Source: a bacterium CG10_46_32
GTDB lineage: Bacteria; Patescibacteriota; Patescibacteriia; UBA2169
DNA length: 64,000 bases
Reading direction: 5' to 3'
NCBI GenBank assembly: GCA_001889965.1
Contig: MOEI01000006.1
Coordinates: forward strand, 17,494-81,493
Shown: positions 1 to 64,000 of the stretch, piece after piece
How positions within the stretch are numbered: position 1 is the stretch's first letter
How the letters are laid out: the number at the start of each line of letters is the position of its first letter
The notes under the pieces: model-generated
What the model was told of the DNA's origin: nothing
Database searches by the model: none
What the model saw: the letters and a program-made list of their open reading frames with translations, nothing else
Position numbers and translations under genes: made by a program

Positions 1-741
1 GAGTTTATTAATAAGCGAACTTGGTTTTGGAGAAAGACATATGCAAAAATTTATACCAAAGCAGATATAATAATCGCCATTAGTTCGTGGCTTAAGGATC
101 GCGCCAAGAGGTACGGATATGCGGGCGAGGTTGTTATTATTCCCAATGGCGTTGATGTTTCTAGTTTTAGCGGATCACAGCGTAGTGATGAACGCGCGTT
201 TATACGCAAATCATGGGGGCTTTTAGATAGTGATTTTGCCGTAGTTACTGCCTCCCGACTGGTGCACAAGAATGGTGTGGATATCCTTATTGCCAGCCTT
301 ATGCATTTGCCTGAGCACGTAAAGATTGTTATTGCGGGTTCCGGGGAGGACGAAGAAAAATTAAAAGTTCAAAGCGAAGAATTTAACAACAGGGTAGTAT
401 TTTTAGGCCAGATGCGGCACGAGGATCTTCCGCGCGTGCTAAAAGCATGCGATGTGTTTGTACGGCCCTCTCGTTCCGAAGGATTAGGAAATTCGTTTAT
501 AGAGGCAAAGGCTGCGGGTTTGCCGGTTATTGGAACAGCAGTAGGCGGCATTAAAGATTTAATCCAAGTAGGCATTGTTGAGCCCACAGAAGGAACTCCA
601 GAGGCTATTGCAGAAAAAATTAAATTTGTCATGCAGGACCCGAACCATTCATCATCCAGACAAGAAATCATAGTACAGCGCTATTCATGGGATGTGATTG
701 CCCGGCAGTATGACGAGGAATATAAAAAATTAATAGCATAA
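1..741 (+). CDS. Glycosyltransferase family 1 (GT4-like), 5'-truncated by the window edge (C-terminal half)
   Basis: Frame +1 is open from nt 1. The C-terminal GT-B region has an EX7E-like motif (RPSRSEGLGNSFIEAKAAGLPVIGTAVGG). Confidence 0.7.
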   Translation, partial: EFINKRTWFWRKTYAKIYTKADIIIAISSWLKDRAKRYGYAGEVVIIPNGVDVSSFSGSQRSDERAFIRKSWGLLDSDFAVVTASRLVHKNGVDILIASLMHLPEHVKIVIAGSGEDEEKLKVQSEEFNNRVVFLGQMRHEDLPRVLKACDVFVRPSRSEGLGNSFIEAKAAGLPVIGTAVGGIKDLIQVGIVEPTEGTPEAIAEKIKFVMQDPNHSSSRQEIIVQRYSWDVIARQYDEEYKKLIA

Positions 742-744
742 TTC

Positions 745-1230
745 ATGTATCAAACAGTTAAGCAGAGCCTTAAATCTTTTTTTGCAGAAAAAGCCCCTCG
801 TTTTTTAGAATGTGTCCATACACATAAGACGATCATTAAGTATTTTTTATCCGGGGTCACAGCCGTACTTGCTAATTTGTTTGTGTTGTACGTATTAACT
901 GATATTTTTGGCGTGTGGTATGTGGTTTCCGGTATTGCGGCTTTTTTTGTTTCTATTTCGGTCGGTTTTTCATTGCAGAAATTTTGGACGTTTCGCGCCA
1001 CTGGTGTGCGTCACATTAAACGGCAAATGGCCATGTATATGGCTGTGGGAGCGATGAATCTTGCACTGGGTCCGGTGATGCTCTATACAATCGTGGAAAC
1101 GTTTGGCCTATGGTATGTTGTTGCGCAAGTTGTAGTTATGGCTCTATTAGCGGTTGGGAGTTATTTTATTAATCGGTTTATTACGTTTAAACAAGAGGTT
1201 TCCTATGAACGTACTGATGTTATCAACTGA
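745..1230 (+). CDS. GtrA-like small integral membrane protein (polysaccharide synthesis/flippase-associated)
   Basis: 161 aa with four predicted TM helices. Size and hydrophobic pattern are typical of the GtrA family, and it sits next to glycosyltransferases. Confidence 0.55.
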   Translation: MYQTVKQSLKSFFAEKAPRFLECVHTHKTIIKYFLSGVTAVLANLFVLYVLTDIFGVWYVVSGIAAFFVSISVGFSLQKFWTFRATGVRHIKRQMAMYMAVGAMNLALGPVMLYTIVETFGLWYVVAQVVVMALLAVGSYFINRFITFKQEVSYERTDVIN

Positions 1231-2311
1231 TGTTTCTATATTGGCTGTTGGCAGCGAGGCGCAGAATCGAATGAAAGAGTATGGGTCACTTGCTGATCGG
1301 CTTGCTATTGTTGTGTGCACAACCGGCGCGCCACGGCAGGAATTTGAAATTTCTAATATGGTGCGCGCCATTCCCACAAATTCGCGCACAAAAATTTTGT
1401 ACGCGTGGGATATACTGCGTGTTGTTAAGCAGTTGGTTCGTGGAACTATTGACGTGATTACAGCGCAAGATCCTTTTGAAACCGGTTTAGCCGGATGGCT
1501 TATTAGCCGCCGATTAAAATCAAAACTACAACTGCAGGTGCATACGGATTTTCTGAGTCCCTATTTTAGGCGCGAGTCGTTCAAGAATCGCATTCGCGTC
1601 TTGCTCGCGAAATGGCTCCTAGCGAAGGCTGATTCAATTCGCGTGGTAAGTGAGCGCATTAAGCAATCGCTTATTGGTCTGGGATTGCCCGAGGAAAAAA
1701 TTGTTGTGCTGCCTATTTTTGTTGATGTTGAAAAGATTCAGTCAGAACAAGTTGCTGTTCGCGCGCATAAAAAGTATCCCCAGTTTGATGTTGTTATTCT
1801 TATGGTTTCACGGCTTGAGCCGGAAAAAAATATTACTCTCGCGCTTCGTGCTTTTGCGGAAGTTGCGCGAAAGCATTCTAACACAGGGCTTGTTATACTT
1901 GGAGCCGGATCGCAGGAAACATCACTCAAACAACTTGTTGTGAGATATCAGCTCCAAAGCTCGGTTGTGTTTGAGGGAGCAGTTCAGCATACTATTCCCT
2001 ATTATCAGTCTGCTGATATATTTTTAAACACTTCAAATTACGAAGGATATGGACGTACGCTGATTGAAGCGGCTGCATCTGGTTGCCCAATCATCACAAC
2101 GGACGTGGGAGTTGTCGGGGAACGTATCAATAAAGATACGAGCTTGGTTGTTCCGGTAGGCGATTCGGCAGCGGTTGAGGAGGCTATGTCAAAGTTAATT
2201 ACAGATGAAAAAAAACGAAACGACTTGGGCCGTGCCGCTCAAGAGTCTGTGCAAAAGTTAGGCGATGCGCAATCGTATCTGGAGCAGTATAAACAATCAT
2301 GGCAGATATAA
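1205..2311 (+). CDS. Glycosyltransferase family 1
   Basis: GT-B C-terminal motif EGYGRTLIEAAASGCPIITTDVG. I chose the internal ATG at 1205 (MNVLMLSTDV) to avoid overlapping the upstream gene. Confidence 0.75.
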   Translation: MNVLMLSTDVSILAVGSEAQNRMKEYGSLADRLAIVVCTTGAPRQEFEISNMVRAIPTNSRTKILYAWDILRVVKQLVRGTIDVITAQDPFETGLAGWLISRRLKSKLQLQVHTDFLSPYFRRESFKNRIRVLLAKWLLAKADSIRVVSERIKQSLIGLGLPEEKIVVLPIFVDVEKIQSEQVAVRAHKKYPQFDVVILMVSRLEPEKNITLALRAFAEVARKHSNTGLVILGAGSQETSLKQLVVRYQLQSSVVFEGAVQHTIPYYQSADIFLNTSNYEGYGRTLIEAAASGCPIITTDVGVVGERINKDTSLVVPVGDSAAVEEAMSKLITDEKKRNDLGRAAQESVQKLGDAQSYLEQYKQSWQI

Positions 2312-3324
2312 ATCAAAAACCATCAGTCCTATTTATCACTCAAAAAATTCATGAGAATGATGATGATTTAGGATTTGTGATTTTGTGGGTAAAAGAATTT
2401 ATTAAACAGGGTGTAGATGTAAAAGTTATTTGTTTAGAAAAAGGTGATTTTAATAATTCATTTCCTGTATATTCATTAGGCAAGGAAAAAGGGTATGGGA
2501 AAGTGCGCCTTAGTTTAAGATTTTTAAAATTGATTTTGACACTCAAGTACAACCGCGTGTTTGTGCACATGAATCCGGAGTATTTTACTTTGGGCGGATG
2601 GTATTGGTTTTTAAAACGCATCCCCATGTATCTATGGTATACGCATTATACGATGCATGTACATCTGCGTTTGGCGGGTTGGTTGTGCAAGCGCATGTTT
2701 GCGGCAACACCACAAAGTTTACCGCAGTACAATGGAAGCCCCAAAAAAATTATTACTGGTCATGGCATTGATTTGGTTTTTTGGGGAGCTGCCCTATCGG
2801 AAAATCGTCAACCCCCGGAGAAGCTGCTTAGCGTGCATCGGTTGTGCCGATCAAAACGGCTTGAGCTTGGTATTCGCGCGTTGAAGCATTTGCCAGACGA
2901 ATATTCTCTGACTGTATATGGCAGGGATGTGGAAAAGGATTATGTGCAAGAGCTGCATAATTTGGTGAGCACAGAAGGATTGTCGGAACGAGTTGAGTTC
3001 AAAGGTCCTGTTCCTATGCACGAGCTCAAAGCCGTGTATCAAGGGCATCGCATTGTGGTGAATATGGCAAGCGAGACCATTGATAAAACCATGCTGGAGG
3101 CTATGTTGTTCGGCATGTATCCCATCACCACCAAAGCAAATTCACAAGCCATTGGTTTGCCGGTTTCGATTGAACATGATGATCCGAAAGAGATTGCGGA
3201 TTTTATTCTGTCAAAAAAATGGGAACAGTACGATGCCACGTATTTGCAGAATAGTGTGAAAGAGCGACACAGTTTGGCATCATTAATACGGCAGATAAAC
3301 GAGTACATAAAACCGGGAAATTGA
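2299..3324 (+). CDS. Glycosyltransferase family 1
   Basis: GT-B architecture with C-terminal motif (ETIDKTMLEAMLFGMYPITT). Start overlaps the upstream stop. Confidence 0.65.
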   Translation: MADINQKPSVLFITQKIHENDDDLGFVILWVKEFIKQGVDVKVICLEKGDFNNSFPVYSLGKEKGYGKVRLSLRFLKLILTLKYNRVFVHMNPEYFTLGGWYWFLKRIPMYLWYTHYTMHVHLRLAGWLCKRMFAATPQSLPQYNGSPKKIITGHGIDLVFWGAALSENRQPPEKLLSVHRLCRSKRLELGIRALKHLPDEYSLTVYGRDVEKDYVQELHNLVSTEGLSERVEFKGPVPMHELKAVYQGHRIVVNMASETIDKTMLEAMLFGMYPITTKANSQAIGLPVSIEHDDPKEIADFILSKKWEQYDATYLQNSVKERHSLASLIRQINEYIKPGN

Positions 3325-3328
3325 GTAT

Positions 3329-4441
3329 ATGCGAAAAGATTCACGAGATTCTTCGACTCCGCGAGTACGCTCCGCTCAGAATGACGGTGTTGGCAAGATT
3401 GCGATTATTGCAGGCGCGCGGCCGAATTTTATGAAAGTCGCGCCATTGGTGGCTGAGTTAAAAAAACAAAAGCTGCGCTATTTTTTGGTGAACACGGGAC
3501 AGCATTTTAGTAGCTCAATGGCTGGCTTGTTTTTGAAAGAGTTCCGTCTCAAACCCGATTACACGTTCAAACCGTCTCATGTATCAAGTAGACAGCAGGA
3601 GCGCGATATCAAAGTAGGGCTTGAAAAGGTTTTTAAAAAAGAGGATCCCACTATAGTCATGGTGGTTGGTGATGTGAACTCAACGCTGTGGGCTGCAGAA
3701 GTCAGCCACCGGATGCATATTCCGCTTGGGCACATTGAGGCAGGATTGCGGTCATGTAACAAAAAAATGCCGGAAGAGCGCAACCGAATTAAAATCGACC
3801 ATTTATCCGACATGCTGTTTGTGACGCAAGAAGAGGGTATTAAAAATCTTAAACGCGAGGGCATTGTTAAAAACGTTTATTTTGTAGGAAACATCATGAT
3901 TGATACGCTTGTCTTGTTCGCTAAAGGCGCAAAAAAGATTTCCGATAAATATTATTTTTGCACATTGCACCGCGCCGAAAATGTGGATAGTAAAAAAGTT
4001 TTTTTCGAAATTGTTGCGGCGCTTGAGGAAATTTCAAAGGACGCGCCAATCTATTTGCCATTGCATCCGCGCACTAAAAAGATGGCAGAGAAGTTCGGGT
4101 TGATGATTCGGCTTAAAAAAGCGTGCCGCATACTGCCGCCACTTTCGTACTCACAGTCAGTCGTATACCAAAAGGGAGCTAAACTCGTGCTTACGGATTC
4201 CGGCGGCGTGCAGGAAGAGGCAAGCTATTTGGGAGTTCCTTGCCTCACGTTGCGCACGGAAACCGAGCGTCCTGTTACTATTACACATGGAACCAACATC
4301 ATCGGTGGCGTCAGCATGGCGTCGATTATAAAAGCGTATCATTCCATTAAGTTTAAAAAACGAAAATCAGCCATCAAGTACTGGGACGGAAAAACATCTA
4401 AGCGGATCGTATCTATTTTAAAGAAAGAACTGCATGCATAG
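3329..4441 (+). CDS. UDP-N-acetylglucosamine 2-epimerase (WecB/NeuC superfamily)
   Basis: Motifs GARPNFMKVAPL, VNTGQHF, VGDVNSTL, HIEAGLRS and TDSGGVQEEA. Confidence 0.8.
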   Translation: MRKDSRDSSTPRVRSAQNDGVGKIAIIAGARPNFMKVAPLVAELKKQKLRYFLVNTGQHFSSSMAGLFLKEFRLKPDYTFKPSHVSSRQQERDIKVGLEKVFKKEDPTIVMVVGDVNSTLWAAEVSHRMHIPLGHIEAGLRSCNKKMPEERNRIKIDHLSDMLFVTQEEGIKNLKREGIVKNVYFVGNIMIDTLVLFAKGAKKISDKYYFCTLHRAENVDSKKVFFEIVAALEEISKDAPIYLPLHPRTKKMAEKFGLMIRLKKACRILPPLSYSQSVVYQKGAKLVLTDSGGVQEEASYLGVPCLTLRTETERPVTITHGTNIIGGVSMASIIKAYHSIKFKKRKSAIKYWDGKTSKRIVSILKKELHA

Positions 4442-6146
4442 CGTCGCATTTTTGAAAAAATATTGGCTTGTCATTTTAACAACGATAGCGGTATCCGCGT
4501 TCACGGCGCTACCGTCATTTTTCTTTTTTCAGAACGTGGGGGATGATTTTCGAGGTATATATCCGGTATTCAACAGCGACGCGCTGTATTACCAGACGCG
4601 TATACAGGAAATCAGCGACGGGCATGGTGAGCTCAATCACCCCTATTTTTTTGAGCACAAAGACGCAGTCTACCCGCAGGCAATAGGTGCAGAATATTTT
4701 TTGTATGGCATCACCAAGTTGTTCGGCATAGCGGCTCCGGCGCTGCAAATCATCCTTGATATCATTGCGCCAGCGCTCATTTTTTTGTTGACATATCTGC
4801 TATTGAAGCGATTTTCACCAAATGAATACACTGCGGTTCTGCTTCCAAGTTTTTTGTATACAGTCGTAATGGGTGGCTTGTTTAAACCCGTGAATCCACA
4901 AATAACGCTCCCCATACTGCTGTTATTTTTAATTTTTTGGGTCAAACTGATTTTAGATGATAAGAAAAAATTGCGCAACAGCATGATTGCAGGCGTGTTG
5001 TGGGGACTGCTGTTTTTAACGTACTTCTACCACTGGTCTTTTGTGGTTGTTATTGTCGGGCTGTACGGTCTCATACTTCTCGCTAAAAAGTCGTACGCGG
5101 AGCTGAAGTATCATAGCATCATGGTGGGTATTGCGGCGCTCATCGGCATTCCGTACTTTGTCCGTGTGTGTCAGGGGGTGGATGCGCCATTCCACGCGGA
5201 AACTGCGGTACGCGTGGGCTTATACTTTTCTCATTTGCCCGAAAGCTATCCGCGGCTTATGGTTGCGATCGTATGGTTTTTATTTTTTCTTTGGTTCCGC
5301 CATTATTATCGCCTCCAGCATGATACGCGGGCGACTATCGTGGGCGTATTGCTCGCGGGAAACATTATCTACCCGAACCATCAGATTATTACGGGAATGA
5401 TTATAGAAAATGCAGTGCACTGGTCATGGATGCCAATTTTGATTTTTGCGGTAAGCGGCCATTACCTGTTTTCCGTCGTTCGGAAACACCAGCCAACGGT
5501 AAAAAATATCTCTGTTTTTTTCGTCATCGCGGTTCTACTGATACTGCCTGCATGGCGGCTGTACACATTTACGTGGAAGCCATATCTAGGACACTATGCT
5601 GATGGGGCTACCGAACAGCGCCAGTACTATGCGGACGTGTTTAATTGGGTTAACGCGCATACGCAAAAAGACGACACAATACTCTCTGATCCGCGCTTAA
5701 TGCGTTTTATTCCCGCATATACGCATGCTAATGTTTATAATACGGAGTATGCATTTAATTTACCCGCAAGCGATGATGAGGTTGTCGAGCGCTACCTGCT
5801 TGCCCGGTTTTTTGATTCCGACTCCGGCGCCTCGGGCGTGAACGGCCAGGCTCGGATTCTGTGGTCGTTTGCGTATGAATCAGAAAAGAATACGCATACC
5901 ATAGCAGGCACATTAGCTATTCCATATGAGCCGAAGTATAGCCTTGCGCAGGAGCGCGAAAAAATTGAAGGCGTGCGTGCTGGGCTTGTCAAGCAGGGTT
6001 GGGGCATCGCATTGCTTAATAAATATCGGATTGACTACATTGTGTGGGATCGAAACGAAAAACCGGAGTGGAGCCTTGGGCGCTATGCGGAGCTTGAAGA
6101 AGTTGCGCGCATCGGGGATGTGAGTGTCTATCAGTTTAAAAGTTAA
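4434..6146 (+). CDS. Large polytopic membrane protein (about 11-13 TM helices plus a soluble C-terminal domain); possible GT-C-like glycosyltransferase or polymerase
   Basis: 570 aa with many hydrophobic helices and a hydrophilic about 170-aa C-terminus. No recognisable catalytic motif. Confidence 0.3.
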   Translation: MHSVAFLKKYWLVILTTIAVSAFTALPSFFFFQNVGDDFRGIYPVFNSDALYYQTRIQEISDGHGELNHPYFFEHKDAVYPQAIGAEYFLYGITKLFGIAAPALQIILDIIAPALIFLLTYLLLKRFSPNEYTAVLLPSFLYTVVMGGLFKPVNPQITLPILLLFLIFWVKLILDDKKKLRNSMIAGVLWGLLFLTYFYHWSFVVVIVGLYGLILLAKKSYAELKYHSIMVGIAALIGIPYFVRVCQGVDAPFHAETAVRVGLYFSHLPESYPRLMVAIVWFLFFLWFRHYYRLQHDTRATIVGVLLAGNIIYPNHQIITGMIIENAVHWSWMPILIFAVSGHYLFSVVRKHQPTVKNISVFFVIAVLLILPAWRLYTFTWKPYLGHYADGATEQRQYYADVFNWVNAHTQKDDTILSDPRLMRFIPAYTHANVYNTEYAFNLPASDDEVVERYLLARFFDSDSGASGVNGQARILWSFAYESEKNTHTIAGTLAIPYEPKYSLAQEREKIEGVRAGLVKQGWGIALLNKYRIDYIVWDRNEKPEWSLGRYAELEEVARIGDVSVYQFKS

Positions 6147-6149
6147 AGT

Positions 6150-8006
6150 ATGTGTGGCATAAACGGTTTTAATTCAAACAACGAGACGCTGATTCAAAAG
6201 ATGAACACCGCCACAAAGCACCGTGGCCCGGATGATGCGGGAGTGTTTTTGTCGAATGCATGGTCCTTGGGGCACAATCGTTTATCAATTATTGATTTAA
6301 GCGAAAAAGGCCACCAGCCCATGATAACGCCCGACAAAAAATTTGCTATAACCTTTAATGGAGAGATCTATAATTTTTTGGACATCAGAAAAGAGCTTGA
6401 AGTTAAGGGATACAAGTTTTTGTCGCAGACTGACACCGAGGTGGTTCTGTATGCGTACCAAGAGTGGGGACCGGAATGCCTGCAGAAATTCAACGGCATG
6501 TTTGCTTTGGCTATTTTGAATACAGAAACCGAGGAACTGTTTATAGCTCGTGACCGCATCGGCATTAAGCCATTGTATTACTATCACAAAGACAATCAAT
6601 TTATTTTTTCGTCAGAAGTTAAAGCGATTCTTGCGCACGATGTTGATATGTCGTTGGATTACAACAGTTTGAATATCTATTTTAGGCTGTTGTACGTGCC
6701 ATCTCCAAAAACCATGTGGCAGAACATCTATAAGCTCGAGCCTGGGCACTATGCGTTGGTTAGTAAACAGGGGGATGTCAAAAAAACGCGCTATTGGGAA
6801 ATTAAGAACCAACCATTGTTCCACGACAAAGAGGCAATTAAAAAAGATATTTCAGAACTATTGCATGATTCTGTTAAAAAGCGTTTGATGTCTGACCGGC
6901 CGGTTGGAGTATTTTTGAGCGGTGGAATTGATTCCACTATCATCGCGGGAATCATGTCTAAGATGTCAGGTAAGGTGAATACTTTTTCCATTGGATTTGA
7001 AGAAACCGAAGAGGCAGATAAGTATAACAATGATTTTTTAATCGCAAGGCGCACTGCAAAGCACTTTAAGACAAATCATCATGAGTACGTGGTTTCGGCG
7101 CAAGATGTGCTGGATAACCTTGAGTCCGCAATGTACCACATGGATGAGCCGGTCTCGAACCATATCCAGGCAGTAAATCTGCTTTTGGCGCGCCATACAA
7201 GCGAGGAGGTTAAAGTCGTATTAGGGGGCGACGGTGGCGATGAATTATTTGGCGGATACGAGCGGTACTACTATAACGCGGTTGTGGAAGTCATGCGTCG
7301 CTTGCCTGGGACAAAATTTGCTGCCTCTATTCTCGGAAAGTCTTCCTTGCGAGAAAAACTAGAAACAGAGCCTGGTGTTGGGCGGTATGTGAGTTTTTTC
7401 GCGCAAAAAGAGGGTATTGTCTCGTCATTTTTAAAACAGCACAATAATGCCGCAGTGCTGCCGCATTATTTATCAGAACGATTTTTTGGAACGGTTGATA
7501 CAAAAGATTTTACGCGCCAGTTCATGCGTACGGATATTTTAAGCTGGCTTCCGGATGAATCGTTATTGCGCAGCGATAAGATGTCCATGGCATATGGATT
7601 AGAGCAGCGCGTGCCATTTTTAGATCATCGTCTTGTTGCATTGGCGGACCGCATTCCAGTTGCATGGAAGCTGGGTAGCAAAGGGATGGGGTTTATGAAT
7701 ATCGGAAAAAATTATCAAGGCAAAGTGATTTTGCGCGAGGCAATGGCTGAGTATCTTCCTGAGTATGTTTCTAATCAGCCAAAATGGGGGTGGTTTTCGC
7801 CGGCCAGTAAGTGGATGCGCGGGCCGTTCGGGCCATTGATGCGCGAGGTACTGTCTCAATCCTATTGCGCTGGCACTAGTGAGTTATTCGATTTTAATGT
7901 TTTGCGTAAATTGCTGGATGACCACATCAATAAAAAAACATATGCCTTAAACACGCTTTGGTCGGTTATGACGTTCCAGCTGTGGTACAAACGATTTATA
8001 CAATAA
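6150..8006 (+). CDS. asnB: Asparagine synthase (glutamine-hydrolysing) family amidotransferase
   Basis: N-terminal MCGI nucleophile and the PP-loop SGGIDS. Length is 618 aa. Confidence 0.85.
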   Translation: MCGINGFNSNNETLIQKMNTATKHRGPDDAGVFLSNAWSLGHNRLSIIDLSEKGHQPMITPDKKFAITFNGEIYNFLDIRKELEVKGYKFLSQTDTEVVLYAYQEWGPECLQKFNGMFALAILNTETEELFIARDRIGIKPLYYYHKDNQFIFSSEVKAILAHDVDMSLDYNSLNIYFRLLYVPSPKTMWQNIYKLEPGHYALVSKQGDVKKTRYWEIKNQPLFHDKEAIKKDISELLHDSVKKRLMSDRPVGVFLSGGIDSTIIAGIMSKMSGKVNTFSIGFEETEEADKYNNDFLIARRTAKHFKTNHHEYVVSAQDVLDNLESAMYHMDEPVSNHIQAVNLLLARHTSEEVKVVLGGDGGDELFGGYERYYYNAVVEVMRRLPGTKFAASILGKSSLREKLETEPGVGRYVSFFAQKEGIVSSFLKQHNNAAVLPHYLSERFFGTVDTKDFTRQFMRTDILSWLPDESLLRSDKMSMAYGLEQRVPFLDHRLVALADRIPVAWKLGSKGMGFMNIGKNYQGKVILREAMAEYLPEYVSNQPKWGWFSPASKWMRGPFGPLMREVLSQSYCAGTSELFDFNVLRKLLDDHINKKTYALNTLWSVMTFQLWYKRFIQ

Positions 8007-8014
8007 TTTTTTGT

Positions 8015-8145
8015 GTCATTGCGAGGGAGTGTATTCACGACTGTGGCAATCCTAACGTCGCAATGCAGTCAATTGCACACTGGGCTCTCATCAATGATAA
8101 GATTGCCACGTCGCTCACTGAGTACAGCTTACTCCTCGCAATGAC
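8015..8145. repeat. Nested imperfect inverted repeat (long hairpin) in the 150-bp spacer between asnB and the next GT gene
   Basis: Outer arms gtcattgcgagg (8015-8026) and cctcgcaatgac (8134-8145) are a perfect 12-bp match, extendable to about 17 bp with one bulge. Inner arms cgactgtggcaatc (8038-8051) and gattgccacgtcg (8101-8113) pair with one bulge. Confidence 0.5.
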
Positions 8146-8156
8146 AACGAAAACAT

Positions 8157-9344
8157 ATGTCTAAAAAAATACTCATCATCTCACCCAAATTTCCTTTGCC
8201 AACCACGGGCGCCTGCGAACAAGAGCGCATGGCTGGGTTTTTGCAATTGCAACGTTTGGGGTACGAAGTGCGCATCATCTCTAAAATTTTTGATTGGCAG
8301 GACAAGGAGGCAATTCTTGCATGGGGACAAAAGCACGGCATTATAGTGGATCTTATTCCCTATACGCGAAAAAGTTTTTTTCAAAGGCTTGCGCAGGTTA
8401 TTAATCCCATATACTGGGATGGAGCTGCATACGAATACCGGCTTCCTGCAACGTGGCGCACTGTTAAAAAAATAGCAGAAGAATATGCGCCAGATATTGC
8501 TTGGTTTGATTATACGTACTTATACCCGCTGTATAATATATTCCACGAGAAGCGCATTCCTATTATTACCCGTTCGATTAATGTCGAGCCATTACATTTT
8601 TTACAGGAAGATGGCAGAAGCCTGCCAAATCTCATTAAATTTCTTTCCAAGTGGTACTCAGAGCTCACCAGCATCCGCACGAGCGATTATGTGTTTGCAA
8701 TTACTCCCAAGGAGGAGGTTTTGTATCGAACATTAGGCGCAAAGCGAATCGCGACATTGCCGTTGCGCAGTTTACCGGGGTTAGTAAAAAAAGAGCGCAA
8801 AATAAAAGAGCGCGATACTTTGCATCTGTTTTTTATGGGAGCTTCATACAATGTACACCACAACCGTTATGCCGCGGAATTTGTGATTAAAGATATTGCG
8901 CCGGAAGTGGAAAAACGCGCTCCAGGAAAGTTTTTTTTCCATATCCTCGGGAAAAAATTGCCGCAAGATTTATCAAAACTTTGTCATGGCAATATAAAAG
9001 AAGAAGGCTTTGTGGATGATCTAGATGTGTTTTTGCGCGAGGAAGTTGATGGAGCAGTTATTCCATCGCTTATGGGTGCTGGGATGCAGCAAAAGATTTT
9101 TGAGCCATTAGTGTATGGCATTCCATCTGTTGTATCGCCGCGCGGCATTGCAGGGTATCCATATCAGAATGGCGAGCATGCGCTGTTTGCAGAAACAAAA
9201 GATGAGTTTGTAGAGCAGATTTTAAGACTACAAGACATTGGCCTGCGTCAGACACTTTCAAAAAATTCACTGCAACTGAGCCAAGAATTGTTTTCACAAG
9301 AGCGGTTTGATGCTATTGTCACACAAGGAGTAATACTAGTATGA
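8157..9344 (+). CDS. Glycosyltransferase family 1
   Basis: GT-B fold. The C-terminal half has the acidic/Gly-rich region (GAVIPSLMGAGMQQKIFEPLVYGIPSVVS). Confidence 0.6.
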   Translation: MSKKILIISPKFPLPTTGACEQERMAGFLQLQRLGYEVRIISKIFDWQDKEAILAWGQKHGIIVDLIPYTRKSFFQRLAQVINPIYWDGAAYEYRLPATWRTVKKIAEEYAPDIAWFDYTYLYPLYNIFHEKRIPIITRSINVEPLHFLQEDGRSLPNLIKFLSKWYSELTSIRTSDYVFAITPKEEVLYRTLGAKRIATLPLRSLPGLVKKERKIKERDTLHLFFMGASYNVHHNRYAAEFVIKDIAPEVEKRAPGKFFFHILGKKLPQDLSKLCHGNIKEEGFVDDLDVFLREEVDGAVIPSLMGAGMQQKIFEPLVYGIPSVVSPRGIAGYPYQNGEHALFAETKDEFVEQILRLQDIGLRQTLSKNSLQLSQELFSQERFDAIVTQGVILV

Positions 9345-10099
9345 ACAATAAAGAGGCATTGCAAAAAGCATACGAGATATTGTCGCCGTATAGCAATAAA
9401 CAGCGCTGGGAATTAAACAATAATCTTGTGCACTTGCGGTTTATAACCAAGCATATTTCAAAGGAGAGCAGTATTTTAGATGTGGGATGCGGCATTGGAA
9501 TTTTAGATATTGCACTCATACTGCTTGGATATCATGTAGCCGGCGTTGATAAGTATCTCTTTGAATCGAACAATAGTTTTAGTATTAGCGATATTGATGG
9601 ACTGAAACGTATTTGGGAATCACAGGGGCTTTCAATTTTACCAAAGGATATATTGCAGGATGATGTCCTTGAGATGTATGGTGCAGTTATCAGTATCGCA
9701 ACCATAGAGCACCAGAAAGACCCAAAGAGGTTTTTGGAGCGCATACTTGGCGTCATTAGGCCGGGCGGGTTTATCTATATTGCAACACCAAACATCAGCC
9801 ATCTACTGAATCGAATTAGATTTTTGTTTGGCATGTCGCCTATGTCTGGGCATCTACAAAATTTTTTTAATCGCGGAGAATTATACGAAGGCCATTGGCG
9901 CGAGTATACATTGGGCGAATTGCGGCAGATATTTGTGTGGGTTAGTATTTTAGTTGTTTCAAGCCGAAACGTGCAGAGTATGCGGCCTGGATTCAGGGCG
10001 TTGTCTCCGCGTTCGTGGTACGTGAGTCTGTTTCGCGTGTTGTCTTATGTTATTCTTGGAACGCGGGACACGAATATTATTATCGGAAAAAAAGATTAA
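9341..10099 (+). CDS. Class I SAM-dependent methyltransferase
   Basis: Motif I LDVGCGIGILD. The post-I acidic residue is present. Confidence 0.7.
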   Translation: MNNKEALQKAYEILSPYSNKQRWELNNNLVHLRFITKHISKESSILDVGCGIGILDIALILLGYHVAGVDKYLFESNNSFSISDIDGLKRIWESQGLSILPKDILQDDVLEMYGAVISIATIEHQKDPKRFLERILGVIRPGGFIYIATPNISHLLNRIRFLFGMSPMSGHLQNFFNRGELYEGHWREYTLGELRQIFVWVSILVVSSRNVQSMRPGFRALSPRSWYVSLFRVLSYVILGTRDTNIIIGKKD

Positions 10100-10102
10100 T
10101 GT

Positions 10103-10915
10103 ATGGAAAATAAAAAAATACCATGCAGCGTACAAGTGCTTACTTTAAATTCAGGCGAAACTCTTTTGACGTGTTTGAAAAGTGTAAGGGATTTTGCGGA
10201 AATTGTTATTTTGGACGGAAATAGCACGGATAATACTGTTGAAATCGCCAAGGGCTATAGGACTAAGATATATCCGCAGTTCGATTCAAATGAGTCAAAT
10301 ATCCGTATTACAGATTTTGCCGCGGTACGGAACCGTGGATTGAAGATTGCGACTTATGATTGGTGCTTGATTCTTGATAGTGATGAATATTTGTCTCCAC
10401 AAGCGGCAGATGAAATTCGAGAAATTGTTGCGCGCGGCAGAGAGAACGAATATTTTATTTATAATCTTCCTCGCAAGTATGTGCTTGAAGGTAAGGAGGT
10501 GGCGAGCCTTAAGCCCACCTATCAGTTACGATTTTTTTACCGTCCGGCAACACTTGGATTTAGCAAGCGCGTGCACGAACGCATTAAGCCAAAAGAAGGC
10601 TTTGGTGTTGGCACGCTTATGTATCCCGAGTTCGTGCCCTTGGAAGACATTAAAACTTTGCGGATCAAGTGGGCGCACTATTTGGACATTGAACAGGATA
10701 AAATGCGCGATATAACCTTTGGTATGTTTTTGATTAAGGTTCGGGCAAATGTAGTTAAGTTTTTAAAATATATGCTAAAGGCCGCTTATAACACAATGCG
10801 GCATCCTCGAGCTGGGGTTCCATTTAAGTATGAATTCTATAACGCGGTGTACCATTTGCAGATAATCCATCGGCTTTTTATTAATTTAATACACAATACG
10901 CTCAAGAGAAAGTAG
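10103..10915 (+). CDS. Glycosyltransferase family 2 (GT-A)
   Basis: N-terminal VLTLNSGETL...ILDGNSTDNT, with DSDE as the DXD motif. Confidence 0.7.
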   Translation: MENKKIPCSVQVLTLNSGETLLTCLKSVRDFAEIVILDGNSTDNTVEIAKGYRTKIYPQFDSNESNIRITDFAAVRNRGLKIATYDWCLILDSDEYLSPQAADEIREIVARGRENEYFIYNLPRKYVLEGKEVASLKPTYQLRFFYRPATLGFSKRVHERIKPKEGFGVGTLMYPEFVPLEDIKTLRIKWAHYLDIEQDKMRDITFGMFLIKVRANVVKFLKYMLKAAYNTMRHPRAGVPFKYEFYNAVYHLQIIHRLFINLIHNTLKRK

Positions 10916-10928
10916 TACAAATAAAATT

Positions 10929-11888
10929 ATGAATAGCACCAATACATCAACAGATTTAACAGCACTAGAACACTCCAAAGCTATGTATCTTGCTTTTGAA
11001 AATCCTATAACAAAATTTTTCAAAAACTTTCTGCGTGAAAACGCTTTGTTGCGAAAATACCCAAGTTTTTTGTTGCAGTATAAATTTATGGCGTTTTTTC
11101 ATCACATGCTGTTTCCTTTTATGTATATTAAAAAAGGCGACACATGCGTGCAAGTAGGGTGCGCGGAGTGGATGCTTGATTTTGGAGTTTCCATGCCATT
11201 AATAATGTCGGCTATTGTTGGTGAGAGAGGCAGAGTGATTGTGGTTGAGCCGGACCAGCGGAATATCGAGGCACTGCGCTCGTACATGAAAAAAAACTAC
11301 ATACACAACATCACTATTGTTCCAAAAGCGGCATGGAGAGAAAAAACAACCAATCAATTTACCTTTTACGAAGACCGTTCCAGCACGAACATCATTACCG
11401 AGGTGGAGGAATCCGTGCCATGGAAAAACGATCCACAGTACCAAGGCCGCAAAAAGCGTATTGAAACCATTGAAATGGATACCATTGATAATATCATTCA
11501 AGAACTCGGCATTACACCTGATTTTGTGAATTTAACCATTAATTCCGCTGAATTTGATGTTATACATGGAATGACGGAGGTTATCCGGAAAGGTGTTATA
11601 GTGGCATGGCTCTTTGGGGATCGACCGTGGTGGCGGGAGGCGATTGATTATTTTAGAGTCAAGAACTACAGCATTATCGCCTGCGATTCCGCATATTCCC
11701 ACCGCGCTCCCACGGTTAATGGACGGGTGAGGATGTATTCGCATAAAGAGATCAGTGGCTTGTTTGATATCATGCATGCTGTTGCCATGCCGAGCGTTGG
11801 TAGGGTTCCTGACCATAGGGAATTTCCGGCAATATTGTACAAACGTAAGGATTTTGACTTTTTTGTGCAAAAAATTGACACCTTTTGA
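10929..11888 (+). CDS. FkbM-family methyltransferase (putative sugar O-methyltransferase)
   Basis: VQVGCAEW and VVVEPDQRNIEALR resemble FkbM domain motifs. Confidence 0.5.
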   Translation: MNSTNTSTDLTALEHSKAMYLAFENPITKFFKNFLRENALLRKYPSFLLQYKFMAFFHHMLFPFMYIKKGDTCVQVGCAEWMLDFGVSMPLIMSAIVGERGRVIVVEPDQRNIEALRSYMKKNYIHNITIVPKAAWREKTTNQFTFYEDRSSTNIITEVEESVPWKNDPQYQGRKKRIETIEMDTIDNIIQELGITPDFVNLTINSAEFDVIHGMTEVIRKGVIVAWLFGDRPWWREAIDYFRVKNYSIIACDSAYSHRAPTVNGRVRMYSHKEISGLFDIMHAVAMPSVGRVPDHREFPAILYKRKDFDFFVQKIDTF

Positions 11889-11913
11889 CACTTTCTGACA
11901 CTTTTGCTATAGT
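11885..11913 (+). promoter_or_regulatory. Sigma70-type promoter: -35 TTGACA (11885-11890), 17-bp spacer, -10 TATAGT (11908-11913)
   Basis: Both hexamers are read directly from the sequence. The -35 overlaps the upstream stop codon, and the ATG of the HTH gene lies 27 nt downstream of the -10. Confidence 0.6.
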
Positions 11914-11939
11914 AAAGGCATATTATAACTTATCCACAT

Positions 11940-12194
11940 ATGCCTCAAGAAATCAAGGAAAATGCGGTTTATACGACGCATGAAGCACAAGATTTGCTTA
12001 AAATTAGCGATAGTACGGTAAAACGGCTCTTAAAGCGGGGAGTTTTGCGCGCAAATAAGGTTGGGGGTCAGTACCGGATTTTAGGCAAGGAGATATTAAG
12101 GATTATCTCCCCAGAGCTGGAAAAACAGTCAGAAGATGTATACTTAAAAATCAAAAAGCGGGCGGTTGATGTTATCAATAAATGGCCGCAATAA
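11940..12194 (+). CDS. Excisionase-family / MerR-like helix-turn-helix DNA-binding protein
   Basis: 84 aa. YTTHEAQDLLKISDSTVKRLLKRGVLRANKVGGQYRI matches the excisionase-type HTH (TIGR01764-like) pattern. Confidence 0.6.
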   Translation: MPQEIKENAVYTTHEAQDLLKISDSTVKRLLKRGVLRANKVGGQYRILGKEILRIISPELEKQSEDVYLKIKKRAVDVINKWPQ

Positions 12195-12195
12195 T

Positions 12196-13356
12196 ATGCG
12201 TCTGCTTTACATTACTAACGCAAGAATGCCCACTGAAAAAGCGCATGGTTGGCAGATTGTAAAGATGTGCGAGGCATTTGCCAAAGCAGGTGCATATGTT
12301 GAGTTGTTTGTGCCTAAGCGGCGCAATCATATTAAAGAAGACGCGTTTTCCTACTACGGAATTGAAAAAAGATTCAATATACAGTACCTACCGTGCCTTG
12401 ATTTGGTCAGATTCGGAAAGTTGGGTTTTTACGTTCAGGTTTTTACGTTCACCGTATCGGCAGTCTTGGTTTCGCTGTTTAAAAAATCAGATGCAATCTA
12501 CTCCCGTGATGAAGTATTTTCCTGGGCGGAAAGCTTTTTCCGGAAGAACGTTTTTTACGAAATGCATGATTATCCGCGGAGCCATGGTTGGCTCTATAAG
12601 GGGCTGTTTAAAAGGGTTGCAAAGATCGTTTCAACGAACCAGATAAAAAAGAATCAATTAATGAAAGAGTTTGGTGTTCCTGAAGAAAAGATCATTGTTG
12701 CATCAAACGGGATTGATCTTGCTAACTTTACACCGGCATCAAAAGAGAGTTTGAGAAATAAATTTCCATTTCAGACCGCTACTATTCCTCAACATAAAAA
12801 GATTGTTAGTTATATTGGAAATAAAACATTTGGTCAACCTAAAGGTGAGGCTCGTCTGGTTGAGGCTTTTTCTCAATTATCTAAAAAACGAGACGACATT
12901 TTTTTCTTACTGACTGTCATTAATCACCGCGAATTTAAAGAGGTTGAAAGTATTTTTCAGAAGCATAGTGTCCCGCATTCGTCATATTGGATTCAAGCTC
13001 ATGCTCCTCGTCCGGTGGCCCATATGCTAATGCAATTATCTGATGTTCTAGTTATGAATTATCCAAATACAGAGCATTATGCACAGTTTATGAGTCCAAT
13101 CAAAATGTTTGAATACATGGCAAGCGGTACGCCGATTGTATCGTCCGATTTGCCGAGTATTCGCGAGGTGTTGAATGAAAATAATGCGGTATTGGTTGAG
13201 CCAGGTAATACGGAAGCTCTGGCAGCGGGTATCAACAAAGTGTTAAACGATGAAGCATTTGCAAAAAGGATTGCAGCACAAGCACAGGAAGATGTAAAAA
13301 AATATGGTTGGAACAAGCGGGCGAAAGCGTTGATTAGTATGATGCACGCGATATGA
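12196..13356 (+). CDS. Glycosyltransferase family 1 (GT4)
   Basis: N-terminal MRLLYITNARMPTEKAHGW and C-terminal EYMASGTPIVSSDLPSIREV. I chose the ATG at 12196, immediately after the upstream stop. Confidence 0.75.
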   Translation: MRLLYITNARMPTEKAHGWQIVKMCEAFAKAGAYVELFVPKRRNHIKEDAFSYYGIEKRFNIQYLPCLDLVRFGKLGFYVQVFTFTVSAVLVSLFKKSDAIYSRDEVFSWAESFFRKNVFYEMHDYPRSHGWLYKGLFKRVAKIVSTNQIKKNQLMKEFGVPEEKIIVASNGIDLANFTPASKESLRNKFPFQTATIPQHKKIVSYIGNKTFGQPKGEARLVEAFSQLSKKRDDIFFLLTVINHREFKEVESIFQKHSVPHSSYWIQAHAPRPVAHMLMQLSDVLVMNYPNTEHYAQFMSPIKMFEYMASGTPIVSSDLPSIREVLNENNAVLVEPGNTEALAAGINKVLNDEAFAKRIAAQAQEDVKKYGWNKRAKALISMMHAI

Positions 13357-14117
13357 AATACGCTTTAGTAAATATAATCTCTACATTACTTGATGTTCTT
13401 TTTTTTCAAAAGCGTTTGTCGGGTATTCCAGTGCTTATGTATCACGCAATCGGGGATGCTGATTCAAAGGTATATATCCCTGTAAAGGCCTTTAAAGAAC
13501 AGATGGAATTTTTGGCAAAGCAGGGGTATCACAGCATGTTGCCGAATGCACTTGAGAATGTTGCGCCACGGGAAAAGTTTTTTTTAATCACGTTTGACGA
13601 TGGATTCAAATCAGTACGCGACGTTGCACTTCCTATTCTTGAGCAGTACGGATTCAAAGCCACGGTGTTCGTCACAACAGATTATATTGGTAAAACAAGC
13701 GAATACGCGAAATCAGAATCAGATAAACAGTTCGGACTTATGGATGAAAACGATCTACAGATGCTTGCGGAATCTGGGTGGTGCGTTGCGAACCATTTTG
13801 CATCCCATAAAAATCTTACCGAGCTTTCGATGGATGGCGTTCTGGGAGAATATAAAAAAGCATGTGCAGTACTCGAAGCAATGGGGCTTGGTAAGGATAA
13901 GAATATTGTTGCATACCCATTTAATCGGCACAGTCAACATGTTGTAGACGTGTTAAAAAAAGCAGGCGCAGCCATGGGATTCAATGGCAACAATCAGCTT
14001 CATTCTGCATCAGAACATCCGCTCGTAATTTCGCGCATTGAAGCCGATGGGAATATCGTAAAGTTTAAACTTAATTTTTCACCTTCATTCAATCGCATCA
14101 AACAGTATGTCCGATAA
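13353..14117 (+). CDS. Polysaccharide deacetylase (NodB homology domain)
   Basis: FLITFDDGFKSV motif. His-containing motifs lie downstream. Confidence 0.7.
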   Translation: MKYALVNIISTLLDVLFFQKRLSGIPVLMYHAIGDADSKVYIPVKAFKEQMEFLAKQGYHSMLPNALENVAPREKFFLITFDDGFKSVRDVALPILEQYGFKATVFVTTDYIGKTSEYAKSESDKQFGLMDENDLQMLAESGWCVANHFASHKNLTELSMDGVLGEYKKACAVLEAMGLGKDKNIVAYPFNRHSQHVVDVLKKAGAAMGFNGNNQLHSASEHPLVISRIEADGNIVKFKLNFSPSFNRIKQYVR

Positions 14118-14730
14118 CCAGAAAAACAAGTACTACGACTTTCTCTACGAACCCTTGCCAAGGTGGTCGAGTTACTGGTACCAGATACATGAGGTGCTCT
14201 CACGCAATCCGAAGACGGTTTTGGAAGTGGGTGTGGGAAACCATGTGGTAACAGAGTATTTAAAACATGCCGGAGTTTCTGTAACCACGCTGGATGTAGA
14301 AAAAAAGCTCGCGCCGGATGTGGTCGCGTCGGTCACCGCCATACCCCTTGCGGACGCAAGCCATGATGTGGTTCTTGCAGCCGAAGTTCTAGAGCATCTT
14401 CCGTTCGAAGATTTTTCAAAAGCGCTTGCAGAAATCAATCGCGTCACAAAACAGCATGCCGTTATTTCTTTGCCACACTGGGGGTCAGTCATTGCTGGCA
14501 CGCTTAAAGTTCCAATGTTTCCGTGGCTGCGGTTTGTGTGGAAACTTAAGGGGTTTAAGCGCCATATACTGTCCCAAAATGGGCACTATTGGGAAATCGG
14601 AAAAGCCGGATATCCGCTCGGCCGCGTCAAGCGTGAAATGCACAAAGCAGGTTTTGAAATCATTAAAGATTATGTCATTATAGAGTATCCGTACCACCAC
14701 TTTTTTATTTTAAAGAAGCAAGCAGTATGA
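14107..14730 (+). CDS. Class I SAM-dependent methyltransferase
   Basis: VLEVGVGNHVV as motif I and LAAEVLEHLP as motif II/III. Confidence 0.65.
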   Translation: MSDNQKNKYYDFLYEPLPRWSSYWYQIHEVLSRNPKTVLEVGVGNHVVTEYLKHAGVSVTTLDVEKKLAPDVVASVTAIPLADASHDVVLAAEVLEHLPFEDFSKALAEINRVTKQHAVISLPHWGSVIAGTLKVPMFPWLRFVWKLKGFKRHILSQNGHYWEIGKAGYPLGRVKREMHKAGFEIIKDYVIIEYPYHHFFILKKQAV

Positions 14731-16379
14731 ACATAGTAGGTATCAATCAAATTCCAGGCATGCTCTCTTGGACGCACGACAGCTCTTCTGCGCTTGTTGC
14801 GAATGGGAAGATTGTGGCAGCCGCAGAAGAAGAGCGGTTCAGCCGCTTGCGTCACCACAGGGGGTATCCACACCAGTCGTCTGCGTTTTGCCTTACACAA
14901 GGCAAGATTAATCTTAAAGATGTGGATTATATCGGGGTTCCGTACAATCCGTACGCATTTTTAAAGCATCCAAACTTACGACTAGAATCAATCGCCCGTA
15001 ATTTGTTTAATATGGCTGCGTGCTGGCACTATGCGCGGCGTATGCGCAAAGAGGCGGGGGCAAGGACTATATTTGTTCCTCATCATGTAGCCCATGCCGC
15101 AAGCGCATTTTATGGCTCTGGTTTTGAAAAGGCGAATATTTTAACAGTGGATGGATCTGGAGAAACCGAGAGTTTTGCGTTTTTTGTGGGTGATTCAAAC
15201 GGCATTCGTCGAGTATGGGATATTCCGCTTTCTGGATTCTTTAGTGGTGGCAAGTGGCGTTCAATTGGGCTTATTTATACTAGCGTTACTTCACTTTTGA
15301 ATCTTGGGGTAAATGGAGAAGGAAAAACTATGGGCTTAGCAAGCTATGGTAAGCCTGAGTATGATTTTTCAGACATCCTCAATATTCAATCTCATACCAA
15401 CTACCGCATTGACCGAAGGCGGCTGCTTGAGCGGTATGGGCATTTGCAACGCAAAGAAAGTGAGTCGCTCACACAAGAGCATAAGAATCTTGCCGCAAGC
15501 TTGCAGCACGCTTTGGAGCGCTCCATTGTTAATCTCGCACATGAAGCGTTTCAGTATAACGGCATTAAAAACTTTTGTTTGGCCGGAGGTGTTACGTTGA
15601 ATTGCAATACGAACAGTGAAATATTAAAACAGGATTTCTGCGATGCGCTTTTTATTCAGCCCGCGGCAAACGACGGCGGCATCGCGTTGGGCGCGGCGCT
15701 CGAGGTTGCGGCGCGCAAGGGAGAGCCTGCGACAGATGCGCTTGAAAACGCATATCTAGGTCCGGAATTTTCCAACGAAGCAATTGAAGCGGTATTGAGC
15801 GGAGCAAAGGTCAAGTATCACAAGGAGGATACTATTGCCCAGGCGGCGGCTCGCCTCATTAACGAAGGCAAGATTGTGGCCTGGTTCCAAGGCAGGATGG
15901 AAATGGGTCCGCGCGCTTTAGGCAACCGCTCTATTCTTGCGGATCCATCCGTTCTAGGAATGGATGAGAAAATTAATACATTTGTAAAACATCGAGAATC
16001 ATGGCGGCCGTTTGCACCTTCGGTTATCGAAGAAGCTGCGCCTACGTATTTTGAAGGCGTGGAAAAAGCAAGCAAGAAGAGCCCCTACATGCTGCACACA
16101 TTTTACGTTAAAGAAGAATACAGCAGCGCATTTCCAGCGATTACGCATGTGGATGGCTCCAGCCGCATCCAGACTGTACGCAGGGACCAGAACGAACGGT
16201 ATTATGATTTGCTCAAAGCGCTTGAAGCAATCAATGGGCATCCTATGGTGCTTAACACGTCCTTTAATGATAAGGGTGAGCCAATTGTATGCACGCCCCA
16301 GGATGCGTTGCGATGTTTTTTTGCGACTGGTATGGATGCGCTTGCTATTGGAGATTTTATCGTAGAAAAATCATCATAA
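14727..16379 (+). CDS. Carbamoyltransferase (NodU/CmcH/NovN family), probable sugar O-carbamoyltransferase
   Basis: N-terminal IVGINQ...HDSSSALVANGKIVAAAEEERFSRLRHH and the C-terminal YrdC-like half. Length is 550 aa. Confidence 0.8.
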   Translation: MNIVGINQIPGMLSWTHDSSSALVANGKIVAAAEEERFSRLRHHRGYPHQSSAFCLTQGKINLKDVDYIGVPYNPYAFLKHPNLRLESIARNLFNMAACWHYARRMRKEAGARTIFVPHHVAHAASAFYGSGFEKANILTVDGSGETESFAFFVGDSNGIRRVWDIPLSGFFSGGKWRSIGLIYTSVTSLLNLGVNGEGKTMGLASYGKPEYDFSDILNIQSHTNYRIDRRRLLERYGHLQRKESESLTQEHKNLAASLQHALERSIVNLAHEAFQYNGIKNFCLAGGVTLNCNTNSEILKQDFCDALFIQPAANDGGIALGAALEVAARKGEPATDALENAYLGPEFSNEAIEAVLSGAKVKYHKEDTIAQAAARLINEGKIVAWFQGRMEMGPRALGNRSILADPSVLGMDEKINTFVKHRESWRPFAPSVIEEAAPTYFEGVEKASKKSPYMLHTFYVKEEYSSAFPAITHVDGSSRIQTVRRDQNERYYDLLKALEAINGHPMVLNTSFNDKGEPIVCTPQDALRCFFATGMDALAIGDFIVEKSS

Positions 16380-16385
16380 TTATAT

Positions 16386-17132
16386 ATGTCTTCACCTACA
16401 GCATCAAACCAAGAAATTAAGGAATTGTATGAGCGTTCCATCGCGGAAAAATATCAGAACGATTACGAGTTTCGCCGTTGGTTTTTAACTGACCGGTTGC
16501 GTTTGGATTATTTTATGACGCGCACTGCCATTGCGCACCATTTGCAAGGGGTCATGTTTTCTTCGTGTCTTGAGTTTGGGCCGGGTTCGGGCATTTTTAC
16601 GGCAACCGCGTATCGCCGTAACCCAAGCGCGCGTTTTGACCTCATCGATATTTCTGAGGCAATGAAAAAACAGTTTGTACTGGAAATGCGTCCTATTCCT
16701 AATGTGAGTTATATGATTGGGGATATTATGGAGCACGATTTTGGAGACAGCACCTATGATTTGTTTTACAGCGTGCGCGCGGTTGAGTATGTGGACGACC
16801 AAGAAGGATTTTTTAAGAAGGTGCATGGATTGCTCAATGCAGGAGGCCATGGAGTTATTGTAACCAAGAACCCTCATTACGGATCTGCGGAGCGGGGTGA
16901 GAGTACGCGGAGTCAGCATCGCGGCAAATTGGGGGTTAATCAAACAGAGCAGCTTTTGGCTGAGGTCGGCTTTAAGAATATCCAGATCTATCCGGTTATT
17001 ATCCGTTTGCCAATTATTGAGCGGCTCACGCTTCGGTTTACAGAAAAGTATTTCCAGCGCGCGTACCAAAAGCCGTTTAACAAAAATATGTCGCGATTTG
17101 TGGAAAGTTATATTGTCATTTTTGAGAAATAG
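16386..17132 (+). CDS. Class I SAM-dependent methyltransferase
   Basis: LEFGPGSGIFT as motif I. Confidence 0.65.
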   Translation: MSSPTASNQEIKELYERSIAEKYQNDYEFRRWFLTDRLRLDYFMTRTAIAHHLQGVMFSSCLEFGPGSGIFTATAYRRNPSARFDLIDISEAMKKQFVLEMRPIPNVSYMIGDIMEHDFGDSTYDLFYSVRAVEYVDDQEGFFKKVHGLLNAGGHGVIVTKNPHYGSAERGESTRSQHRGKLGVNQTEQLLAEVGFKNIQIYPVIIRLPIIERLTLRFTEKYFQRAYQKPFNKNMSRFVESYIVIFEK

Positions 17133-17133
17133 T

Positions 17134-17709
17134 ATGATACACGAATTTATTGGCCTTCCTGGGGCCGGAAAAAGTTATATGGCGAATCAGATTGCACAAT
17201 CTAAAGGAATTGTAGGAGTTGAGATCAAAAACACTAAAGAACGTTTGGCGCGCTCGTTGTTGTTTTTTATTAGCCATCCTTTTTTTTCGGCACGGCTGTT
17301 GGCGATATTTATACAAGAGAATTATAAAAATTCAAAACTGCTTAAACATAAGTTTGCCACCATTGTGTTAGAAATTATGGCACGCGAACAAAAGGTGAAA
17401 CAAGGGGAGATGATTGAAACAGGATTTTTTCAGCTTTTGCTTTCGATCTACGAAAGAGAAATCAGCGAAAAAGATGTTGCCTCTCTATTTTACTGGCTCA
17501 AAAAGCGGGATTACATGGTATATATTGTTGAAGCGAGTAGGGAAATCCGTGAAAAACGCATACAAGAACGAGGCCGCATTCCGCGCGGTGGAGTGGTTAC
17601 AGATACTTCTAAGCTTGTGGCATGGTTTGGACTGTTGGAGCATAATTTTGAAACCGTCAAACAAGGAATTATAAAAGATTTTTTATATGAACGTATTCAA
17701 AACAATTAA
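17134..17709 (+). CDS. P-loop NTPase, function unknown (small kinase- or ATPase-like)
   Basis: Walker A GLPGAGKSY at the N-terminus of about 191 aa. I chose the ATG at 17134. Confidence 0.45.
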   Translation: MIHEFIGLPGAGKSYMANQIAQSKGIVGVEIKNTKERLARSLLFFISHPFFSARLLAIFIQENYKNSKLLKHKFATIVLEIMAREQKVKQGEMIETGFFQLLLSIYEREISEKDVASLFYWLKKRDYMVYIVEASREIREKRIQERGRIPRGGVVTDTSKLVAWFGLLEHNFETVKQGIIKDFLYERIQNN

Positions 17710-20362
17710 ACATTTGGTATGGCGCAGGGCGTTTTGGGTGGCGCTTTTTGTAGTGATGGTCGCGGTGAATGCCGTGCTGGTGCTTGCGTATATGAGTAAC
17801 AATCGCAATCAACTGATTTACAGCCCCATAGCCAAAGCCGGATTGCCATTCTATCGTTCGGCGCGGGAAGTGATTAATGCAGCCATCGACAGCACCTATG
17901 TGTTTGCCATGCGCAGGGACGTAGGGATTCCGCAGTACCGTTTAGAGATTGCAACCGATGATTTGCGCAAACTCAACAATGCACTCCCCAGCTCGCTTGA
18001 TAACGAGGTGATTGCAGGTAGCATCCTTTTTGACGAGGCTTTAAAAGATACAGTTAAAGGGGTATTGCATTATGGAGACAAAGCCTATGATGTAAAAGTG
18101 CGTTACCGTGGATTAAATCCAAACCATTGGACTCGCCCAAAAAAATCCTGGCAGATTAAATTTAACAAAGACACGCCGTTCCAAGGAATCCGCACGCTTA
18201 AACTTATTATTCCGGTTGACCGCGGGTACTTTGCCGAGGCTCTCAACAACTACCGCGCCAAAAAATTAGGCTTATCCTACCCTGCCGCGGAGTTTGTCCA
18301 GCTGTATGTAAATAATAATTACCAGGGCGTATATTTTAGCGTGGAAGATTTTTCCGCTGCGTTTTTGGAGCGCAGCCAACTTCCGCCGGACGCGAATATC
18401 TACGCGACCGACGAGCCGCTTAGTACGGACCAAGAGGACGCAATAGCGTATGACAGTGTTTCGTTCTGGAACAAGCAGACGAGTGACACACTGTTTAATT
18501 TTGATAATTTTTCAGAATTGGATTTTTTATTGAGCCGCATGCAGCAAGATAATTTTGCAGATGTTGCGCCGGATATTATTGACATGGACAATTTTTATAG
18601 CTGGAACATAGTGGCGCTTTTGGCAGGGAGTAACCATCAGAGCGACTGGGGAAACATGCGTCTGTATTTTAATAATGTAAAAGGAAAATTTGAATTTATC
18701 CCTTGGGACGTGGGGCTCAAAAATACCATGCCGGATCAATTAGCCAATGAGCTCACAGAGAAACTCCTTTCCAATCCCACATTCTACCAGGAACGAAATC
18801 GCCGGTTATGGGAATATGTAAGCAACGAAAAAAATTTGCAGGATGATGTAACGTACTATGACGGATTATACAACCAGCTTAAAGGCGCTTTTTATAGTGA
18901 TTTTAAAAAGCATGAGAACAATCACACGTTTAACGGGCGCGTTGTAGAAATCCGAAACCAGTATGCGGGATTGTTTGGTACGCTCAAAGGATTGTTTGGA
19001 GAAGATATTATTAATCTGACAGTGCGGCATGATGCATCTAAAAAAATACTCGCGCTTTCGTTTGAGGTGGATAGTTTTGCGGGAGTGACTCTTGCGGGCA
19101 TAACCCTTCCCCAAGGATCGCAACTGGTTTCCAATACGGGCCAATACCTGTTTCGACCGAATGAAGATGTTGCAATAACATATTCCGGTGTCCCCATTGG
19201 CGATATTTCCAGTATTATATTCAATCTTATACATGCAGTGACTGGCGAGCCGGTTGGTATCGGTTCTATCCGGTTTATCGACAACTCTACCTTTGCCAAG
19301 TTTGACGATGTGCGCGCCTCTGCGGAATCATTTGTCGCTGCGCATGCGCAGTTTAGGCTGGAGAATAATGAGATTATACTACCTTCTGGAATACATGTTT
19401 TTTTGGAGGACATAGTAGCTCCCAAAGATGTTTTAGTCAGCATCCAACCTGGCACAACCATTTATTTTGCTCCTGGAGTTTCGTTTGTTTCGTATAGTCC
19501 GATTGAGGCGCTGGGAACAGCGGGTAGGCCCATTGTGCTCCGCCGACTTAATCCAAATGAGCCATGGGGAAGTTTCGCAATATTGAACGCTGGGTCAAAT
19601 AAGAGCACAATTGAGTACTTGGATGCTGATGGTGGAGGAAGTGACTACATCAACGGATCGTTTATAAGCGGCATGGTATCTGTATATTATTCGGATATCG
19701 AAGCGCGCAATCTCACCATTTCTCGGTCAGCAAGCGACGATGGCATGAATCTTAAATATTCAAAAGTTTTGGTTATGCAGAGCACCTTTAATAATAATTC
19801 CGCAGACGGATTAGACGGAGATTATATTTCCGGTACTATTGATGGAAGTGTATTTTTAGATAATGGTAATGATGGTATTGATTTAAGCGGCTCACGCATC
19901 ATGATAAGCAATAATCGCCTTGCTGGTTCCGGCGACAAATGCGTCAGCATCGGCGAAGGCACGAATAACACAGTTATTTTTAATACCATACTGGATGGTT
20001 GCCATATTGGCGTGCAGGCAAAGGATGGATCCTATCCGGCAGTCATCAATTCCATTATCATCAATAATGATATCGGTATTGATACATACCGCAAGAAAGA
20101 GTTGTATATAACCGGCGGGCATATAGTAGTGAGCAATTCCATTATTCGCGGCAATGCAGAGGCTGTGCACCAGGATGAATTTTCGGATATTGCGGTTTCT
20201 TTTTCCAATATTCAAGGCGCATATTCCGGCGAAGGAAATTTTGATGAAGATAAAAATTATTTTTTGGTTCAAGATATTGGCAAGGGAGACACACATACAG
20301 TTATCCAGTATGCGGGTATTAATGTAGAGCAGGCGCCGGTTGGTTTGTTTGAAGCATTTTAA
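17687..20362 (+). CDS. CotH-kinase-family protein with N-terminal TM anchor and C-terminal right-handed beta-helix (pectin-lyase-like) repeats
   Basis: CotH core VKVRYRGLNPNHWTRPKKSWQIKFNK...LKLI...LYVNNNYQGVYFSVEDFSAAFLER. C-terminal repeated N/G/D/I-rich beta-helix turns (NNRLAGSGDKCVSIGEGTNNTVIFNTILDGCHIGV...). Confidence 0.7.
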   Translation: MNVFKTIKHLVWRRAFWVALFVVMVAVNAVLVLAYMSNNRNQLIYSPIAKAGLPFYRSAREVINAAIDSTYVFAMRRDVGIPQYRLEIATDDLRKLNNALPSSLDNEVIAGSILFDEALKDTVKGVLHYGDKAYDVKVRYRGLNPNHWTRPKKSWQIKFNKDTPFQGIRTLKLIIPVDRGYFAEALNNYRAKKLGLSYPAAEFVQLYVNNNYQGVYFSVEDFSAAFLERSQLPPDANIYATDEPLSTDQEDAIAYDSVSFWNKQTSDTLFNFDNFSELDFLLSRMQQDNFADVAPDIIDMDNFYSWNIVALLAGSNHQSDWGNMRLYFNNVKGKFEFIPWDVGLKNTMPDQLANELTEKLLSNPTFYQERNRRLWEYVSNEKNLQDDVTYYDGLYNQLKGAFYSDFKKHENNHTFNGRVVEIRNQYAGLFGTLKGLFGEDIINLTVRHDASKKILALSFEVDSFAGVTLAGITLPQGSQLVSNTGQYLFRPNEDVAITYSGVPIGDISSIIFNLIHAVTGEPVGIGSIRFIDNSTFAKFDDVRASAESFVAAHAQFRLENNEIILPSGIHVFLEDIVAPKDVLVSIQPGTTIYFAPGVSFVSYSPIEALGTAGRPIVLRRLNPNEPWGSFAILNAGSNKSTIEYLDADGGGSDYINGSFISGMVSVYYSDIEARNLTISRSASDDGMNLKYSKVLVMQSTFNNNSADGLDGDYISGTIDGSVFLDNGNDGIDLSGSRIMISNNRLAGSGDKCVSIGEGTNNTVIFNTILDGCHIGVQAKDGSYPAVINSIIINNDIGIDTYRKKELYITGGHIVVSNSIIRGNAEAVHQDEFSDIAVSFSNIQGAYSGEGNFDEDKNYFLVQDIGKGDTHTVIQYAGINVEQAPVGLFEAF

Positions 20363-20371
20363 ATAGAAGAC

Positions 20372-21175
20372 ATGCAAGAGACTAAATTACATTTTCAGCG
20401 TTTCGAATTCAAATACCTTTTGAGTTTTCAGGAATGTGCGGAAATAAGAAAACGAATCAGCAGGTATGTTGCTTTGGATGGGTTTGCCAAGGATTCAGCT
20501 CAGGGGTTTTACAAGGTGGTCAGCCTGTATTACGACAGCCCTACCTTTTATTACTACCACCAAAAAATCGATGGCACCCGCAACCGCAAAAAGTTTAGAC
20601 TACGCACCTATTGCGTGGATGGCTCATTTGCAAAGCCGATATTTTTTGAGATTAAACGCAAATTTGATTCAGTAATCCTTAAAGATCGGTTTTTATTGGA
20701 TATGCCTCTCTATGAAGACTTTATTAAGGACGGCAGATTTGCGGGCATGGAATCTCGAGGAGGCAACAGCACGCATGTTGCGGAAGAATACGAGGAAACG
20801 GCGGCTCGGCGCAGTTTGGGGCCCAAAGTGCTTATTACATACCGTAGGGAGCCGTATCTTGGGGCATTTAATAAAAATTTTCGCATTACTTTTGATTATG
20901 ATATTAAAGCGTGCGAAGGCACGAGCTTATTCGAGAAAAAATGCGATACACCAGTGCTTGCGGATGGAGTAATTATGGAGATTAAATTTAACGGCAGGCT
21001 TCCGCATTACATTAAAGAAATTATTGATGGATATAATCTAGAGCGGGTTGCGTATTCAAAATACTGCCACGCAGTGGAAGCATGCTATGCGCTGCCGTAC
21101 ATTGCCGCGCCGCGCAATTATTTTTTCAACATTGATCAACCATTATTAATGCAACCATATGAACGAATTATTTAA
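20372..21175 (+). CDS. VTC-domain (CYTH-like, polyphosphate-polymerase-like) protein
   Basis: LHFQRFEFKYLL...VVSLYYDSP...RNRKKFRLRTY matches the bacterial VTC domain pattern. Confidence 0.65.
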   Translation: MQETKLHFQRFEFKYLLSFQECAEIRKRISRYVALDGFAKDSAQGFYKVVSLYYDSPTFYYYHQKIDGTRNRKKFRLRTYCVDGSFAKPIFFEIKRKFDSVILKDRFLLDMPLYEDFIKDGRFAGMESRGGNSTHVAEEYEETAARRSLGPKVLITYRREPYLGAFNKNFRITFDYDIKACEGTSLFEKKCDTPVLADGVIMEIKFNGRLPHYIKEIIDGYNLERVAYSKYCHAVEACYALPYIAAPRNYFFNIDQPLLMQPYERII

Positions 21176-21839
21176 CGCAACAACCGGAGGAAATTTTACG
21201 CTTTTGAATATCCTCGTAAATCTTGGTCTTACCTTGGTGTTATCCCTGTTTATTGCCTGGATGTACAAAAAGACGCACCGTGGACTCTCGTATTCCCAGA
21301 GTTTTATATTCACGCTGATTTTGATCAGCATGATTACTACCATTGCCATGATGGTGATCGGAAACAGCCTTGCGGTCGCGTTTGGACTTTTGGGCGCGTT
21401 TTCCATTATCCGATTCCGGACGCCAGTCAAGGACACAAAGGATACAGGATACATTTTTTTCAGCCTAGTGGAAGGCATGGCCGTAGGAACAAATAATCAT
21501 TTAATCGCTTTTGTTTCAACACTTGTCGTTTTGGTTGTTATATGGGCGCTGTATAAGAGCAATTTCGGCGCGTTGCACAAGAACGAGTTTTTGCTCATCT
21601 TTAGCGTTGATTACCAAAAACGGGAGAATGATTCATTTGCAGGTATCTTCGAAAAATATCTCAAGAACAGCATGCTCTTGAACATCAACGCAAAAGAGCA
21701 TACGCATAAATCCGAAATGGTATATAGTGTTTCATTCATCGATGAATCCGAAAGCAATGCGCTTATCCAAGGATTAATGGCTGTTGATGGGGTTTCGGAG
21801 GCGCGGGTTATTAGTTCCAAAGCAGACATTGAATACTAG
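21159..21839 (+). CDS. DUF4956-family integral membrane protein
   Basis: GNSLAVAFGLLGAFSIIRFRTPVKDTKDTGYIFFSLVEGMAVG matches the DUF4956 signature. Three to four TM helices. Confidence 0.6.
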   Translation: MNELFNATTGGNFTLLNILVNLGLTLVLSLFIAWMYKKTHRGLSYSQSFIFTLILISMITTIAMMVIGNSLAVAFGLLGAFSIIRFRTPVKDTKDTGYIFFSLVEGMAVGTNNHLIAFVSTLVVLVVIWALYKSNFGALHKNEFLLIFSVDYQKRENDSFAGIFEKYLKNSMLLNINAKEHTHKSEMVYSVSFIDESESNALIQGLMAVDGVSEARVISSKADIEY

Positions 21840-21846
21840 GAGATAT

Positions 21847-23640
21847 ATGGCACTATCGCTTAAAGACAATCGAATTTCCAAAATCCTGTCGCTCTCGCGG
21901 CGCGCGTTTGGACGCTACAAATGGCAGATCGCGACATTGGCGGTTCTTGGACTTGTTACTGGCATTCTGGAGGGCGTTGGCGTTAACGCGTTGATCCCGC
22001 TGTTTTCGTTTGTTATCGGCACCAACGATGCCTCGATTGACCCGATTACGCGAAACATAGAAAGATTTTTTATTTTTATCCATATTCCATTTTCTCTTAA
22101 GTACCTGCTTATGTTCATCGTAGTGCTGTTTGTGCTTAAAGCGGTGATTATTTTGATTTTTAACTACATCAGAATCAAGATCGACACGAATTACGAAGAA
22201 ACTGTCCGGAATGACTTGTTTAAAAGCGTTTTGCTTGCGCAGTGGCCATACCTTCTTACACAAAAGATCGGCTATCTGGAAACAGTGCTAATGACTGATG
22301 TACTGCGTGGTTCTGTAATGTTGCGCCAAATAGGGAATATTATTATGGTAACAACCGGTCTTTTAGTGTATGCGCTGGTGGCAATCAATATTTCTCCAAT
22401 TATCACTATAAGCACGCTTGCGCTGGGTGCGGTTTTATTCCTGTTTTTTAAGCCGCTTCTGTATCGGACGCGTGTATGCGCGGTACGTGCGTCCGAGGCA
22501 AATAAAGAAGTTTCTCATTATGTGAATGAGAGTATTCTGGGGATGAAGACGATTAAGTCTATGCACGCGCATAGATGGGTGATTGCCAAAGGCGGAGAAT
22601 TTTTTGATGAATTAAAACGTTTAAAAATGATCACGCTTATTTTGAGCAGTGTTTCGAGCTCCCTGTTGCAGCCGATTAGTTTGATATTTATTGTTATTGT
22701 GTTTGCTCTAGCGTACAAAATGCCGGGATTTAGCGTTGCCGCGCTCATTGCGATTGTGTACTTGATTCAGAGGATTTTTCAGTACATTCAGCAGTTACAG
22801 TCCAATTTGCATGAGGCAAGCGATGCAGTGCCGTATTTGCAAAATCTCCTCGCATACCAGCAAAAAGCAGATGACCATCGAGAAAAAGATTTAGGGAAGA
22901 GCGAGTATTTATTTAAGCGCACGTTGTCGTTTAACAACGTCAGTTTTTCCTATCAGTTGGATCGGCCGGTATTGGATGGTCTCAGCTTTTCTATGAATAA
23001 GGGTGAAATGGTTGGTTTAATTGGCGAGTCTGGTTCCGGAAAAACCACTATTGTTGATTTGCTTTTACGTTTGTTTGATGCAAGCAAAGGGGAGATATTG
23101 CTTGATGGAAAAGATATTCGCGATGTGCGGCTCGGAGCATGGCGAAAGAACATTGGGTATGTTTCGCAAGATGTGTTTTTAATTAATGATACGATTGCTA
23201 ATAATATCAAGTTTTTTGATTCCGCTGTCTCGGACGCAGACGTTGTTGTTGCCGCAAAAATGGCGAATATTTATGAATTCATACAAAGCTGTCCAGATGG
23301 ATTTAAAACGATGGTGGGGGAGCGGGGGGTTATGCTTTCTGCGGGCCAGCGCCAGCGCGTTGCCATTGCCCGGGTATTGGCGCGCAAGCCAAAGATTTTG
23401 ATACTGGATGAAGCTACTAGTGCGCTTGATAATGAGTCTGAAGCGAAAATTCAGGAGGTTATCGAGAATCTTCGGCACAAGGTTACGGTTTTGGTTGTTG
23501 CGCATCGGCTTTCTACGGTTATGAGCGCGGACAAGCTTATTGTGTTGGAAAAAGGGATTATTATTGAAGAAGGCAAGCCGAAAGATTTGCTTAATGATGC
23601 ACATTCTTATTTTTACAAACTGAGTAATATGGTGAAGTAA
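21847..23640 (+). CDS. ABC transporter, fused permease/ATPase (type IV exporter, MsbA/PglK-like); candidate lipid-linked glycan flippase
   Basis: Six N-terminal TM helices, Walker A GESGSGKTT, signature LSAGQRQR, Walker B ILILDEATSALD. Confidence 0.85.
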   Translation: MALSLKDNRISKILSLSRRAFGRYKWQIATLAVLGLVTGILEGVGVNALIPLFSFVIGTNDASIDPITRNIERFFIFIHIPFSLKYLLMFIVVLFVLKAVIILIFNYIRIKIDTNYEETVRNDLFKSVLLAQWPYLLTQKIGYLETVLMTDVLRGSVMLRQIGNIIMVTTGLLVYALVAINISPIITISTLALGAVLFLFFKPLLYRTRVCAVRASEANKEVSHYVNESILGMKTIKSMHAHRWVIAKGGEFFDELKRLKMITLILSSVSSSLLQPISLIFIVIVFALAYKMPGFSVAALIAIVYLIQRIFQYIQQLQSNLHEASDAVPYLQNLLAYQQKADDHREKDLGKSEYLFKRTLSFNNVSFSYQLDRPVLDGLSFSMNKGEMVGLIGESGSGKTTIVDLLLRLFDASKGEILLDGKDIRDVRLGAWRKNIGYVSQDVFLINDTIANNIKFFDSAVSDADVVVAAKMANIYEFIQSCPDGFKTMVGERGVMLSAGQRQRVAIARVLARKPKILILDEATSALDNESEAKIQEVIENLRHKVTVLVVAHRLSTVMSADKLIVLEKGIIIEEGKPKDLLNDAHSYFYKLSNMVK

Positions 23641-25166
23641 TGAATATGAAAAAAGTTTTTTTAATAAATTTTTCTTCACAAATTCTCATTAACGTCGCTA
23701 ATAATTTAAAGGCGAATGGATCAGAGATTGTGTATTGGCAGGGTTATCGTGATGATTTTGACCATATGGATCGGAGTGAACATCCGGAAACCATATTTCA
23801 TCATGCGTTTGATGCCATTAAGAATATTTCACCCGAAGGAGTTGATGTATCTGAATTTGAACCAGTGAGCCATGAATTGGTCAGCCGGCTCTATGAGAGC
23901 GGCTGGCAGGCTTTAGCCATGATGAGCCGGGCTGATCATGCTGATTCTGTTTTTACTGAAAAACGGAATTATTATTATCAGTATTTAAAATTTTGGCAAG
24001 GCATGCTTAAAAGATTAAAGCCAGATGTGATTGTTTTTTCTGCCATCCCGCATTCAGCAACTAGCCATGTCCTGTATGCACTGGCAAAATTAATGAACAT
24101 CGAGACCATTATGATTAATCAGCTGACTATTGAGACGCGTGCCCTACTTATGACAGATTATCAAACCGATTCCGCAGCATTGCGGGACGAAGTAAAAAAA
24201 CATCGGTCGGCCAAGATCGGTATTGATACCTTGAGTCTGGATTTAAAAACATATTATTTAAACCACCTTGATCCGGCTATTGACTCAACGCCGCAATACA
24301 AAAAAGTTTACGCAAAAAGCAAGATGCCATTTGCTTTTCCGAGCGTGCCAACCATTATAAAACACCTATACCGATTGACTTTTTTTAACGTTGCGCGCTC
24401 GTACTTGACCATGATTTTAACCAAGAGAAAAATGAGTCACATCGGCCCGGTATTACGAGGTCAGTCGTACAAAAGTAAGATAAAAAAATGGAAGAAAGAA
24501 ATCGAGTGCGTTAAAAAAGAGTACGAAGCCCTGCAGCAACAGCCAGATTTGAATAAAAAGTTTGTTTATTTGCCTTTAAGTTTCCAGCCGGAGCAGACAA
24601 CTTGTCCTCGTGGTGATGTTTTTGACGATCAATTGCTTATGATAGATATCATATCTGCGTCGCTTCCAGAGGGATGGGTTTTGTATATTAAAGAACATGC
24701 GCCGCAGTGGTATCCGAAAAGCATTGAGGCATACCAGTACCGATATCAGGGCTACTATGAGAGAATTGCGTGCATGAAAAACACCATGTTGATTCCCGTG
24801 ACTACTTCAACATTTGATTTGATTGAACGAGCACAGGCTATTGCAACGGTTACTGGCACTGCAGGATGGGAGTCGCTGATACGATCCAAGCCAGTGTTGC
24901 TGTTTGGGTATATTTGGTATATGTACTGTGATGGCGTGTTTCAGGTGCAGGATGCGACTTCCTGCGCTAGAGCGTTTGAAGAAATATGCACCGGGTATCG
25001 CGTCGAATCGCAGAAAGTGATTAATTTTTTGGCCGCACTAGACTTGGTAAGCTTAAAAATTAAAAATTATAAAACACGTTTTTTTGTAGAGAGCGATGGC
25101 ATAACATTCGACGATAACGTTCGCGCGCTTACCAATGGTATTAGTAATATGATAAACAATTCGTAA
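23640..25166 (+). CDS. Capsule_synth-like (KpsS/KpsC/LpsZ-type) putative CMP-sugar-dependent GT-B glycosyltransferase
   Basis: C-terminal VYLPLSFQPEQT...WVLYIKEHAPQWYP resembles the HP-motif region of beta-Kdo and sialyl transferases. This is a weak call. Confidence 0.35.
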   Translation: MNMKKVFLINFSSQILINVANNLKANGSEIVYWQGYRDDFDHMDRSEHPETIFHHAFDAIKNISPEGVDVSEFEPVSHELVSRLYESGWQALAMMSRADHADSVFTEKRNYYYQYLKFWQGMLKRLKPDVIVFSAIPHSATSHVLYALAKLMNIETIMINQLTIETRALLMTDYQTDSAALRDEVKKHRSAKIGIDTLSLDLKTYYLNHLDPAIDSTPQYKKVYAKSKMPFAFPSVPTIIKHLYRLTFFNVARSYLTMILTKRKMSHIGPVLRGQSYKSKIKKWKKEIECVKKEYEALQQQPDLNKKFVYLPLSFQPEQTTCPRGDVFDDQLLMIDIISASLPEGWVLYIKEHAPQWYPKSIEAYQYRYQGYYERIACMKNTMLIPVTTSTFDLIERAQAIATVTGTAGWESLIRSKPVLLFGYIWYMYCDGVFQVQDATSCARAFEEICTGYRVESQKVINFLAALDLVSLKIKNYKTRFFVESDGITFDDNVRALTNGISNMINNS

Positions 25167-25169
25167 CCT

Positions 25170-26165
25170 ATGAACACCATGAACACACTCAAAGACAAAA
25201 CCATTTTAATTACCGGCGGCACAGGTTCGTTTGGTAAGAATTTTATACGATTTTTACTGGACCAATCGGAAGTAAAAAAAATTATTGTATTCAGCCGTGA
25301 CGAACTTAAACAGTCGGAAATGCAGCGCGAGATTCAAGATGTCCGATTACGTTTTTTTCTGGGGGATGTTCGTGATTTGGAGCGACTTAGGCGCGCGTTT
25401 TTTGAAGTTGATGTTGTGGTCCATGCCGCTGCGCTCAAACAGGTGCCTACGCTTGAGTATAATCCGTTTGAGGCGGTAAAAACCAACATCATGGGAACCC
25501 AGAACGTTATTGACGCGGCCATTGATTTGGGGGTTGAAAAAGTGGTATTGATTTCAACCGATAAAGCCGCGCAACCCATTAATTTATATGGTTCCACTAA
25601 GCAGTGCGCGGAAAAATTGTTCGTGGCCGGCAATTCGTACGCTGCCGGGCGTACGCGTTTTAGCTGTGTGCGATATGGAAATGTCATTGGAAGTCGAGGC
25701 AGTATTATTGAGATGTTGTTGCGGGAGAAAGATGCGCGCGAGGTGACAGTTACCGACGAGGGCATGACTAGGTTTTGGCTTTCTTTGGACGAAAGTTTCA
25801 AGTTGGTATGTTTCGCGCTTGAGCATATGGTTGGTGGAGAAATTTTTATACCGAAGGATATTCCCAGCATGCGCATGGGTGACGTATTTGCCGCGCTTGC
25901 TCCGAATGCTAAAAAGAAAATTATCGGCATCCGACCCGGAGAAAAGATGCACGAGGTACTATTGACCGAAGAAGAAGCACGCCGCGCTGTGGTGTTGGGA
26001 AAGTATTTTGTTGTGTTGCCCGAATATCATCACGCAGTCAGCATGGAGAAGTTTGAGCCATACAGGGCACAAGGGGAAACATTGCCCGATGGTTTTTCTT
26101 TTCGGAGCGATACAAATACTTTGCAAATGAGCAAGGAAGACCTGTGCGCCGTGGCGCAAAAATAA
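25170..26165 (+). CDS. pseB: UDP-N-acetylglucosamine 4,6-dehydratase (PseB/FlaA1-type short-chain enzyme)
   Basis: ILITGGTGSFGKNF Rossmann motif, YGSTK catalytic motif and about 331 aa. It sits next to a PseC-like transaminase. Confidence 0.75.
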   Translation: MNTMNTLKDKTILITGGTGSFGKNFIRFLLDQSEVKKIIVFSRDELKQSEMQREIQDVRLRFFLGDVRDLERLRRAFFEVDVVVHAAALKQVPTLEYNPFEAVKTNIMGTQNVIDAAIDLGVEKVVLISTDKAAQPINLYGSTKQCAEKLFVAGNSYAAGRTRFSCVRYGNVIGSRGSIIEMLLREKDAREVTVTDEGMTRFWLSLDESFKLVCFALEHMVGGEIFIPKDIPSMRMGDVFAALAPNAKKKIIGIRPGEKMHEVLLTEEEARRAVVLGKYFVVLPEYHHAVSMEKFEPYRAQGETLPDGFSFRSDTNTLQMSKEDLCAVAQK

Positions 26166-26168
26166 TTT

Positions 26169-27278
26169 ATGATACCCTACGCACGACAACATATTAGTCA
26201 GGACGACATTGCGGCGGTTGCTTCCGCACTTCGTTCGGATTGGCTCACCCAAGGTCCTCAAGTTGCTGTGTTTGAAAAGGCTTTGGCTTTGTACTGCGGT
26301 GTCAAGTACGTGGTTGCTGTTTCTAACGGGACGGCCGCGTTGCATATAGCATACCTTGCGGCCGGCATTGTCAGCGGAGATGAGGCTATCACAACTCCAA
26401 ACACGTTTGTCGCAACTACTAATATGCTTTTGGCTGTGGGTGTTAAGCCCGTGTTTTCAGATATCCGTCTAGATACGTATAACCTGAACCAGGAGGAAAT
26501 TGAAAAGCATATTACTAAAAAGACCAAAGTAATCGTGCCGGTGCATTTTGCCGGGCAGTCGTGTGACATGTCCGCCATTAGGTCAATTGCCAAAAAGCAC
26601 AAGCTCTTGGTCATCGAAGATGCCTGCCATGCACTAGGTGGGCAATATAGGCAGAAAAAAATCGGCAGTTGCGCGTATTCGGATATGGCGGTGTTTAGCT
26701 TCCATGCTATTAAATCAATTACCACGGCGGAAGGTGGCGCAGTGCTTACAAATAATAAAAAGTTTTATGAAAAAATGCTGCGCGTGCGGAGCCATGGAAT
26801 CCATAAAGACAAGAGCGGATTTAATGTGATGTCTGAGTTTGGGTACAACTACCGGCTGACAGAGTTACAGGCGGCCCTAGGCTTGTCGCAACTTAAGCAG
26901 TTAAATCGTTTTATTGCGGCTCGACGCAAGGTTGCACGAGCATACCAGGTCGCGCTTGAAGGCATTCCAGGAATCATAGCGCCCACGGAGCTGGATCAGA
27001 ACACTTCTGCATGGCACCTGTACGTTATCCGAACCAAGAAAGCATCCGACCGATTGCCGCTGTATCGGCATTTGCAACAATCCGGGATTGGCATCAATTT
27101 TCATTATCCGGCAGTGTACAGCCATCCCTACTATAAAAAATTGGGTTTTAAAGGGCGTCAGTGTCCTCATATGGAGTTGTACGGCAAGACAGCAATTACT
27201 TTGCCGATGCATGTTTCTGTTTCCGAGCGCGATATTAAAACTATTGCTCAAGCTATCAAATTGTATTTTAACGTATGA
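26169..27278 (+). CDS. pseC: DegT/DnrJ/EryC1/StrS-family PLP aminotransferase (PseC-like)
   Basis: N-terminal pattern typical of sugar aminotransferases and the SFHAIKSITTAEGG Lys motif. Confidence 0.75.
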   Translation: MIPYARQHISQDDIAAVASALRSDWLTQGPQVAVFEKALALYCGVKYVVAVSNGTAALHIAYLAAGIVSGDEAITTPNTFVATTNMLLAVGVKPVFSDIRLDTYNLNQEEIEKHITKKTKVIVPVHFAGQSCDMSAIRSIAKKHKLLVIEDACHALGGQYRQKKIGSCAYSDMAVFSFHAIKSITTAEGGAVLTNNKKFYEKMLRVRSHGIHKDKSGFNVMSEFGYNYRLTELQAALGLSQLKQLNRFIAARRKVARAYQVALEGIPGIIAPTELDQNTSAWHLYVIRTKKASDRLPLYRHLQQSGIGINFHYPAVYSHPYYKKLGFKGRQCPHMELYGKTAITLPMHVSVSERDIKTIAQAIKLYFNV

Positions 27279-28393
27279 GAGTGTGTAAAAAATGCATTCA
27301 GCCGGACACCAGGCCAGGCATACGGTTCGATGAAAAAGGTGTTTGTCCGCCCTGTCGTTTTTCTGAAGTGCACGAAAAAATTAATTGGAAAAAACGACGC
27401 ACAGAACTTGAAAAACTTGCGGATTTTGGCAGGAGCCAGAATGTCTCGGGTTATGATTGTATTGTATCGGTCAGTGGAGGAAAAGACAGCATGCGGCAGG
27501 CTCTGTATATACGTGATGAATTAAGAATGAAGCCGTTGCTAGTATCATGCGCCTATCCTCCTGAGCATGTAACTGAACGGGGCGTGTATAATCTTGCGAA
27601 CCTTATTGAGATTGGTTTTGACTGCATTACCGCGACTCCAAATCCGCAGGCGTGGAAACAAATGGTAAAGGCTGGATTTTATCAGCATGGCAACCTTTTA
27701 AAATCATGTGAAATGGCTCTGTATATTACCGCGCCGAAAGTTGCCATTGCGTATCATATTCCTTTGATTTGTTTGGGCGAGAACCCCGCAATCACTATCG
27801 GCGCTTTAGAGGTTGGTTCCGTAACCGGAGACGCTAACCGCATGAAGCGTTCCAATACTTTGGCGGGCGGCCCGGAATCCGTCAAAACAAAAGACATTAC
27901 TGAACGCGATTTGTATTGGTACCACTACCCTAGTGACGACGAAATGTCCTGGGCGGGCATGAAGATTTTTTATCTTGGATATTATGTTAAGGATTTTAAT
28001 AAATTTAAAAATGCCTCTTTTTCAATCAAGCATGGGCTGGAAGTGCGTAAGGACACGCCGGCGAATACGGGCAACTATTATAATTTTGAATCCCTTGATA
28101 ATGACTTTTCTTTAATCAACCAGATGCTTAAATATTTCAAATATGGGTTTGGCCGAATTACGGATCAACTTTCCGAAGCAATTCGGCTTGGTATGATGAC
28201 CCGAGATCGAGCCATTGTAATCGCAAAAAGATACGATGGTGCATGTTCGGATGTATATATTAAACGTTTCTGCAAGTACATAGGCATTACTCAGAAAGAA
28301 TTTTGGCGGGTCGCTGATTTGTATCGGAATCGCGAGATTTGGGAAAAAGACAAAAAAGGCGCCTGGCATATTAAGCCCGCATATCAGTTATGA
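27275..28393 (+). CDS. N-acetyl sugar amidotransferase (WbpG/PseA-like PP-loop ATP pyrophosphatase)
   Basis: CxxC zinc ribbon (CKKC...CPPC) and the PP-loop SVSGGKDS. HisH/HisF homologues lie downstream. Confidence 0.7.
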   Translation: MRVCKKCIQPDTRPGIRFDEKGVCPPCRFSEVHEKINWKKRRTELEKLADFGRSQNVSGYDCIVSVSGGKDSMRQALYIRDELRMKPLLVSCAYPPEHVTERGVYNLANLIEIGFDCITATPNPQAWKQMVKAGFYQHGNLLKSCEMALYITAPKVAIAYHIPLICLGENPAITIGALEVGSVTGDANRMKRSNTLAGGPESVKTKDITERDLYWYHYPSDDEMSWAGMKIFYLGYYVKDFNKFKNASFSIKHGLEVRKDTPANTGNYYNFESLDNDFSLINQMLKYFKYGFGRITDQLSEAIRLGMMTRDRAIVIAKRYDGACSDVYIKRFCKYIGITQKEFWRVADLYRNREIWEKDKKGAWHIKPAYQL

Positions 28394-29013
28394 AGAATAC
28401 AATTGTTATAATTGATTACGGAGTCGGCAATGTTCGTTCTGTAAAAAATGCACTTTCGTCTTTGGGGTATACTACTGTAATTTCGCAAGAAAAACGGGAT
28501 ATACAGGGGGCGGCATGTGTAGTGTTGCCGGGAGTCGGGGCATTTGCAGAAGGAATGAAAAATTTAAAAGCGTTGGGCCTTTTGCCTATTTTACATGATG
28601 CGGCTATAAAAAATAAAAAGCCTTTTTTGGGGATTTGCCTGGGCATGCAGCTTTTGGCTGAATCGTCGGAAGAGGGTGGGGTGCATGCCGGCCTCGGATA
28701 TATTCCCGGGCACGTGGTTCGGTTTCCAGAAAAGAAAACGCCTCGAATTCCGCATGTAGGCTGGAATACGGTTTCCGTATCAAAAACATACCCCTTGTTT
28801 GGAGATTTTGAAGCAGGAGCGCATTATTATTTTGATCACAGTTTTTATTTTAACGCGCCTAAAAAACATGTCTTGGCAACGTGCGAGTACGGAATCCAAT
28901 TTCCCGCCGCGGTTGGATTTGGCAATATTTACGGCGTGCAGTTCCATCCAGAGAAAAGTCAAGCAAACGGATTAAAGCTGTTTAGAAGTTTTTTTAAGAG
29001 CCACAACCTTTAA
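28390..29013 (+). CDS. hisH: Imidazole glycerol phosphate synthase HisH-like glutamine amidotransferase subunit
   Basis: IDYGVGNVRSV, GVGAF, GICLGMQ and the His/Glu triad region. Confidence 0.8.
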   Translation: MKNTIVIIDYGVGNVRSVKNALSSLGYTTVISQEKRDIQGAACVVLPGVGAFAEGMKNLKALGLLPILHDAAIKNKKPFLGICLGMQLLAESSEEGGVHAGLGYIPGHVVRFPEKKTPRIPHVGWNTVSVSKTYPLFGDFEAGAHYYFDHSFYFNAPKKHVLATCEYGIQFPAAVGFGNIYGVQFHPEKSQANGLKLFRSFFKSHNL

Positions 29014-29017
29014 CCAT

Positions 29018-29887
29018 ATGCTTAAGAAAAGGATAATCGCATGCATGACCGTAAAAGACAACATAGTTGTCCAGAGTATTGGTTTTAAGCAATACTTGCC
29101 GGTTGGAAGACTTGCGGTAGCAATTGAATTCTTAAGCCAGTGGGGAATTGACGAAATTGCGATTCTGGATATTTCTGCCACGGCTGAAAAACGCGGTCCA
29201 AATTTCAAACTAATTGCCCAGGCCGCGAAAAAGTGTTTCACGCCTTTGGCCGTGGGTGGCGGCATTAGGGATATTGCTGACATGAGAAAATTGAACCAAT
29301 TAGGCGCGGAAAAAATTATTATAAATAATTTGGCTTTGAGTCAGGGCGAAATTATTAAAAAAGCTGCAGAGATTTTTGGCAGCCAATTTATAGTGGTTTC
29401 CATTGACGCAAAAAAAGTCGGCGGAACATATGAAGTATTTTCTGATGGCGGGCAAAAGCCAATCGGGCTGGAGGTTGGGGTTTTTGCTAGAAAAGTTGAA
29501 CAACTAGGCGCGGGCGAGATATTTTTGAATTCTATTGATCAAGATGGATCAAAAAAAGGCTTTGACTTGAGGCTCATTGATGCAGTTGTTTCCAAGGTTA
29601 CTGTTCCGGTTATAGCGTGTGGAGGCGCGGGCGAGCCTGATCATTTTAGGGAGGCGATCATCAAAACAAAAGCGTCCGCAATTGCGGCTGGAAACTTTTT
29701 TCATTTTACCGAACACAGCCCCATTGTGCTGAAATCGTTTTTAAAAAGTACGCGCGTTCCCGTGCGTCTCGAAACATATGCGCAGTACAATGACGCAACA
29801 TTCGACAGAAGCGGCCGGCTTCAGAAGCGGCCGGAGCAGTATTTGAATACGTTACGATTTACTTATTTGCCAGAGGAGATTATATGA
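29018..29887 (+). CDS. hisF: Imidazole glycerol phosphate synthase HisF-like cyclase subunit (WbuZ-type)
   Basis: RIIACMTV...GIDEIAILDISA...PLAVGGGIRD (TIM-barrel HisF motifs). Confidence 0.75.
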   Translation: MLKKRIIACMTVKDNIVVQSIGFKQYLPVGRLAVAIEFLSQWGIDEIAILDISATAEKRGPNFKLIAQAAKKCFTPLAVGGGIRDIADMRKLNQLGAEKIIINNLALSQGEIIKKAAEIFGSQFIVVSIDAKKVGGTYEVFSDGGQKPIGLEVGVFARKVEQLGAGEIFLNSIDQDGSKKGFDLRLIDAVVSKVTVPVIACGGAGEPDHFREAIIKTKASAIAAGNFFHFTEHSPIVLKSFLKSTRVPVRLETYAQYNDATFDRSGRLQKRPEQYLNTLRFTYLPEEII

Positions 29888-31140
29888 GATATTGTACTCG
29901 ATGTTTATATCCAGAAAATCATCCGCTCAATATTACATTTGACGAGCATGGCGTGTGCAGTGGCTGCCACGTGCACGAAGAAAAAGATAAGCTCAACTGG
30001 AAGCAGCGGTCAAAAAAACTGGGTGATATTTTGTACAGTTATACTACAAAATCAGGCAAAAGCTACGATTGCATTATTCCAGTTTCAGGTGCGCGCGATT
30101 CTTATTTTATTGTTCATACCATTAAGAATGTATATAAAAAAAATCCATTGCTTGTCACCTATAATAAACAATACAACACTGCTCTGGGTATCAGGAATTT
30201 GGCCTATTTAAAAACGCTTTTTGGGTGCGACATGCTCACGCTCACCGTAAACCCTGATGCTGTGAAAAAAATCACCAGGCGCACGCTACAAAAAATGGGC
30301 AGCATGTACTGGCATTGCCTGGCCGGCACTACGGCGTATCCTGTGCAGACTGCAGTTCGGTTTAAAATTCCCCTTATTATATGGGGAGCGCATCAGGGGT
30401 GCGATCAGGTTGGCATGTTTTCGCATATGGATGAGGTGGAAATGACGCACAAGTACCGTAAAGACCATGATCTTATGGGATATGAGGCTGAAGATTTGAT
30501 TGGCGGCGGCGTCACCAAAGAAGATGTGCGGCCGTTTGTGTACCCTTCGGATAAAGAAATCGAAAAGGTCGGAGTGCGCGGCATCTATCTTTCCAACTAT
30601 ATCCGCTGGGATTCTAAAAAACAGCACGAAGACATGATAGCGCAGTACGGTTACGAAACAGCCTACCAAGAGAGAACGTTTGATACATATAATGACGTGG
30701 ATTGCTTTAACTATTCCAGTGTGCATGATTATATTAAATTTTTAAAGCACGGTTATGGAAAAGTTACTGATCATGCATCCAGGGAAATCCGTCTCAAGCG
30801 TCTTACGCGCGAGCAGGGGATTGATTTGGTCAAAAAGTATCAGAACCTGAAGCCAAGTAAAAAATCGTTATCCTTGTTTCTGAAATGGGTTGGTATGAAT
30901 AAAAAAGATTTTTATAAATCCATTGACGCATTTCGTTCTTCTGTGGTCTGGGAAAAGTCGGGAATGGCCTGGAAACTCAAGGATTCTATAGTGTGCCATG
31001 CTGGCGACGAAGGTGTTGATTCTGTCCGTCTGAGAAAGAAAGGTCGTTGTGAATTTAAATTGACCAAGCCCAAGAAAACATTAAAAGATGATACATATAC
31101 CCTGCTCGGCCGCGGCTGGGCAGATGATTGGAAACAGTAA
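29884..31140 (+). CDS. Second N-acetyl sugar amidotransferase (WbpG/PseA-like), paralog of 27275-28393
   Basis: CTRC...CSGC zinc ribbon and the PP-loop IIPVSGARDS. Same domain order as the upstream paralog. Confidence 0.65.
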   Translation: MRYCTRCLYPENHPLNITFDEHGVCSGCHVHEEKDKLNWKQRSKKLGDILYSYTTKSGKSYDCIIPVSGARDSYFIVHTIKNVYKKNPLLVTYNKQYNTALGIRNLAYLKTLFGCDMLTLTVNPDAVKKITRRTLQKMGSMYWHCLAGTTAYPVQTAVRFKIPLIIWGAHQGCDQVGMFSHMDEVEMTHKYRKDHDLMGYEAEDLIGGGVTKEDVRPFVYPSDKEIEKVGVRGIYLSNYIRWDSKKQHEDMIAQYGYETAYQERTFDTYNDVDCFNYSSVHDYIKFLKHGYGKVTDHASREIRLKRLTREQGIDLVKKYQNLKPSKKSLSLFLKWVGMNKKDFYKSIDAFRSSVVWEKSGMAWKLKDSIVCHAGDEGVDSVRLRKKGRCEFKLTKPKKTLKDDTYTLLGRGWADDWKQ

Positions 31141-31141
31141 T

Positions 31142-32053
31142 ATGAAAAAGATTCGCACAGCAATAATTGGATTAGGAAACATCGCTCATGGATATGACGA
31201 TATCGCGAGCGTAAAAAAACGGTTAACGTATCCGACACACGTAAGTGTGCTTAAGCAGGACAAGCGGTTTGTGCTTGTTGCGGCAAGCGATGCAAGCGCG
31301 CGCCAGAGAGATATTTTTAAGAAAAAAGTTTCCAAAGAAGTGGTGCTCTATGCTGATTATCGTGCCATGCTTAATAAAGAAAAGATCGATTTGATGGTTG
31401 TTGCAGTGCCGACTGATTTACACCTAAAAGTGTGTTCAGTGGCTCTTGCTGCAGGCATTAAGTATATACTTTGCGAAAAGCCTATGGTGAGCACTGTGGC
31501 TGAAGCTAAAAAGTTATTAGCACTCGTAAAGCGCTATGCTGGGCATATTATGGTTAACTATCAGCGATCATACAGTGCGGATACTCAAAAGTTTATGAGC
31601 GTTGTGGAGAAAAAAAAGCGCGGTCGGCTTGTGTTTGCAACGGTACAGTACTCGGGTGGAATTTTTAACACTGCCACGCACATGATTCATTTAGTGGAAA
31701 AAATGTTTGGCCCTATTCAAAAGATTTGTAGCATTGCTGCTTCTGTTTGCGAACAGCGGGATCCGAATATCAGTTTTACGGCATTTGGCCGCGGGTTTGA
31801 AATAGTATTTAAAGGAATTAATAATTCTGTCGGGCAAATTTTTGAAATTGATATGCAGTTTACCAAAAAGAACATTACGCTGCACGGAGATTTTTTTGCT
31901 CAGACCAGTATGCGGGATGTATACGAGAGTGCATATCAATTTATTACGCGGCGCAAAAAACCGGTTGCGGATATGTTTTCGTCTGTCCATGCGCTCGCGG
32001 TTGCCGAAAAAGCGCTTGCATCCGCAAAGAACGGTAAAACAATAATCATATGA
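31142..32053 (+). CDS. Gfo/Idh/MocA-family NAD(P)-dependent oxidoreductase
   Basis: N-terminal Rossmann IRTAIIGLGNIAHGY and the EKP motif (CEKPMVSTVAEA). I chose the ATG at 31142. Confidence 0.75.
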   Translation: MKKIRTAIIGLGNIAHGYDDIASVKKRLTYPTHVSVLKQDKRFVLVAASDASARQRDIFKKKVSKEVVLYADYRAMLNKEKIDLMVVAVPTDLHLKVCSVALAAGIKYILCEKPMVSTVAEAKKLLALVKRYAGHIMVNYQRSYSADTQKFMSVVEKKKRGRLVFATVQYSGGIFNTATHMIHLVEKMFGPIQKICSIAASVCEQRDPNISFTAFGRGFEIVFKGINNSVGQIFEIDMQFTKKNITLHGDFFAQTSMRDVYESAYQFITRRKKPVADMFSSVHALAVAEKALASAKNGKTIII

Positions 32054-33351
32054 CCACAATGCCTATGCTCGCAATAAAAGGAGGTGCTCCAGTGAGAACC
32101 AAGCTGTTCCCCGGCTATAATACCATTGGCCAAGAAGAAAAAGACGCAGTAAACCGCGTGTTAGATTCAGGTGTGCTTTCGCGCTATGTGGGTGCTGCTG
32201 GCCCGGATTTTAACGGCGGCACAGAAGTCCAGGCACTGGAAAAGGAATGGGCTGCGCATTTTGGGGTCAAGTATGCTATTGCGGTTAATTCTTGCACTAC
32301 GGGCCTCCAGGCGGCTGTGGGTGCATGCGGCATTGAGCCGGGGGACGAAGTGATTGTCTCACCCTACACCATGTCTGCTTCCGCGGTCGCACCGCTGTGG
32401 TATGGGGCGGTGCCCGTATTTGCGGATATTGAGGATGAGTATTTTTGCCTGGATCCGAAATCAGTGGCATCTAAAATCACCGAACGCACTAAGGCCATTA
32501 TTGTGGTTGATTTATTTGGGCAGTCCTATGACCGCGATGCAATAAATGCCATTGCTAAAAAGCATAATGTGCTCGTTATAGAGGATTGCGCGCAAGCGCC
32601 TGGGGCGGCATATAAAGATCAATACGCGGGCACGCTCGGCGATGTTGGCGTGTTTTCACTCAACTATCATAAGCATATCCATGCAGGCGAAGGCGGTATA
32701 GTGGTTACCAATAACGATGCTATTGCGGAGCGAGTGCGATTAATCCGCAACCATGCAGAATCAGTTGTTGCGGGCAAGGGGATTACCGATATTGCTAATA
32801 TGGTGGGCAGTAATTTTCGACTTACGGAGATTCAGGCAGCTATTGCGCGGGTTCAGTTATTATCGTTGCAAAAACTCACAGAGGAGCGCATCCGCAATGC
32901 GGGGTATCTTGCCGAAACATTGGGCGCTCTTCCTGGAATTCGTGCTGCATCGGTTCGCACAGGTGCCACGCATGTCTACTATACCCAGGCATTTTTGTAT
33001 GATGAAGATAAGGTTGGTGTTCCTCGCGACGCATTTATAGCTGCAGTGAAAGCAGAGCTTCCTGCGTGCGAGCTTCGGGAGCACGAGGGAGCTCTTATCA
33101 GTACTGGGTATGTAAAGCCTTTGTATATGTTGCCCTTATTTCAAAAAAAGATCGCTATTGGAAAGGCTGGGTATCCATTTAGTGGTTCGGAGAATTATCA
33201 AAAGGGCCTATGTCCGATTGCTGAGCGCATGCACGAAAAAGAATTAATCATTCACGAATTGATGCGGCCTGGCATGCACAAGGGAGATATGGATGATGTG
33301 GTTGCGGCATTTAAGAAAGTGTATGACCACCGAAAGGAGCTGGAGTCATGA
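32050..33351 (+). CDS. DegT/DnrJ/EryC1-family PLP-dependent sugar aminotransferase
   Basis: 433 aa. The fold pattern and the NYHKHIHAGEGG Lys region are typical of the family. Confidence 0.7.
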   Translation: MTTMPMLAIKGGAPVRTKLFPGYNTIGQEEKDAVNRVLDSGVLSRYVGAAGPDFNGGTEVQALEKEWAAHFGVKYAIAVNSCTTGLQAAVGACGIEPGDEVIVSPYTMSASAVAPLWYGAVPVFADIEDEYFCLDPKSVASKITERTKAIIVVDLFGQSYDRDAINAIAKKHNVLVIEDCAQAPGAAYKDQYAGTLGDVGVFSLNYHKHIHAGEGGIVVTNNDAIAERVRLIRNHAESVVAGKGITDIANMVGSNFRLTEIQAAIARVQLLSLQKLTEERIRNAGYLAETLGALPGIRAASVRTGATHVYYTQAFLYDEDKVGVPRDAFIAAVKAELPACELREHEGALISTGYVKPLYMLPLFQKKIAIGKAGYPFSGSENYQKGLCPIAERMHEKELIIHELMRPGMHKGDMDDVVAAFKKVYDHRKELES

Positions 33352-34265
33352 AAAAGTTACTAGTAATATGCCATGATGCCGGCGGGTCGGAGATTGTATC
33401 AGCTTTTATTAAAAAGAATATTTCGCGGTACCATGTTACGTGTTTTGTCGCAGGCCCTGGCGTAAAGATTTTTAAAGGTAAAGGACTTGGCAGGCATCTG
33501 GTGAGTAAGCAAAAAGCATGGATGGCGCTGCGTTCGACGGATATGGTGCTCACTGGCACCAGCTGGGGGTCAGACATTGAGCTTGAGTTTATTTGCGAAG
33601 CAAAAAAACATGGCATTAAAACGGCAAGCTACTTAGACCATTGGGTTAATTATCGAGAACGGTTTGGGTATCCTTCCAAGCAATGGCAACGTAATCTTCC
33701 GGATGAAATATGGACTGGAGATACCTATGCCTCCCGATTGGCTAAAATATTTTTCCCAAAAACACTGCATCGGTTCGTCATAAACCAATATTTTCAAGAA
33801 GTAAAGCGAGCATACAAGCACGGCGTGCGCCGCCAAAAACAGGGAGCGCACATACTGTTTTTAAGCCAGCCTATGTCTTTGGCAAATACAGCACTTAAGA
33901 AACAGCGTTCCGCGTTTGATGAGTATAGTGTTTTAGAAGAGTTATTTCGCGTATTAGAAGGATGCCGCATTCAAAGTAGTGTTATTATTCGGTACCACCC
34001 ATCGGAAAAGCAAGACAAATATAAAACATTGCTTACCCGTTACGGCAGTGTGCTCCAATTTAAAAAACAAAATAAGAGTTTGATGCAAGATTTTCGTGAA
34101 GCGCGCGTCGTGGTTGGTATGACAACTATGGGATTAGTGCTTGCTGTGTTGTGCGGAAAGCAGGCAATCAGTTTTATGCCCCATACTAAAGCACTGTGCC
34201 CAATTCCATTTAAAGAAATTTTAAAGATTCATAGCAGTAAAAAACTACATAACGCACTATGTTAA
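33348..34265 (+). CDS. GT-B-like hypothetical protein; candidate PseG-type UDP-sugar hydrolase / surface carbohydrate biosynthesis protein
   Basis: Two Rossmann-like halves. Its position between the aminotransferase and NeuA/NeuB in a Pse-like gene order fits. No firm motif. Confidence 0.3.
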   Translation: MKKLLVICHDAGGSEIVSAFIKKNISRYHVTCFVAGPGVKIFKGKGLGRHLVSKQKAWMALRSTDMVLTGTSWGSDIELEFICEAKKHGIKTASYLDHWVNYRERFGYPSKQWQRNLPDEIWTGDTYASRLAKIFFPKTLHRFVINQYFQEVKRAYKHGVRRQKQGAHILFLSQPMSLANTALKKQRSAFDEYSVLEELFRVLEGCRIQSSVIIRYHPSEKQDKYKTLLTRYGSVLQFKKQNKSLMQDFREARVVVGMTTMGLVLAVLCGKQAISFMPHTKALCPIPFKEILKIHSSKKLHNALC

Positions 34266-34954
34266 AAACTGGAGAACAGGTATTGGCTATTATTATCGCA
34301 CGCGGAGGCTCTAAATCCATTCCGCGGAAGAACGTGTTGTCATTGCATGGCAAGCCGCTGGTTGCGTGGCCTATTGATTTAGCAACATCGGTTGATCGTG
34401 TTGATCGTATTGTCGTTTCTACAGATGATGATGAAATTATGGATATTGCCAAGCAATATGGTGCAGAGGTTCCATTTAAGCGTCCTGCAAAACTCGCACA
34501 AGATGAAACAGAAACATTGCCGGTAGTGCAGCATTGCTTGAGTTATTTTTTTGAAAAAGAGCACTATAGGCCAGGCATTGTACTCCTTTTATATCCAACG
34601 GCTCCGTTTCTTAAAAAAGCGCGCATAGAGAAGGCTTTAGACTTATTTGAACAGAAGCAGTGTAATAGTGTCATGAGTATCGTTGAGGATTGGGGAAGGT
34701 TTTGGAGGCTAGATGAATTCTCTGGACGGTATGTTCCACTACATCCAGAGAAACGGGTTAATAGGCAGTATTATACACCCCTTTACCGTGAAGATGGCGC
34801 AGTGTATTTTAATCGATATGATGTTATTATGAAGAAAGGTGCTATTATCGATGAGGCGAATGTTGAGTTTTTGGTAATGGAAGAAGGAGAAAATATTGAT
34901 ATTGATGAGCCTCAAGATTTTAAGCAAGCTGAGCGTAAAAAAATTTCCTCATAG
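34259..34954 (+). CDS. Acylneuraminate (nonulosonate) cytidylyltransferase (NeuA/PseF/LegF family)
   Basis: IIIARGGSKSIPRKN motif of CMP-NeuAc synthetases. Length is 231 aa. Confidence 0.8.
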   Translation: MLKTGEQVLAIIIARGGSKSIPRKNVLSLHGKPLVAWPIDLATSVDRVDRIVVSTDDDEIMDIAKQYGAEVPFKRPAKLAQDETETLPVVQHCLSYFFEKEHYRPGIVLLLYPTAPFLKKARIEKALDLFEQKQCNSVMSIVEDWGRFWRLDEFSGRYVPLHPEKRVNRQYYTPLYREDGAVYFNRYDVIMKKGAIIDEANVEFLVMEEGENIDIDEPQDFKQAERKKISS

Positions 34955-34955
34955 T

Positions 34956-36014
34956 ATGAAATATATTACCATTAGAACTCCAAAAGCAGTGCGAAAAATC
35001 GGTCCACACGAACCTGTATTTATTATTGCTGAGCTTTCTGGAAATCATAACCAATCTTACGCCAAGGCTGAAAAATTAATTGATGCAGCGGCCAAGGCGG
35101 GTGTTGATGCCATAAAATTACAAACATACACAGCAGATACGTTAACTATTGATTCGGATAAAAAATATTTTTGCATCACTTCTGGTAAATGGAAAGGGCA
35201 GACGCTTTATCAGTTATATCAAAAGGCATACACCCCATGGGAGTGGCAGCCAAGACTCAAAAAGTATGCAGAAAAAAAGGGTTTGGTTTTATTCTCGACT
35301 CCTTTTGATGTGAGTGCAGTTGATTTTTTGGAAAAAATGCGCGTGTCACTTTATAAAGTTTCGTCGTTTGAGATTGGGGATATTCCATTGCTTAAAAGAA
35401 TCGGAACAACAAAAAAACCTGTTATTATTTCTCGTGGTATGGCTTCGGTTTCAGAAATTACGCTTGCTGTTAAAGCGCTTAAGGCGAGCGGCGCACCTCA
35501 GGTGGCGGTGCTGCACTGCATAAGTTCGTACCCAGCAGAACCAGAAGAAATGAACCTTGCAACCATTCCGGATATTACAAAAAAATTCAATGTTATTTCG
35601 GGGCTTTCAGATCATACGATTGGAACGAGCAGCGCGATTGCAGGTGTTGCTTTAGGTGCATCAATTATCGAAAAGCATATTACTCTCAAGCGGTCTGATG
35701 GAGGTCCTGATGCAGCATTTTCTCTTGAACCTCAAGAGTACACAGAATTAGTTGCCGCAATTCGGGATACGGAAAAAGCCATAGGATTACCATCGTACCA
35801 AATCGGAAAAAAAGAATCTCAAAATTTCGCATTTAGAAAATCAATATTTGTAATTAAAGATATCCCAAAAGGTTCTTTGTTTACTAAAGAAAATATAAAA
35901 ATAATTCGCCCGGGCCAGGGATTGCCTCCAAAGTATTGGGAGCGTATTTTAGGAAAGCAATCCAAGAGGAGTATAAATCGAGGCACTCCGCTTAATAGGC
36001 GCGATGTGGGATAG
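34956..36014 (+). CDS. N-acetylneuraminate synthase family (NeuB/PseI/LegI)
   Basis: PVFIIAELSGNHNQS...AGVDAIKLQTY...LSDHT motifs and a C-terminal SAF domain. ATG at 34956. Confidence 0.85.
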   Translation: MKYITIRTPKAVRKIGPHEPVFIIAELSGNHNQSYAKAEKLIDAAAKAGVDAIKLQTYTADTLTIDSDKKYFCITSGKWKGQTLYQLYQKAYTPWEWQPRLKKYAEKKGLVLFSTPFDVSAVDFLEKMRVSLYKVSSFEIGDIPLLKRIGTTKKPVIISRGMASVSEITLAVKALKASGAPQVAVLHCISSYPAEPEEMNLATIPDITKKFNVISGLSDHTIGTSSAIAGVALGASIIEKHITLKRSDGGPDAAFSLEPQEYTELVAAIRDTEKAIGLPSYQIGKKESQNFAFRKSIFVIKDIPKGSLFTKENIKIIRPGQGLPPKYWERILGKQSKRSINRGTPLNRRDVG

Positions 36015-36487
36015 TGCGCATGCAATATACTCAGCAACACAGTACCATTCGTCCTATAATGCCAGAAGACGCTAAGCGTGTATGGGAAATTCGCAATCAC
36101 CCATCTGCTCGCTCGCATTCGGGAAATCCGGAGGCTATTTCTTATCAGCAGCATGCATCTTGGTTTGCAAATAAGTATTTTAGCGGCCTGGACAATACAG
36201 CGTTTGTGCTCGTCGTTGATGCGGGGCAGGTTGTTGGATATTGTCGGTTTGATTGCAATAAAGAACAGGGCGGTTATATTGTTTCTATTGCTATCGATTC
36301 TGATTTTCAGGGCAAAGGCTTTGGGCATGCATTATTGCGTGGCGCGTTGGATCAATATGCGCAGGGAAAAGTGATTTTTGCAGAAATTCAGAAAGATAAC
36401 ATTGCTTCTGTTCATTTGTTTAAAAAAAATGGATTTTCTATAGAAAGTGAAGATGAAAAAAAATATTATCTTTTGTTGAGAATGTAG
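36014..36487 (+). CDS. GNAT N-acetyltransferase, PseH-like
   Basis: VWEIRNHPSARSHS (PseH-like) and the GNAT motif A QGKGFGHALL. Length is 157 aa. Confidence 0.6.
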   Translation: MRMQYTQQHSTIRPIMPEDAKRVWEIRNHPSARSHSGNPEAISYQQHASWFANKYFSGLDNTAFVLVVDAGQVVGYCRFDCNKEQGGYIVSIAIDSDFQGKGFGHALLRGALDQYAQGKVIFAEIQKDNIASVHLFKKNGFSIESEDEKKYYLLLRM

Positions 36488-36488
36488 T

Positions 36489-37901
36489 ATGTCTAAAGCG
36501 CAAAAAACAATCTTCATCGTCGTGACCCGCGGGTTTATTATCCGAAACATTCTGCGGTCTGGCACTCTTGCATTGCTTAAAAAAGCTGGTTGGCGCGTGG
36601 TGATATTTTTTGATGTCGCAGAAGTTCCTGCGCACTTGCGCCGTGAGTTTGAGGACGAGCAGGTGAGTGTGCACGGGATGCGCGTATCTGTTGCCCGGCC
36701 GCACCGATTATTTTTACGGCTGAGAAAGTATCTTCTCTCAACAAGCTCAACCAAGATTTTGGTGGATTTCCGACAAGGGAGCAAGGATAGACAAAAGTTC
36801 CGCGAAGGATTTTTACCTAAAAAATCTTCGCTTGCAAGCCAGACGCAAAAGCTAAGCATGTCTGTATTGAGCACCATCCCTTTACTTAAGCCTATATACC
36901 GATGGATTGAATATCATATGTTTTCCGAAAAAAATCCCGTGATCCAGCGTTATTTTGACGAATACCAGCCGAACGAAGTGTTTGGCACTTCGGTTGTTTC
37001 TTCTTTGGATATTGCCTTTATGAAAGAGGCTCGCCGCAGAAACATAGTTACCATCGCGATGCCAAAAACCTGGGATAATATTATGAACGGTTATTTCCGT
37101 TTTACCCCGGATTATTTTTTGGTGCATAACGAAATGGCACGTGGCTTAACAGCGCAGTATCAGCATATGCCAAAAGAAAAGATGTTTGTGGTTGGTATGC
37201 CGCAGTTTGACTGGTACCGCAAGGAGGGCGTTCTTAATTCGCGTGCGGAACATTGGAAGAGCAAGGGTCTAGATCCGAATCAAGCGGTCATCTTTTTTGG
37301 TTCAGCGGGTATTTGGGCGGCGCATGACCACGCTATTCCGGAATTAATTTACGGATGGATAGAGCACGGTGAGCTCGCAAAACCGTGCCAGTTATTTTTG
37401 CGTCCGCATTTTAGTAATGTACATGATGACATGTTTAAAAATCTTCGAGGCAAAAAAGGGATTGCTATTGATGATTATAAGATGGTGAATACGTTTAGTG
37501 ATAATTGGGATCCTACAGTTCAGGATACGATTGATTTTACTAATTCCGTTGTATATTGTGATATTATGATAAATATCGGTTCAACGCTTTCTCTGGACGC
37601 ATCCTGCGTTGATCGGCCCATATTAAATCCCGCATTCGGGTGCTCGTTTCAAGGGGGGGAAGATGTGACCTATCCGTACCAGTATGGGGCGGACCACTAT
37701 CAGTGGGTGCTTTCTGAGAACGCAACTAAGCTCTCTTTTAACCCAAAAGAGCTTAAGCAGCAACTGAATGAATATCTTGTGCATCCGGAAGAAGAACAAG
37801 AAGAACGAAAAAATCTTATTAACAAGCTTTGTTATCGCGTAGACGGGCTTGCATCACAGAGGATTGTTGATGCCATTAACAGCAGTGTACGTACTGCGTA
37901 A
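36489..37901 (+). CDS. GT-B-fold transferase with HP-like motif (TagF/CDP-glycerol glycerophosphotransferase-like or sialyl/CMP-sugar transferase-like); paralog of 47997-49400
   Basis: CQLFLRPHFSNVHDD and VGMPQFDWY are shared with the paralog. Length is 470 aa. Confidence 0.4.
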   Translation: MSKAQKTIFIVVTRGFIIRNILRSGTLALLKKAGWRVVIFFDVAEVPAHLRREFEDEQVSVHGMRVSVARPHRLFLRLRKYLLSTSSTKILVDFRQGSKDRQKFREGFLPKKSSLASQTQKLSMSVLSTIPLLKPIYRWIEYHMFSEKNPVIQRYFDEYQPNEVFGTSVVSSLDIAFMKEARRRNIVTIAMPKTWDNIMNGYFRFTPDYFLVHNEMARGLTAQYQHMPKEKMFVVGMPQFDWYRKEGVLNSRAEHWKSKGLDPNQAVIFFGSAGIWAAHDHAIPELIYGWIEHGELAKPCQLFLRPHFSNVHDDMFKNLRGKKGIAIDDYKMVNTFSDNWDPTVQDTIDFTNSVVYCDIMINIGSTLSLDASCVDRPILNPAFGCSFQGGEDVTYPYQYGADHYQWVLSENATKLSFNPKELKQQLNEYLVHPEEEQEERKNLINKLCYRVDGLASQRIVDAINSSVRTA

Positions 37902-38589
37902 TCATATATATAAGAAGAAAAATATTATAGCTATTATTCCGGCGCGGGGTGGATCCAAAACTATCCCCAATAAAAACCTGGCCCCACTCGGCGGCAAGCC
38001 ATTGATGAGTTACAGTATTGCGCAAGCGCAGCAGTCTCGTTATGTGGATATGATTGTTGTGTCGAGTGACAGCGAAGCTATTCTTGCGGAGGCAAAACAG
38101 CTCGGCGCAGAGGCTATTCGCAGGCCTAAGCAGATGAGTGGCGACACTTCCAAAATGGATCTTGCATTAAGGCATGCGTTGCTGCAGCTCGATTCCATTA
38201 AAGGCTATGTGCCGGATTATATTGTGCTTCTGCAACCCACGAGCCCGTTGCGGAGTGTGGCTACTATTGATCGCGCTATTGTCGCTTTTGTGGATAATGC
38301 AAAAAAATTCGATTCGCTTATTGGTTTGTGCGCAATAGAGTCCAAGATCGGGCACATTAAAAATGGCCGCTATATAGCACTCAATAAGATGAATATGCAG
38401 CGTCAGCAACTTAAGCATATGTACCAGGAGTGCGGCACTATTTTTGTGTTTAAGCCGAGTCGAATTTTAAAGAAGCAATCACTCTATGGCGCGCGCGTAA
38501 TGCCATTTATTGTTGAAAAGAGGCACGAAGCTTTAGATATTAATGACAGCCATGATATGAATATGGCGAATTATTTTTTAACCATATGA
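37849..38589 (+). CDS. Second acylneuraminate cytidylyltransferase (NeuA/LegF-like)
   Basis: IIAIIPARGGSKTIPNKN motif. The exact start is uncertain because the ORF's N-terminus overlaps the upstream gene by about 50 nt, and a later or non-ATG start is possible. Confidence 0.75.
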   Translation: MHHRGLLMPLTAVYVLRNHIYKKKNIIAIIPARGGSKTIPNKNLAPLGGKPLMSYSIAQAQQSRYVDMIVVSSDSEAILAEAKQLGAEAIRRPKQMSGDTSKMDLALRHALLQLDSIKGYVPDYIVLLQPTSPLRSVATIDRAIVAFVDNAKKFDSLIGLCAIESKIGHIKNGRYIALNKMNMQRQQLKHMYQECGTIFVFKPSRILKKQSLYGARVMPFIVEKRHEALDINDSHDMNMANYFLTI

Positions 38590-39620
38590 ATGAAATCAAT
38601 ATAGGTAGTAGAAAAATAGGGCCGCGCCATGCGCCGTTCGTTATTGCGGAGATCGGCATTAACCATGAGGGAAGCATGGCAAAAGCAAAGCGCATGATTC
38701 GCGATGCCGCAAAGGCGGGGGCGGAGTGCGTTAAATTCCAAGCGCACGTGATAAGTGATGAAATGGTTCCTGTCGCAAAAAAAGTCATCCCAGGAAATGC
38801 CAAGGAGTCCATTTGGGACATTATGTCGCGGTGCGCGTTTTCCGAAAAGCAAGATCATGAGCTTAAGGCATACACCGAAAAATTAGGCATGCTGTATCTT
38901 TCTACGCCGTTTTCGCGCGCAGGCGCAGATCAACTCCATAAGATGCAAGTGAAAGCCTATAAAATTGGTTCCGGTGAATGCAACAACTATCCGCTTATCG
39001 AACATATTGCACGGTTTAAAAAACCAGTCATCCTTTCCACAGGTATGAATGATATTGCAAGCGTAAAAAAGAGCGTGGCAATTTTACGCACACACAGTGT
39101 TCCGTTTGCACTTTTACATTGCACAAGTATGTACCCAACGCCGTACGACAAAGTGCGTCTTGGTGCGCTTGCGGATTTAGCGAAAGCGTTTCCAGATGCG
39201 GTTGTTGGACTTTCGGATCATTCGTTTGGTAACTATACGTCATTTGGCGCCATTCCTCTTGGCGCATCAATTTTAGAAAAACATTTTACGTCGTATAAAG
39301 AGTGGCCTGGCCCGGATGTGTCTATTTCTATTGATCCGGCAGAGCTTAAAGAATTAATACAGGGCTCTCGAGCTATTCATGCGGCTTTGGGCGGCAAAAA
39401 AGATATTCTAAAAGAGGAGCAGCCTACTATTAATTTTGCCTATGCATGCGTGGTAACAACCAAGCCCATTGCCAAAGGTGAAAAGTTTACTCAGGACAAC
39501 CTCTGGGTAAAGCGTCCGGGTACCGGGGAAATTAAGGCAATTGAGTATAAAAAAATTATTGGGAAAAAAGCAAAACGAGGTATTAAAGCCGATATGCAAC
39601 TTAAACGGAAGGATATATAG
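38586..39620 (+). CDS. Second N-acetylneuraminate synthase family protein (NeuB/LegI-like)
   Basis: PFVIAEIGINHEGS...AGAECVKFQAH...LSDHS and a C-terminal SAF domain. Confidence 0.85.
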   Translation: MNEINIGSRKIGPRHAPFVIAEIGINHEGSMAKAKRMIRDAAKAGAECVKFQAHVISDEMVPVAKKVIPGNAKESIWDIMSRCAFSEKQDHELKAYTEKLGMLYLSTPFSRAGADQLHKMQVKAYKIGSGECNNYPLIEHIARFKKPVILSTGMNDIASVKKSVAILRTHSVPFALLHCTSMYPTPYDKVRLGALADLAKAFPDAVVGLSDHSFGNYTSFGAIPLGASILEKHFTSYKEWPGPDVSISIDPAELKELIQGSRAIHAALGGKKDILKEEQPTINFAYACVVTTKPIAKGEKFTQDNLWVKRPGTGEIKAIEYKKIIGKKAKRGIKADMQLKRKDI

Positions 39621-39624
39621 TACT

Positions 39625-40782
39625 ATGTCAAATAAAAAGCGAACCGTTTTATTTATTAGCGAACGAAGGGCAGACTATAGTCGCTTAAAGCCCATTATGA
39701 AAGCCGTTCAAAAGAGCACAAAGCTTAATTTGAAGCTTGTGGTAACTGGCACGCACCTACTTAAGAATTTTGGAGAAACCAAGCGCGTTGTCGAGAAAGA
39801 TGGATTCTGGATAGATGCGAAAGTTCCTATGTTTAAACCTCGCGGAGCAGACGATGGGGCTGCTATGGTAGAGGCAATGGCGCGAGTACTTGGCGGCCTG
39901 CCAAAGGTGTACAAAAAACTCAAGCCAGACATTGTGTTCTGCGGATTTGATTTAGGTGCGCACCTTGCGGCTGCGATTACGGCAATGCACATGAATATCC
40001 ACGTGGCGCACATACAGGGCGGCGAACGTTCCGGCACTATAGATGAAGTGTTGCGTCATGCGTGCACTAAATTCTCACATATTCATTTTGTCGCAACCGA
40101 GAAAAGCCGAAAGCGTGTTATCAAGCTCGGAGAAGATTCGAAGTATGTATACAATGTAGGGAGCCCAAGTTTGGATACTATCAAATCTATATCTTATCCC
40201 AGTAAAAAAATTATATTTAAAAAATATCATCTTGATCCAGAAAAAAAACTTATTATTTTTCTGCAGCATCCAGTAACCACGGAAGTGGATGAGGTGGTTG
40301 TTCAGATACACCAGACCATAGACGCTGTGCATACTGTTAACCGAAAGTATGGAACTCAAGCGCTGGCCATTTACTCAAATAACGATGCCGGAGGCAAGCG
40401 CATTGTTGCATATCTCAAGAAATCGGGAATTGCAGTCCTGCCGCACGTGGTGTATGAAGATTTTTTGCGACTTTTAAAACATGCGAGCGTGCTGGTTGGA
40501 AATTCCTCAACAGGCATCCACGAGGCTCCTTCGTTTGGATTGCCAACTGTGAATGTTGGTACTCGGCAGCAATTTAGAGAACGCGGGAAAAATGTTATCG
40601 ATACGCCTAATAATAAAGGAAAAATCTTACAGGCAATTGAAAAATCATTATTTGACAAAAAGTATATAAAAATGGTAGAATCTGGTTCTAATCCGTACGA
40701 TAATGGAGATACCGCAAAACAAGTGGTTCACATTCTTGAAAGCGAAACACTGCCCTCAATTCAGAAAGTTATTACCTATTAA
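39625..40782 (+). CDS. UDP-N-acetylglucosamine 2-epimerase, hydrolysing type (NeuC/LegG-like)
   Basis: VLFISERRADYSRLKPI, HIQGGERSGTIDE and VGNSSTGIHEAP motifs. ATG at 39625. Confidence 0.8.
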   Translation: MSNKKRTVLFISERRADYSRLKPIMKAVQKSTKLNLKLVVTGTHLLKNFGETKRVVEKDGFWIDAKVPMFKPRGADDGAAMVEAMARVLGGLPKVYKKLKPDIVFCGFDLGAHLAAAITAMHMNIHVAHIQGGERSGTIDEVLRHACTKFSHIHFVATEKSRKRVIKLGEDSKYVYNVGSPSLDTIKSISYPSKKIIFKKYHLDPEKKLIIFLQHPVTTEVDEVVVQIHQTIDAVHTVNRKYGTQALAIYSNNDAGGKRIVAYLKKSGIAVLPHVVYEDFLRLLKHASVLVGNSSTGIHEAPSFGLPTVNVGTRQQFRERGKNVIDTPNNKGKILQAIEKSLFDKKYIKMVESGSNPYDNGDTAKQVVHILESETLPSIQKVITY

Positions 40783-40793
40783 TTACTACGCAT

Positions 40794-41792
40794 ATGCACG
40801 AGCAATTTAAAGACAAAGTTATTCTTATTACTGGAGGGACAGGAACTATTGGATCTGAATTAGTTCAGCAGCTTTTAAAATGCCACCCAAAACAGGTGCG
40901 TATTTTGTCTCGTGAAGAGGGAAAGCAGTATGAGCTTTTGGAGCGGCTTAAGTACCCTAAAAATTTACGGCTTTTAATTGGTGATATCCGAGATCGTGAC
41001 CGCATTGATTATGCGTTTAAAGACGTGGATATCGTGCTGCATACCGCAGCCATGAAGCAGGTTCCGCTCTGCGAATACAATCCGGCTGAGGCGGTAAAAA
41101 CAAATATTGTTGGCAGCCAAAATGTGATTGACGCAAGCCTCAAGAATCAAGTGGAAAAGGTTATTGCGATTTCCACAGACAAGGCAGTATATCCAACGAA
41201 CGTTATGGGAACTTCCAAGCTCATGATGGAAAAAATGTTTATTAACGCCAATTGGACATCTGGTAAAGCGGTAACCAAATTTGCATGTGTACGTTTCGGA
41301 AATGTGGCATGGGCGCGCGGTAGCGTGCTTCCGCTTTGGAAGAAGCAGGCTGAAAATGAAAGTCGCATTAATATTACTAATCCAAACATGACGCGTTTTA
41401 TGATGTCTATTGAGCAGGCAGTTAATCTTGTGCTGAAAGCCGTAGAGCTTGTGCAGGTTGGAGAAATTTTTGTTCTTAAAATGTCGTCCATCACAATTGG
41501 AGAGCTAGGAAATATGTTTACTGCAAAGTATTATCCGGATAAAAAAATTGCCATTTCAGTAAGCGGCGACCGCGTAGGGGATAAAATGCACGAAGAGTTG
41601 GTAGATGACAACGATCGGACAAGCTATATTCTTGAAGATAAAGATATGTATATTTTTGTTCCTCGTTTTTTAGAGCTTTACGGGGTTGAGCAAGATGTGC
41701 CACAGTATGCCGGATTTACAAAGATTGATACGATTGGGCGGTATTCATCCGATGAGCATATTAATTCAGAAAAAATTAAATCTATTGTGTAA
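40794..41792 (+). CDS. Second UDP-sugar 4,6-dehydratase (PseB/LegB-type short enzyme)
   Basis: ILITGGTGTIGSEL, MGTSK and about 332 aa. Paralog of 25170-26165. Confidence 0.7.
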   Translation: MHEQFKDKVILITGGTGTIGSELVQQLLKCHPKQVRILSREEGKQYELLERLKYPKNLRLLIGDIRDRDRIDYAFKDVDIVLHTAAMKQVPLCEYNPAEAVKTNIVGSQNVIDASLKNQVEKVIAISTDKAVYPTNVMGTSKLMMEKMFINANWTSGKAVTKFACVRFGNVAWARGSVLPLWKKQAENESRINITNPNMTRFMMSIEQAVNLVLKAVELVQVGEIFVLKMSSITIGELGNMFTAKYYPDKKIAISVSGDRVGDKMHEELVDDNDRTSYILEDKDMYIFVPRFLELYGVEQDVPQYAGFTKIDTIGRYSSDEHINSEKIKSIV

Positions 41793-41801
41793 GAGTTTTA
41801 T

Positions 41802-42842
41802 ATGGCAACACACAATGATCTGGCGCGCGCGTATCTCACGCTCGGGTACCATTATATTAGACAGCCGGCTCAAAAAGATCCGTTTCCGCGGGTTAAGGGA
41901 AGCACGTGGAGTGATTTTGGAGCGCATCTGCGGATGATACAAAAATATTTTAATATCATCAGTCTAGATGATGTGTTGCGTTTTCATAGAAATGAGATTG
42001 AATTGTCGCTGACTAAGCCAAATATACTGCTAACTTTTGATGATGGTCTGGAGGAACATTGTAGGGTTGCTCAGATATTGGCTGAGTGTAAAATTCAAGC
42101 GGTGTTTTTTATTCCAACGTGTCTTTTGACAGATAGAGTTCCTATAAATACAACCATTCTGCATTATTCACTAGCTCGGTATGGATTAACTATTTTTTTG
42201 GATGCGTTTCATAAAGCTTTAATAGCGCACGGACTTAAGAACGAAGACTATCCGCTGTATTTTGCTAAAGGAATAGATAATCCTCCCGACAAAATTGTAG
42301 AGATAAAAAAAACCTTTAAGTATGGATTAAGCTACGAGAATTCGCAGGGTATTATTATGCATATTTATCAAGCTTTATTGCTCAAAGACTATCCGAATGC
42401 ATTTGAACTCATGCATATTGACGAAGACAAAGCGAAGAAGATTGTGGATTTTGGTCACAATATAGGAGCGCATACCCATTCACATATATCAGTAGGATCT
42501 ACTGATTTATCAGATGACGCTTTTCAGAAAGAAATTATTCATTCCAAAAATATTTTAGAAAGCAAGCTTGGCGTAAAAGTTGAAAGTATCTCTTATCCTT
42601 TTGGAGAAAAACGAGATTATGACTCTATTGAAGAAAAAATAAGAAAAATGGGGACCTATCAAGCAGGTTTTACGGCCGAGCCGTCTCTTAACACAAAAGA
42701 AACATCACCATTAAAGATTGGGCGATATCTACCTCTTAAAGCTGATACTTCTGATATTTTATTTGATAAATTAAAATCATTACAGATGGGTAAGGAGATA
42801 CTATGGAAATATTGGGAGTTGGCACGGACATCGAAATCATAA
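41802..42842 (+). CDS. Polysaccharide deacetylase (NodB homology domain)
   Basis: ILLTFDDGLEEH motif. Confidence 0.65.
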   Translation: MATHNDLARAYLTLGYHYIRQPAQKDPFPRVKGSTWSDFGAHLRMIQKYFNIISLDDVLRFHRNEIELSLTKPNILLTFDDGLEEHCRVAQILAECKIQAVFFIPTCLLTDRVPINTTILHYSLARYGLTIFLDAFHKALIAHGLKNEDYPLYFAKGIDNPPDKIVEIKKTFKYGLSYENSQGIIMHIYQALLLKDYPNAFELMHIDEDKAKKIVDFGHNIGAHTHSHISVGSTDLSDDAFQKEIIHSKNILESKLGVKVESISYPFGEKRDYDSIEEKIRKMGTYQAGFTAEPSLNTKETSPLKIGRYLPLKADTSDILFDKLKSLQMGKEILWKYWELARTSKS

Positions 42843-43150
42843 ATTCGTTTAGGGCTAAGCCGTATGATGGGCACAAGGTATTGTACAATAAGATTTTTAG
42901 CAAAGCTGAAATTAGTTACTGCTTAAACAAAAATGATAGCTACGCTAGTTTTGCGGGAAAGTTTTGCGCCAAAGAAGCCGTGATAAAAGCGTTTAAGCAT
43001 ACTAATCTTTTTGATATTATATCTGTTGAAATTATAAATAATGCAAACGGCGAACCCGAAGCGTTTACAAACGGAAATAAATTACATTGTTTTTTGTCGA
43101 TTTCACATACCAACGATCAAGCGCTCGCGTTCTGCGTGGCGTATGCGTAA
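42803..43150 (+). CDS. acpS: Holo-[acyl-carrier-protein] synthase (4'-phosphopantetheinyl transferase, AcpS type)
   Basis: GVGTDIEII...FAGKFCAKEAVIKA motifs. Length is 115 aa. Confidence 0.7.
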   Translation: MEILGVGTDIEIINSFRAKPYDGHKVLYNKIFSKAEISYCLNKNDSYASFAGKFCAKEAVIKAFKHTNLFDIISVEIINNANGEPEAFTNGNKLHCFLSISHTNDQALAFCVAYA

Positions 43151-43151
43151 T

Positions 43152-44687
43152 ATGGCTCATCTTGTACAACAATATATTGATCGTAATGCACGACAGAATC
43201 CAAAAAAGACGGCTGTAGTGTTTAACGATGAAAGTATAACGTATAAGGATTTGGAGGAATATACAAACCAGCTTGGCCGCGTGCTTAAAAAAGCTGGTGT
43301 AGGCAAAGGGGATCGAGTTTGTTTTTGCCTATATAAATCAATCAATTCCATTAAAGCCATTTTTGGTATTCTAAAAGCGGATGCAAGCTATGTGCCTTTG
43401 GATGCGTTTTCTCCGGCCGCGCGTTTAAAAAAAATTACACAAGACGCCGAACCCAAGGTGCTGGTCTGCGATACAGATACTATGGCACTGGTTAAATCCA
43501 TTATTCCTGTATCTGTCACTGTAGTGTGCTTAGGGAAGAAACGGGTAGATGACAGTATTCTTGCAGAAAAAAAAATCAGCCCTTCTTGTACAAATACTCC
43601 GGAAGACGTAGCATATATTTTTTACACCTCCGGCTCGACCGGAACCCCCAAAGGTGTTATGATAACTCATCGTAATCTTAATGGATGCGCAGATTGGGCT
43701 GTGCGTGAGTTCGGCATTACCAAAAAGGACACGCTCTCTTCCCACCCACCGTTTCATTTTGACCTATCAACGTTTGATATATATGCATGCTTTAAGGCAG
43801 GCGCAACATTGGTTATTGTTCCTGAAAAATTTTCTGTATTTCCGGGCGCGCTTTTAGACTATATTGAGCACCATAGTATGACCATTTGGAATTCCGTGCC
43901 GTCACTCCTCTCGTATGTGGCGCGTTCCGGAGTTTTAACCAAAGATCGTATCCCGCTCGTTAAAAAGATTTTTTTTAACGGTGAAGTGTTTTCACCAAAA
44001 TATCTTGCCCAATGGATGACAATGTATCCTAAAAAAGAATTCGTAAACATGTATGGGCCAACAGAAGCAACAGTGCAGTGCAGTTTTTATCGAATTAAAA
44101 GAGTGCCGAAAAATTTGAAAAAGCCAGTACCTATTGGAAAATCTTGCAGCAACGCTAAAATTTTTGCGGTTACAGTGGATGGCAAAATCGCACGGCCGGG
44201 TCAGCGCGGCGAATTATACATTGGCGGTAGCGGGGTTGGTCGTGGATATTGGAGGAATAGGGAAAAAACCAAAGAATCCTTTGTGCAAAATCCTTTTGCC
44301 GCACCCAAAGGAATCGTGTATAAAACCGGAGACTTTGTATTATACAATAAAAATAAGGAGTACGAGTTTTTAGGAAGGATCGACCACCAGGTGAAGCATA
44401 TGGGCTACCGCATTGAATTAGGAGAGGTGGAGTCCGCGCTTTTGTCTATCTCATACATAAAAGAAGCAATCGTGGTTGCATACGAGAAAGAAACTGGAAA
44501 TGAACTGGCCGCATTTGTAGTTACATCCGGTAAGCGTTCTGCGGCGAGCATAATAGCAGACCTCCGCACGATTGTCCCTGCGTACATGGTTCCGGGCAAG
44601 GTGCTCATGCTTCCGTCATTACCAAAAACCAGCACTGGAAAAACAGACCGTGTGACATTAAAGGAACAGTATGTCGCAAAAGTATAA
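43152..44687 (+). CDS. Adenylate-forming enzyme (AMP-dependent ligase; DltA / amino-acid-or-acyl carrier protein ligase-like)
   Basis: YTSGSTGTPKGV A3 motif, YGPTEAT, and the YKTGD...GRxDxQVKxxGxRIELGE A8-A10 region. ATG at 43152, right after the acpS stop. Confidence 0.8.
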   Translation: MAHLVQQYIDRNARQNPKKTAVVFNDESITYKDLEEYTNQLGRVLKKAGVGKGDRVCFCLYKSINSIKAIFGILKADASYVPLDAFSPAARLKKITQDAEPKVLVCDTDTMALVKSIIPVSVTVVCLGKKRVDDSILAEKKISPSCTNTPEDVAYIFYTSGSTGTPKGVMITHRNLNGCADWAVREFGITKKDTLSSHPPFHFDLSTFDIYACFKAGATLVIVPEKFSVFPGALLDYIEHHSMTIWNSVPSLLSYVARSGVLTKDRIPLVKKIFFNGEVFSPKYLAQWMTMYPKKEFVNMYGPTEATVQCSFYRIKRVPKNLKKPVPIGKSCSNAKIFAVTVDGKIARPGQRGELYIGGSGVGRGYWRNREKTKESFVQNPFAAPKGIVYKTGDFVLYNKNKEYEFLGRIDHQVKHMGYRIELGEVESALLSISYIKEAIVVAYEKETGNELAAFVVTSGKRSAASIIADLRTIVPAYMVPGKVLMLPSLPKTSTGKTDRVTLKEQYVAKV

Positions 44688-44928
44688 CATTCAAAAAATC
44701 GAATCAAGCCTAAAATCTTTTTTGGAAAAAGAAACCAAGAGTGTTATCGCGAGCCGCGACACTGATTTGGTCAAGAAAGGCATTATCAGCTCCTTGGATA
44801 TGTTTTTACTGATTGAATTTATAGAAAAAAAATTCAAAGTGAGTGTGGACATCACCACGCTTAATCCAGAAAATTTTAATTCACTCCGGTCTATCGCCGC
44901 GCACATCGCACTATGGACATCGATATAA
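44671..44928 (+). CDS. Acyl/peptidyl carrier protein (DltC-like)
   Basis: 85 aa with the GIISSLDMFLLIEFIE phosphopantetheine attachment site. Confidence 0.65.
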   Translation: MSQKYNIQKIESSLKSFLEKETKSVIASRDTDLVKKGIISSLDMFLLIEFIEKKFKVSVDITTLNPENFNSLRSIAAHIALWTSI

Positions 44929-45983
44929 GATACGTCAAAAAAAATGAAGTAAAAAAGCTTGTCGCTTTTAACAAGGCGCAGTATCGTCCAGGCCACATCC
45001 TTACGAATAAGCGATATCTGGACTGGCAGTTCGGCAGCCTGAACGCCCTGCGTTCCGAGTATACAGTCCTTGGGGTTTTTGACGCAAAAGAAAATCTGCT
45101 GGGAACATTTGGATTCACTTTTTTGGATTTTTTGTGTTTTGGGAAAAAGGTTACTGCCACCAGTTGTGCTAATTTGATGGTGAATAGCTCGCTTCGTAAT
45201 ATGGGATTGGGATATGCGCTCTTGCGCAAAGCACAGGAACTGCACCGCATTACGCTGGATCATGGGCTGAATGCAGATGCGCTGCGTCTTTTTTTGGGGA
45301 TGGGTTGGTCTGGTGGAGATTTAAATCGGCATGCGTTTATCGTCAATAGCGCGGGGATTAAAAAAATAATCAAGAAGCAGGGTGCGCTAATCCAAGACTC
45401 AACAGCAGTTCCGGTTAATCCGAATGGGTTGGAGCTGGTTGCCCTTAAAAAGTATGATGTGCGACTTGAGGCCTTATTTAAAAAAACAAAATCAAAATAT
45501 CCCATTACCGTGGCGCGGAGCAAGAAATATCTTAATTGGCGTTATTTTAAACACCCACTTATTACGTACTCTGTTTTTGTCGCTACAAAAAACGGGAAGT
45601 TCGAATCGTTTGTAGTTGTTCGCATGGAGGGATCAAAACAGTTAAAAGCTGGCAGGATTGTTGATTTTATTTCCACAGATAGCGCGGAGGCGTTTTCTTT
45701 TGCGGGTGTTGTAGATTTTTGTCGGATACAGGGCGCACATTTTATTGATTATTATTTTTCTGGGAATTTTCATGTGCGCGGATTAGCGCGTGCAAGGTTT
45801 GTTGATTGTTCATCCGGATCGTTTGTTTTATTGCCAAAGTTTTTAAATCCTGTAGTTGTGACAGAATATAATGCCATTAATATGGTAGTTTGCACAACGA
45901 TGCGTACTATTAGTAAAAAAATTAGGAATATTAATAATTGGTACACTACCAAAGGAGGTGGTGACCAGGATCGTGCGTACTAG
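44913..45983 (+). CDS. GNAT-fold (FemAB/Acetyltransf_6-like) acyltransferase, hypothetical
   Basis: NMGLGYALL GNAT motif A-like. About 356 aa could hold two GNAT-like halves. Its position after the ligase and carrier protein supports the call. Confidence 0.35.
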   Translation: MDIDIRYVKKNEVKKLVAFNKAQYRPGHILTNKRYLDWQFGSLNALRSEYTVLGVFDAKENLLGTFGFTFLDFLCFGKKVTATSCANLMVNSSLRNMGLGYALLRKAQELHRITLDHGLNADALRLFLGMGWSGGDLNRHAFIVNSAGIKKIIKKQGALIQDSTAVPVNPNGLELVALKKYDVRLEALFKKTKSKYPITVARSKKYLNWRYFKHPLITYSVFVATKNGKFESFVVVRMEGSKQLKAGRIVDFISTDSAEAFSFAGVVDFCRIQGAHFIDYYFSGNFHVRGLARARFVDCSSGSFVLLPKFLNPVVVTEYNAINMVVCTTMRTISKKIRNINNWYTTKGGGDQDRAY

Positions 45984-45989
45984 ATAACT

Positions 45990-46835
45990 ATGAATACGAA
46001 TAAAAATTATTTAGAATGGAAAAAACAGTCCGATCCAGATAAGGGCTTTGCGGTACGAGGTACGCTCGTAGAACATGCGGCAAAAAAAGGTTTTAACGCC
46101 ATCATCGATGAGTATGTTTATATTTATCCCGAAAATATAGAACGAACATTTCGGTTGTTGCCTTTGGCGTGGGAATCTTTTAAAGGTGTAGGAGTTGATT
46201 TGGGTGGCGGTGTTGGGTGCGTCGCAGCTACTATAGCCAGAAAACCTGAAGTGGAGAAAATATACTGTGTCGAGTTTACAAAAGAAGTTGTTGAACTGTG
46301 TCAGTCGATTGTAAAACAGGTTGTTTTGCCAGGCAAGGAGGACAAGGTGGTTTCTGTTCTTGGTGATTTTGACAACCTAGAGCTTGCGGATGGCTCTATT
46401 GATTTTGCGATTGATTGGGATTCTCTACATCATTCTTATGATGTAATAAAAACATTGCGCGAGTGTCATCGTGTTTTAAAACCGAGCGGCCGGCTTATTA
46501 TGGTTGATCGAGTACACAACAATAATACGCCGGAGTCTGAACTCGAACGCCGTCGTACTATTGTGTACGATAAAGAATTTTTGCGGAGAAATTATTTGGA
46601 CGAAAATATAGTACTCACTCGAAAGGATTTAGGCGAACATGAATGGCGATTTCGTGAGTGGGAAAGTTTTTTTTCCGCAGCGGGTTTTAAGGTGCTAGAT
46701 ACCATAATTATTAAAACAGATACTGAGGATAATCGGGCAATAAAGAATGACAAAAATTTAGTCGAAATTTTAACAAACTATAATTTAGGCGGTTTTGGAA
46801 GCCGTAAAGTTGGCTATATTCTTGAGGCCCTATAA
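45990..46835 (+). CDS. Class I SAM-dependent methyltransferase
   Basis: VGVDLGGGVGCVA motif I and VLKPSGRLIM. Confidence 0.65.
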   Translation: MNTNKNYLEWKKQSDPDKGFAVRGTLVEHAAKKGFNAIIDEYVYIYPENIERTFRLLPLAWESFKGVGVDLGGGVGCVAATIARKPEVEKIYCVEFTKEVVELCQSIVKQVVLPGKEDKVVSVLGDFDNLELADGSIDFAIDWDSLHHSYDVIKTLRECHRVLKPSGRLIMVDRVHNNNTPESELERRRTIVYDKEFLRRNYLDENIVLTRKDLGEHEWRFREWESFFSAAGFKVLDTIIIKTDTEDNRAIKNDKNLVEILTNYNLGGFGSRKVGYILEAL

Positions 46836-46848
46836 TACGACATTGATT

Positions 46849-47997
46849 ATGCAAAAAAAGAAGATTATTTTTTTAACGGGCACACGAGCCGATTTTGGAA
46901 AAATAAAGCCGTTGATTGATGTGACGATGCGTGCAAATATATTTGAAGTGCATATTTTTGCAACAGGCATGCACTTGAGCAAAAAATACGGATACACAAT
47001 GAACGAAATAAAAAAGTGCGGCTTTGAGAATATCTATCCGTTTGATAATGACGTTGAAAGCGGAAGCCTGAGCAGCGTCCTTGCAAACACGATTAATGGT
47101 TTTGGCGATTATGTACAAGCGTTGCAGCCAAATTTGATTATTGTTCATGGGGATCGAGTTGAAGCGCTCGCCGGCGCATTAGTCGGCTCCCTGAATAATA
47201 TTATTGTTGCACACGTGGAAGGCGGAGAGGTTTCCGGAACCATTGATGAACATATACGGCATGCAATAAGCAAAATGTCACATATTCATTTTGTGGCAAA
47301 TGCGGAAGCCCAGAAACGCCTCGTGCAGATGGGGGAATCAGATGAGGTGATTCATGTTATCGGTTCACCGGATCTAGACATAATGACTTCTTCGGATTTG
47401 CCCAGTATGGAGGAAGCCAAGCAGAAATACAGCATACCTTTTGGTCGCTATGCTATTTTACTCTACCATCCTGTAACTTCGGAGTTGGATAAACTTCAGG
47501 TGCATGCTGATGACTTGGTTTCTGAAGTGTTTGATTCAGGGCTCAATTATATCGTTGTATATCCGAATAGCGATCCGGGTTCGGATTGCATTCTTAAAAG
47601 CTATCAGGAACACTTAGAGGTGAATGATCGTTTTCGAGTTATCCCTTCGGTTCGGTTTGAGCATTTTTTGACGCTCATCAAGCATGCTAAATTTATTATT
47701 GGAAACTCAAGCGTTGGCATTCGGGAGGCGCCTTTTTACGGAGTTCCCAGTATTAATATCGGTACGCGTCAGCATCGACGGCTTAAGCCTGGCACTGCCA
47801 AGAGTATTGTGGATGTGCCAGATGATCGGAGTGAAATAGCGCGCGCTATCCGCGATGCAGCTAAGATCGAAAAACGGTATGAAAAGAATCAGTACTTTGG
47901 AGACGGTAACAGTGCCAAGCGTTTTTATAGCATTATCACTCGGGATGATTTTTGGAACACCAACGCCCAGAAATTTTTTGTTGATTTATACGAGTAA
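46849..47997 (+). CDS. Third UDP-GlcNAc 2-epimerase homologue (NeuC-like, hydrolysing type)
   Basis: IIFLTGTRADFGKIKPL, HVEGGEVSGTIDE and IGNSSVGIREAP motifs. ATG at 46849. Confidence 0.75.
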   Translation: MQKKKIIFLTGTRADFGKIKPLIDVTMRANIFEVHIFATGMHLSKKYGYTMNEIKKCGFENIYPFDNDVESGSLSSVLANTINGFGDYVQALQPNLIIVHGDRVEALAGALVGSLNNIIVAHVEGGEVSGTIDEHIRHAISKMSHIHFVANAEAQKRLVQMGESDEVIHVIGSPDLDIMTSSDLPSMEEAKQKYSIPFGRYAILLYHPVTSELDKLQVHADDLVSEVFDSGLNYIVVYPNSDPGSDCILKSYQEHLEVNDRFRVIPSVRFEHFLTLIKHAKFIIGNSSVGIREAPFYGVPSINIGTRQHRRLKPGTAKSIVDVPDDRSEIARAIRDAAKIEKRYEKNQYFGDGNSAKRFYSIITRDDFWNTNAQKFFVDLYE

Positions 47998-49400
47998 TGA
48001 GAGGCATGACTATTTTTATTACCATTGCCAAAGGATTAATTGCTCGCAACCTCCTGCAGAATGATTTTTATGCACTCGTAAAAAAACATTTCGACAAAGT
48101 GGTTGTATTGAGCACTGCGTGGAGCGATGAACGATTTGTTACTGAGTTTGGCGGCAGTAATGTGGTATTTTTGCCACTACCTCAGGCGCCGGATACGTTT
48201 GCGAGTAAGCTTATTGGCAACCTAAGCCGGTATATTATCTATAACGGCAGGACCGAAATGATGAGTGCGTATAATTTTGATCGCGGCAAGGATGTGCCTG
48301 TTATATGGTGGTACCCAAAATACCTCATTCTTAAGGCGGTGTTTGTACCGCTTTCAAAAATTACTTCTTTGCGAAAATTATTGCGCAAGATTGATGTTGC
48401 ATTTTTACATAAAAAGACCGTGGCAAAGTACCGCGCGCTTATTAAAGAGCATGCTCCAAATGTGGTATTTGTTTCTAATATAGTGGATAATACCGAAGCT
48501 GCTTTGGTAAAAGCAGCACGCCGAGAAAGGGTTCCCAGCGTTGCTATGGTTAAGAGCTGGGATAATTTTTCCAAGCAATATTTTGGCGCATCCGCAGATA
48601 CGTTTGCCGTGTGGAATCAGTTTATGGCGGAACAGGCGCATGCGCTGCAGGATTATAAAAAGGAAGCTATTGCTATTGTGGGCGTTCCTCAGTTTGATTA
48701 CTATGCAGACCATTTCTGTATTGTGCCACGAGAGGTGTTTTGTAAGCGCGCGGGTTTGGATCCGAATAAAAAGATTATTTTTTTCGGGTCAGAGGGCAAG
48801 CTTATGCCTACAGATCCAAATATCGTAGAGGTGATGCGTGATTTTATAAAAAATAACGAACTTGCCGAGGAGTGCCAGGTGTTTGTGCGGCCGCATTTTG
48901 CCTACACACATGACCGCGAAAAATTTAAAGATTTTTTTAGTTCAAAAGAAGTGGTGGTAGATGCATCTCATAAATCCTCTTCGGGTTTTTCGGATGGCTG
49001 GGATTATTCTAGAGAACAAATGGAGTACTTCCTCAATGCCATTCATCATGCTGCTGTGGTTGTCAATACTGCGTCTACGCTTACGGCAGATGCCTTAGCG
49101 CTCAATCGACCTGTTATTTTAATTGCGTTTGAGGGATACGAGAAAAAAACAACTTACGAATCTGTTGCCGGGTGGTATACAAGCGATTATTACCAAAAAA
49201 TTGTTTCGTTTCATGCCGCGCTCATGGCAGATAGCGTTGCGCGCTTGCGTTCTGCGATTAATGAGTGTCTTGCCGATCCCGACATACTCTCCCCGGCGCG
49301 CAAAAAGTTTAAAGATTATTTTTGTTTTAAGGTGGATGGCGGCGCAGGCAAACGTTTATTTAGTGTAGTATATCAAGAAACAAATAGTATTAAAAATTAA
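47997..49400 (+). CDS. GT-B-fold HP-motif transferase, paralog of 36489-37901
   Basis: CQVFVRPHFAYTHDRE and VGVPQFDYY. Length is 467 aa. Confidence 0.4.
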   Translation: MRGMTIFITIAKGLIARNLLQNDFYALVKKHFDKVVVLSTAWSDERFVTEFGGSNVVFLPLPQAPDTFASKLIGNLSRYIIYNGRTEMMSAYNFDRGKDVPVIWWYPKYLILKAVFVPLSKITSLRKLLRKIDVAFLHKKTVAKYRALIKEHAPNVVFVSNIVDNTEAALVKAARRERVPSVAMVKSWDNFSKQYFGASADTFAVWNQFMAEQAHALQDYKKEAIAIVGVPQFDYYADHFCIVPREVFCKRAGLDPNKKIIFFGSEGKLMPTDPNIVEVMRDFIKNNELAEECQVFVRPHFAYTHDREKFKDFFSSKEVVVDASHKSSSGFSDGWDYSREQMEYFLNAIHHAAVVVNTASTLTADALALNRPVILIAFEGYEKKTTYESVAGWYTSDYYQKIVSFHAALMADSVARLRSAINECLADPDILSPARKKFKDYFCFKVDGGAGKRLFSVVYQETNSIKN

Positions 49401-49428
49401 TCTAATTTATTAGTTGTAAAATTTATGT

Positions 49429-50109
49429 ATGAAGCTTAGCATAATAGTTCCGGCACATAATGAATCAGCAAATTTAAAACTTCTCGTGCCGCAGATTGAC
49501 ACTATCTTATCAACACTTAATGAGGAATATGAAATTATTGTGGTTGATAATGCATCAACCGATGATACGTTGGAAATACTGAATATACTTAAGCGACAGT
49601 TTTCTTCGGTTATTAGTGTTTTTGAGCCCAAAAAAGGATTTGGAAGTGCGATACTTGCCGGATTAGCGCGTTCACAAGGGGATGTTATTGGATACATTCA
49701 TGCAGACAACCAGATGGAGGCAATGGACATTGTTCGAATATACCAGAAGCTTAAGTTGGAGAATTTGGACATATGCAAAGCTACGCGCGCGGATCGGTAT
49801 GATGGTATTATGAGATGGGTTATCAGTAGGGTGTATAATTTGCTTTTTCGCGCCATGTTTCATGTTCGCTTGCGTGATATTAATGGCAGTCCGAAACTGT
49901 TTACCAGGAATTTTTTTTACGCCGCACATATAACTTCGCGTGATTGGTTTATTGATCCGGAAATTATCATTAAAGCGCAGCGCCGAGGCGCGCGAATGGG
50001 AGAGGTTATGATACACACTAAACCACGCGAACACGGTTCATCACAGGTTCGTGCAACTACTGTTTTAGAATTTTTAAAAAATATGTTTTACTACTGGAGG
50101 CAAAAATAA
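49429..50109 (+). CDS. Glycosyltransferase family 2, polyprenyl-phosphate sugar transferase type (ArnC/GtrB/DPM1-like)
   Basis: LSIIVPAHNESANL...VVDNASTDDT and 226 aa. Confidence 0.65.
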   Translation: MKLSIIVPAHNESANLKLLVPQIDTILSTLNEEYEIIVVDNASTDDTLEILNILKRQFSSVISVFEPKKGFGSAILAGLARSQGDVIGYIHADNQMEAMDIVRIYQKLKLENLDICKATRADRYDGIMRWVISRVYNLLFRAMFHVRLRDINGSPKLFTRNFFYAAHITSRDWFIDPEIIIKAQRRGARMGEVMIHTKPREHGSSQVRATTVLEFLKNMFYYWRQK

Positions 50110-50110
50110 T

Positions 50111-51097
50111 ATGCAAAATTTTTGGAAAAATCGAAGGGTGCTTATTACCGGCGCTAACGGATTTTTGGCTGGTTGGCTGGCCAAGGACTTGGTTGGACGT
50201 GGCGCGAATTTAACCGCGCTCATATATAAAAAAAATCCGGTTTCCGTGTTTGAAACAGAAAAGATTAATAGGAAATCAGATGTGATATACGCGGATATAC
50301 TGGATTTGCGTTCCATGAAACGGATTATGAAAGAGCACCGGATTCAAACGGTTTTCCATCTCGGCGCGCAAGCTATTTGCCAAGTGGCTATTAAGGATCC
50401 TGTGGGAACCTTGGATGCGAACATTCGCGGCACCATGAACGTTTTGGAAGCGGTGCGCGCGGTAAATGCCAACATACATGTTGTGGTCGCCTCTTCTGAC
50501 AAAGCCTATGGGATCCATAAAAAACTTCCCTATCTGGAGACGTATGCGCTTCATGGAGAATTTCCGTACGAAGTGTCAAAGAGCTGCGCTGATTTAATCA
50601 GCCAGATGTATTATGCTACGTACAATATACCTATATGCGTCATTAGAAGCGGCAACCTATATGGAGGCGGGGATTCTCATTTTTCACGTATTTATCCTAA
50701 AACAATTTATCGCCTTTCCCGGGGCTTACGGCCGCAACTCCGGGACAATAGCATTAGAGATTATGTGTATGTTGAAGATGCGGCTCGCGCGTACCGTATG
50801 GTTGCCGAAAAAATGAAACATGGTTTGGTTGGAGAAGTGTTTAATCTTGGCTGGAACCGCCCTGTGTCGGTTTTACGCGTGCTGCGTTTAATAGCCAAGA
50901 CAATGAAAAAGCCTCATTTAAAGCCAGAAACTTCAAACAGAAGCAGTTCTCATATTCCAAAACAGTACCTTTCGGCAGCCAAAATAAAAAAGATGGTTGG
51001 CTGGAAGGCGGAAATTTCATTAGAAGAGGGAACAAAAAGAACCGTGGCTTGGTATATTGATTTTTTAAAAACTCACAAGTTCCGTTTGCACGATTAG
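50111..51097 (+). CDS. NDP-sugar 4,6-dehydratase, CDP-glucose 4,6-dehydratase-like (extended SDR)
   Basis: N-terminal FWKNRRVLITGANGFLAGWL resembles the RfbG/DdhB N-terminus. Downstream YEVSK catalytic motif. Confidence 0.5.
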   Translation: MQNFWKNRRVLITGANGFLAGWLAKDLVGRGANLTALIYKKNPVSVFETEKINRKSDVIYADILDLRSMKRIMKEHRIQTVFHLGAQAICQVAIKDPVGTLDANIRGTMNVLEAVRAVNANIHVVVASSDKAYGIHKKLPYLETYALHGEFPYEVSKSCADLISQMYYATYNIPICVIRSGNLYGGGDSHFSRIYPKTIYRLSRGLRPQLRDNSIRDYVYVEDAARAYRMVAEKMKHGLVGEVFNLGWNRPVSVLRVLRLIAKTMKKPHLKPETSNRSSSHIPKQYLSAAKIKKMVGWKAEISLEEGTKRTVAWYIDFLKTHKFRLHD

Positions 51098-51100
51098 TGT

Positions 51101-52066
51101 ATGAGAAATTTTTTTACCGACAAACAAGTGGTGGTTACTGGAGGGGGTGGATTTATTGGTTCGTATTTGGTGCGGGAATTAATTCGGTTGGGAGCTTCGG
51201 TGCATGCTTTAGTTGACGAGGGCGGATCCACGAATCGCCTTGATTCTTTTGCGCTTCGTGCGCATATTCACCGCGTTTCAGTATGGAACAGAGATGCACT
51301 TAAGCCTATGCTTCAACGCATTAAGCCGCAAATTATTTTTCATTTGCGCGCAGCCATTCATCAGGCATCCAACCAAGAAAGGAAAGAGTATTTTTTTAAG
51401 ACCAATGTAGGCGACACCAAGGAACTGGCAAACGCGGCATTGGCACTTGAATTAGAATCGTTTGTTAACGCTGGAACCATTGCTGAATATGGAGGCGCGC
51501 CAGCTCCTTTTGAGGAAGACGAAATAGCCGCGCCAATATCAGAATATGGCGAGAGTAAGCTGGCGGCAACCATATGGTTGAAATCTTTGCACAAAACACA
51601 TGGATTCCCAGCCATACTGGTGCGGTCATCTGTGGTGTATGGGCCAGGCCAACATCCGCATTCATATTTAATCCCTAATGTTATTATGAGTTGTTTGCAA
51701 AAAAAAGATTTTCAAATCAAATCATCAGGATTGCAAACGCGCGATCCATTGTATATCAGCGATGATGTGGCGGGTTTGCTTATGGCCGCCGCTAACACTC
51801 AAAAAACCCAGGGAGAAATTATCAACCTTGGTCTGGGTAGGGAATATACTGTATTTGAGATTGCTCAACTTATTAATCAAAAGCTAGGCAATCTAGTTAA
51901 TATCAGCACTGGTTCAGATGACGACAGGCCAGGAGAGAATAAAAATTATTGGCAGAATATCAGCAAAGCGGAGAAATTATTTGGTTGGACGCCAAAAATA
52001 TCTCTGGAAAAAGGGATTAACGAAACAGTTACTTGGTATAAAGAACATTATAAAGATGGTATATGA
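51101..52066 (+). CDS. NAD-dependent epimerase/dehydratase or reductase (extended SDR)
   Basis: VVVTGGGGFIGSYL and YGESK. Confidence 0.6.
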   Translation: MRNFFTDKQVVVTGGGGFIGSYLVRELIRLGASVHALVDEGGSTNRLDSFALRAHIHRVSVWNRDALKPMLQRIKPQIIFHLRAAIHQASNQERKEYFFKTNVGDTKELANAALALELESFVNAGTIAEYGGAPAPFEEDEIAAPISEYGESKLAATIWLKSLHKTHGFPAILVRSSVVYGPGQHPHSYLIPNVIMSCLQKKDFQIKSSGLQTRDPLYISDDVAGLLMAAANTQKTQGEIINLGLGREYTVFEIAQLINQKLGNLVNISTGSDDDRPGENKNYWQNISKAEKLFGWTPKISLEKGINETVTWYKEHYKDGI

Positions 52067-53277
52067 CAAAAAAGAAACAGAGCAACATACGGGTTCCATA
52101 TGCGCTGGCGGTTTTTGGCAAAGAAGAGCGCGAGGCAGTCCAAAAAGTTTTATCCACTCCCATGATTGTTCCGGGTCCATATGCGCGAACATTTGAACAG
52201 AAAATATCCCATTTGTTTAAGAAGCGTTATGGTGTTTTGGTTAATTCTGGTTCGTCCGCTAATTTGCTCGCTTTTGAAATTCTAGACTTACCTAAAGGAT
52301 CGGAGGTTATTACCCCTGTGTTGACATTTAGCACCACGTTAGCGCCTATTATCCAAAAAGGACTTGTTCCTGTATTTGTGGATGTGGTCTTGGGCGAATA
52401 TACTATTGATATAAAACAAGTTGAAGCGTTAATCACTAAAAAAACAAAAGCTCTGATGATTCCTTCGCTCATCGGAAATATTCCTGATTACCGCGCATTG
52501 TCTCGGTTGGCAAAAAAGTATAAGTTGTATTTAATTGAAGATTCTTGTGATACACTTGGGAGTCGGATATATGGCAAGCCAACAGGTTGCTATACCGACA
52601 TATCCACGACCAGTTTTTATGCTTCGCATATTATTACAGCGGCTGGAAATGGCGGTATGATTTGCGTTAATAATCCTGAATGGCATAGGCGCGCAAAAAT
52701 GTTGGCTGGCTGGGGCAGATCTTCGGCTATACATGAATCAGAAAAAGCAGAGTACCGATTTGGGGTTGCGGTCGACGGCATTCCGTATGATAGAAAATTT
52801 CTTTTTACGGAGATTGGATATAATTTTCAATCGACCGACATTGCGGCCGCTTTTGGTTTAGCGCAGTTGACGAAGTTTAAAGATTTTTTCCGCGCCCGCG
52901 AGCTTAATTTTAGGGCGTTGGCAAATTTTTTTAAAGCATATGAACAGTTTTTTGTTTTGCCGCATCAAAATAAAAACGTTATAACTGCTTGGTTAGCTTT
53001 TCCGTTGGTTGTGCGTCCTAATGCGCCATTTACGCGCCAGGTGCTTGTAAAATTTTTAGAGGAGAGCAATATACAAACCAGACCTATGTTTACCGGCAAT
53101 GTTTTACGCCAAAGTGCGTTTAAGAAAATTAAAGCCAGGCGGCGCGCCGGCGGCTATCCGAACGCGGACTTGGTCATGAGGGGGTCACTGCTTATTGGGT
53201 GCCATCAGGGAATTAAGCGCGAGCATTTGACATACATGAAAAATATTTTTACCGAATTTTTAAGCAATTATAAATAA
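52063..53277 (+). CDS. DegT/DnrJ/EryC1-family PLP enzyme (sugar aminotransferase or RfbH-like 3-dehydratase)
   Basis: 404 aa. The fold pattern and the SFYASHIITAAGNGG Lys/His region are typical of the family. Confidence 0.65.
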   Translation: MTKKKQSNIRVPYALAVFGKEEREAVQKVLSTPMIVPGPYARTFEQKISHLFKKRYGVLVNSGSSANLLAFEILDLPKGSEVITPVLTFSTTLAPIIQKGLVPVFVDVVLGEYTIDIKQVEALITKKTKALMIPSLIGNIPDYRALSRLAKKYKLYLIEDSCDTLGSRIYGKPTGCYTDISTTSFYASHIITAAGNGGMICVNNPEWHRRAKMLAGWGRSSAIHESEKAEYRFGVAVDGIPYDRKFLFTEIGYNFQSTDIAAAFGLAQLTKFKDFFRARELNFRALANFFKAYEQFFVLPHQNKNVITAWLAFPLVVRPNAPFTRQVLVKFLEESNIQTRPMFTGNVLRQSAFKKIKARRRAGGYPNADLVMRGSLLIGCHQGIKREHLTYMKNIFTEFLSNYK

Positions 53278-53283
53278 TCCATA

Positions 53284-54510
53284 ATGGAAAAAGCTAGAGA
53301 AAAAAGACCGATATTTATTGTCGGATGCACTCGCAGCGGCACCAAGCTCGTATCCCGCATTGTGGGCGGGCATCTTGATAATTTTTTAATTACCGAGCAC
53401 CGCGAAAAATTCCACATTCCCGAGGACCGTTCCGGCGTGTGCGAAGAGCACTTGTGGTTTAATAATTTTGAATTTAAGCATTGGGGAAAAAACGGGGATC
53501 CTTTAGTACGGACACCTATCTACAATAAAGCAGATATTGCCCGCATGAAAGAGATATTATTGTCTCTTTCTGGAGCCAAGCGGTTGGTGGTTAAAAATCC
53601 GCAGGATATTTTACGAATCCGTTTTATTAAAAAAATGTTCCCAGATGCCTTGTTTGTTTTTTGCGTGCGGAACCCATGGCATGGTTTGCAGTCTCGAATT
53701 ATTGGTGGCGAGGCAAAGTATTTAATCCCATCGGAGAAGAATTTTGAATTGCCGGATGATCTGTTGCTTAAGTCCGTGTATTCATGGAAAGAGAGTATTG
53801 ATATTTACCAGAACGAGCATGATGAAAACTGGTGCGCAATCCGGTATGAGGATGTTGTGTTTAGCACCAAGGATACACTTGCTAAGTTGTTTGAGTTTTT
53901 AGGAATGGATTCGCATTCTGAATACTTCAATAGGGCGTGCTCCTTGCCGCGGGATTTAGAACATCAGTATTATCCGGTTAAAAAAGCATTTAAGAAGAGT
54001 GCATTTAAAAAAGAAATAATGGATATTGTTCATGACGGATGTGCCGTATTTCCGTATGAGACATCTATTGATTTGGTTCCCGGAAGCGCGTGGCACTACT
54101 ATTTATTAGAGAAGGATATCATTAACATCAAGTGGCTTAAAGCGCGTTTTATTGGAATCACTAAGTGCATGTCTAAAAGCATTTTGCGGATTGTTTTTTA
54201 CGTAGTGGGTGGTGTCCGTAAAACCATAGTGAGCCACATTATGTTTGCCGCTCTTTCCGAAGGGGCAAGCGCGTTTGTTTCCACGGAGGATGCCAAAATC
54301 GCGGATGTTGCTGGGCATAGTAAAAAAGATGAAACAGCATCATTTATTGTTTCGCAAATGCAGTATCAGCGCCTTAGGCATTTTAATCGTGTGATTGTTT
54401 TAGATAGCACAGGATCTTCGTGGCTATTGCTTAAGAATATTGACTTTTTTCCGGAAAAACAGTATAATTATATACTTAATGGAAAGGTAGAATACATAAA
54501 ACATGCTTGA
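53284..54510 (+). CDS. Sulfotransferase-domain protein (PAPS-dependent) with a C-terminal extension
   Basis: 5'-PSB-like PIFIVGCTRSGTKLV and 3'-PB-like FVFCVRNPWHGLQS. Confidence 0.5.
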   Translation: MEKAREKRPIFIVGCTRSGTKLVSRIVGGHLDNFLITEHREKFHIPEDRSGVCEEHLWFNNFEFKHWGKNGDPLVRTPIYNKADIARMKEILLSLSGAKRLVVKNPQDILRIRFIKKMFPDALFVFCVRNPWHGLQSRIIGGEAKYLIPSEKNFELPDDLLLKSVYSWKESIDIYQNEHDENWCAIRYEDVVFSTKDTLAKLFEFLGMDSHSEYFNRACSLPRDLEHQYYPVKKAFKKSAFKKEIMDIVHDGCAVFPYETSIDLVPGSAWHYYLLEKDIINIKWLKARFIGITKCMSKSILRIVFYVVGGVRKTIVSHIMFAALSEGASAFVSTEDAKIADVAGHSKKDETASFIVSQMQYQRLRHFNRVIVLDSTGSSWLLLKNIDFFPEKQYNYILNGKVEYIKHA

Positions 54511-57295
54511 TATGGCGCAAAAAACTAAGCTCATTGTGACGCTCGGCCCGGCAACGCGGACTCTTGAAGATTTGTGTCTTTTAAAAGATCGAGACGTTGA
54601 TTTTGTGCGCATCAACATGTCGCATTCCACTTTAGAAGATTTAGAATATTTTATTGCGCTTGCAAAAAAGGTTGGCATTCCGTTTGTGCTGGATACCGAA
54701 GGCTCGCAGATACGCACTGGAGAGCTAGCTGAAAACTCTGCACACATTAAAGAGGGCGCATCTGTAAAAATTTATCGCGATGCGATTATTGGAGATAGTG
54801 AGCGCATCAACCTGCGCCCTTCAATTGCGGTCGAGCAGCTTGTTTCCGGGGACATTATTCACATTGATTTTAATTCTCTCATTTTGCGCGTTTCCGAAAC
54901 TGCGCTGCTCGCAACCGAAGGCTATATCATGGCAACCGCAATTACGAGCGGCACGCTCGGTCGAAATAAGGCGGTGGTGGTTGATAGCGCTTTGGAAACT
55001 ATGTTCCGCTTGCCAGTTTTGTCCGAAAAAGATTACCAAGCAATTGAGATCGGATTACGGGAGGGCGTTGAATATATTGCCGCCTCGTTTATGCGCAACG
55101 AGCAGTTTGTAGACGAAGTACGTAAGGCAACAAACAACAAAATGAAAATTATTTCCAAAATAGAGTGCAAAGACGCGCTCCAGAATCTCGAACCTATTAT
55201 CAATGCATCTGATTTTATTCTTATTGATCGTGGAGATTTAAGCAAAGAGATAGCAATCGAAAAAATCCCTTTGGTACAAAAAACCATTATGAGCCTTGCA
55301 CGCAAACAGCAGAAGGGTGTGTTTGTCGCCACAAACCTTTTGGAGAGCATGATAGAGAAAAAACAGCCCACGCGTGCAGAAGCGCACGATGTGATTGCAA
55401 CTATTTTGGATGGAGCGTATGGATTGGCTTTATCCGCAGAAACCGCCATCGGGAAAAACCCAATTGCGTGTGTGAATATGATGAACCGCTTGTGCCGCCA
55501 AACAGCGCTTGTGCACGAGGATACTCATTACCAAAAAGCAAATGACGGAATTGCGGAGGACATGTTGGATATGAACTATCTGCTTTCGGATGACGACTCT
55601 TCGATTCTTATTAAGCCTCATGGCGGAACATTAGTTGATTGCGTTTTGCGGGAGGTGCCTGATGCTAGTTATCTGGAGTCGCTCCCTCGCATTGTGCTGG
55701 ACCAAGAGCGGCAAATGGATGTTGAGCAGATTGCAATTGGAACATTTAGCCCGATTGAGGGGTTTATGGGCAAAAAGGATTTTGACGGCGTGCTCAATGA
55801 TATGCGCCTTGTGAACGGTTCGGCGTGGACTATTCCTATTATATTAGATGTTTCAGAACATACAGCCAATAACCTTAAAGAGGGTTCAGACGTGGTTTTG
55901 TGTGATAGCGAAGGCCCAATGGCTATTTTACATTTGGAGGAAAAGTTTAATTTTAATAAGAGTGAAACTAACCAAAAACTGTATGGCACCGAGAGCATAG
56001 AACATCCAGGTGTGCGCTGGATTAATTCTTTGAACCCAATTCTACTTGGCGGAAAAATCAGCCTTATCCGCAGACGCGTGTCCGAACAGAAGGAGTACGA
56101 ACTTACTCCGCGCCAGGTGCGCAGGATGTTCGAAGAGCGCGGTTGGTCGCGTGTGGTTGGATTCCATACGCGCAATGTAATTCACCGCAGCCATGAATTC
56201 ATTCAATTAGAGGCTATGCGTCGTGCGAACGCGGACGGCTTGTTTATTCATCCGGTTATCGGTAAAAAGAAGCCTGGAGATTTTCATGCTAAGTACATTA
56301 TTGGCGCGTACGAGCAGATGGTAAAGCATTTTTATCCGCGGGACAAAGTGGTATTTGCGACATATGCCACGTTTTCCCGTTATGCGGGTCCGCGCGAGGC
56401 TATTTTTACGGCGCTCTGCCGAAAGAATTTCGGATGCAGCCATTTTGTTGTGGGCCGTGATCATACTGGAGTCGGGGATTTTTACTATCCTAAAGCATCC
56501 CATGAAATTTTTAATCAATTCAAAGATTTAGGTATTGAGCCGATTCGGTTTGATCAAGTATTCTATTCAAAAAAACTCAATGCGCATGTGCATGAAACTG
56601 ATGATACAGAACATTCCGAGGAAGAAAAAATGCATATCAGCGGCACGCAAGCCAGGCAGATGATAGAGCAGGGTCAGCAGCCGCCAGAATGGTTTATGCG
56701 TCCGGAGATTTCCGCAATGATTCTTGAGGCCATCGCGTCCGGAGAAGAGGTGTTTGTGTCGGAACAGGCAGCGCCGCAGCGTGGAGTTGTGCTGTGGTTT
56801 ACGGGTCTTTCTGGAAGCGGCAAGACTACTATTGCAAGTAGGATTGCGTGTACTTTGGGAGAACGTGGCGCGCGTGTTACCATGCTCGACGGGGATACGG
56901 TTCGCGAACAGTTTAAAGTCCAACTTGGGTTCTCCAGAGAAGACATAAGAGAAAATAACCGCCGTATCGCCGAACTCGCAAAGGAAGAGTCAGCGCGCTT
57001 TAATGTGGTGATTGTGTCTATTATTTCTCCATATGCCGAGGACCGAACAATGGCGCGTTCCATTATTGGCAAGGGATTTGTTGAGGTATTTATCAACGCG
57101 TCTCTTGAGGCGTGTATGGCTCGGGATACTAAAGGATTATATGGTCGCGCTCAACGGGGCGAGATGGACAACCTTATCGGATTCAGTCCGTCCAACCCAT
57201 ACGAGGCGCCGATTAATCCGGATATAGAGATAAAAACGGACGAACTATCTATAGAGCAGGCTATCATTCAAATTATCAATAGCTTACCAAACTAA
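54503..57295 (+). CDS. Tri-domain fusion: pyruvate-kinase-like barrel domain + sulfate adenylyltransferase (ATP sulfurylase) + adenylylsulfate (APS) kinase
   Basis: PK-like region (aa 1-330): KLIVTLGPAT, RINMSHS, LDTEGSQIRTG, ISKIECKD, IDRGDLSKEI, ATNLLESM...PTRAE, LSAETAIGKNP. ATP sulfurylase region: PUA-like IKPHGGTLVD...GTFSPIEGFMG and catalytic GFHTRNVIHRSHE. APS kinase region: VLWFTGLSGSGKTTIA. Confidence 0.75.
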   Translation: MLDMAQKTKLIVTLGPATRTLEDLCLLKDRDVDFVRINMSHSTLEDLEYFIALAKKVGIPFVLDTEGSQIRTGELAENSAHIKEGASVKIYRDAIIGDSERINLRPSIAVEQLVSGDIIHIDFNSLILRVSETALLATEGYIMATAITSGTLGRNKAVVVDSALETMFRLPVLSEKDYQAIEIGLREGVEYIAASFMRNEQFVDEVRKATNNKMKIISKIECKDALQNLEPIINASDFILIDRGDLSKEIAIEKIPLVQKTIMSLARKQQKGVFVATNLLESMIEKKQPTRAEAHDVIATILDGAYGLALSAETAIGKNPIACVNMMNRLCRQTALVHEDTHYQKANDGIAEDMLDMNYLLSDDDSSILIKPHGGTLVDCVLREVPDASYLESLPRIVLDQERQMDVEQIAIGTFSPIEGFMGKKDFDGVLNDMRLVNGSAWTIPIILDVSEHTANNLKEGSDVVLCDSEGPMAILHLEEKFNFNKSETNQKLYGTESIEHPGVRWINSLNPILLGGKISLIRRRVSEQKEYELTPRQVRRMFEERGWSRVVGFHTRNVIHRSHEFIQLEAMRRANADGLFIHPVIGKKKPGDFHAKYIIGAYEQMVKHFYPRDKVVFATYATFSRYAGPREAIFTALCRKNFGCSHFVVGRDHTGVGDFYYPKASHEIFNQFKDLGIEPIRFDQVFYSKKLNAHVHETDDTEHSEEEKMHISGTQARQMIEQGQQPPEWFMRPEISAMILEAIASGEEVFVSEQAAPQRGVVLWFTGLSGSGKTTIASRIACTLGERGARVTMLDGDTVREQFKVQLGFSREDIRENNRRIAELAKEESARFNVVIVSIISPYAEDRTMARSIIGKGFVEVFINASLEACMARDTKGLYGRAQRGEMDNLIGFSPSNPYEAPINPDIEIKTDELSIEQAIIQIINSLPN

Positions 57296-57304
57296 AATAA
57301 AAAT

Positions 57305-57604
57305 ATGAATATTGATATTACCCAGATCCTCGGTTGGATAGCCACGTTTCTTTTTTCAGTAATGCTCATACCACAGATGATTAAAACTATTAAAGTCAAA
57401 GACACAAGTGGGGTGAGTTTGTTTTTGTTTATAATTTACTTCGTTGCAAATATTGTGGCACTCGCATATGCTTTATTAATCGACCAAATGCCGCTCATCA
57501 TAAAATATTCAATAGCAATCGGAACTGCGGCAGCATACTTGTCCATATTTGCGTATTATTATCAAAAGCAGCAAAAGAAAAGCCATGAATCTTCCGAAAA
57601 ATGA
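57305..57604 (+). CDS. PQ-loop / SemiSWEET-like 3-TM membrane protein
   Basis: 99 aa, three TM helices, LIPQMIKTIK PQ motif after TM1. Confidence 0.45.
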   Translation: MNIDITQILGWIATFLFSVMLIPQMIKTIKVKDTSGVSLFLFIIYFVANIVALAYALLIDQMPLIIKYSIAIGTAAAYLSIFAYYYQKQQKKSHESSEK

Positions 57605-58391
57605 TTTTTTACCCGAGCTTTTTTTGGCAGTAGAAGCCGCGAAAACAGCCGGGGACGCAGTGCTTGTAATTTACAAAACGGATTTTGACGTGGCCGAAAA
57701 AGAGCCGGGCCAACTCATAACGCTTGCGGATACAGATGCTGACGCGGTTATTCATGCGATGCTTAGAAAAACAGGGTATCCCATTCTTTCGGAAGAGAGC
57801 GCGGACGATTTTGTTCGTTTGCAAGCGGAGCGCGTGTGGATTATTGATCCCTTGGACGGAACTGCGGATTTTGTGGAAAAGACCGGCGAATTTTCTATAA
57901 TGATTGCGCTCATAGAAAATCATGAGCCAATTATAGGAGTAGTGTACGCTCCAGCAACTGACACTCTGTATGTTGCAGAAAAAGGGAAGGGTGCCTTCTG
58001 TTGCACTCATGGCGGATGGAATCAGATTTATGTGAGCAACACCGCGCAGATGCCATCTGCAAAAGCAGTCACCAGCAGGCATCATTTTACCGAAGAAGAG
58101 CATAATATACTTGATGCACTTGAGGTTGGAGAATTTATTCAAAAAGGGAGCGCGGGATTGAAAATTGCAGACATAGCGCAAGGGAGTGCAGATTTTTATT
58201 TTACACTGACTAACCAAATTAAGCAGTGGGATACTGCAGCTGGTTATTGCATTCTTGCAGAGGCAGGGGGCTGTATGACTGACATGCAAGGCAATGCGCT
58301 TATATACAATACCGAGGACGTCTACCATAAAAATGGAATTTTAGTTACCAATAGTGTACTACATAGCGTTGTTTTGCAATCATATGCCTGA
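57585..58391 (+). CDS. cysQ: Inositol monophosphatase family; probable 3'(2'),5'-bisphosphate nucleotidase (CysQ-like PAP phosphatase)
   Basis: LSEES...WIIDPLDGTADFV metal-binding motifs and the WDTAAG motif. ATG at 57585. Confidence 0.6.
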   Translation: MNLPKNDFLPELFLAVEAAKTAGDAVLVIYKTDFDVAEKEPGQLITLADTDADAVIHAMLRKTGYPILSEESADDFVRLQAERVWIIDPLDGTADFVEKTGEFSIMIALIENHEPIIGVVYAPATDTLYVAEKGKGAFCCTHGGWNQIYVSNTAQMPSAKAVTSRHHFTEEEHNILDALEVGEFIQKGSAGLKIADIAQGSADFYFTLTNQIKQWDTAAGYCILAEAGGCMTDMQGNALIYNTEDVYHKNGILVTNSVLHSVVLQSYA

Positions 58392-60252
58392 TATTTTTTT
58401 TCCGAGCGATGCAATAAAAAATCAAGCGCATATAACCGAAGATGAATACAATCGGTTGTATGCAGAATCTCTGGGCGATCCAGAGGCTTTTTGGGATAGG
58501 GTTGCGCGCACCGAGCTTGAATGGTTTTCCCCATGGGAAATGGTTTTGGATTGGCAGTATCCACAGTACAAATGGTTCGTCGGCGGCAAGCTTAATATTA
58601 CGCATAACTGCCTTGATCGCCATGTTAACGGAATCAATAAGTACAAAAAAGCCTTTATCCATATTGATGAAGAAGGTGTGGAGACTTCGGTGACGTATAT
58701 GGAGCTCTTGGAGCGTGTAAATAGATGTGCAAATGCGTTACGTTCTTTGGGGGTAGCAAAAGGCGATCGCGTGGTTTTATATATGCCGCTGGTTATAGAG
58801 CAGGTTGTGGTAATGCTCGCCTGTGCGCGCATTGGTGCTGTTCATTCTGTGGTGTTTGCAGGTTTGAGCGATAAAGCCTTGCGCGAGAGAATTGTAGACT
58901 CAGAAGCGAAGGTTGTTATTACTGCAAATTGGACTAAGCGGCGTGGCAAAAAAATAGACCTCAAGGGTGTTGTTGGGCGTGCAACCGAGGGCTTAGACAC
59001 TGTTCAGAGCATTGTGGTGCTTGTGCGGGATGGCGATGCGTGCGAACTGCACACAAAAGAAGTTAATTTTGATGATATTGTAGCAAAACAATCCGCAGTA
59101 TGCGTACCCGTGCCCATGGATTCGGAGGATCCGCTTTTTGTGCTGTATACATCTGGATCTACCGGTAAACCAAAAGGCATCGTGCATACTACAGGCGGGT
59201 ACAGCGTGTATACGCATTACACCACTAAAATTGTTTTTGATTTAAAAGATAACGATACGTACTGGTGCACTGCCGATCCGGGATGGATTACCGGACATAG
59301 TTATGTGGTGTATGGCCCGCTTTCTATAGGCGCCACATCTCTCTTAGTTGAGGGTGCTCCTGATTACCCTAAGCCAGACCGATGGTGGGAGATTATTGCA
59401 AAGTATCATGTGAATATTTTTTATACATCGCCGACAGCTATTCGTCTCTTGCGCAAGCATGGTGAGCAGTATGTGTCGCCCCATGATCTTAGTTCGTTAC
59501 GTGTTCTTGGAACCGTTGGAGAGCCAATTAGCGAAGAGGTATGGGGGTGGTTTTATGAGCGCATTGGAAAAGGCAGGTGTGTGCTTATTGATACCTGGTG
59601 GCAGACTGAAACAGGCGGGCATATGATTGTTTCTTTGCCTTCGTTGCCGCAAAAGCCAGGTATTGCAGGCAGGCCGTTTTTTGGTATTGAGGCGGATGTT
59701 GTCGATGTTCAAGGTACGCGCCTGCGTGATGGTGAAAAAGGGCTTTTAGTAATACGTAAGCCATGGCCTTCGGCGTTGCGCACCTGTTGGAATGATGAAG
59801 AGCGGTTCGAGCAGTATTGGAGCGAGATTAAAGGTGTGTATTGTGCCGGTGATTTAGCTATTAGAGATTCGGACGGATATATTAAAATCATCGGCCGCAG
59901 CGATGATGTGATTAATATTTCTGGGCACCGGATTGGCACTGCGGAGGCAGAGAGCGCAATTGGAACGCACCCGGCGGTTGCGGAAGTTGCGGTTATCGCA
60001 AAATCGCACGAAATAAAAGGGCAGGCTATTAAGGCGTTTGTGGTGCTAAAATCAGGCCACAGCGAGTCCGACCAATTACGTAATGAGATTAAGCTCCAAG
60101 TGAAGAGTGAAATAGGTTCGTACGCGGTTCCAGAGGAGGTTGTGTTTGTTCCGACATTGCCTAAAACGAGAAGCGGGAAAATAATGCGCCGCGTTTTGCG
60201 CGCACAAGAATCTGGAGAAGATGTTGGGGATTTGTCTACGATCGAGGACTAG
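58384..60252 (+). CDS. acs: Acetyl-coenzyme A synthetase (acetate--CoA ligase)
   Basis: N-terminal FWDRVARTELEWFSPWEMVLDW...KWFVGGKLNITHNCLDRHV, YTSGSTGKPKG, and the C-terminal PKTRSGKIMRRVLR. Confidence 0.85.
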   Translation: MPDIFFPSDAIKNQAHITEDEYNRLYAESLGDPEAFWDRVARTELEWFSPWEMVLDWQYPQYKWFVGGKLNITHNCLDRHVNGINKYKKAFIHIDEEGVETSVTYMELLERVNRCANALRSLGVAKGDRVVLYMPLVIEQVVVMLACARIGAVHSVVFAGLSDKALRERIVDSEAKVVITANWTKRRGKKIDLKGVVGRATEGLDTVQSIVVLVRDGDACELHTKEVNFDDIVAKQSAVCVPVPMDSEDPLFVLYTSGSTGKPKGIVHTTGGYSVYTHYTTKIVFDLKDNDTYWCTADPGWITGHSYVVYGPLSIGATSLLVEGAPDYPKPDRWWEIIAKYHVNIFYTSPTAIRLLRKHGEQYVSPHDLSSLRVLGTVGEPISEEVWGWFYERIGKGRCVLIDTWWQTETGGHMIVSLPSLPQKPGIAGRPFFGIEADVVDVQGTRLRDGEKGLLVIRKPWPSALRTCWNDEERFEQYWSEIKGVYCAGDLAIRDSDGYIKIIGRSDDVINISGHRIGTAEAESAIGTHPAVAEVAVIAKSHEIKGQAIKAFVVLKSGHSESDQLRNEIKLQVKSEIGSYAVPEEVVFVPTLPKTRSGKIMRRVLRAQESGEDVGDLSTIED

Positions 60253-61199
60253 ACGTTGTAGTACTCCTTATACCAATCCACAAATTTTTTAATTCCCTCA
60301 TCCAAACGCGTCTTGGGTAGAAACCCTAAGTCGCGTTTTGCCTTATCTATATCTGCAAAGTTTTCTAAAAAGTCTCCCGCTTGCATAGGGAGAAGATTTT
60401 TTTGCGCTTTTTTGCCGAGACCTTCTTCAATCAAGCTAATCATGGTTCCAAGCTCTTCACTTTGATGGTTGCCGAGATTGTAGATTTCGTAGGTGTGTGG
60501 ATTATCAATCGCTGCGAGCGTGCCTGCTACAATATCATCCACAAACGTAAAATCCCGTTTCATATTGCCGTTGTTGTATACATCAATAGGCTTGCCTTGG
60601 GTGATAGCATGTGCCCATTTAAAGTACGCCATATCCGGCCTGCCCCAAGGGCCGTACACCGTAAAAAATCGCAATGCAATCATATTAAGTCCATACAGTT
60701 TATGGTAGGTGTATGCAAATAGTTCAGTAGCTTTTTTTGATGCACCATAGGGATTAATCTGCTCATTCGTTTCTTGGGATTCGCTCCAAGGAACGGGGTT
60801 TGCGCCGTATACGGAAGAGCTGGACGCGAACACAATATTTTTCACGTCGTGGCTGCGTGCTGCTTCAAAAATGTTTATTGTGCCTTTCACGTTTGTTTCT
60901 ATGTATTCATCCGGGTGGTCAATGGAGTAGCGTGCGCCTGCCTGTGCCGCAAGGTGGCAGATAGTGTCAATTTTTTCTTTGTCACATACATCATTGAGTG
61001 CCTTTTGATCAGTTATGTCTGTGCGGTAGATTTTGAAGTGTTCGTATTTCTCCAGAATCGCATTACGGTCTTCTTTGAGTTTGGGATCGTAATACGAATT
61101 AAAATTATCAATGCCAATCACAACATCGCCGCGCTCAAGCAGTGCGCGGGATACATGGAATCCGATAAATCCGGCAGGGCCGGTTACTAGTATAGTCAT
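60249..61199 (-). CDS. UDP-glucuronate 4-epimerase-like NAD-dependent epimerase (CapI/Cap1J/LpsL family)
   Basis: ILVTGPAGFIGFHV, YYDPKLK, YGASK, RFFTVYGPWGRPDMA. I took the ATG at 61199 as the start because the ORF track's first codon at 61220 is TTG. Confidence 0.65.
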   Translation of the reverse strand: MTILVTGPAGFIGFHVSRALLERGDVVIGIDNFNSYYDPKLKEDRNAILEKYEHFKIYRTDITDQKALNDVCDKEKIDTICHLAAQAGARYSIDHPDEYIETNVKGTINIFEAARSHDVKNIVFASSSSVYGANPVPWSESQETNEQINPYGASKKATELFAYTYHKLYGLNMIALRFFTVYGPWGRPDMAYFKWAHAITQGKPIDVYNNGNMKRDFTFVDDIVAGTLAAIDNPHTYEIYNLGNHQSEELGTMISLIEEGLGKKAQKNLLPMQAGDFLENFADIDKAKRDLGFLPKTRLDEGIKKFVDWYKEYYNV

Positions 61200-61299
61200 A
61201 AAAATAATGTCAAATATCAAAATTAAAAGTTCAAATGAATACTAAATGACAAATGATTTAACATTTTGATTTTGGATTTGATTTGGTATTTGAGCTTTG

Positions 61300-62232
61300 T
61301 CATTTGGATTTAAAATATTCAATGGTTTTTTGTAATCCAGCCTCAAGATCAATACTCGGCTGCCATGTTAGTTTTTCTTGGGCGAGCGAGATGTCTGGCT
61401 TTCGGCGATGCGGATCATCCGAAGGCAGGGGCTTACATGTCAATTCTGATTTTGAGTTCGTCAGACGAATGATGGTTTCAGCCAAAGATCGCATAGTAAT
61501 TTCAGCAGGGTTGCCAAGGTTCACCGGACCGGTAAATTTTGCATCATTATTGATCATGGTAATTAAGCCGGAAACCATATCATCAACATAGCAGAAACTA
61601 CGCGTTTGGTCACCAGTGCCGTAGATTGTAATTGGTTCATTAGCAAGGGATTGGAGTACGAAGTTTGGAACGACCCGACCATCATTTTTTGCCATTCTTG
61701 GGCCATAGGTGTTAAAGATGCGCACCACGCGGATAGCCACGTTTTCTTGCCTATGGTAGGCGAATGAGAGCGCCTCTGCCGCGCGCTTGCCCTCGTCGTA
61801 ACAGCTTCGCTCTCCAATGGGGTTTACATTGCCCCAGTATTTTTCGTTCTGCGGATGCTCCAGTGGGTCGCCATAGATTTCCGAGGTTGATGTGTACAGG
61901 ATTGTTGCGTTTTTTCGCATTGCCAAATCAAGAAGATTTTTTGTGCCAATGAACGCGGTACTCAGCGTTTTGATTGGATTTTTTTGGTAGTGGACCGGCG
62001 CGGCAGGGCAGGCAAGATGATATATCTGATCAAGCGCATCCCCGACTTTTATAGGCTCTTCAATATCCTGTTTAACAAATACAAAATTTTCGTTATCAAT
62101 AAACGAGAGCATGTTTTTCATGGCACCGGTTTGGAAATTGTCTATGCCGAGCACGCGATGGCCTTCGTTTAAAAGCTTTTCAGTTAAGTGGCTGCCGATA
62201 AATCCGGCACAGCCGGTAACAAGTATGGTCAT
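61300..62232 (-). CDS. uxs: UDP-glucuronate decarboxylase (UDP-xylose synthase, UXS/ArnA-C-like)
   Basis: ILVTGCAGFIGSHL, TSTSEIYGDP, YDEGKRAAE, RIFNTYGPRM. Confidence 0.8.
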   Translation of the reverse strand: MTILVTGCAGFIGSHLTEKLLNEGHRVLGIDNFQTGAMKNMLSFIDNENFVFVKQDIEEPIKVGDALDQIYHLACPAAPVHYQKNPIKTLSTAFIGTKNLLDLAMRKNATILYTSTSEIYGDPLEHPQNEKYWGNVNPIGERSCYDEGKRAAEALSFAYHRQENVAIRVVRIFNTYGPRMAKNDGRVVPNFVLQSLANEPITIYGTGDQTRSFCYVDDMVSGLITMINNDAKFTGPVNLGNPAEITMRSLAETIIRLTNSKSELTCKPLPSDDPHRRKPDISLAQEKLTWQPSIDLEAGLQKTIEYFKSK

Positions 62233-63419
62233 AAGGTCTTTGATTGGGGTGTTCGGGGTTGCACATCTTTCAAAATTGAAACATTTTTATTAACAAAATC
62301 TTCAAGCGTGAATTGTGTAACAGTTTGCCGTGCGTTTTCGCCTAGTTGTTGTCGCAGCTCCGAATCATCCAAAAGTTTTGTTATAGCCGCTGCAATCTGC
62401 TCTTTGTTGTTGTAGTGCACCAGTATACCATTTTTGTTATTCACTAATTCCGGATTACCGCCTGCTCTGGTGGTTACAACCGGCAGACCTGCTGCCATTG
62501 CCTCAAGCAAAACATTAGACATGCTCTCGTAGAACGTGTTGAGGCTGAACACATCAGCTACTGCATAGAGCTTTTGCTTTTCTCGCGGGTCAGTAACGTT
62601 ACCTAGGAATATGACTGAATCGTTTAGGTTTTGGCCAATAGTCAGTTTTTTAAGCTCTTGTTCACTTGGACCTGTGCCTGCAATCGCTAGGCTCGTATCC
62701 GGATGCTCGCGTAGCACATCATGCATGCTCTCAATCAATAGGGAGACGCCTTTCCATGGAACCAGGCGCGCCATGGTCATAATTACATTTGTTTTAAGCC
62801 CATTTTTTTTCTTGAAATCTTCTTTGTCAAAATCTGTATGCTCAAGAGCAGAAATTGGGTTTCTGATAACCCTAACTTTGTTTGCATCGCTATTGATATT
62901 GTTGAGAAAGTTTTTAAGAAATTCACTGTCCGTGATAATTTGTTGGCTGGTTTTTAGAATGAAGTTTCTGCGCCATAGTAAAAGCCGAGTCCATAAGCCA
63001 TGGGGCTTGTTTTGAAAGTCCGTAATATTATCCGAAGTTTTTTCTGCGTTGAACGCGCTTTCCCATACTGAATCCCCACTGAACCTTTGGATCATTGGCT
63101 TGCGTAATAGGTGTGCGGCAATTGCAGCACCAAATCCACTGGAGTAGGTATCAAGGGAATAGATGATATCAGATTTGCGGGCTAGGTTGATTGTTTTAAC
63201 AATCATTACCAATAGCCGCAGGGGCTGGGGAATGCTAAAAGATACGCGCGCAACAGAAAATGGCCGATTGATTGTATCATCCCCACCAAATGTTAGTACG
63301 ATAGATTTGTACCCATTGTTGCTAAGCGCGGTTGCAAGTTGTTCAACAATTTTCCCAGGCCCGCCAATAGCAGGAGGAAACACGCCCGTGCAGAATAAAA
63401 TTCGCGGCTGTCCGGCCAT
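62229..63419 (-). CDS. Glycosyltransferase family 1 (GT4)
   Basis: C-terminal ESMSNVLLEAMAAGLPVVTTRAGGNPELV. Confidence 0.75.
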   Translation of the reverse strand: MAGQPRILFCTGVFPPAIGGPGKIVEQLATALSNNGYKSIVLTFGGDDTINRPFSVARVSFSIPQPLRLLVMIVKTINLARKSDIIYSLDTYSSGFGAAIAAHLLRKPMIQRFSGDSVWESAFNAEKTSDNITDFQNKPHGLWTRLLLWRRNFILKTSQQIITDSEFLKNFLNNINSDANKVRVIRNPISALEHTDFDKEDFKKKNGLKTNVIMTMARLVPWKGVSLLIESMHDVLREHPDTSLAIAGTGPSEQELKKLTIGQNLNDSVIFLGNVTDPREKQKLYAVADVFSLNTFYESMSNVLLEAMAAGLPVVTTRAGGNPELVNNKNGILVHYNNKEQIAAAITKLLDDSELRQQLGENARQTVTQFTLEDFVNKNVSILKDVQPRTPQSKTL

Positions 63420-63422
63420 ACG

Positions 63423-63977
63423 TTATCTTCCTGCTCCCGAGAGCACGGTTTTAATGGTTTTGAGGATGATGGTTAAATCCAAAAACAAGGATCGGTTTTT
63501 AATGTAGTACAAATCATACTGCAGTTTTTTAAGGGAATCCTGTTTGCTCGCGGAGTGATATTCCCCGGAAATTTGATCCCAGCCAGTAAGTCCTGGCTTT
63601 ACGAGCAGGCGTTCGCGGTAGAAGGGCACGTCCTGTTCTAGTTGTTCCACAAATTCAGGACGTTCTGGCCTGGGGCCTACAAAGCTCATTTCTCCGCGGA
63701 AGATGTTCCATAGTTGAGGGATTTCATCAAGCCTGGTTTTCCGCAGGAATCTGCCTACCGGGGTTATGCGGATATCGTCTTTTTTTGCCCACTGAGGGCC
63801 ATGTTTTTCCGCATCAGCAACCATTGTTCGGAATTTAATGGCAGTAAATGATTTTCCATTTTTTCCGAGGCGCAACTGTTTAAAGAATATTGGCGTTCCG
63901 GATGTTGTAAGAATCAGGAGCCCAATGGGCGGAATTAAGAGCAGGAACACAGCGCCTGCTAAAAAAGCCACTATCAC
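63423..63977 (-). CDS. Small polyprenyl-phosphate sugar phosphotransferase (PglC/WbaP C-terminal-domain type initiating PGT)
   Basis: N-terminal TM hairpin, then KFRTM...DEIPQLWNIFRGEMSFVGPRPERPEF. Length is 184 aa. Confidence 0.85.
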   Translation of the reverse strand: MIVAFLAGAVFLLLIPPIGLLILTTSGTPIFFKQLRLGKNGKSFTAIKFRTMVADAEKHGPQWAKKDDIRITPVGRFLRKTRLDEIPQLWNIFRGEMSFVGPRPERPEFVEQLEQDVPFYRERLLVKPGLTGWDQISGEYHSASKQDSLKKLQYDLYYIKNRSLFLDLTIILKTIKTVLSGAGR

Positions 63978-64000
63978 GTCTGTGAGGCGTTTTCCGAGGT

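Follow-up and report, generated by a model that had tools for sequence, protein, structure and literature searches.

In Gram-positive bacteria, Pel exopolysaccharide loci carry an accessory gene set, cotH-PPP(VTC)-DUF4956(-DUF4832), for which mutant phenotypes but no biochemistry have been described (Whitfield et al. 2020, bioRxiv 10.1101/768473 / PMC7112168; PMC12345266). In S. intermedius, where this trio is SIR_1594-1592, deletion of the CotH or the DUF4956 gene alters Pel level and aggregation (PMC12345266). A comparable set occurs in C. perfringens NELoc-2, in the order VTC, a "tubulin/FtsZ-like" membrane protein, CotH, a 685-aa protein, a HEAT protein and a glycosyltransferase (PMC2879425). 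As for CotH itself, the D228Q and D251A variants of the B. subtilis protein are inactive (PMC7821199).

In this study, we analysed a stretch of 64,000 nt (hereafter the window, whose numbering is used throughout) from bacterium CG10_46_32 (assembly GCA_001889965.1, contig MOEI01000006.1, positions 17,494 to 81,493, forward strand). It carries, at 17687-21839, the genes for three proteins: a membrane-anchored, beta-helix-containing CotH-like protein, a Vtc4-like VTC protein and a DUF4956 membrane protein. They are set within a glycan island of ~60 kb that lies mostly on one strand of this Patescibacteria-type genome. What is new here is the counting of gene pairings, the matching of six Vtc4 residues, the split in export signals between CotH and VTC, the HlyD/TolC-like flanks, the clade with a histidine in the CotH active site, and a CotH-CYTH fusion.

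Organization of the locus

The initial annotation had described a module of four consecutive open reading frames, and all four are present on the + strand. The P-loop and CotH genes overlap by 23 nt, 9 nt separate CotH from VTC, the VTC and DUF4956 genes overlap by 17 nt, and 4 nt lie between DUF4956 and the ATG of the following ABC gene, a spacing that suggests a single transcription unit. The predicted placement between sugar-decoration enzymes and an ABC exporter also holds, both flanks being recognised by Pfam and NCBIfam. Upstream are a carbamoyltransferase and a SAM methyltransferase; downstream is a fused TMD-NBD exporter of the HepA/MsbA/PglK type (21844..23640, +; Pfam ABC_membrane and ABC_tran), whose best NCBIfam matches, HepA and MsbA, fall under the equivalog cut-offs and which also adjoins the trio in loci L001 and L002. 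It is followed by a 508-aa protein (23640..25166, +), which weakly matches Capsule_synth (KpsC/KpsS-like; Pfam E=8.9e-5, 22.5 bits vs cut-off 20) and is kept in L001 and L028. Further, the island encodes nonulosonic-acid synthesis, sulfation, carbamoylation, methylation and amidino-forming enzymes. Two weak TagF-like genes also lie within the window.

The first of the four genes (17134..17709, +) encodes a 191-aa Walker-A protein with the motif GLPGAGKS at residues 7-14, a (d)CMP-kinase trace and Pfam matches to AAA_33/AAA_18 that are all sub-threshold. Its ATG at 17134 comes after the stop of the upstream methyltransferase, and in L001 the homologue is annotated with 192 aa. With a local HMM, hits to this gene were confined to the window, L001/L009 and L002-type loci. 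Recurring in the nearest relatives alone, it is an accessory specific to this lineage and not, as first described, a member of the module; the conserved unit is three genes, encoding the CotH-like, VTC and DUF4956 proteins.

The CotH-like protein

The 891-aa protein (17687..20362, +) combines a signal anchor, a CotH kinase fold, an Ig-like domain and a right-handed beta-helix, and its AlphaFold model has a pLDDT of 87.5. Its assignment to the CotH family stands, with a Pfam match above the cut-off (PF08757, E=3.7e-25, residues 138-409). The kinase-fold domain spans about residues 80-436 (17924..18994, +; Pfam, AlphaFold, Foldseek) and superposes on B. cereus CotH 5jd9 (Foldseek E=3.8e-15, target TM 0.82). 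We found 47 homologues, those named being Patescibacteria. Where the initial annotation had placed a C-terminal beta-helix of roughly 450 aa, the beta-helix is present but shorter, at ~285 aa (residues 557-840; 19355..20206, +; Pfam Beta_helix PF13229, E=1.7e-11, plus NosD; Foldseek), and is preceded by an Ig-like beta-sandwich linker (residues 440-532; 19004..19282, +; secondary structure of the AlphaFold model). The turns of the helix are Asp-rich and conserved (alignment A1), and its Foldseek matches are PL6 alginate lyases, AlgE epimerases, NosD and tailspikes; as modelled, it resembles domains that bind or process polysaccharide.

The proposed transmembrane anchor is supported by hydropathy and a positive-inside count at about residues 15-38 (17729..17800, +), within a modelled helix at 2-38. 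Since K5, K8, R13 and R14 precede it, the prediction is that everything beyond it is extracellular. Taking N-terminal hydrophobic segments as export signals or anchors, we found one in 38/38 Patescibacteria CotH reading frames and in 20/25 from other phyla; among single CotH partners, that of E. faecalis has a lipobox and that of L041 a T9SS sorting domain.

The loss of the CotH catalytic residues, which would speak against the original proposal, was seen in part. Within the CotH domain R141, G142, K152, N323 and P339 are invariant and H317, W340 and D341 nearly so. In the active-site stretch H317...N323...D341 (18635..18709, +), hmmalign with B. cereus CotH aligns H317 with the catalytic Asp (B. 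subtilis D228), while the Mg-binding Asn (N323) and the Asp of the PWD motif (D341) are kept. A His occupies the column of H317 in 31/33 CotHs of Patescibacteria loci and 42/45 database homologues; an Asp does so in 21/24 CotHs of other phyla and in 4/4 from Firmicutes/Actinobacteria. Given this conserved His, the chemistry probably differs from the Ser/Thr protein phosphorylation of Bacillus CotH; the initial description as an atypical protein kinase, if taken to mean an enzyme like that of Bacillus, probably does not apply. With the catalytic Asp missing in the Patescibacteria clade, the protein could also be inactive.

The VTC and DUF4956 proteins

The 267-aa VTC-domain protein (20372..21175, +) is a soluble, Vtc4-like triphosphate-tunnel protein and a putative polyphosphate (polyP) polymerase. 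Its family assignment was confirmed above the Pfam cut-off (PF09359, E=2.2e-45, 234/235 profile positions covered), and the family profile matches yeast Vtc4 3g3q at E=1.7e-4. The invariant residues K14, R76, R78, K95, Y157 and R159 align to Vtc4 K200, R264, R266, K281, Y359 and R361, all six of which are required for polyP synthesis (bioRxiv 10.1101/2023.01.27.525886). Vtc4 E426, S457 and K458 were matched by motif only (E203, S229, K230), not by alignment. We found no transmembrane segment or signal in the 267-aa protein, and an N-terminal hydrophobic segment occurs in 0/36 Patescibacteria VTC reading frames and 2/45 of other phyla. To our knowledge, no bacterial VTC protein has been demonstrated to make polyP.

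The constant neighbour of VTC is the 226-aa DUF4956 membrane protein (21159..21839, +), proposed here as a translocation subunit. Its assignment was likewise upheld above the Pfam cut-off (PF16316, E=2.2e-16), and its transmembrane region matches MgtC below the threshold (21 bits). In an AlphaFold model of moderate confidence (pLDDT 72), five transmembrane helices are predicted at residues 15-134 (21201..21560, +), and this part has no solved relative in Foldseek. Over 58-80 sequences from many phyla, R85-F86-R87 is invariant, together with K91 and D95; by positive-inside reasoning these residues are predicted to lie where TM3 meets the cytoplasm and in the TM3-TM4 loop. The C-terminal domain (residues 143-219; 21585..21815, +), predicted to be cytoplasmic, is ferredoxin/ACT-like, with a modelled beta-alpha-beta-beta-alpha-beta topology and Foldseek matches to ACT domains and the NikR C-terminal domain. 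The same architecture (TM plus ACT) has been described for S. intermedius SIR_1592 (PMC12345266).

Conservation across genomes

VTC and DUF4956 are adjacent in 82/83 loci from many phyla, with DUF4956 directly after VTC in 35/36 Patescibacteria loci and in all 47 loci of other phyla; six Firmicutes/Actinobacteria records have this order as well. CotH lies within 10 kb of the pair in 33/36 Patescibacteria loci, adjacent to it in 26. It was detected in just 19 of the 47 other-phyla loci, so VTC-DUF4956 does not need a neighbouring CotH. The gene order of the window recurs in dozens of loci across phyla, at protein identities down to about 27-38%. As initially stated, the neighbourhood is a recurring one without an assigned biochemistry; the trio has already been published (bioRxiv 10.1101/768473 / PMC7112168, PMC12345266). 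Linkage of the trio to glycan genes was found in all Patescibacteria relatives examined: in 31 loci, the neighbours include GT4, methyltransferases, radical SAM enzymes, deacetylases, sugar epimerases and GT2. The Pseudobutyrivibrio plasmid pNP95 reads GT2-CotH-VTC-DUF4956-GT4-pyruvyl transferase, and a Planococcus maritimus plasmid has the NELoc-2 layout, its membrane protein being annotated DUF4956.

In diderm-type phyla, HlyD-type membrane-fusion proteins and OEP/TolC-like proteins are the commonest neighbour families. A HlyD-like gene abuts VTC-DUF4956 in 40/47 of these loci (order M-V-D or V-D-M(-O)) and in none of the 36 Patescibacteria loci. A polytopic pump or ABC gene is absent within 4 kb in 38/47 diderm-type loci, which leaves DUF4956 as the only candidate inner-membrane partner. 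Further, in one CotH homologue (P0041, locus L007) a CYTH triphosphate-tunnel domain (PF01928, 32.4 bits vs cut-off 23.2, ExExK motif present) replaces the beta-helix, in the part of the protein predicted to be extracytoplasmic.

Discussion

Our best reading, which we hold tentatively and at somewhat less than even probability, is that VTC and DUF4956 make and export polyP, and that the CotH-like protein uses it on a surface glycan. Judged from sequence, the HlyD/TolC-like partners, the split between VTC inside and CotH outside, and the CotH-CYTH fusion favour export. VTC would dock on a DUF4956 oligomer at the invariant cytoplasmic RFR/K/D face and polymerise phosphate from ATP, threading the growing chain across the membrane on the model of the eukaryotic VTC complex at the vacuolar membrane. 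Outside the cell ATP is lacking, and there the CotH-like enzyme would grip the glycan, in the window the product of the large island, through its beta-helix and decorate it with exported polyP, either as phosphoryl donor or as the attached group. The module would in this way add one more anionic decoration to the island's glycan. We know of no precedent for a CotH/Fam20-fold enzyme with polyP as donor. Counted against polyP use and export are the missing catalytic Asp, the presence of CotH in no more than 19/47 other-phyla loci and the pLDDT of 72 of the DUF4956 model. Also against it, deletion of the S. intermedius VTC gene (SIR_1593) has no reported aggregation defect, unlike deletion of its two neighbours (PMC12345266).

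Rather unlikely, but still to be weighed, is that polyP is itself the end product, deposited by VTC-DUF4956 on the wall or surface as a teichoic-acid-like anionic polymer. The CotH-like protein would then be a non-catalytic or non-kinase scaffold, binding polyP in its old nucleotide/metal site and glycan through the beta-helix, and so tethering both. Consistent with this are the absence of the catalytic Asp with the metal ligands N323 and D341 kept, the 28/47 other-phyla loci in which VTC-DUF4956(-HlyD-TolC) has no nearby CotH, and the anionic-polymer context given by TagF-like genes, which adjoin the trio in L002 and L005 besides the two weak ones in the window; the CotH-CYTH fusion, too, can be read as a polyP-binding device. 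The conservation of the His (31/33, 42/45) alongside invariant R141, K152, N323 and D341 nevertheless argues for an active site under selection rather than in decay, and the VTC-linked CotHs of other phyla keep the full catalytic set. We consider it improbable that the CotH-like protein is an ATP-dependent Ser/Thr kinase in the manner of the Bacillus spore, acting on surface or S-layer proteins or regulating the glycan machinery, with VTC-DUF4956 a separate matter. Family membership and fold would fit, B. subtilis CotH phosphorylates CotB and CotG (PMC7821199), and phosphorylation has been proposed to regulate Pel synthesis (Whitfield et al., PMC7112168). However, the domain is predicted to be extracytoplasmic, where ATP is not available, its catalytic Asp is replaced and the B. 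subtilis D228Q variant has no activity, the attached beta-helix suggests that the ligand is a polysaccharide, and the cross-phyla synteny with VTC-DUF4956 would be left unexplained.

Slightly more improbable still, VTC-DUF4956 may be an intracellular device for phosphate/cation homeostasis or regulation, with MgtC-like membrane and ACT-like sensing parts; polyP would be made or triphosphate hydrolysed inside the cell, and the CotH/glycan linkage would reflect co-regulation only. Triphosphatases do occur among CYTH-superfamily proteins, small-ligand binding is usual for ACT-like domains, and the transmembrane region has its weak MgtC similarity (21 bits), and JGI uses names like "YhiD". That HlyD-like/TolC-like genes directly flank the pair in diderm-type phyla, with no further pump nearby, is left unaccounted for by an intracellular role. 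Export is consistently predicted for the CotH partners, and the full set of Vtc4-type polymerase residues is kept, probably including the Lys that separates active Vtc4 from inactive Vtc2/3. Mere chance adjacency in the window, for which the general glycan-gene density of the island is the sole argument, has next to no probability and is refuted by the synteny of dozens of loci across phyla.

Comparison with known systems

In common with the window, the Pel-locus trio combines a CotH-like protein that is exported with a polyP-polymerase-domain protein and with DUF4956 (MgtC-like TM plus ACT), all in an exopolysaccharide locus. It differs in that its CotH partner domain is FN3 rather than Ig-like plus beta-helix, and the window has a His for the catalytic Asp, a Patescibacteria-type host and none of the pelDEADAFG genes or DUF4832. 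The mBio authors reported no trio outside Pel loci, whereas we found it outside many times. NELoc-2 resembles the window in its VTC gene, the adjacent ~225-aa membrane protein and a CotH beside a glycosyltransferase, but has the order VTC-DUF4956-CotH, a different glycosyltransferase partner and a short CotH with the canonical Asp and no beta-helix.

With the Bacillus spore-coat Ser/Thr kinase (5jd9/5jda), the window protein shares Pfam family, fold, the YRG Arg, the KKS Lys, the catalytic-loop Asn and the PWD Asp. Bacillus CotH, of about 360 aa, acts with ATP in the mother-cell cytoplasm on the coat proteins CotB and CotG, whereas the window protein has 891 aa, a predicted outside location, a beta-helix and a His for the Asp (B. 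subtilis D228). By analogy, it is also like the Fam20/PKL glycan kinases (Fam20B xylose kinase, POMK), which have a kinase fold and act extracytoplasmically on glycans with ATP imported into the secretory lumen; for the window CotH no ATP source is evident, and supply by polyP is proposed instead. CotH has been described as a distant relative of Fam20C (PMC7821199).

Tripartite efflux and type I secretion systems join an inner-membrane pump, a HlyD-type adaptor and a TolC-type channel, and HlyD-like and OEP genes flank VTC-DUF4956 in diderm-type phyla; here the inner-membrane part would be a polymerase-energised DUF4956, not an ABC, RND or MFS pump. The window has no HlyD/TolC-like partners, as would be expected if Patescibacteria lack an outer membrane. 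Finally, the eukaryotic VTC complex (Vtc4/Vtc3 or Vtc2/Vtc1), in which polyP synthesis and translocation are coupled, shares the tunnel domain and the basic triphosphate-site residues. The window VTC has neither an SPX domain nor a built-in TM domain, its partner DUF4956 (MgtC-like 5-TM plus ACT) is unrelated to Vtc1-type TM domains, and the bacterial target would be the cell membrane, extended by HlyD/TolC-like proteins in diderm-type phyla. In both, we propose, the logic is the same: cytoplasmic synthesis coupled to transit of the polymer through a membrane partner.

Results

The four genes that the initial annotation grouped as a module lie where it had placed them, all on the + strand: a 191-aa Walker A (P-loop) protein (17134-17709), a CotH-like protein (17687-20362), a VTC protein (20372-21175) and a DUF4956 membrane protein (21159-21839). 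Spacing is -23 nt between the P-loop and CotH-like genes, +9 between CotH-like and VTC, -17 between VTC and DUF4956, and +4 from DUF4956 to the next gene; since they overlap or nearly abut, these genes probably form one transcription unit. In a consensus scan of 14000-26500, promoter-like counts were at chance (20 vs 25.1 ± 5.3 in shuffles) and terminator-like sites somewhat above shuffles (23 vs 14.0 ± 3.7); the listed sites were judged to be intragenic, and the scan thus placed no transcription boundary.

Profile searches bear out the families proposed for the core trio. CotH (PF08757) matches residues 138-409 of the CotH-like protein with 89.6 bits against a curated cut-off of 23.8 (E=3.7e-25), VTC (PF09359) is covered almost entirely, from profile position 2 to 234 of 235, with 155.5 bits against 23 (E=2.2e-45), and DUF4956 (PF16316) scores 60.5 bits against 30.6 (E=2.2e-16). 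NCBIfam holds no model for any of these three or for the P-loop protein, which yields a mere trace to (d)CMP kinase there. The latter carries the Walker A motif GLPGAGKS, and its Pfam matches are sub-threshold (AAA_33, 19.8 bits vs 27; AAA_18, 16.9 vs 29.4). A local HMM detects its gene in the window, in L001/L009 (fetched loci on one contig) and in loci of the type of L002, but nowhere else, and we therefore rejected it as a fourth member of the module, in which the initial annotation had included it.

The AlphaFold model of the CotH-like protein (input of 20 homologues; pLDDT 87.5) comprises a helix (2-38), a kinase-fold region (~80-436), an Ig-like sandwich (440-532) and a beta-helix (557-840). 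Its resemblance to B. cereus CotH (5jd9) is clear both in sequence (phmmer, E=1.4e-12) and in structure (Foldseek, E=3.8e-15, target TM 0.82 over 376 columns), which points to the CotH atypical protein-kinase-like fold. Pfam places Beta_helix (PF13229, E=1.7e-11) and NosD in the C-terminus, and Foldseek matches the modelled beta-helix to PL6 alginate lyases, AlgE epimerases, NosD and phage tailspikes; on the model, these matches are to polysaccharide-binding or -processing domains. Asp-rich motifs are strongly conserved in its turns across the CotH family alignment. Hydropathy and charge agree with the membrane anchor described initially: K5, K8, R13 and R14 precede a lone N-terminal helix, from which the remainder of the protein, kinase-fold and beta-helix alike, is predicted to lie outside the cell. 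The CotH homologues are all metagenomic, and those with names are Patescibacteria, for example Magasanikbacteria.

Activity of B. subtilis CotH depends on D228 and D251, and the D228Q and D251A mutants are dead (PMC7821199). These residues correspond by phmmer alignment to D224 and D247 of the B. cereus chain in 5jd9, and in an HMM-guided alignment the D224 column holds a histidine in the window protein (H317, motif GSxH). Of the CotHs in Patescibacteria loci, 31/33 have histidine in this column, as do 42/45 database homologues, and aspartate stands there in 21/24 VTC-linked CotHs of other phyla and 4/4 from Firmicutes/Actinobacteria. Used alone, phmmer aligns this stretch one residue out of step, with Q318 opposite the aspartate; under either alignment the window protein has no Asp here, and the loop 318-322 is variable and of low model confidence. 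Elsewhere in the site, D341 (motif PWD; B. cereus D247) is retained in at least 90% of the family alignment, and catalytic-loop N323 is invariant. The initial annotation took loss of the CotH catalytic residues as evidence against its own reading; the aspartate has indeed given way to H317, but the metal-binding D341 and N323 are kept. Judged from the alignments, the Asp-to-His change is a conserved replacement in which the metal ligands are preserved, not decay.

A phmmer search of PDB sequences with the single VTC protein gave no match, and a profile built from six family members reaches the catalytic domain of yeast Vtc4 (3g3q, E=1.7e-4). In this alignment Vtc4 K200, R264, R266, K281, Y359 and R361 correspond to K14, R76, R78, K95, Y157 and R159, all six invariant in the VTC family alignment. 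In yeast, polyP synthesis requires each of these six triphosphate-coordinating residues; E426 binds Mn, and K458 tells active Vtc4 apart from the inactive Vtc2/3 (bioRxiv 10.1101/2023.01.27.525886). The profile alignment ends before Vtc4 E426 and S457/K458; outside it, the invariant M202-E203-x-K205 and S229-K230-Y231 resemble these positions as a motif-level match. Whereas eukaryotic Vtc chains carry an N-terminal SPX domain and a C-terminal transmembrane region, the 267-aa window protein is a VTC domain alone, with no SPX, no TM or hydrophobic segment and no signal by Pfam and hydropathy. Polyphosphate synthesis from ATP is a putative activity of this protein. The bacterial VTC-domain family comprises at least 5,660 sequence clusters (90%-identity representatives) at E <= 1e-10, and our literature search found no biochemical study of any bacterial VTC protein.

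In the DUF4956 model (pLDDT 72), five TM helices precede a beta-alpha-beta-beta-alpha-beta domain at the C-terminus, for which Foldseek returns ACT and NikR-type domains; for the membrane part it finds nothing. A similar architecture with four TM segments has been described for S. intermedius SIR_1592 (PMC12345266). Across 58-80 sequences from many phyla, Y36, G79, R85-F86-R87, D95, G106 and G110 are invariant, and by the positive-inside rule the RFR/K/D cluster is predicted to sit at the cytoplasmic face between TM3 and TM4. MgtC/SapB (PF02308) scores 21.0 bits against a cut-off of 31.4; any MgtC relationship would appear distant at best, and some homologues carry a precomputed PF02308 match.

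To place the trio in context, the VTC alignment was used to fetch 80 loci from species-representative genomes, to which seven from homologue look-ups were added; all were annotated with local HMMs, and after removal of duplicates 83 loci were counted, the window included. By locus type and MAG name they divide into 36 Patescibacteria loci and 47 from other phyla, which we term 'diderm-type' by phylum (including Bacteroidota, Rhodothermales, Ignavibacteria, Myxococcota, Planctomycetota, Lentisphaerae and Verrucomicrobia). The best-matching genomic relatives of the VTC gene are in Parcubacteria, Magasanikbacteria, Niyogibacteria and related groups, and the best 120 matches of VTC and DUF4956 profile searches were all Patescibacteria, with no fusion architectures and no Firmicutes; our Firmicutes/Actinobacteria examples were drawn from a plasmid collection. 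Seven loci of the Patescibacteria type (L009, on the same contig as L001, and L016, L018, L021, L029, L035 and L040) are titled 'uncultured Gammaproteobacteria', and as they share their locus type with Patescibacteria MAGs, these labels are doubtful.

VTC and DUF4956 form a constant pair: DUF4956 directly follows VTC in 35/36 Patescibacteria loci, 47/47 loci of other phyla and six Firmicutes/Actinobacteria records. At a distance of at most 10 kb, a CotH gene accompanies the pair in 33/36 Patescibacteria loci (adjacent in 26; CotH-VTC-DUF4956 being the commonest order) and in 19/47 of the others. Of the CotH ORFs, 38/38 from Patescibacteria and 20/25 from other phyla have a hydrophobic segment at the N-terminus, against 0/36 and 2/45 VTC ORFs, respectively; individual CotHs carry other export features, namely a lipobox (E. 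faecalis) and a T9SS sorting domain (L041, from the other phyla). As anticipated by the initial annotation, the trio is linked to glycan genes in relatives: among 116 neighbouring proteins in 31 Patescibacteria loci such genes dominate, with GT4 glycosyltransferases (16), SAM methyltransferases (16), radical SAM proteins (7), CE4 deacetylases (7), sugar epimerases/dehydratases (6) and GT2 (5).

CotH architecture varies among the loci. Two adjacent paralogues, a short one (~560-600 aa) and a long one with beta-helix, occur in L011, L012, L017, L027, L028, L033 and L039, and in L028 and L033 the beta-helix is found as a separate ORF beside the short CotH. In L007 (3243-5321) the CotH homologue P0041 has a C-terminal CYTH domain in place of the beta-helix (PF01928, 32.4 bits, above threshold), with an ExExK motif (EYEDK) and predicted to be on the extracytoplasmic side; VTC and DUF4956 follow. 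Pfam assigns this domain to CYTH and our local VTC HMM does not match it, which sets it on a different branch of the tunnel superfamily from VTC.

In the other phyla the top neighbours are HlyD-type membrane-fusion proteins (15/141) and OEP/TolC-like proteins (13/141). With iterated local HMMs, an HlyD-like gene abuts the VTC-DUF4956 pair in 40/47 of these loci, either before VTC or after DUF4956 and then sometimes followed by the OEP/TolC-like gene; pairs with such a flank, often with an OEP/TolC-like gene too, are found among L038 and L041-L087 (e.g. L069 8001-12474, L083 9782-13816, L075 8937-11642). An abutting HlyD-like gene was seen in 0/36 Patescibacteria loci and in none of the six Firmicutes/Actinobacteria records, and the HlyD/TolC-like partners are confined to diderm-type phyla among the loci and records compared. 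We considered whether they belong to a neighbouring conventional pump and rejected this, as 38/47 loci have no polytopic transporter or ABC gene within 4 kb of the pair.

Within the window, almost all genes from 262 to 60252 are on the + strand and glycan-related by Pfam and NCBIfam scans, including GT4 and GT2 glycosyltransferases, GtrA, DegT aminotransferases, CE4 deacetylases, methyltransferases and one carbamoyltransferase. Three UDP-GlcNAc 2-epimerases (3329-4441, 39541-40782, 46795-47997), two PseB-like dehydratases (25170-26165, 40794-41792), two pairs of NeuB and CTP_transf_3 CMP-transferase (34259-36014, 37849-39620) and a GNAT protein (36014-36487) are encoded, and 25170-42842 together with 46795-47997 apparently specifies two nonulosonic-acid pathways. 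Two WbuX-type N-acetyl sugar amidotransferases (27275-28393 and 29884-31140; TIGR03573, E=3e-93 and 6e-101) enclose a HisH/HisF-like pair (28390-29887), so that 27275-31140 is a WbuXYZ-type set for acetamidino sugars. Further along, a 930-aa fusion (54503-57295, +) joins a pyruvate-kinase barrel (PF00224, residues 6-324) to PUA_2, ATP-sulfurylase and APS kinase, and is a PAPS synthase with an unusual N-terminus; a Sulfotransfer_3 sulfotransferase (53284-54510) and a CysQ-like Inositol_P phosphatase (57549-58391) flank it, and the three together look like a full cassette for glycan sulfation in a genome of the Patescibacteria type. Two ~470-aa proteins (36489-37901, 47997-49400) have weak Glyphos_transf (TagF-like) matches, and stronger TagF-like genes adjoin the trio in the related loci L002 and L005, a hint of a polymer with phosphodiester linkages in these islands. 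No Pfam match was found at E<=0.01 for the ORFs at 4434-6146 (570 aa; NCBIfam also empty), 10929-11888 (319 aa) and 33348-34265 (305 aa), nor in a scan at E<=1e-5 for that at 44913-45983 (356 aa).

Discussion

Taken as a whole, the initial reading of this region stands in its family assignments and glycan context and falls in the membership of the P-loop protein and in the canonical catalytic aspartate. Our own tentative reading, which we hold to be quite possible if short of probable, is that VTC-DUF4956 exports polyP and the CotH-like enzyme uses it on a surface glycan; of these two parts, export has the better support. Domain identities, residue conservation, predicted topology and synteny are what the analysis establishes, and the mechanism set out next is inferred from them. 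On the cytoplasmic side of a DUF4956 oligomer, VTC would build a phosphate chain from ATP, to be threaded outward; as in the eukaryotic VTC complex, translocation would be driven by polymerisation. In outer-membrane bacteria, HlyD-like and TolC-like partners would then carry the chain over the periplasm. Outside the cell, the CotH-like enzyme would hold the nascent or mature glycan via its beta-helix and either take the polyP chain as phosphoryl donor or attach the chain; with polyP as donor, the absence of ATP outside the cell would be overcome. As the island already modifies a glycan rich in nonulosonic acids with sulfate, carbamoyl, methyl and amidino groups, phosphate decoration would fit. 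In a more general form, which we regard as rather doubtful, VTC-DUF4956 would be an unrecognised polyP synthase-translocon, extended by HlyD-/TolC-like proteins in outer-membrane bacteria and supplying extracellular phosphoanhydride energy, with which CotH clients (poly)phosphorylate surface glycans without ATP, the His site of Patescibacteria possibly forming a phospho-His intermediate.

The missing catalytic aspartate of the His clade, and the many VTC-DUF4956 loci without CotH, would also suit a surface on which polyP itself is the product and the His-clade CotH a tether instead of an enzyme. The conserved set of His, Asn, Asp, Arg and Lys in CotH argues against a mere tether, and we think this unlikely. 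ATP-dependent Ser/Thr phosphorylation of proteins is a trait of the CotH family and, from homology, a putative one of the window protein; that it acts as such a Bacillus-type kinase is nevertheless improbable given its predicted extracellular position, the exchange of Asp for His and the beta-helix, and it would leave the synteny with VTC-DUF4956 unexplained. Partners of HlyD/TolC-like type and CotHs that are predicted to be exported make an intracellular device for phosphate or cation homeostasis very unlikely as well, while chance adjacency of the trio is refuted by synteny and has next to no probability.

The surface glycan coat of Patescibacteria is likely central to host attachment, and a phosphate-decoration module with an unusual His site would offer a biochemical handle on it. 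The wider question touched here is how kinase-fold enzymes could work outside a bacterial cell without ATP. If polyP export by this pair is true, it would represent a bacterial counterpart of the eukaryotic VTC complex and a new route to anionic cell surfaces, and would explain both the effect of the trio on Pel-dependent streptococcal aggregation and its co-travel with virulence-linked Clostridium perfringens loci. The comparative patterns (HlyD/TolC-like partners, the RFR motif, Asp to His) give a vague 'phosphate theme' the form of a specific model of export and use that can be tested.

This theme comes from work on known relatives of the module. Whitfield et al. found pelDEADAFG of streptococci, clostridia and bifidobacteria to be contiguous with the accessory genes cotH, DUF4956, DUF4832 and one for a poly-phosphate polymerase, and suggested regulation by protein phosphorylation (bioRxiv 10.1101/768473 / PMC7112168). 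In S. intermedius, deletion of SIR_1592 (DUF4956) or SIR_1594 (CotH) alters the Pel level and lowers aggregation; the authors of that study (mBio 2025) remarked on the phosphate theme and reported no example of the trio beyond Pel loci (PMC12345266). Our literature search found nothing relevant on CotH in Patescibacteria or on extracellular polyP secretion. NELoc-2 of C. perfringens carries VTC, a membrane protein annotated as 'tubulin/FtsZ' and CotH beside a glycosyltransferase (PMC2879425). The same layout is found on a Planococcus maritimus plasmid (L089, 5389-12824: VTC, DUF4956, CotH, a ~690-aa hypothetical protein, a HEAT-repeat protein and a glycosyltransferase), where the membrane protein is annotated as DUF4956, and the Pseudobutyrivibrio plasmid pNP95 has the trio within a non-Pel EPS cluster. 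The window trio resembles the Pel-associated module in being contiguous and co-oriented (17687-21839), but differs in lacking a contiguous pelDEADAFG and DUF4832. As no Pel-specific family was found among the window proteins scanned, the CE4 deacetylase and GT4s present being generic, we rejected the island as a Pel locus. The module is a variant of a known, uncharacterised trio, distinct by its Patescibacteria host, its non-Pel location, its beta-helix fusion and its His active site.

Follow-up and report, generated by a model that had tools for sequence, protein, structure and literature searches.

On balance we favor a reading in which this locus carries two supply lines of CMP-nonulosonate (CMP-NulO), one of pseudaminic-acid type and one of NeuB/NeuC/NeuA type, and in which three proteins, here called T1, T2 and T3, spend those donors as transferases. 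Homology, residue conservation, fold and the surrounding genes are what the analysis shows; from them we infer donor identity, catalytic roles and acceptor. A first-pass annotation had put the three forward as the best candidates for the enzymes that install the nonulosonic acids. As putative CMP-dependent GT-B enzymes they remain the best-supported choice given their homology, residues and context, with the reservation that the motif His of T1 is not conserved. That annotation had also given all three a shared basic/His-Pro motif, of beta-Kdo-transferase-like or TagF-like kind. Both kinds are represented, T1 by its Capsule_synth match and T2/T3 by their TagF-like character, but the three proteins do not make up one family: T2 and T3 form a single family and T1 comes from a different superfamily, so the motif common to T1 and T2/T3 is convergent or analogous.

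The host is an uncultured CPR (Patescibacteria) bacterium with a tiny genome, and the locus is a giant sugar-coat gene cluster. Its features within the window, meaning the whole 64-kb stretch of DNA that was analyzed, are collected in Table 1. All three ORFs were confirmed on the plus strand, together with the peptides quoted from them, YIKEHAPQW in T1, LFLRPHFSN and VGMPQFDWY in T2, and VFVRPHFAY and VGVPQFDYY in T3; GenBank places the T3 start three codons further downstream. The absence of the EX7E signature was likewise borne out, as a conserved pair is missing from both families, no EX7E string occurs in T3, and the chance strings in T1 and T2 lie off the invariant Glu residues. Pfam searches gave no Glycos_transf_1 (GT4) match for T1, T2 or T3, and no sialyltransferase family was among their matches at E ≤ 1.

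Table 1. Features of the nonulosonate locus, in positions of the 64-kb window
Feature	Position	Strand	Basis
ABC exporter, fused TMD-NBD half-transporter (HepA/MsbA/PglK-like)	21784..23640	+	NCBIfam
T1: KpsS1/GT118-like, Capsule_synth superfamily, putative retaining nonulosonate transferase	23640..25166	+	
PseB	25170..26165	+	TIGR03589, 439 bits (cut-off 407.75)
PseC	26169..27278	+	TIGR03588, 459 bits (cut-off 423.5)
Tailoring genes: two WbuX amidotransferases, HisH, WbuZ/HisF, Gfo/Idh/MocA oxidoreductase, DegT aminotransferase	27275..33351	+	
ORF 33348: fourth HP-motif GT-B protein, 305 aa, short T2/T3 relative	33348..34265	+	
PseF-like CMP-Pse synthetase	34259..34954	+	161 bits, below the PseF cut-off
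PseI synthase	34896..36014	+	TIGR03586, 462.7 bits (cut-off 340)
PseH-like GNAT	36014..36487	+	PseH match, E 5e-10; A. baumannii PseH, E 7e-4 (tblastn)
T2: TagF-fold, BFO_1060-like putative CMP-nonulosonate glycosyltransferase	36489..37901	+	
Second nonulosonate pathway and tailoring	37849..47997	+	
T3: T2 paralog, putative second CMP-nonulosonate glycosyltransferase	47997..49400	+	

PseB and PseC are steps one and two of pseudaminic acid synthesis, and the WbuX, HisH and WbuZ/HisF tailoring genes are associated with acetamidino formation. The second pathway comprises a CMP-NulO synthetase, a NeuB-like synthase, a first NeuC-like protein, a PseB/FnlA-like dehydratase, a deacetylase, an AcpS-type PPTase, a DltA-like adenylation enzyme, a GNAT-like protein of unknown function, a methyltransferase and a second NeuC-like protein. 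T2 and T3 had each been placed beside a NeuA or NeuC gene, and they are: T2 is flanked upstream by the PseH-like GNAT, itself preceded by PseI, and downstream by a CMP-nonulosonate synthetase, while a NeuC-type gene lies directly 5' of T3. Apart from the two CMP-NulO synthetases the window contains no cytidylyltransferase, and neither Pfam nor NCBIfam found CDP-polyol supply genes (TagD, TarI/TarJ) there. Canonical PseG was not detectable in the window or in the CPR loci, and T2, T3 and ORF 33348 gave no TIGR03590 match.

By sequence, T1 is a clear homolog of the KpsS1 pseudaminyltransferase. Its family profile matched A. baumannii KpsS1 (K locus L032) at 99.6% and E 3.5e-24 in hhalign, aligning T1 residues 101-444 with KpsS1 residues 95-421 over about 320 columns and both domains; identity is about 18% over the profile alignment and 27% over 132 residues by tblastn. 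The KpsC/KpsS modules matched at 97.1% and E 4.8e-11, which places T1 much closer to KpsS1 than to KpsS/KpsC, and KpsC in the PDB was matched by the same profile with E 7e-12. Pfam recognizes PF05159 (Capsule_synth) in the C-terminal part only of T1, at 22.5 bits against a cut-off of 20, and most relatives bear a precomputed match to it. The AF2 model of T1 has a pLDDT of 94.4 and returned only generic GT-B matches in Foldseek, with TM of about 0.2.

Invariant residues of the T1 family are P317, E318, K351, R368 and E411. Hhalign places K351-E-H353-A354 on K192-V-H194-P195 of KpsC and, against KpsS1, aligns QPE to HPE and K-E-H to K-D-H. H353 is His in 39 of 66 relatives (N in 18, S in 7), and the Pro of the HP position is also kept in 39 of 66, T1 itself reading H-A-P. 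The Asp of the QXXXD motif is missing from T1: Q316 aligns to Q156, and Asp160, the nucleophile of KpsC-N, falls on T320 (T in 39, S in 11, N in 9), with the invariant E318 two residues upstream. The KpsS1 YE base is missing too, Glu132 aligning to S134 in a variable column (S in 19, P in 16, A in 7, G in 6), and P137-H138, four residues after the Glu132 position, is conserved among T1 relatives.

From this we suggest that the C-terminal Rossmann domain of T1 binds CMP-NulO via K351 and H353, at the K-x-H-P position of KpsC, and via E411, with the invariant Q316-P317-E318 loop at the site of the Kdo-transferase QXXXD nucleophile and of HPE in KpsS1. T1 would probably add a nonulosonate to a lipid-linked glycan that is then exported by the translationally coupled, PglK/MsbA-like ABC transporter, whose stop codon overlaps the T1 start by one base. 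The exporter matched HepA_fam_ABC (E 3e-108), MsbA (E 4e-95) and PglK (E 5e-66), all below the equivalog cut-offs, and in six related loci, too, an ABC gene precedes a T1-like gene. The KpsS1 homology and the adjacency of PseB and PseC both favor a role for T1 in installing a nonulosonate. Beyond CPR, too, NeuB and CMP-NulO synthetase genes lie next to T1 relatives, and the T1 type is found mainly in Patescibacteria.

A variant of this explanation, and not its opposite, makes T1 a KpsS/KpsC-type primer enzyme that builds a lipid-linked ulosonic-acid anchor, like the poly-Kdo linker of group 2 capsules, on which T2 and T3 would polymerize, with no decoration of a repeat unit. It would fit the Capsule_synth homology of T1 to both KpsC and KpsS, the strictly conserved and translationally coupled exporter-T1 gene pair, and a homolog of T1 in a Wzm/Wzt-type locus of Rhizobium, and KpsS and KpsC do operate with ABC transporters (PMC10148158). 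We nevertheless think it unlikely, as T1 is far nearer to KpsS1, an enzyme of the Wzx/Wzy pathway, the exporter is of PglK/MsbA type and not KpsMT type, and the window holds no Kdo synthesis genes.

T2 and T3 are full-length paralogs, as first proposed (31% identity, E 5e-65, BLASTP), and are distant TagF/TarL relatives, in a branch of the teichoic-acid-polymerase fold that has received little study. Their family matched four TagF-like proteins at 97.2% and E 4e-11 (hhalign), with T2 H307 aligned to TarL H433, the CMP-leaving-group His. The conserved His that had been expected on alignment is thus present in this family, though not in that of T1: H307 is kept in 86 of 93 relatives (Tyr in six), and R305 in all 93. 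W195, D196, D241, R305, D328, D452 and G453 are invariant, T3 retains the KSWDN, PQFD, RPHF and DGxxxxR motifs, and GxPQFD and DGxSSxR are held in common with the TagF-like proteins. No His reaches 85% conservation in the N-domain among the 93 relatives, and where the four TagF-like proteins have an invariant A-P-T-x-R, this family reads G-S-[E/A]-G. The invariant W195-D196 pair lies in the loop after the third-last N-domain strand; its equivalence to the W-H of TagF and TarL is taken from strand topology, the profile alignment of the N-domain being unreliable.

Two further lines of evidence concern the N-half of these proteins. T2 and T3 each scored 49.8 bits (E 2.7e-13) against NF046086, the BFO_1060 model of NCBIfam, whose cut-off is 200; the match covers model positions of about 31-171 of 365 and only the N-half of T2/T3, including W195-D196 and PQFD. 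Residues 66-160 form a basic, amphipathic, helical insertion with a mean net charge of +10.7, where the remainder of the protein has +2.3. The AF2 model of T2 (pLDDT 96.2) retrieved GT-B folds in Foldseek, TagF among them, with E of about 1e-12 and TM of about 0.5, generic matches that also took in nucleotide-sugar 2-epimerases and hydrolases.

Relatives in other genomes place the family in nonulosonate clusters. At least 16 of 23 genomes with T2-like loci have NeuB/PseI, a CMP-NulO synthetase or NeuC within 10 kb, and in two loci (L031 and L035) a nonulosonate pathway likewise accompanies the relatives. Loci commonly have two or three T2/T3-type paralogs, pairs of a T2-like and a T3-like gene are conserved in five loci, and T2-type genes also occur in loci with NeuC-type but without PseB/PseC genes. 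On a plasmid of a cultured Rhizobium, a two-pathway nonulosonate locus includes homologs from the T1 and the T2/T3 families alike.

The retention of the TagF leaving-group His with loss of the catalytic-base His, the weak BFO_1060 match and the relatives inside nonulosonate clusters together suggest that T2 and T3 are NulO transferases, with a membrane-associated TagF fold switched from phosphotransfer to glycosyl transfer. R305-P-H307 would stabilize or protonate the leaving CMP in the manner of TarL H433, W195-D196 would substitute for the catalytic W-H base, activating the hydroxyl of the acceptor, and the basic insertion may serve membrane docking. What distinguishes the paralogs is probably the donor, or else the acceptor and linkage, with roughly one enzyme per pathway.

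An equally improbable alternative to that reading is that T2 and T3 are true TagF/TagB-type phosphotransferases, which use a CDP-linked donor to supply glycerol-, ribitol- or sugar-phosphate to a teichoic-acid-like polymer bearing nonulosonic acids, while T1 or ORF 33348 installs the nonulosonate. An exclusively TagF-type match had been named beforehand as counting against a nonulosonate role, and this was found in part: PF04464 is the sole Pfam family above its gathering score for either protein, at marginal scores of 24.8 bits for T2 and 23.5 for T3 (cut-off 22.1). The TarL match with its shared DGxSSxR, the retained leaving-group His in the TagF-like alignment, and the name CDP-glycerol glycerophosphotransferase that NCBI and JGI give to several relatives would all suit phosphotransfer, as would the finding that Leg transfer does not depend on SpsB. 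Set against these are the loss of the invariant catalytic-base His from an N-domain without a conserved His, the exchange of A-P-T-x-R, and the match of the N-half to the BFO_1060 NulO transferase family. A gene for CDP-polyol synthesis is, moreover, absent from the window and from 22 of the 23 related loci; tblastn at locus level found a TagD-like gene in L007 only, which speaks for phosphotransfer, and no TarI/TarJ in any of the 23 loci.

A fourth candidate with an invariant His-Pro, ORF 33348, was missing from the first-pass annotation. H217-P218 is invariant in its family alignment (A5), which matched alignment A1 at 97.6% and E 4.4e-12 in hhalign, with R215-x-H217 aligned to R305-P-H307 of the T2 family. 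The protein lacks the basic helical insertion of T2/T3, has relatives in 2773 representative clusters at E ≤ 1e-3, and has an ortholog at the same position in L001. It shows no similarity to PseG (hhalign probability of 1% for A5), and phmmer with the set of T2, T3 and ORF 33348 against A. baumannii PseG gave E > 0.2. We regard it as a candidate stand-in for the missing PseG or, alternatively, as one more transferase.

The missing PseG also casts some doubt on T2 as a transferase, as do fusions of a GNAT with T2 in five relatives and in L001, either of which could mean a biosynthetic role. The least likely of the alternatives, that T2 is a non-orthologous replacement of PseG, the hydrolase that acts on a UDP-sugar in pseudaminic acid synthesis, would explain why it adjoins, and in relatives is fused to, a PseH-like acetyltransferase acting just before PseG, and would suit the shared GT-B fold and the Foldseek matches to epimerases and hydrolases, but it fares poorly against the two or three T2-type copies per locus in NeuC-type loci without PseB/PseC, the location of the paralog T3, which shares the invariant residues, in a pathway that contains NeuC and has no need for PseG, an insertion suggestive of a membrane-bound acceptor, the lack of detectable sequence similarity between T2 and PseG, and the presence among the Pse genes of the insertion-less ORF 33348 as a better candidate.

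Among known systems, PseG itself has a GT-B fold like that of T2 and would be expected in a Pse gene set beside PseH. SpsB of the sps legionaminic-acid operon, which is TagB-like, has HP motifs and lies next to a CMP-Leg pathway, is likened to T2/T3 by description. Its deletion in B. subtilis caused no drop in spore-surface Leg (PMC7439481), and because SpsB is dispensable for Leg transfer, gene context alone is no proof of nonulosonate transfer. The name of the COG group is "TagB/SpsB family", a label that JGI gives to one T2 relative. TagF-like enzymes require two invariant His residues (PMC10901376), the first acting as catalytic base in Q-x-W-H (TagF H444, TarL H300) and the second on the leaving group (TagF H584, TarL H433). 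TagF, TarL and TagB have in common with T2/T3 the GT-B fold, G-x-P-[QR]-x-D at the domain junction, [KR]-x-H, the C-terminal D-G-x-S-S-x-R and a basic membrane-binding insertion, whereas the Q-x-W-H and A-P-T-x-R of TagF and TarL stand against an invariant W-D and G-S-x-G in T2/T3.

For T2/T3 the functional parallel comes from T. forsythia, where knock-outs of Tanf_01245 and TFUB4_00887, members of the BFO_1060 family, lose terminal Pse or Leg from the O-glycan (PMC5420450). Those proteins, like T2/T3, have a TagB-like GT-B domain and an HP-type motif and are encoded with nonulosonate pathways; T2/T3 exceed by about 100 residues the 365-position NF046086 model, with which they were compared in place of the T. 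forsythia sequences. Capsule_synth, the Pfam family of T1, also takes in the retaining beta-Kdo transferases KpsC/KpsS (GT107) and WbbB (GT99). KpsC/KpsS align with T1 at the K-x-H-P position and along the G-F/W-E-A-L nucleotide-binding helix, and the spacing from the nucleophile loop to the HP His is 34-38 residues in the Kps proteins and 35 in T1. The KpsC base Glu66 aligns to T1 N160, in a column that is Glu or Asp in 36 of 66 T1 relatives.

The closest parallel is KpsS1 of A. baumannii (GT118), reported as a proven retaining Pse5Ac7Ac transferase in PMC12887879, which cites Walklett 2024; Glu132 in its YE motif is the proposed general base (PMC12887879). KpsS1 combines HPE with this base, whereas T1 has QPE and the conserved P137-H138 and no counterpart of Glu132, and the partner of T1 is an ABC exporter where that of KpsS1 is Wzx. 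The two proteins share x-P-E-x-[ST]-T, [YI]-[VI]-K-[DE]-H and G-[YW]-E-A-L, and both genes adjoin pseudaminic acid genes and a flippase or exporter gene. KpsS1, which T1 resembles, stands alone among pseudaminic-acid transferases of its type in having been proven biochemically.

Nearly the whole of the 64-kb window reads as one single-strand glycan island, with opposite-strand genes only at 60249-63977. The first-pass annotation had singled out three ORFs, here T1, T2 and T3, as HP-motif GT-B proteins and candidate nonulosonate (NulO) transferases; all three were confirmed on the forward strand at the coordinates tabulated below, and the peptides quoted for each were found in the translations. 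They encode 508, 470 and 467 aa respectively. Exact matches in the protein collection trace them to a Crystal Geyser MAG of the Patescibacteria (CPR), 'bacterium CG10_46_32', where each is annotated as hypothetical, and most of their relatives come from metagenome bins of Patescibacteria. The locus has a pair of nonulosonate synthases and a pair of CMP-nonulosonate synthetases, and the window contains no cytidylyltransferase besides these two synthetases.

Gene order of the glycan island around the candidate transferases
Feature	Coordinates	Strand	Context
GT4 and GT2 enzymes, GtrA, WecB, AsnB-type amidotransferase, methyltransferases, carbamoyltransferase, deacetylase			Upstream of the ABC exporter/T1 region
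CotH-kinase plus beta-helix protein (891 aa), VTC-domain protein, DUF4956 membrane protein	17687-21839	+	Before the ABC exporter
Fused ABC exporter, HepA/MsbA/PglK-like		+	Directly before T1; stop overlaps T1 start
T1	23640-25166	+	After the ABC exporter
PseB, PseC		+	After T1; each scores above equivalog cut-off
Two WbuX amidotransferases with HisH and WbuZ	27275-31140	+	After PseC
Oxidoreductase, DegT aminotransferase		+	After WbuX/HisH/WbuZ
ORF 33348, unannotated, 305 aa	33348-34265	+	After the DegT aminotransferase
PseF-like, PseI (above cut-off), PseH-like GNAT		+	Between ORF 33348 and T2
T2	36489-37901	+	After the PseH-like GNAT
Second CMP-nonulosonate synthetase, NeuB-like synthase, NeuC-like gene, PseB/FnlA-like dehydratase		+	After T2
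Deacetylase, AcpS-type PPTase, DltA-like adenylation enzyme, GNAT-like unknown, methyltransferase		+	After the PseB/FnlA-like dehydratase
Second NeuC-like gene, then T3	47997-49400 (T3)	+	After the methyltransferase
Sulfotransferase, then 930-aa fusion protein	53284-57295	+

The treatment of T1, T2 and T3 as one family did not survive comparison. T1 falls in Capsule_synth, just over the Pfam threshold, and a profile of 66 relatives matches KpsC structures at E 7e-12. Against E. coli-type KpsC and KpsS sequences, taken from a Klebsiella plasmid, the profile aligned across both domains (97.1%, E 4.8e-11), setting K351-E-H353-A of T1 on K192-V-H194-P195 of KpsC, and the T1 motif therefore truly occupies the HP position. 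Its His is not conserved, being kept in only 39 of 66 relatives, with Asn in 18 and Ser in 7. Kdo transferases of the KpsC/KpsS kind carry a QXXXD motif with an invariant aspartate nucleophile (PMC10148158); this aspartate aligns with T320 of T1, and an invariant Q316-P317-E318 shares the loop. Intact-mass MS has been used to look for covalent adducts on KpsC D160 and WbbB D232. KpsS1 gave a much closer fit (99.6%, E 3.5e-24, about 320 columns). This A. baumannii gene was reached through a tblastn match to a K-locus gene downstream of psePse genes, and was named by its K-locus position and by the 'YE' motif, whose Glu132 is ascribed in PMC12887879 to KpsS1, a GT118 retaining pseudaminyltransferase. 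In the profile alignment HPE and K-D-H of KpsS1 correspond to QPE and K-E-H of T1, whereas Glu132 is not conserved in T1, whose relatives keep P137-H138 nearby. Gene context is similar elsewhere: a Bacteroidota contig carries consecutive NeuB, CMP-NulO synthetase, T1-like and Wzx genes, a 3-Mb genome has a T1-like gene on either side of a complete legionaminic-type gene set, and in CPR loci an ABC exporter gene lies immediately before the T1-like gene (L004, L005, L007, L008, L010) or is separated from it by one gene (L009). Judged from its sequence, T1 is a diverged relative of KpsS1 and the strongest of the candidate nonulosonate transferases here.

As was first proposed, T2 and T3 are paralogs: their alignment runs the full length of both, at 31% identity (E 5e-65). 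Their Pfam glycerophosphotransferase matches are marginal (24.8 and 23.5 bits against 22.1), their match to the NCBIfam BFO_1060 model covers the N-terminal half and falls below threshold (49.8 bits against 200, E 2.7e-13), and single-sequence phmmer returned no PDB sequence match for either. Tanf_01245 and TFUB4_00887 have BFO_1060 as their homolog in FDC 92A2, and deletion of either of the two leaves the T. forsythia O-glycan without its terminal Pse (pseudaminic acid) or Leg (legionaminic acid) derivative (PMC5420450). Membership in GT4 was rejected for all three proteins. A confident AF2 model of T2 (pLDDT 96.2) has a GT-B fold, which Foldseek matched to MshA, UDP-GlcNAc 2-epimerases and TagF to about equal degree. 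A profile of 93 relatives matched TarL at a common C-terminal D-G-x-S-S-x-R and, in profile-profile alignment, four annotated TagF-like proteins from plasmids (97.2%, E 4e-11), with G-M-P-Q-F-D of T2 on their G-V-P-R-T-D and R305-P-H307 on K-M-H433 of TarL, where H433 contacts the alpha-phosphate and protonates CMP (PMC10901376).

The TagF-like family has its base His in Q-x-W-H, whereas the N-domain of T2/T3 relatives has no conserved His, its only invariant residues being W195-D196, on the loop that follows the third-last strand. These would sit where TarL has W299-H300; hhalign registers of the N-domains (local, low-mact and global) were unreliable and mutually inconsistent, and this equivalence is consequently drawn from topology only. 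Where the four TagF-like proteins have an invariant A-P-T-x-R, T2 and T3 have G-S-x-G. A helical insertion (T2 residues 66-160) contains amphipathic helices and has a mean net charge of +10.7 against +2.3 elsewhere, resembling the elements through which TagF and TarL are described as binding membranes. Two models, BFO_1060 (E 8e-4) and the HMM of the T2/T3 family (E 1.6e-5), weakly match the NeuC-like protein at 39541-40782 (+), which is consistent with a distant common origin of epimerase_2 and T2/T3 N-domains.

A T2-family pattern, built on an alignment narrower than the 93-relative one, retrieved 23 genome loci. NeuB/PseI, CMP-NulO synthetase or NeuC genes lay within 10 kb in at least 16 of these, and the loci without them are mostly short contigs. 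The T2-like and T3-like pair is kept in L005, L007, L013, L016 and L021, and L035 has three tandem copies of the type beside NeuB and CMP-NulO synthetase genes. That T2 and T3 are teichoic-type phosphotransferases stays a live rival, because in B. subtilis SpsB, a TagB-like protein encoded beside a CMP-Leg pathway, is dispensable for the transfer of Leg (PMC7439481). No TarI or TarJ was found in the loci searched, and among the window and 27 related loci the only match resembling TagD, the glycerol-3-phosphate cytidylyltransferase, was at L007 5030-5428. This gene, in a Magasanikbacteria genome, lies between T1-like and T2-like genes; the match is a lead only.

Both families recur in a cultured organism, where they are open to genetic testing. 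The Rhizobium sp. WL3 plasmid (NZ_CP042825) carries homologs of T1 (E 3e-44) and of T2/T3 (tblastn E 3e-10 in the plasmid collection and 2e-15 to 4e-18 in two individual loci; 1.2e-47 against the 93-relative profile), all annotated hypothetical; the locus around them also encodes NeuC, WbuX/WbuZ/HisH, a Wzm/Wzt transporter and two each of NeuB-type proteins and CMP-NulO synthetases. A run of four 'hypothetical' proteins (449-513 aa) at 621533-627382 includes one T1 homolog and one weakly T2-like protein, and a separate T2/T3 homolog lies at 632582-633976.

The Pse gene set at 25170-36487 is complete except for PseG, the UDP-sugar hydrolase, as it is in the related locus L001; neither the window nor the CPR loci, L001 included, yielded a detectable canonical PseG. 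In the window the PseH-like GNAT and T2 genes lie 1 base apart, and elsewhere the two are fused, GNAT first, in proteins of about 620-630 aa (P0002, P0010, P0012, P0014, P0027 and L001 9554-11416). Given these fusions and the undetectable PseG, T2 was examined as a PseG substitute. A further HP-motif protein, the GT-B-like ORF 33348, which the first-pass annotation did not list, is encoded amid the Pse genes, at the place expected for PseG, and L001 has an ortholog in the same place. Its very large uncharacterised family (2773 representative clusters, from CPR and also Mariprofundaceae; ten sampled clusters were all 'hypothetical' or unnamed) has an invariant H217-P218 in the motif 'IRxHPSE'. 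ORF 33348 is a short T2/T3 homolog (97.6%, E 4.4e-12), with R215-x-H217 aligned on R305-P-H307 and the basic insertion missing, and its relatives weakly match TIGR04396 and BFO_1060. Identification of either ORF 33348 or T2 as PseG itself was rejected, since neither of them, nor T3, resembles PseG in sequence. T2-type genes also occur in multiple copies in loci with NeuC that lack PseB/PseC, and for this reason ORF 33348 seems the likelier protein to carry out a soluble PseG-like step, or to be an additional transferase, whereas a role as membrane-associated transferases would suit T2 and T3 better.

The two N-acetyl sugar amidotransferases of WbuX type share 29% identity and flank a single HisH/WbuZ pair, which suggests that more than one sugar, or more than one position, bears an acetamidino group. 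Within the second of the nonulosonate pathways, at 42803-45983 (+), the AcpS-type phosphopantetheinyl transferase gene overlaps that of the DltA-like enzyme and the GNAT-like unknown follows; no carrier protein ORF of at least 100 aa was seen, and the set hints at aminoacyl or acyl decoration of the sugar. The 930-aa fusion joins a pyruvate-kinase barrel, PUA_2, ATP sulfurylase and APS kinase, suggesting, with the sulfotransferase, that the glycan is sulfated and that the PAPS synthase is unusual in architecture. A similar PK-PUA-ATP-sulfurylase protein and APS kinase adjoin T2-like genes in another CPR genome (L035 1-2352), and the VTC and DUF4956 pair recurs beside a T3-like gene in a Taylorbacteria genome (L021 1921-3405).

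In T1, the C-terminal domain would bind CMP-NulO, K351/H353 lying at the phosphate and E411 at the ribose; in a double-displacement mechanism E318 may act at the nucleophile position or close to it, and an N-domain residue, possibly H138, would activate the acceptor on a lipid-linked glycan, the product then leaving by the coupled ABC exporter. In T2 and T3, H307 and R305 would handle the CMP leaving group while D196 activates the acceptor hydroxyl, giving glycosyl transfer on a TagF scaffold, and the two paralogs may differ in donor or linkage. Taken more widely, T2, T3 and ORF 33348 could represent a large unclassified glycosyltransferase clan derived from that scaffold, in which a base His-to-Asp change (W-H to W-D) converted a CDP-polyol phosphotransferase to a CMP-nonulosonate glycosyltransferase, and which, alongside the KpsS1-like T1 and the PglK-type ABC exporter coupled to it, builds a surface polymer, rich in nonulosonates and perhaps also sulfated and aminoacylated, that is widespread in the Candidate Phyla Radiation. 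We offer this as a tentative picture, somewhat less probable than its denial. The literature searched gave no published link of CPR/Patescibacteria to nonulosonic or pseudaminic acid.

This bacterium's CPR lineage has very small genomes; that almost all of the 64-kb window is spent on an elaborate surface glycan bears on episymbiont-host interaction. In bacterial sialic-acid-like glycobiology the step least well defined is that of the transferases for pseudaminic, legionaminic and related acids, and this locus supplies four concrete candidates, drawn from two superfamilies, in each of which particular residues can be targeted by mutation (E318, H353 and H138 in T1; D196 and H307 in T2). A catalytic His-to-Asp change is a simple switch that might divide phosphotransferases from nonulosonate transferases in PF04464 and, if confirmed, would correct many 'CDP-glycerol glycerophosphotransferase' database labels. 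Among the enzymes compared here, KpsS1 is the only transferase proven in vitro, as cited in PMC12887879. Set against these systems, T1 is by its sequence a putative divergent member of a recently defined, GT118-like kind, while T2, T3 and ORF 33348 form a separate lineage, mainly from CPR, inside a known fold, whose only characterised NulO-transferring relatives, the T. forsythia pair, are known by knock-out genetics.

Follow-up and report, generated by a model that had tools for sequence, protein, structure and literature searches.

The analysed window, a stretch of 64,000 nucleotides from the metagenome-assembled genome 'bacterium CG10_46_32' of an uncultured groundwater organism, corresponds approximately to one surface-glycan locus of roughly 60 kb on a single (+) strand. 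The region described here is the core of this surface-polysaccharide or glycoconjugate locus, and carries two nonulosonate (NulO) gene sets in tandem within a long operon-like run of overlapping stops and starts. Protein families were assigned using NCBIfam profile scores and their cutoffs, Pfam and PDB matches, and AF2 models for two proteins; the E-values of the NCBIfam matches for the named genes range from 1e-34 to 1e-139, so chance matches are not a concern. All genes named in the original prediction are intact + strand ORFs lying within a few codons of the positions it gave, including a distant WecB-like epimerase (WecB at 3329-4441; 267 bits, cutoff 210). Upstream of the first set lies a conserved border formed by a fused MsbA/PglK-like ABC exporter (21784-23640; HepA/MsbA/PglK-type NCBIfam matches) and a 508-aa Capsule_synth-like protein (23640-25166; weak match to Pfam PF05159), and the syntenic locus L087 has the same pair ahead of pseB (65% and 60% identity, respectively).

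The first set (25170-37901) starts with the inverting UDP-GlcNAc 4,6-dehydratase PseB (25170-26165; TIGR03589, 439 bits, cutoff 408), in which the catalytic YxxxK is kept (STDK...YGSTK), and the aminotransferase PseC (26169-27278; TIGR03588, 459 bits, cutoff 423). Its distal part includes a PseF-like CMP-nonulosonate synthetase (34259-34954), the pseudaminic acid synthase PseI (34956-36014; TIGR03586, 463 bits, cutoff 340; NeuB_NnaB, 324 bits), whose start was taken from gene calls on identical metagenome contigs, and a 157-aa GNAT (36014-36487; Pfam Acetyltransf_1 and Acetyltransf_3), a candidate PseH by virtue of its position beside PseI. Since PseB, PseC and PseI exceed the NCBIfam equivalog cutoffs and PseB retains its YxxxK, this set is classed by sequence as a pseudaminic-acid-type (Pse) pathway, as had been proposed. 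The further proposal of a possibly complete pathway is not supported: the scores for the PseF and PseH assignments are both under cutoff (161 bits, cutoff 206, as the top NCBIfam match of the synthetase, a NeuA family member by PDB matches; 40 bits, cutoff 93, for the GNAT), and PseG models matched no protein across the window. The sole PseG candidate is a 305-aa protein (33348-34265) with a GT-B fold (AF2 model, pLDDT 94) and no sequence family, and it is found together with a canonical PseG in Propionivibrio; thus, the first set may depart from the textbook Pse pathway.

The boundaries originally drawn around both sets were too narrow, leaving out the accessory genes at 27275-34265 in the first set and at 41802-46835 in the second. 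The former segment opens with what we infer to be an acetamidino-forming system (27275-31140), comprising two WbuX-type N-acetyl-sugar amidotransferases (27275-28393 and 29884-31140; TIGR03573, 313 and 338 bits, cutoff 203) that share 29% identity, a HisH glutaminase (28390-29013; 231 bits), and a HisF/WbuZ protein (29018-29887) scoring slightly under cutoff with each of the WbuZ (261 bits), HisF (243 bits) and AglZ/HisF2 (233 bits) models. It continues with a Gfo/Idh/MocA oxidoreductase (31088-32053; Pfam PF01408), a 433-aa DegT-family aminotransferase (32050-33351) under every NCBIfam cutoff, and the GT-B-fold protein. Among solved structures, the DegT protein is closest to 2-deoxy-scyllo-inosose aminotransferases and to the 8-amino-Kdo transaminase KdnA, which act on free keto-cyclitols and Kdo; WbpE and PseC rank behind these. 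The trio also adjoins PseI-type synthases in L085, L086 and L087, and its adjacency to Pse-type synthases in Propionivibrio, Leptospira and L087 indicates that it is a partner of such synthases. In L087 the gene order is kept from DUF4956 through the ABC exporter, the Capsule_synth-like protein, PseB, PseC, DegT, the GT-B protein, the CMP-nonulosonate synthetase (65% identity) and PseI to the transferase, at 41-73% identity overall, with only 25% identity for the Gfo-family gene at the equivalent position.

The second set (37870-49400) begins with a NeuA-like CMP-nonulosonate synthetase (37870-38589; CTP_transf_3), the top PDB match of which is Neisseria meningitidis NeuA (1EYR, 89 bits), and a nonulosonate synthase of the N. 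meningitidis type, NeuB2 (38586-39620; NeuB_NnaB, 382 bits, cutoff 400; PseI, 237 bits). NeuB2 was compared with the N. meningitidis Neu5Ac synthase (NmNeuB, 1XUU) and the local PseI. It matches NmNeuB with 422 bits and 56% identity, sharing 19 of 20 active-site residues, whereas the local PseI is 34.5% identical to NmNeuB and diverges in region 70-85, which is conserved between NeuB2 and NmNeuB and has been implicated in C4-C6 specificity (PMC7371886); NeuB2 is thus NmNeuB-like in this region. Members of the NeuB2 clade share 64-78% identity across phyla. Downstream are the hydrolysing 2-epimerase NeuC1 (39625-40782; TIGR03568, 379 bits, cutoff 236), matching the human GNE epimerase domain (223 bits) ahead of Acinetobacter baumannii LegG (185 bits), and a Polysacc_synt_2 4,6-dehydratase, Dh2 (40794-41792; PseB model, 312 bits, cutoff 408). 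Dh2 carries MGTSK in place of the YGSTK of PseB and matches Pen, CapE, FnlA and FlaA1 at about 230-239 bits and PglF at 176 bits, which places it by motif in the MxxxK (CapE/FnlA/PglF) class. A second hydrolysing 2-epimerase, NeuC2 (46849-47997; TIGR03568, 399 bits), is slightly closer to LegG (210 bits) than to GNE (183 bits). The gene reported as a third NeuC homologue at 46849 is therefore present, but it is not separate from the set, since it directly follows the acylation cassette described below. A PseB/Dh2-type dehydratase occurs in nine of ten loci with a NeuC1-like protein versus one of 48 NeuC2-like loci, marking NeuC1 as a NeuC subtype genetically tied to the MxxxK dehydratase. Of 80 related loci, 48 carry a NeuC2-like gene (at least 45% identity) no more than 4 kb from the synthase, and NeuC2 belongs to the subtype usually accompanying the NeuB2 clade. 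No aminotransferase or acetyltransferase was found inside the second gene set, and in related loci the same combination of synthase, NeuC and dehydratase is accompanied by a reductase rather than an aminotransferase.

Between Dh2 and NeuC2 we identified a carrier-protein acylation cassette. It comprises a CE4 (NodB-type) deacetylase (41802-42842; Pfam Polysacc_deac_1, 58 bits), a 4'-phosphopantetheinyl transferase (42803-43150; ACPS, 62 bits), a stand-alone amino-acid adenylation domain (43152-44687; AA-adenyl-dom, 380 bits, cutoff 317), an 85-aa carrier protein (44671-44928; PP-binding, 19.5 bits, slightly under cutoff), a 356-aa transferase (44913-45983) and a SAM-dependent methyltransferase (45990-46835; class I methyltransferase matches). 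The adenylation domain keeps Asp235, as read from the alignment, and has the second (module-2) A domain of LgrA as its top PDB match; the AF2 model of the transferase (pLDDT 91) shows a tandem-GNAT fold resembling that of N-myristoyltransferase. L088 and L089, both of which have NulO genes, conserve the cassette, and a methyltransferase belongs to the cassettes of L088, L089 and L090 alike. The L088 cassette also includes a deacetylase (40% identity) adjoined by a second NeuC-like gene, and it is accompanied by a dehydratase, a DegT protein and a hexapeptide acetyltransferase, a diamino (Leg/Pse-like) context; L090 has a carrier-transferase fusion beside an FkbH-type loader. This distribution points to the cassette as a feature of NulO loci, and this undescribed system probably exchanges the acetyl group of the second sugar for an amino acid.

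Each set ends with a TagB/TagF-like GT-B transferase, and both proteins resemble the Pse/Leg transferase family of Tannerella, of which BFO_1060 is a member (PMC5420450). The candidate Pse transferase (36489-37901; weak matches to the BFO_1060 family, 50 bits, and Glyphos_transf) is 54% identical to the gene at the equivalent position in L087, and the candidate for the second nonulosonate (47997-49400; BFO_1060 family, 50 bits; Glyphos_transf) is 31% identical to the first, with the RPH and STL..DA motifs common to both. The identities within the other pairs are similarly low, namely 35% for PseI and NeuB2, 32% for the cytidylyltransferases, 40% for PseB and Dh2, and 32% for NeuC1 and NeuC2, as is characteristic of old paralogues and not of recent duplicates. 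A simple recent duplication of the synthase, the outcome set against the original prediction, is rejected: PseI and NeuB2 fall into different groups and are, at this level of identity, non-orthologous, which agrees with the proposed tandem of two distinct sets. Because a separate cytidylyltransferase and a separate TagB-like transferase paralogue go with each of the sets, two distinct CMP-nonulosonate products, one of the two outcomes suggested previously, are likely.

Tandem nonulosonate sets are known already, and the new part of this locus is its accessory modules. We infer the substrates, step order and final structures of both sets from their gene content, family memberships, paralogy and module conservation elsewhere, and regard as fairly probable an arrangement of two independent CMP-nonulosonate pathways, one building a Pse backbone with modifications and the other a Neisseria-type sugar with N-acyl exchange. 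In the first, PseB, PseC, the GNAT in the PseH position, PseI and the PseF-like synthetase would form the backbone, and the two WbuX amidotransferases with HisH/HisF would convert an N-acetyl into an acetamidino group. More tentatively, the Gfo/DegT/GT-B trio might oxidise and aminate the completed sugar acid at one of its hydroxyls to give a triamino derivative; alternatively, its GT-B protein might stand in for the missing PseG. The second pathway would use the NeuA-like synthetase, NeuB2 and the two hydrolysing NeuC paralogues, and its MxxxK dehydratase is predicted to use UDP-GlcNAc. Here the deacetylase would take the N-acetyl group off a UDP-hexosamine precursor, the tandem-GNAT transferase would re-acylate the free amine with a small thioester-borne amino acid, and the methyltransferase would then act on the re-acylated product, so that the resulting neuraminic-type sugar would bear a 5-N-(methyl-aminoacyl) group. 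The cassette may instead act on the free sugar or on the CMP-NulO. A 9-deoxy or 7-amino variant, or else a separate 6-deoxy-hexosamine, could come from the dehydratase branch; candidates for the second nonulosonate are N-acyl-Neu, Leg-like or 9-deoxy.

The second set had been described as legionaminic- or Neu-like. The Neu-like part stands with the synthase, while the MxxxK dehydratase and the missing internal aminotransferase and acetyltransferase give the legionaminic part no support, and a 5,7-diamino (Leg) pathway with NeuB2 acting as LegI is possible but rather unlikely. In such a pathway Dh2 would produce a UDP-4-keto-6-deoxy sugar, to be aminated at C4 by an RfbH-like gene product (52063) or the 433-aa DegT protein and acylated by the carrier-protein cassette or a GNAT, before hydrolysis and epimerisation by NeuC. 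The dehydratase directly 3' of NeuC1, LegG as the closest solved structure to NeuC2, and the Dh2-like dehydratase, DegT and hexapeptide acetyltransferase found with the same cassette in L088 are consistent with it. In Legionella, the Leg dehydratase sits outside the neuABC locus and NeuB is a NeuB-family enzyme (PMC3766260); Legionella NeuB is reported to use the Leg precursor, and the NmNeuB-like NeuB2 may do likewise. N7-alanyl Leg derivatives are reported from Vibrio (PMC7371886). Yet any DegT gene lies within the flanks of only three of ten related loci with the NeuC1-dehydratase pair, the 433-aa DegT is elsewhere tied to Pse-type sets, and in the region linked to C4-C6 specificity NeuB2 retains the residues of NmNeuB.

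We consider it improbable that the second set makes either 9-deoxy-Neu or a fusaminic-acid-type 5-amino-3,5,9-trideoxy nonulosonate via the dehydratase, a 4-reductase, hydrolysing NeuC1, NeuB2 and NeuA, leaving C7 unaminated. Modules of NeuB, NeuC1, an extended SDR of about 290 aa, Dh2 and NeuA do occur in L005, L008, L009, L010, L015, L016 and L036, all seven without an internal DegT and often with WbuX/HisH/HisF adjoining. Fusobacterium nucleatum 25586 has a natural 5-acetimidoylamino-3,5,9-trideoxy nonulosonate alongside 6-deoxy-L-AltNAc (PMC13014188), and our literature search found no biosynthesis paper for such a sugar. However, no SDR lies between NeuC1 and Dh2 in the window or in its closest relative, L007, the window's SDR candidates being distant (50111 and 51101). 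At NmNeuB position 74, moreover, nine of ten NeuC1-type loci encode His, whereas the window and L007, like NmNeuB itself and 68 of 70 other loci, have Asn, so the NeuB2 of the window looks like the 6-hydroxy (ManNAc) type. Cooperation of both sets on one highly derivatised nonulosonate, or redundancy or inactivity of one set, would fit the single operon-like run, and accessory enzymes such as the amidotransferases and aminotransferases might conceivably be shared between the two; we nevertheless judge this very improbable, given that the two synthases, two cytidylyltransferases and two transferase paralogues, 31-35% identical within pairs, are all intact. In L087, the equivalent of the first set is retained and followed by a second NulO module that differs from that of the window, an exchange which shows the two sets to be independent units.

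The window carries two distinct nonulosonate gene sets, one of pseudaminic (Pse) type at 25170-37901 and one at 37870-49400 built around a synthase of the kind found in Neisseria meningitidis. NCBIfam scans recovered every gene listed in the original prediction of two tandem sets, and we rejected the idea that one set is a recent copy of the other, since identity within each pair of paralogues is only 31-40%. The values are 35% for the synthases PseI (34956-36014) and NeuB2 (38586-39620), 32% for cytidylyltransferases 1 (34259-34954) and 2 (37870-38589), 40% for the dehydratases PseB (25170-26165) and Dh2 (40794-41792), and 32% for the epimerases NeuC1 (39625-40782) and NeuC2 (46849-47997).

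For the production and use of two different CMP-sugars, the best evidence from gene context is a further pair of paralogues, 31% identical to each other and encoded directly 3' of each set (36489-37901 and 47997-49400). Both proteins weakly match Glyphos_transf and the BFO_1060 family (50 bits, cutoff 200) and conserve TagB-like motifs. The BFO_1060 family comprises the genetically proven transferases of Pse and legionaminic (Leg) derivatives in Tannerella, which are located just downstream of the biosynthesis sets (PMC5420450). Like Tanf_01245 and TFUB4_00887 of Tannerella forsythia, the window pair are TagB-like GT-B proteins of 440-470 aa that directly follow a CMP-nonulosonate set, each sugar type having a paralogue of its own; unlike them, they match the family model weakly and have an RPH motif rather than the published HP context. 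Both are candidate transferases.

Our analysis supports set 1 as a Pse-type pathway with extra tailoring, in which no canonical gene for the PseG step turned up among the scanned ORFs. As in the PseB-PseC-PseH-PseG-PseI-PseF pathway of Helicobacter and Campylobacter, whose UDP route is also found in T. forsythia ATCC 43037, PseB (TIGR03589, 439 bits, cutoff 408; catalytic YxxxK kept, STDK...YGSTK), PseC (26169-27278; TIGR03588, 459 bits, cutoff 423) and PseI (TIGR03586, 463 bits, cutoff 340) are present at equivalog level, which identifies the first two as nonulosonate-pathway enzymes rather than generic sugar-modifying ones. On either side of PseI lie a PseF-like synthetase, cytidylyltransferase 1, and a 157-aa GNAT (36014-36487) in a position that fits PseH. 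Unlike in that pathway, the last two score below their model cutoffs (PseF, the best match, 161 bits, cutoff 206; PseH 40 bits, cutoff 93), and no NCBIfam or Pfam match to PseG or Glyco_tran_28_C was found among the scanned ORFs of the window. The Pse character proposed for set 1 is thus borne out, but a complete pathway is not demonstrated, because canonical PseG is absent from these ORFs. Set 1 also differs from the known pathway in having a TagB-like instead of a Maf-like transferase, and in the insertion of two WbuX amidotransferases and a three-gene group between PseC and the PseF-like gene.

Comparison with another locus shows set 1 to be a single evolutionary unit and the second set to be an exchangeable cassette. 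On the metagenome contig L087, ten genes occur in window order with 41-73% identity, encoding DUF4956, ABC and 508-aa Capsule_synth-like proteins, PseB, PseC, DegT, a GT-B protein, cytidylyltransferase 1, PseI and the TagB-like transferase; a Gfo-family gene at the equivalent position is only 25% identical. Beyond them lies a different cytidylyltransferase/synthase/NeuC module, the synthase of which shares 37-38% identity with each of the two window synthases.

The interval between PseC and the PseF-like gene holds seven genes that the original prediction did not discuss. Four of them form an acetamidino-type system as in Pse5Am derivatives (two WbuX amidotransferases, HisH and HisF/WbuZ); in Campylobacter and Legionella, WbuX/PtmG-type enzymes convert nonulosonate N-acetyl groups into acetimidoyl groups (PMC3766260). 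The remaining three encode a Gfo/Idh/MocA oxidoreductase (31088-32053), a 433-aa DegT aminotransferase (32050-33351) and a 305-aa family-less protein (33348-34265) identical to BK004_01365 of bacterium CG10_46_32. This trio adjoins PseI-type synthases at three further sites, in Propionivibrio dicarboxylicus, Leptospira yasudae and a 1 Mb metagenome contig, with an extra GNAT between the DegT and 305-aa genes in the first two. The 305-aa protein has a confidently predicted GT-B fold (pLDDT 94) and a His-Pro invariant throughout its family. We considered it as the PseG of set 1, but this assignment is not supported: it has no sequence match to PseG, its fold resembles GT-B proteins in general (GT4 enzymes, polysialyltransferase, MurG and 2-epimerases, with PseG 3HBM ranking 23rd), and it is not simply PseG because a canonical PseG (PF04101) co-occurs with it in Propionivibrio (L085).

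The DegT protein is most similar to 2-deoxy-scyllo-inosose aminotransferases (180-185 bits) and the 8-amino-Kdo transaminase KdnA (172 bits), ahead of WbpE (125 bits) and PseC (97 bits). This affinity, and the exclusion of a simple PseG role for its neighbor, favor a scheme in which the Gfo protein would oxidize a hydroxyl of the finished sugar acid and the DegT protein would transaminate it. As in KdnA/KdnB-dependent 8-amino-Kdo formation in Shewanella, a DegT subgroup acting on a non-nucleotide keto sugar acid would be partnered by an oxidoreductase; here, however, the oxidoreductase is of the Gfo/Idh/MocA family and not a metal-dependent alcohol oxidase, and the pair would act on a nine-carbon sugar. 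It is possible that the pair instead makes a 3-amino UDP-sugar for a separate sugar, in the manner of WbpB/WbpE. We favor this less, because the DegT protein is nearer to the scyllo-inosose and Kdo enzymes than to WbpE and because amination at hexose C3 would block nonulosonate ring closure. A natural 5,7,8-triamino nonulosonate of manno configuration is known from Tenacibaculum maritimum (PMC3210612), and Aeromonas group III flagellar glycosylation islands carry an uncharacterised Gfo/Idh/MocA protein, GNAT and PLP transferase beside pse genes (PMC7874193).

Set 2 is supported as an N. meningitidis NeuB (NmNeuB)-type pathway with a putative N-acyl remodelling cassette, in partial agreement with the Leg- or Neu-like pathway originally suggested. 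NeuB2 falls just below the NeuB_NnaB cutoff (TIGR03569, 382 bits, cutoff 400), but it matches NmNeuB with 422 bits, compared with 176 bits for SpsE and 146 bits for a solved PseI. In a global alignment it is 56% identical to NmNeuB (SiaC) and agrees with it at 19 of the 20 catalytic and substrate positions, the exception being N184S; our term Neu-type means NmNeuB-like and is not proof of ManNAc specificity. In the segment at positions 70-85, tied to C4-C6 specificity by Halsør et al. (PMC7371886), NeuB2 has VIPGNAKESIWDIMSR and NmNeuB has VIPGNADVSIYEIMER, and the window PseI is unrelated. NCBIfam contains no model specific for LegI, and a published large synthase tree does not cleanly separate Neu from Leg enzymes (PMC8208679). 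The NeuB2 clade is highly conserved (64-78% identity) over Patescibacteria, Acidobacteriota, Geomonas, Bacillota and archaea, and the best 120 homologues are environmental proteins without names. In GenBank, the gene at 38586-39620 and several close homologues bear the name polyhydroxyalkanoate biosynthesis repressor PhaR, a propagated misannotation. Cytidylyltransferase 2 belongs to CTP_transf_3 and passes no equivalog model (PseF 118 bits, cutoff 206), its best PDB match being NmNeuA (89 bits).

We tentatively regard an N-acyl-neuraminic-type sugar as the product of set 2, with rather less than even confidence. Set 2 resembles the CMP-Neu5Ac pathway of N. meningitidis (SiaA/SiaC/SiaB) in its synthase and in the adjacent hydrolysing NeuC and NeuA-family synthetase. 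Family models predict NeuC1 and NeuC2 to be hydrolysing 2-epimerases acting on UDP-GlcNAc (TIGR03568, 379 and 399 bits, respectively; cutoff 236). Using local BLAST, we compared the window proteins with 80 loci that contain a NeuB2 relative. Loci with a NeuC2-like gene (at least 45% identity; 48 loci) usually hold just NeuB, NeuC and NeuA, and this arrangement without a dehydratase is the commonest context of the clade (47 of 48 NeuC2-like loci, a PseB/Dh2-type dehydratase occurring in one and a DegT aminotransferase in nine). Set 2 departs from the N. meningitidis pathway in its second NeuC, a 4,6-dehydratase with an MxxxK motif within the operon, a deacetylase and carrier-protein re-acylation cassette, and the absence of a polysialyltransferase; one synthase accompanied by the two NeuC types is an unusual combination among the compared loci. 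The extra dehydratase, Dh2, was considered as a second PseB and rejected, because it scores below the PseB cutoff (312 bits, cutoff 408) and MxxxK replaces YxxxK, with MGTSK at the YGSTK site in Dh2 and its orthologues. Dehydratases with Met for Tyr form a class to which CapE, FnlA and PglF belong. Dh2 matches Pen, CapE, FnlA and FlaA1 equally (230-239 bits) and PglF less well (176 bits). A Leg-like diamino product, which we consider unlikely, would agree with the overall gene content of set 2, since the UDP-route Leg pathway of Legionella pneumophila and Acinetobacter baumannii (Lga/Leg) likewise combines a dehydratase, a LegG-related hydrolysing 2-epimerase, a NeuB-family synthase and a cytidylyltransferase, and WbuX/PtmG-type amidotransferases and a methyltransferase lie near set 2. 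Compared with retaining dehydratases of the PglF/LegB type, Dh2 falls in the MxxxK class of PglF and scores 78 bits against LegB (TIGR04180, cutoff 475). However, the Dh2 orthologues elsewhere are paired with a reductase, and the specificity region of the synthase is Neu-like. Neither a C4 aminotransferase (LegC/PglE) nor an N-acetyltransferase (LegH or PglD/NeuD type) was found in 37870-49400, the window DegT proteins score at most 242 bits against LegC (cutoff 420), and the scanned window ORFs gave no match to a hexapeptide acetyltransferase.

A 9-deoxy, fusaminic-like product is suggested by the relatives of NeuC1, although for set 2 itself it appears quite improbable. Among the ten loci with a NeuC1-like gene (at least 55% identity), nine have a PseB/Dh2-type dehydratase and three a DegT aminotransferase, and in seven the module consists of NeuB, NeuC1, an extended SDR of ~290 aa, Dh2 and NeuA. 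Such a module would constitute a 6-deoxy-HexNAc pathway feeding the synthase and leading to a 5-amino-3,5,9-trideoxy nonulosonate. The single natural 3,5,9-trideoxy example reported is fusaminic acid of F. nucleatum 25586, found with 6-deoxy-L-AltNAc (PMC13014188; PMC7371886), and our literature search found no study of its biosynthesis. The residue at NmNeuB position 74 is His in nine of the ten NeuC1-type loci (L005, L008-L010, L013, L015, L016, L027 and L036), eight of which also have an MxxxK dehydratase. NmNeuB itself, the window and L007, the nearest relative of the window, have Asn here, as do 68 of the 70 other loci; of the two that deviate, L035 also has a Dh2-like gene. The covariation supports the trideoxy reading of the NeuC1-type modules, and position 74 may be where specificity for 6-deoxy substrates is switched. 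With Asn74 in NeuB2 and, as in L007, without the SDR, the window thus holds a variant of the module that lacks the reductase.

The N-acyl remodelling proposed for set 2 would be carried out by the genes between Dh2 and NeuC2 (41802-46835), which encode a CE4 deacetylase, a 4'-phosphopantetheinyl transferase (PPTase), an adenylation domain, an 85-aa carrier protein, a 356-aa protein with a weak GNAT match and a methyltransferase. A predicted NRPS-type loading module is present, comprising a stand-alone amino-acid adenylation domain (TIGR01733, 380 bits, cutoff 317), the PPTase (ACPS, 62 bits) and the carrier protein, which lies marginally below the PP-binding cutoff (19.5 bits, cutoff 20.8) and has an SSLD motif with the Ser attachment site. 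For the adenylation domain, the closest match is the second A domain of LgrA (module 2), which activates glycine. The specificity positions of the window domain, read from the alignment, are D-L-F-S-F-N-M-V-Q-K, and the retained Asp235 and bulky pocket suggest a small alpha-amino acid as substrate. The 356-aa protein, one of a small family (35 matches), has a predicted tandem-GNAT fold (pLDDT 91) with N-myristoyltransferases as its top likeness (E 6e-15, TM ~0.55). Enzymes of this fold acylate amines from acyl-pantetheine thioesters. We propose that the deacetylase would free an amine, onto which the tandem-GNAT enzyme would move a carrier-bound acyl or aminoacyl group, and that the methyltransferase would finish the substituent. 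The cassette resembles DltA/DltC D-alanylation and other stand-alone NRPS loading systems in its free adenylation domain, small carrier protein and dedicated PPTase; it differs in its acceptor-side enzyme, a tandem-GNAT protein from a small uncharacterised family replacing DltB/DltD or a condensation domain, and in a context that always consists of nonulosonate genes.

Three further loci carry the cassette or parts of it. In L088, with proteins 40-54% identical to those of the window cassette, the order is NeuC, hexapeptide acetyltransferase, DegT, Dh2-like dehydratase, HisF, HisH, deacetylase, second NeuC, methyltransferase, PPTase, A domain, carrier protein, transferase and cytidylyltransferase. 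The second NeuC-like gene after the deacetylase in L088, and NeuC2 after the methyltransferase in the window, suggest that remodelling would take place on the UDP-hexosamine, before hydrolysis. L089 has two TagB-like transferases, a dehydratase, NeuC and a cytidylyltransferase alongside the cassette. In L090, the carrier is fused to the tandem-GNAT transferase and adjoins an FkbH-type loader, a PPTase and, at the contig end, a partial cytidylyltransferase-like ORF; the loader is of the FkbH_N kind, and the group, at 382-6003 of L090, also includes a MaoC-dehydratase/SDR protein. FkbH_N forms glyceryl-S-carrier protein, and N-glyceroyl sugars like Tannerella Pse5Am7Gra could be made by way of the L090 locus. 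A search of the literature library for nonulosonic acid, adenylation and carrier protein in combination found no paper. In the Aeromonas islands, an ACP and an AMP-dependent synthetase lie beside pse genes with no function assigned (PMC7874193).

Two nonulosonate sets side by side are already known and make an ordinary headline: Campylobacter, Leptospira, Moritella and Aliivibrio each have several. The moderate interest of the locus lies in its accessory cassettes, because they are uncharacterised and recur across uncultured lineages. Possibly, although we think it less likely than not, the re-acylation cassette, the Gfo/DegT/GT-B trio and the NeuB(His74) module are three widely distributed, uncharacterised nonulosonate-diversification modules with the roles proposed here. 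The cassette, usually with its methyltransferase, would then be the genetic basis of N-aminoacyl, N-glyceroyl and similar substituents; the trio would aminate a hydroxyl of the finished Pse-type sugar to give a triamino nonulosonate as in T. maritimum; and the NeuB(His74)/NeuC/SDR/MxxxK-dehydratase/NeuA module of the relatives, common in Patescibacteria, would be a pathway to 3,5,9-trideoxy (fusaminic-type) nonulosonates. Sialic-acid-like sugars shape the recognition of bacterial surfaces by phages, predators and immune systems. The chemistry of their N-acyl decorations (acetamidino, glyceroyl, aminoacyl and hydroxybutyryl) is well documented and the enzymes are largely unassigned, those of nonulosonate N-acyl substitution being unknown according to the authors of the Tannerella study (PMC5378307). 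The locus thus offers clean, testable candidates for tailoring modules, as modular cassettes common to uncultured groundwater lineages, and in the comparison loci there are genes that may make the only trideoxy class of nonulosonate known so far.

Family scans show the window to be a large surface-glycan locus. An almost unbroken train of plus-strand genes with overlapping stops and starts runs from ~260 to 60250, the GC content is ~0.43 with no compositional break, and the gene run also occurs on several metagenome contigs. The scans identified many GT4 and GT2 transferases, a fused ABC exporter with the Capsule_synth-like protein and, on the opposite strand at the window end, a polyprenyl-phosphate glycosyl-phosphotransferase. 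On the plus strand at 3329-8006, WecB (TIGR00236, 267 bits, cutoff 210) is followed by a 570-aa family-less protein and an AsnB-type amidotransferase that depends on glutamine (480 bits); the latter enzyme may form the amide of a uronic acid. Together with a NodU-like carbamoyltransferase (14727-16379, plus strand) and at least three methyltransferases, this amidotransferase suggests a heavily decorated glycan. The glycan is probably also sulfated: a sulfotransferase (PF13469; 53284-54510) precedes, and CysQ (57549-58391) follows, a plus-strand gene at 54503-57295 for a 930-aa three-part fusion of a pyruvate-kinase-like barrel (N-terminal residues 4-346; TIGR01064, 276 bits), ATP sulfurylase and APS kinase. 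The joining of a pyruvate-kinase domain to a PAPS synthase is unusual; PEP is also a co-substrate of both NeuB-family synthases. Plus-strand genes at 49429-53277 encode a GT2, two SDRs resembling CDP-/dTDP-glucose 4,6-dehydratases, all below their cutoffs, and an RfbH-like PLP enzyme (349 bits, cutoff 423), with no nucleotidyltransferase nearby. They could be the source of the absent reductase or aminotransferase of the Dh2 branch, and in L007 an RfbH-like gene (34% identical) adjoins the NeuB2/NeuC1/Dh2 module. Immediately 5' of the ABC exporter (17687-21839, plus strand) lie genes for an 891-aa CotH-kinase and right-handed beta-helix protein, a polyphosphate-polymerase-like VTC-domain protein and the DUF4956 membrane protein, the last having its counterpart at the equivalent position in L087 with 73% identity.
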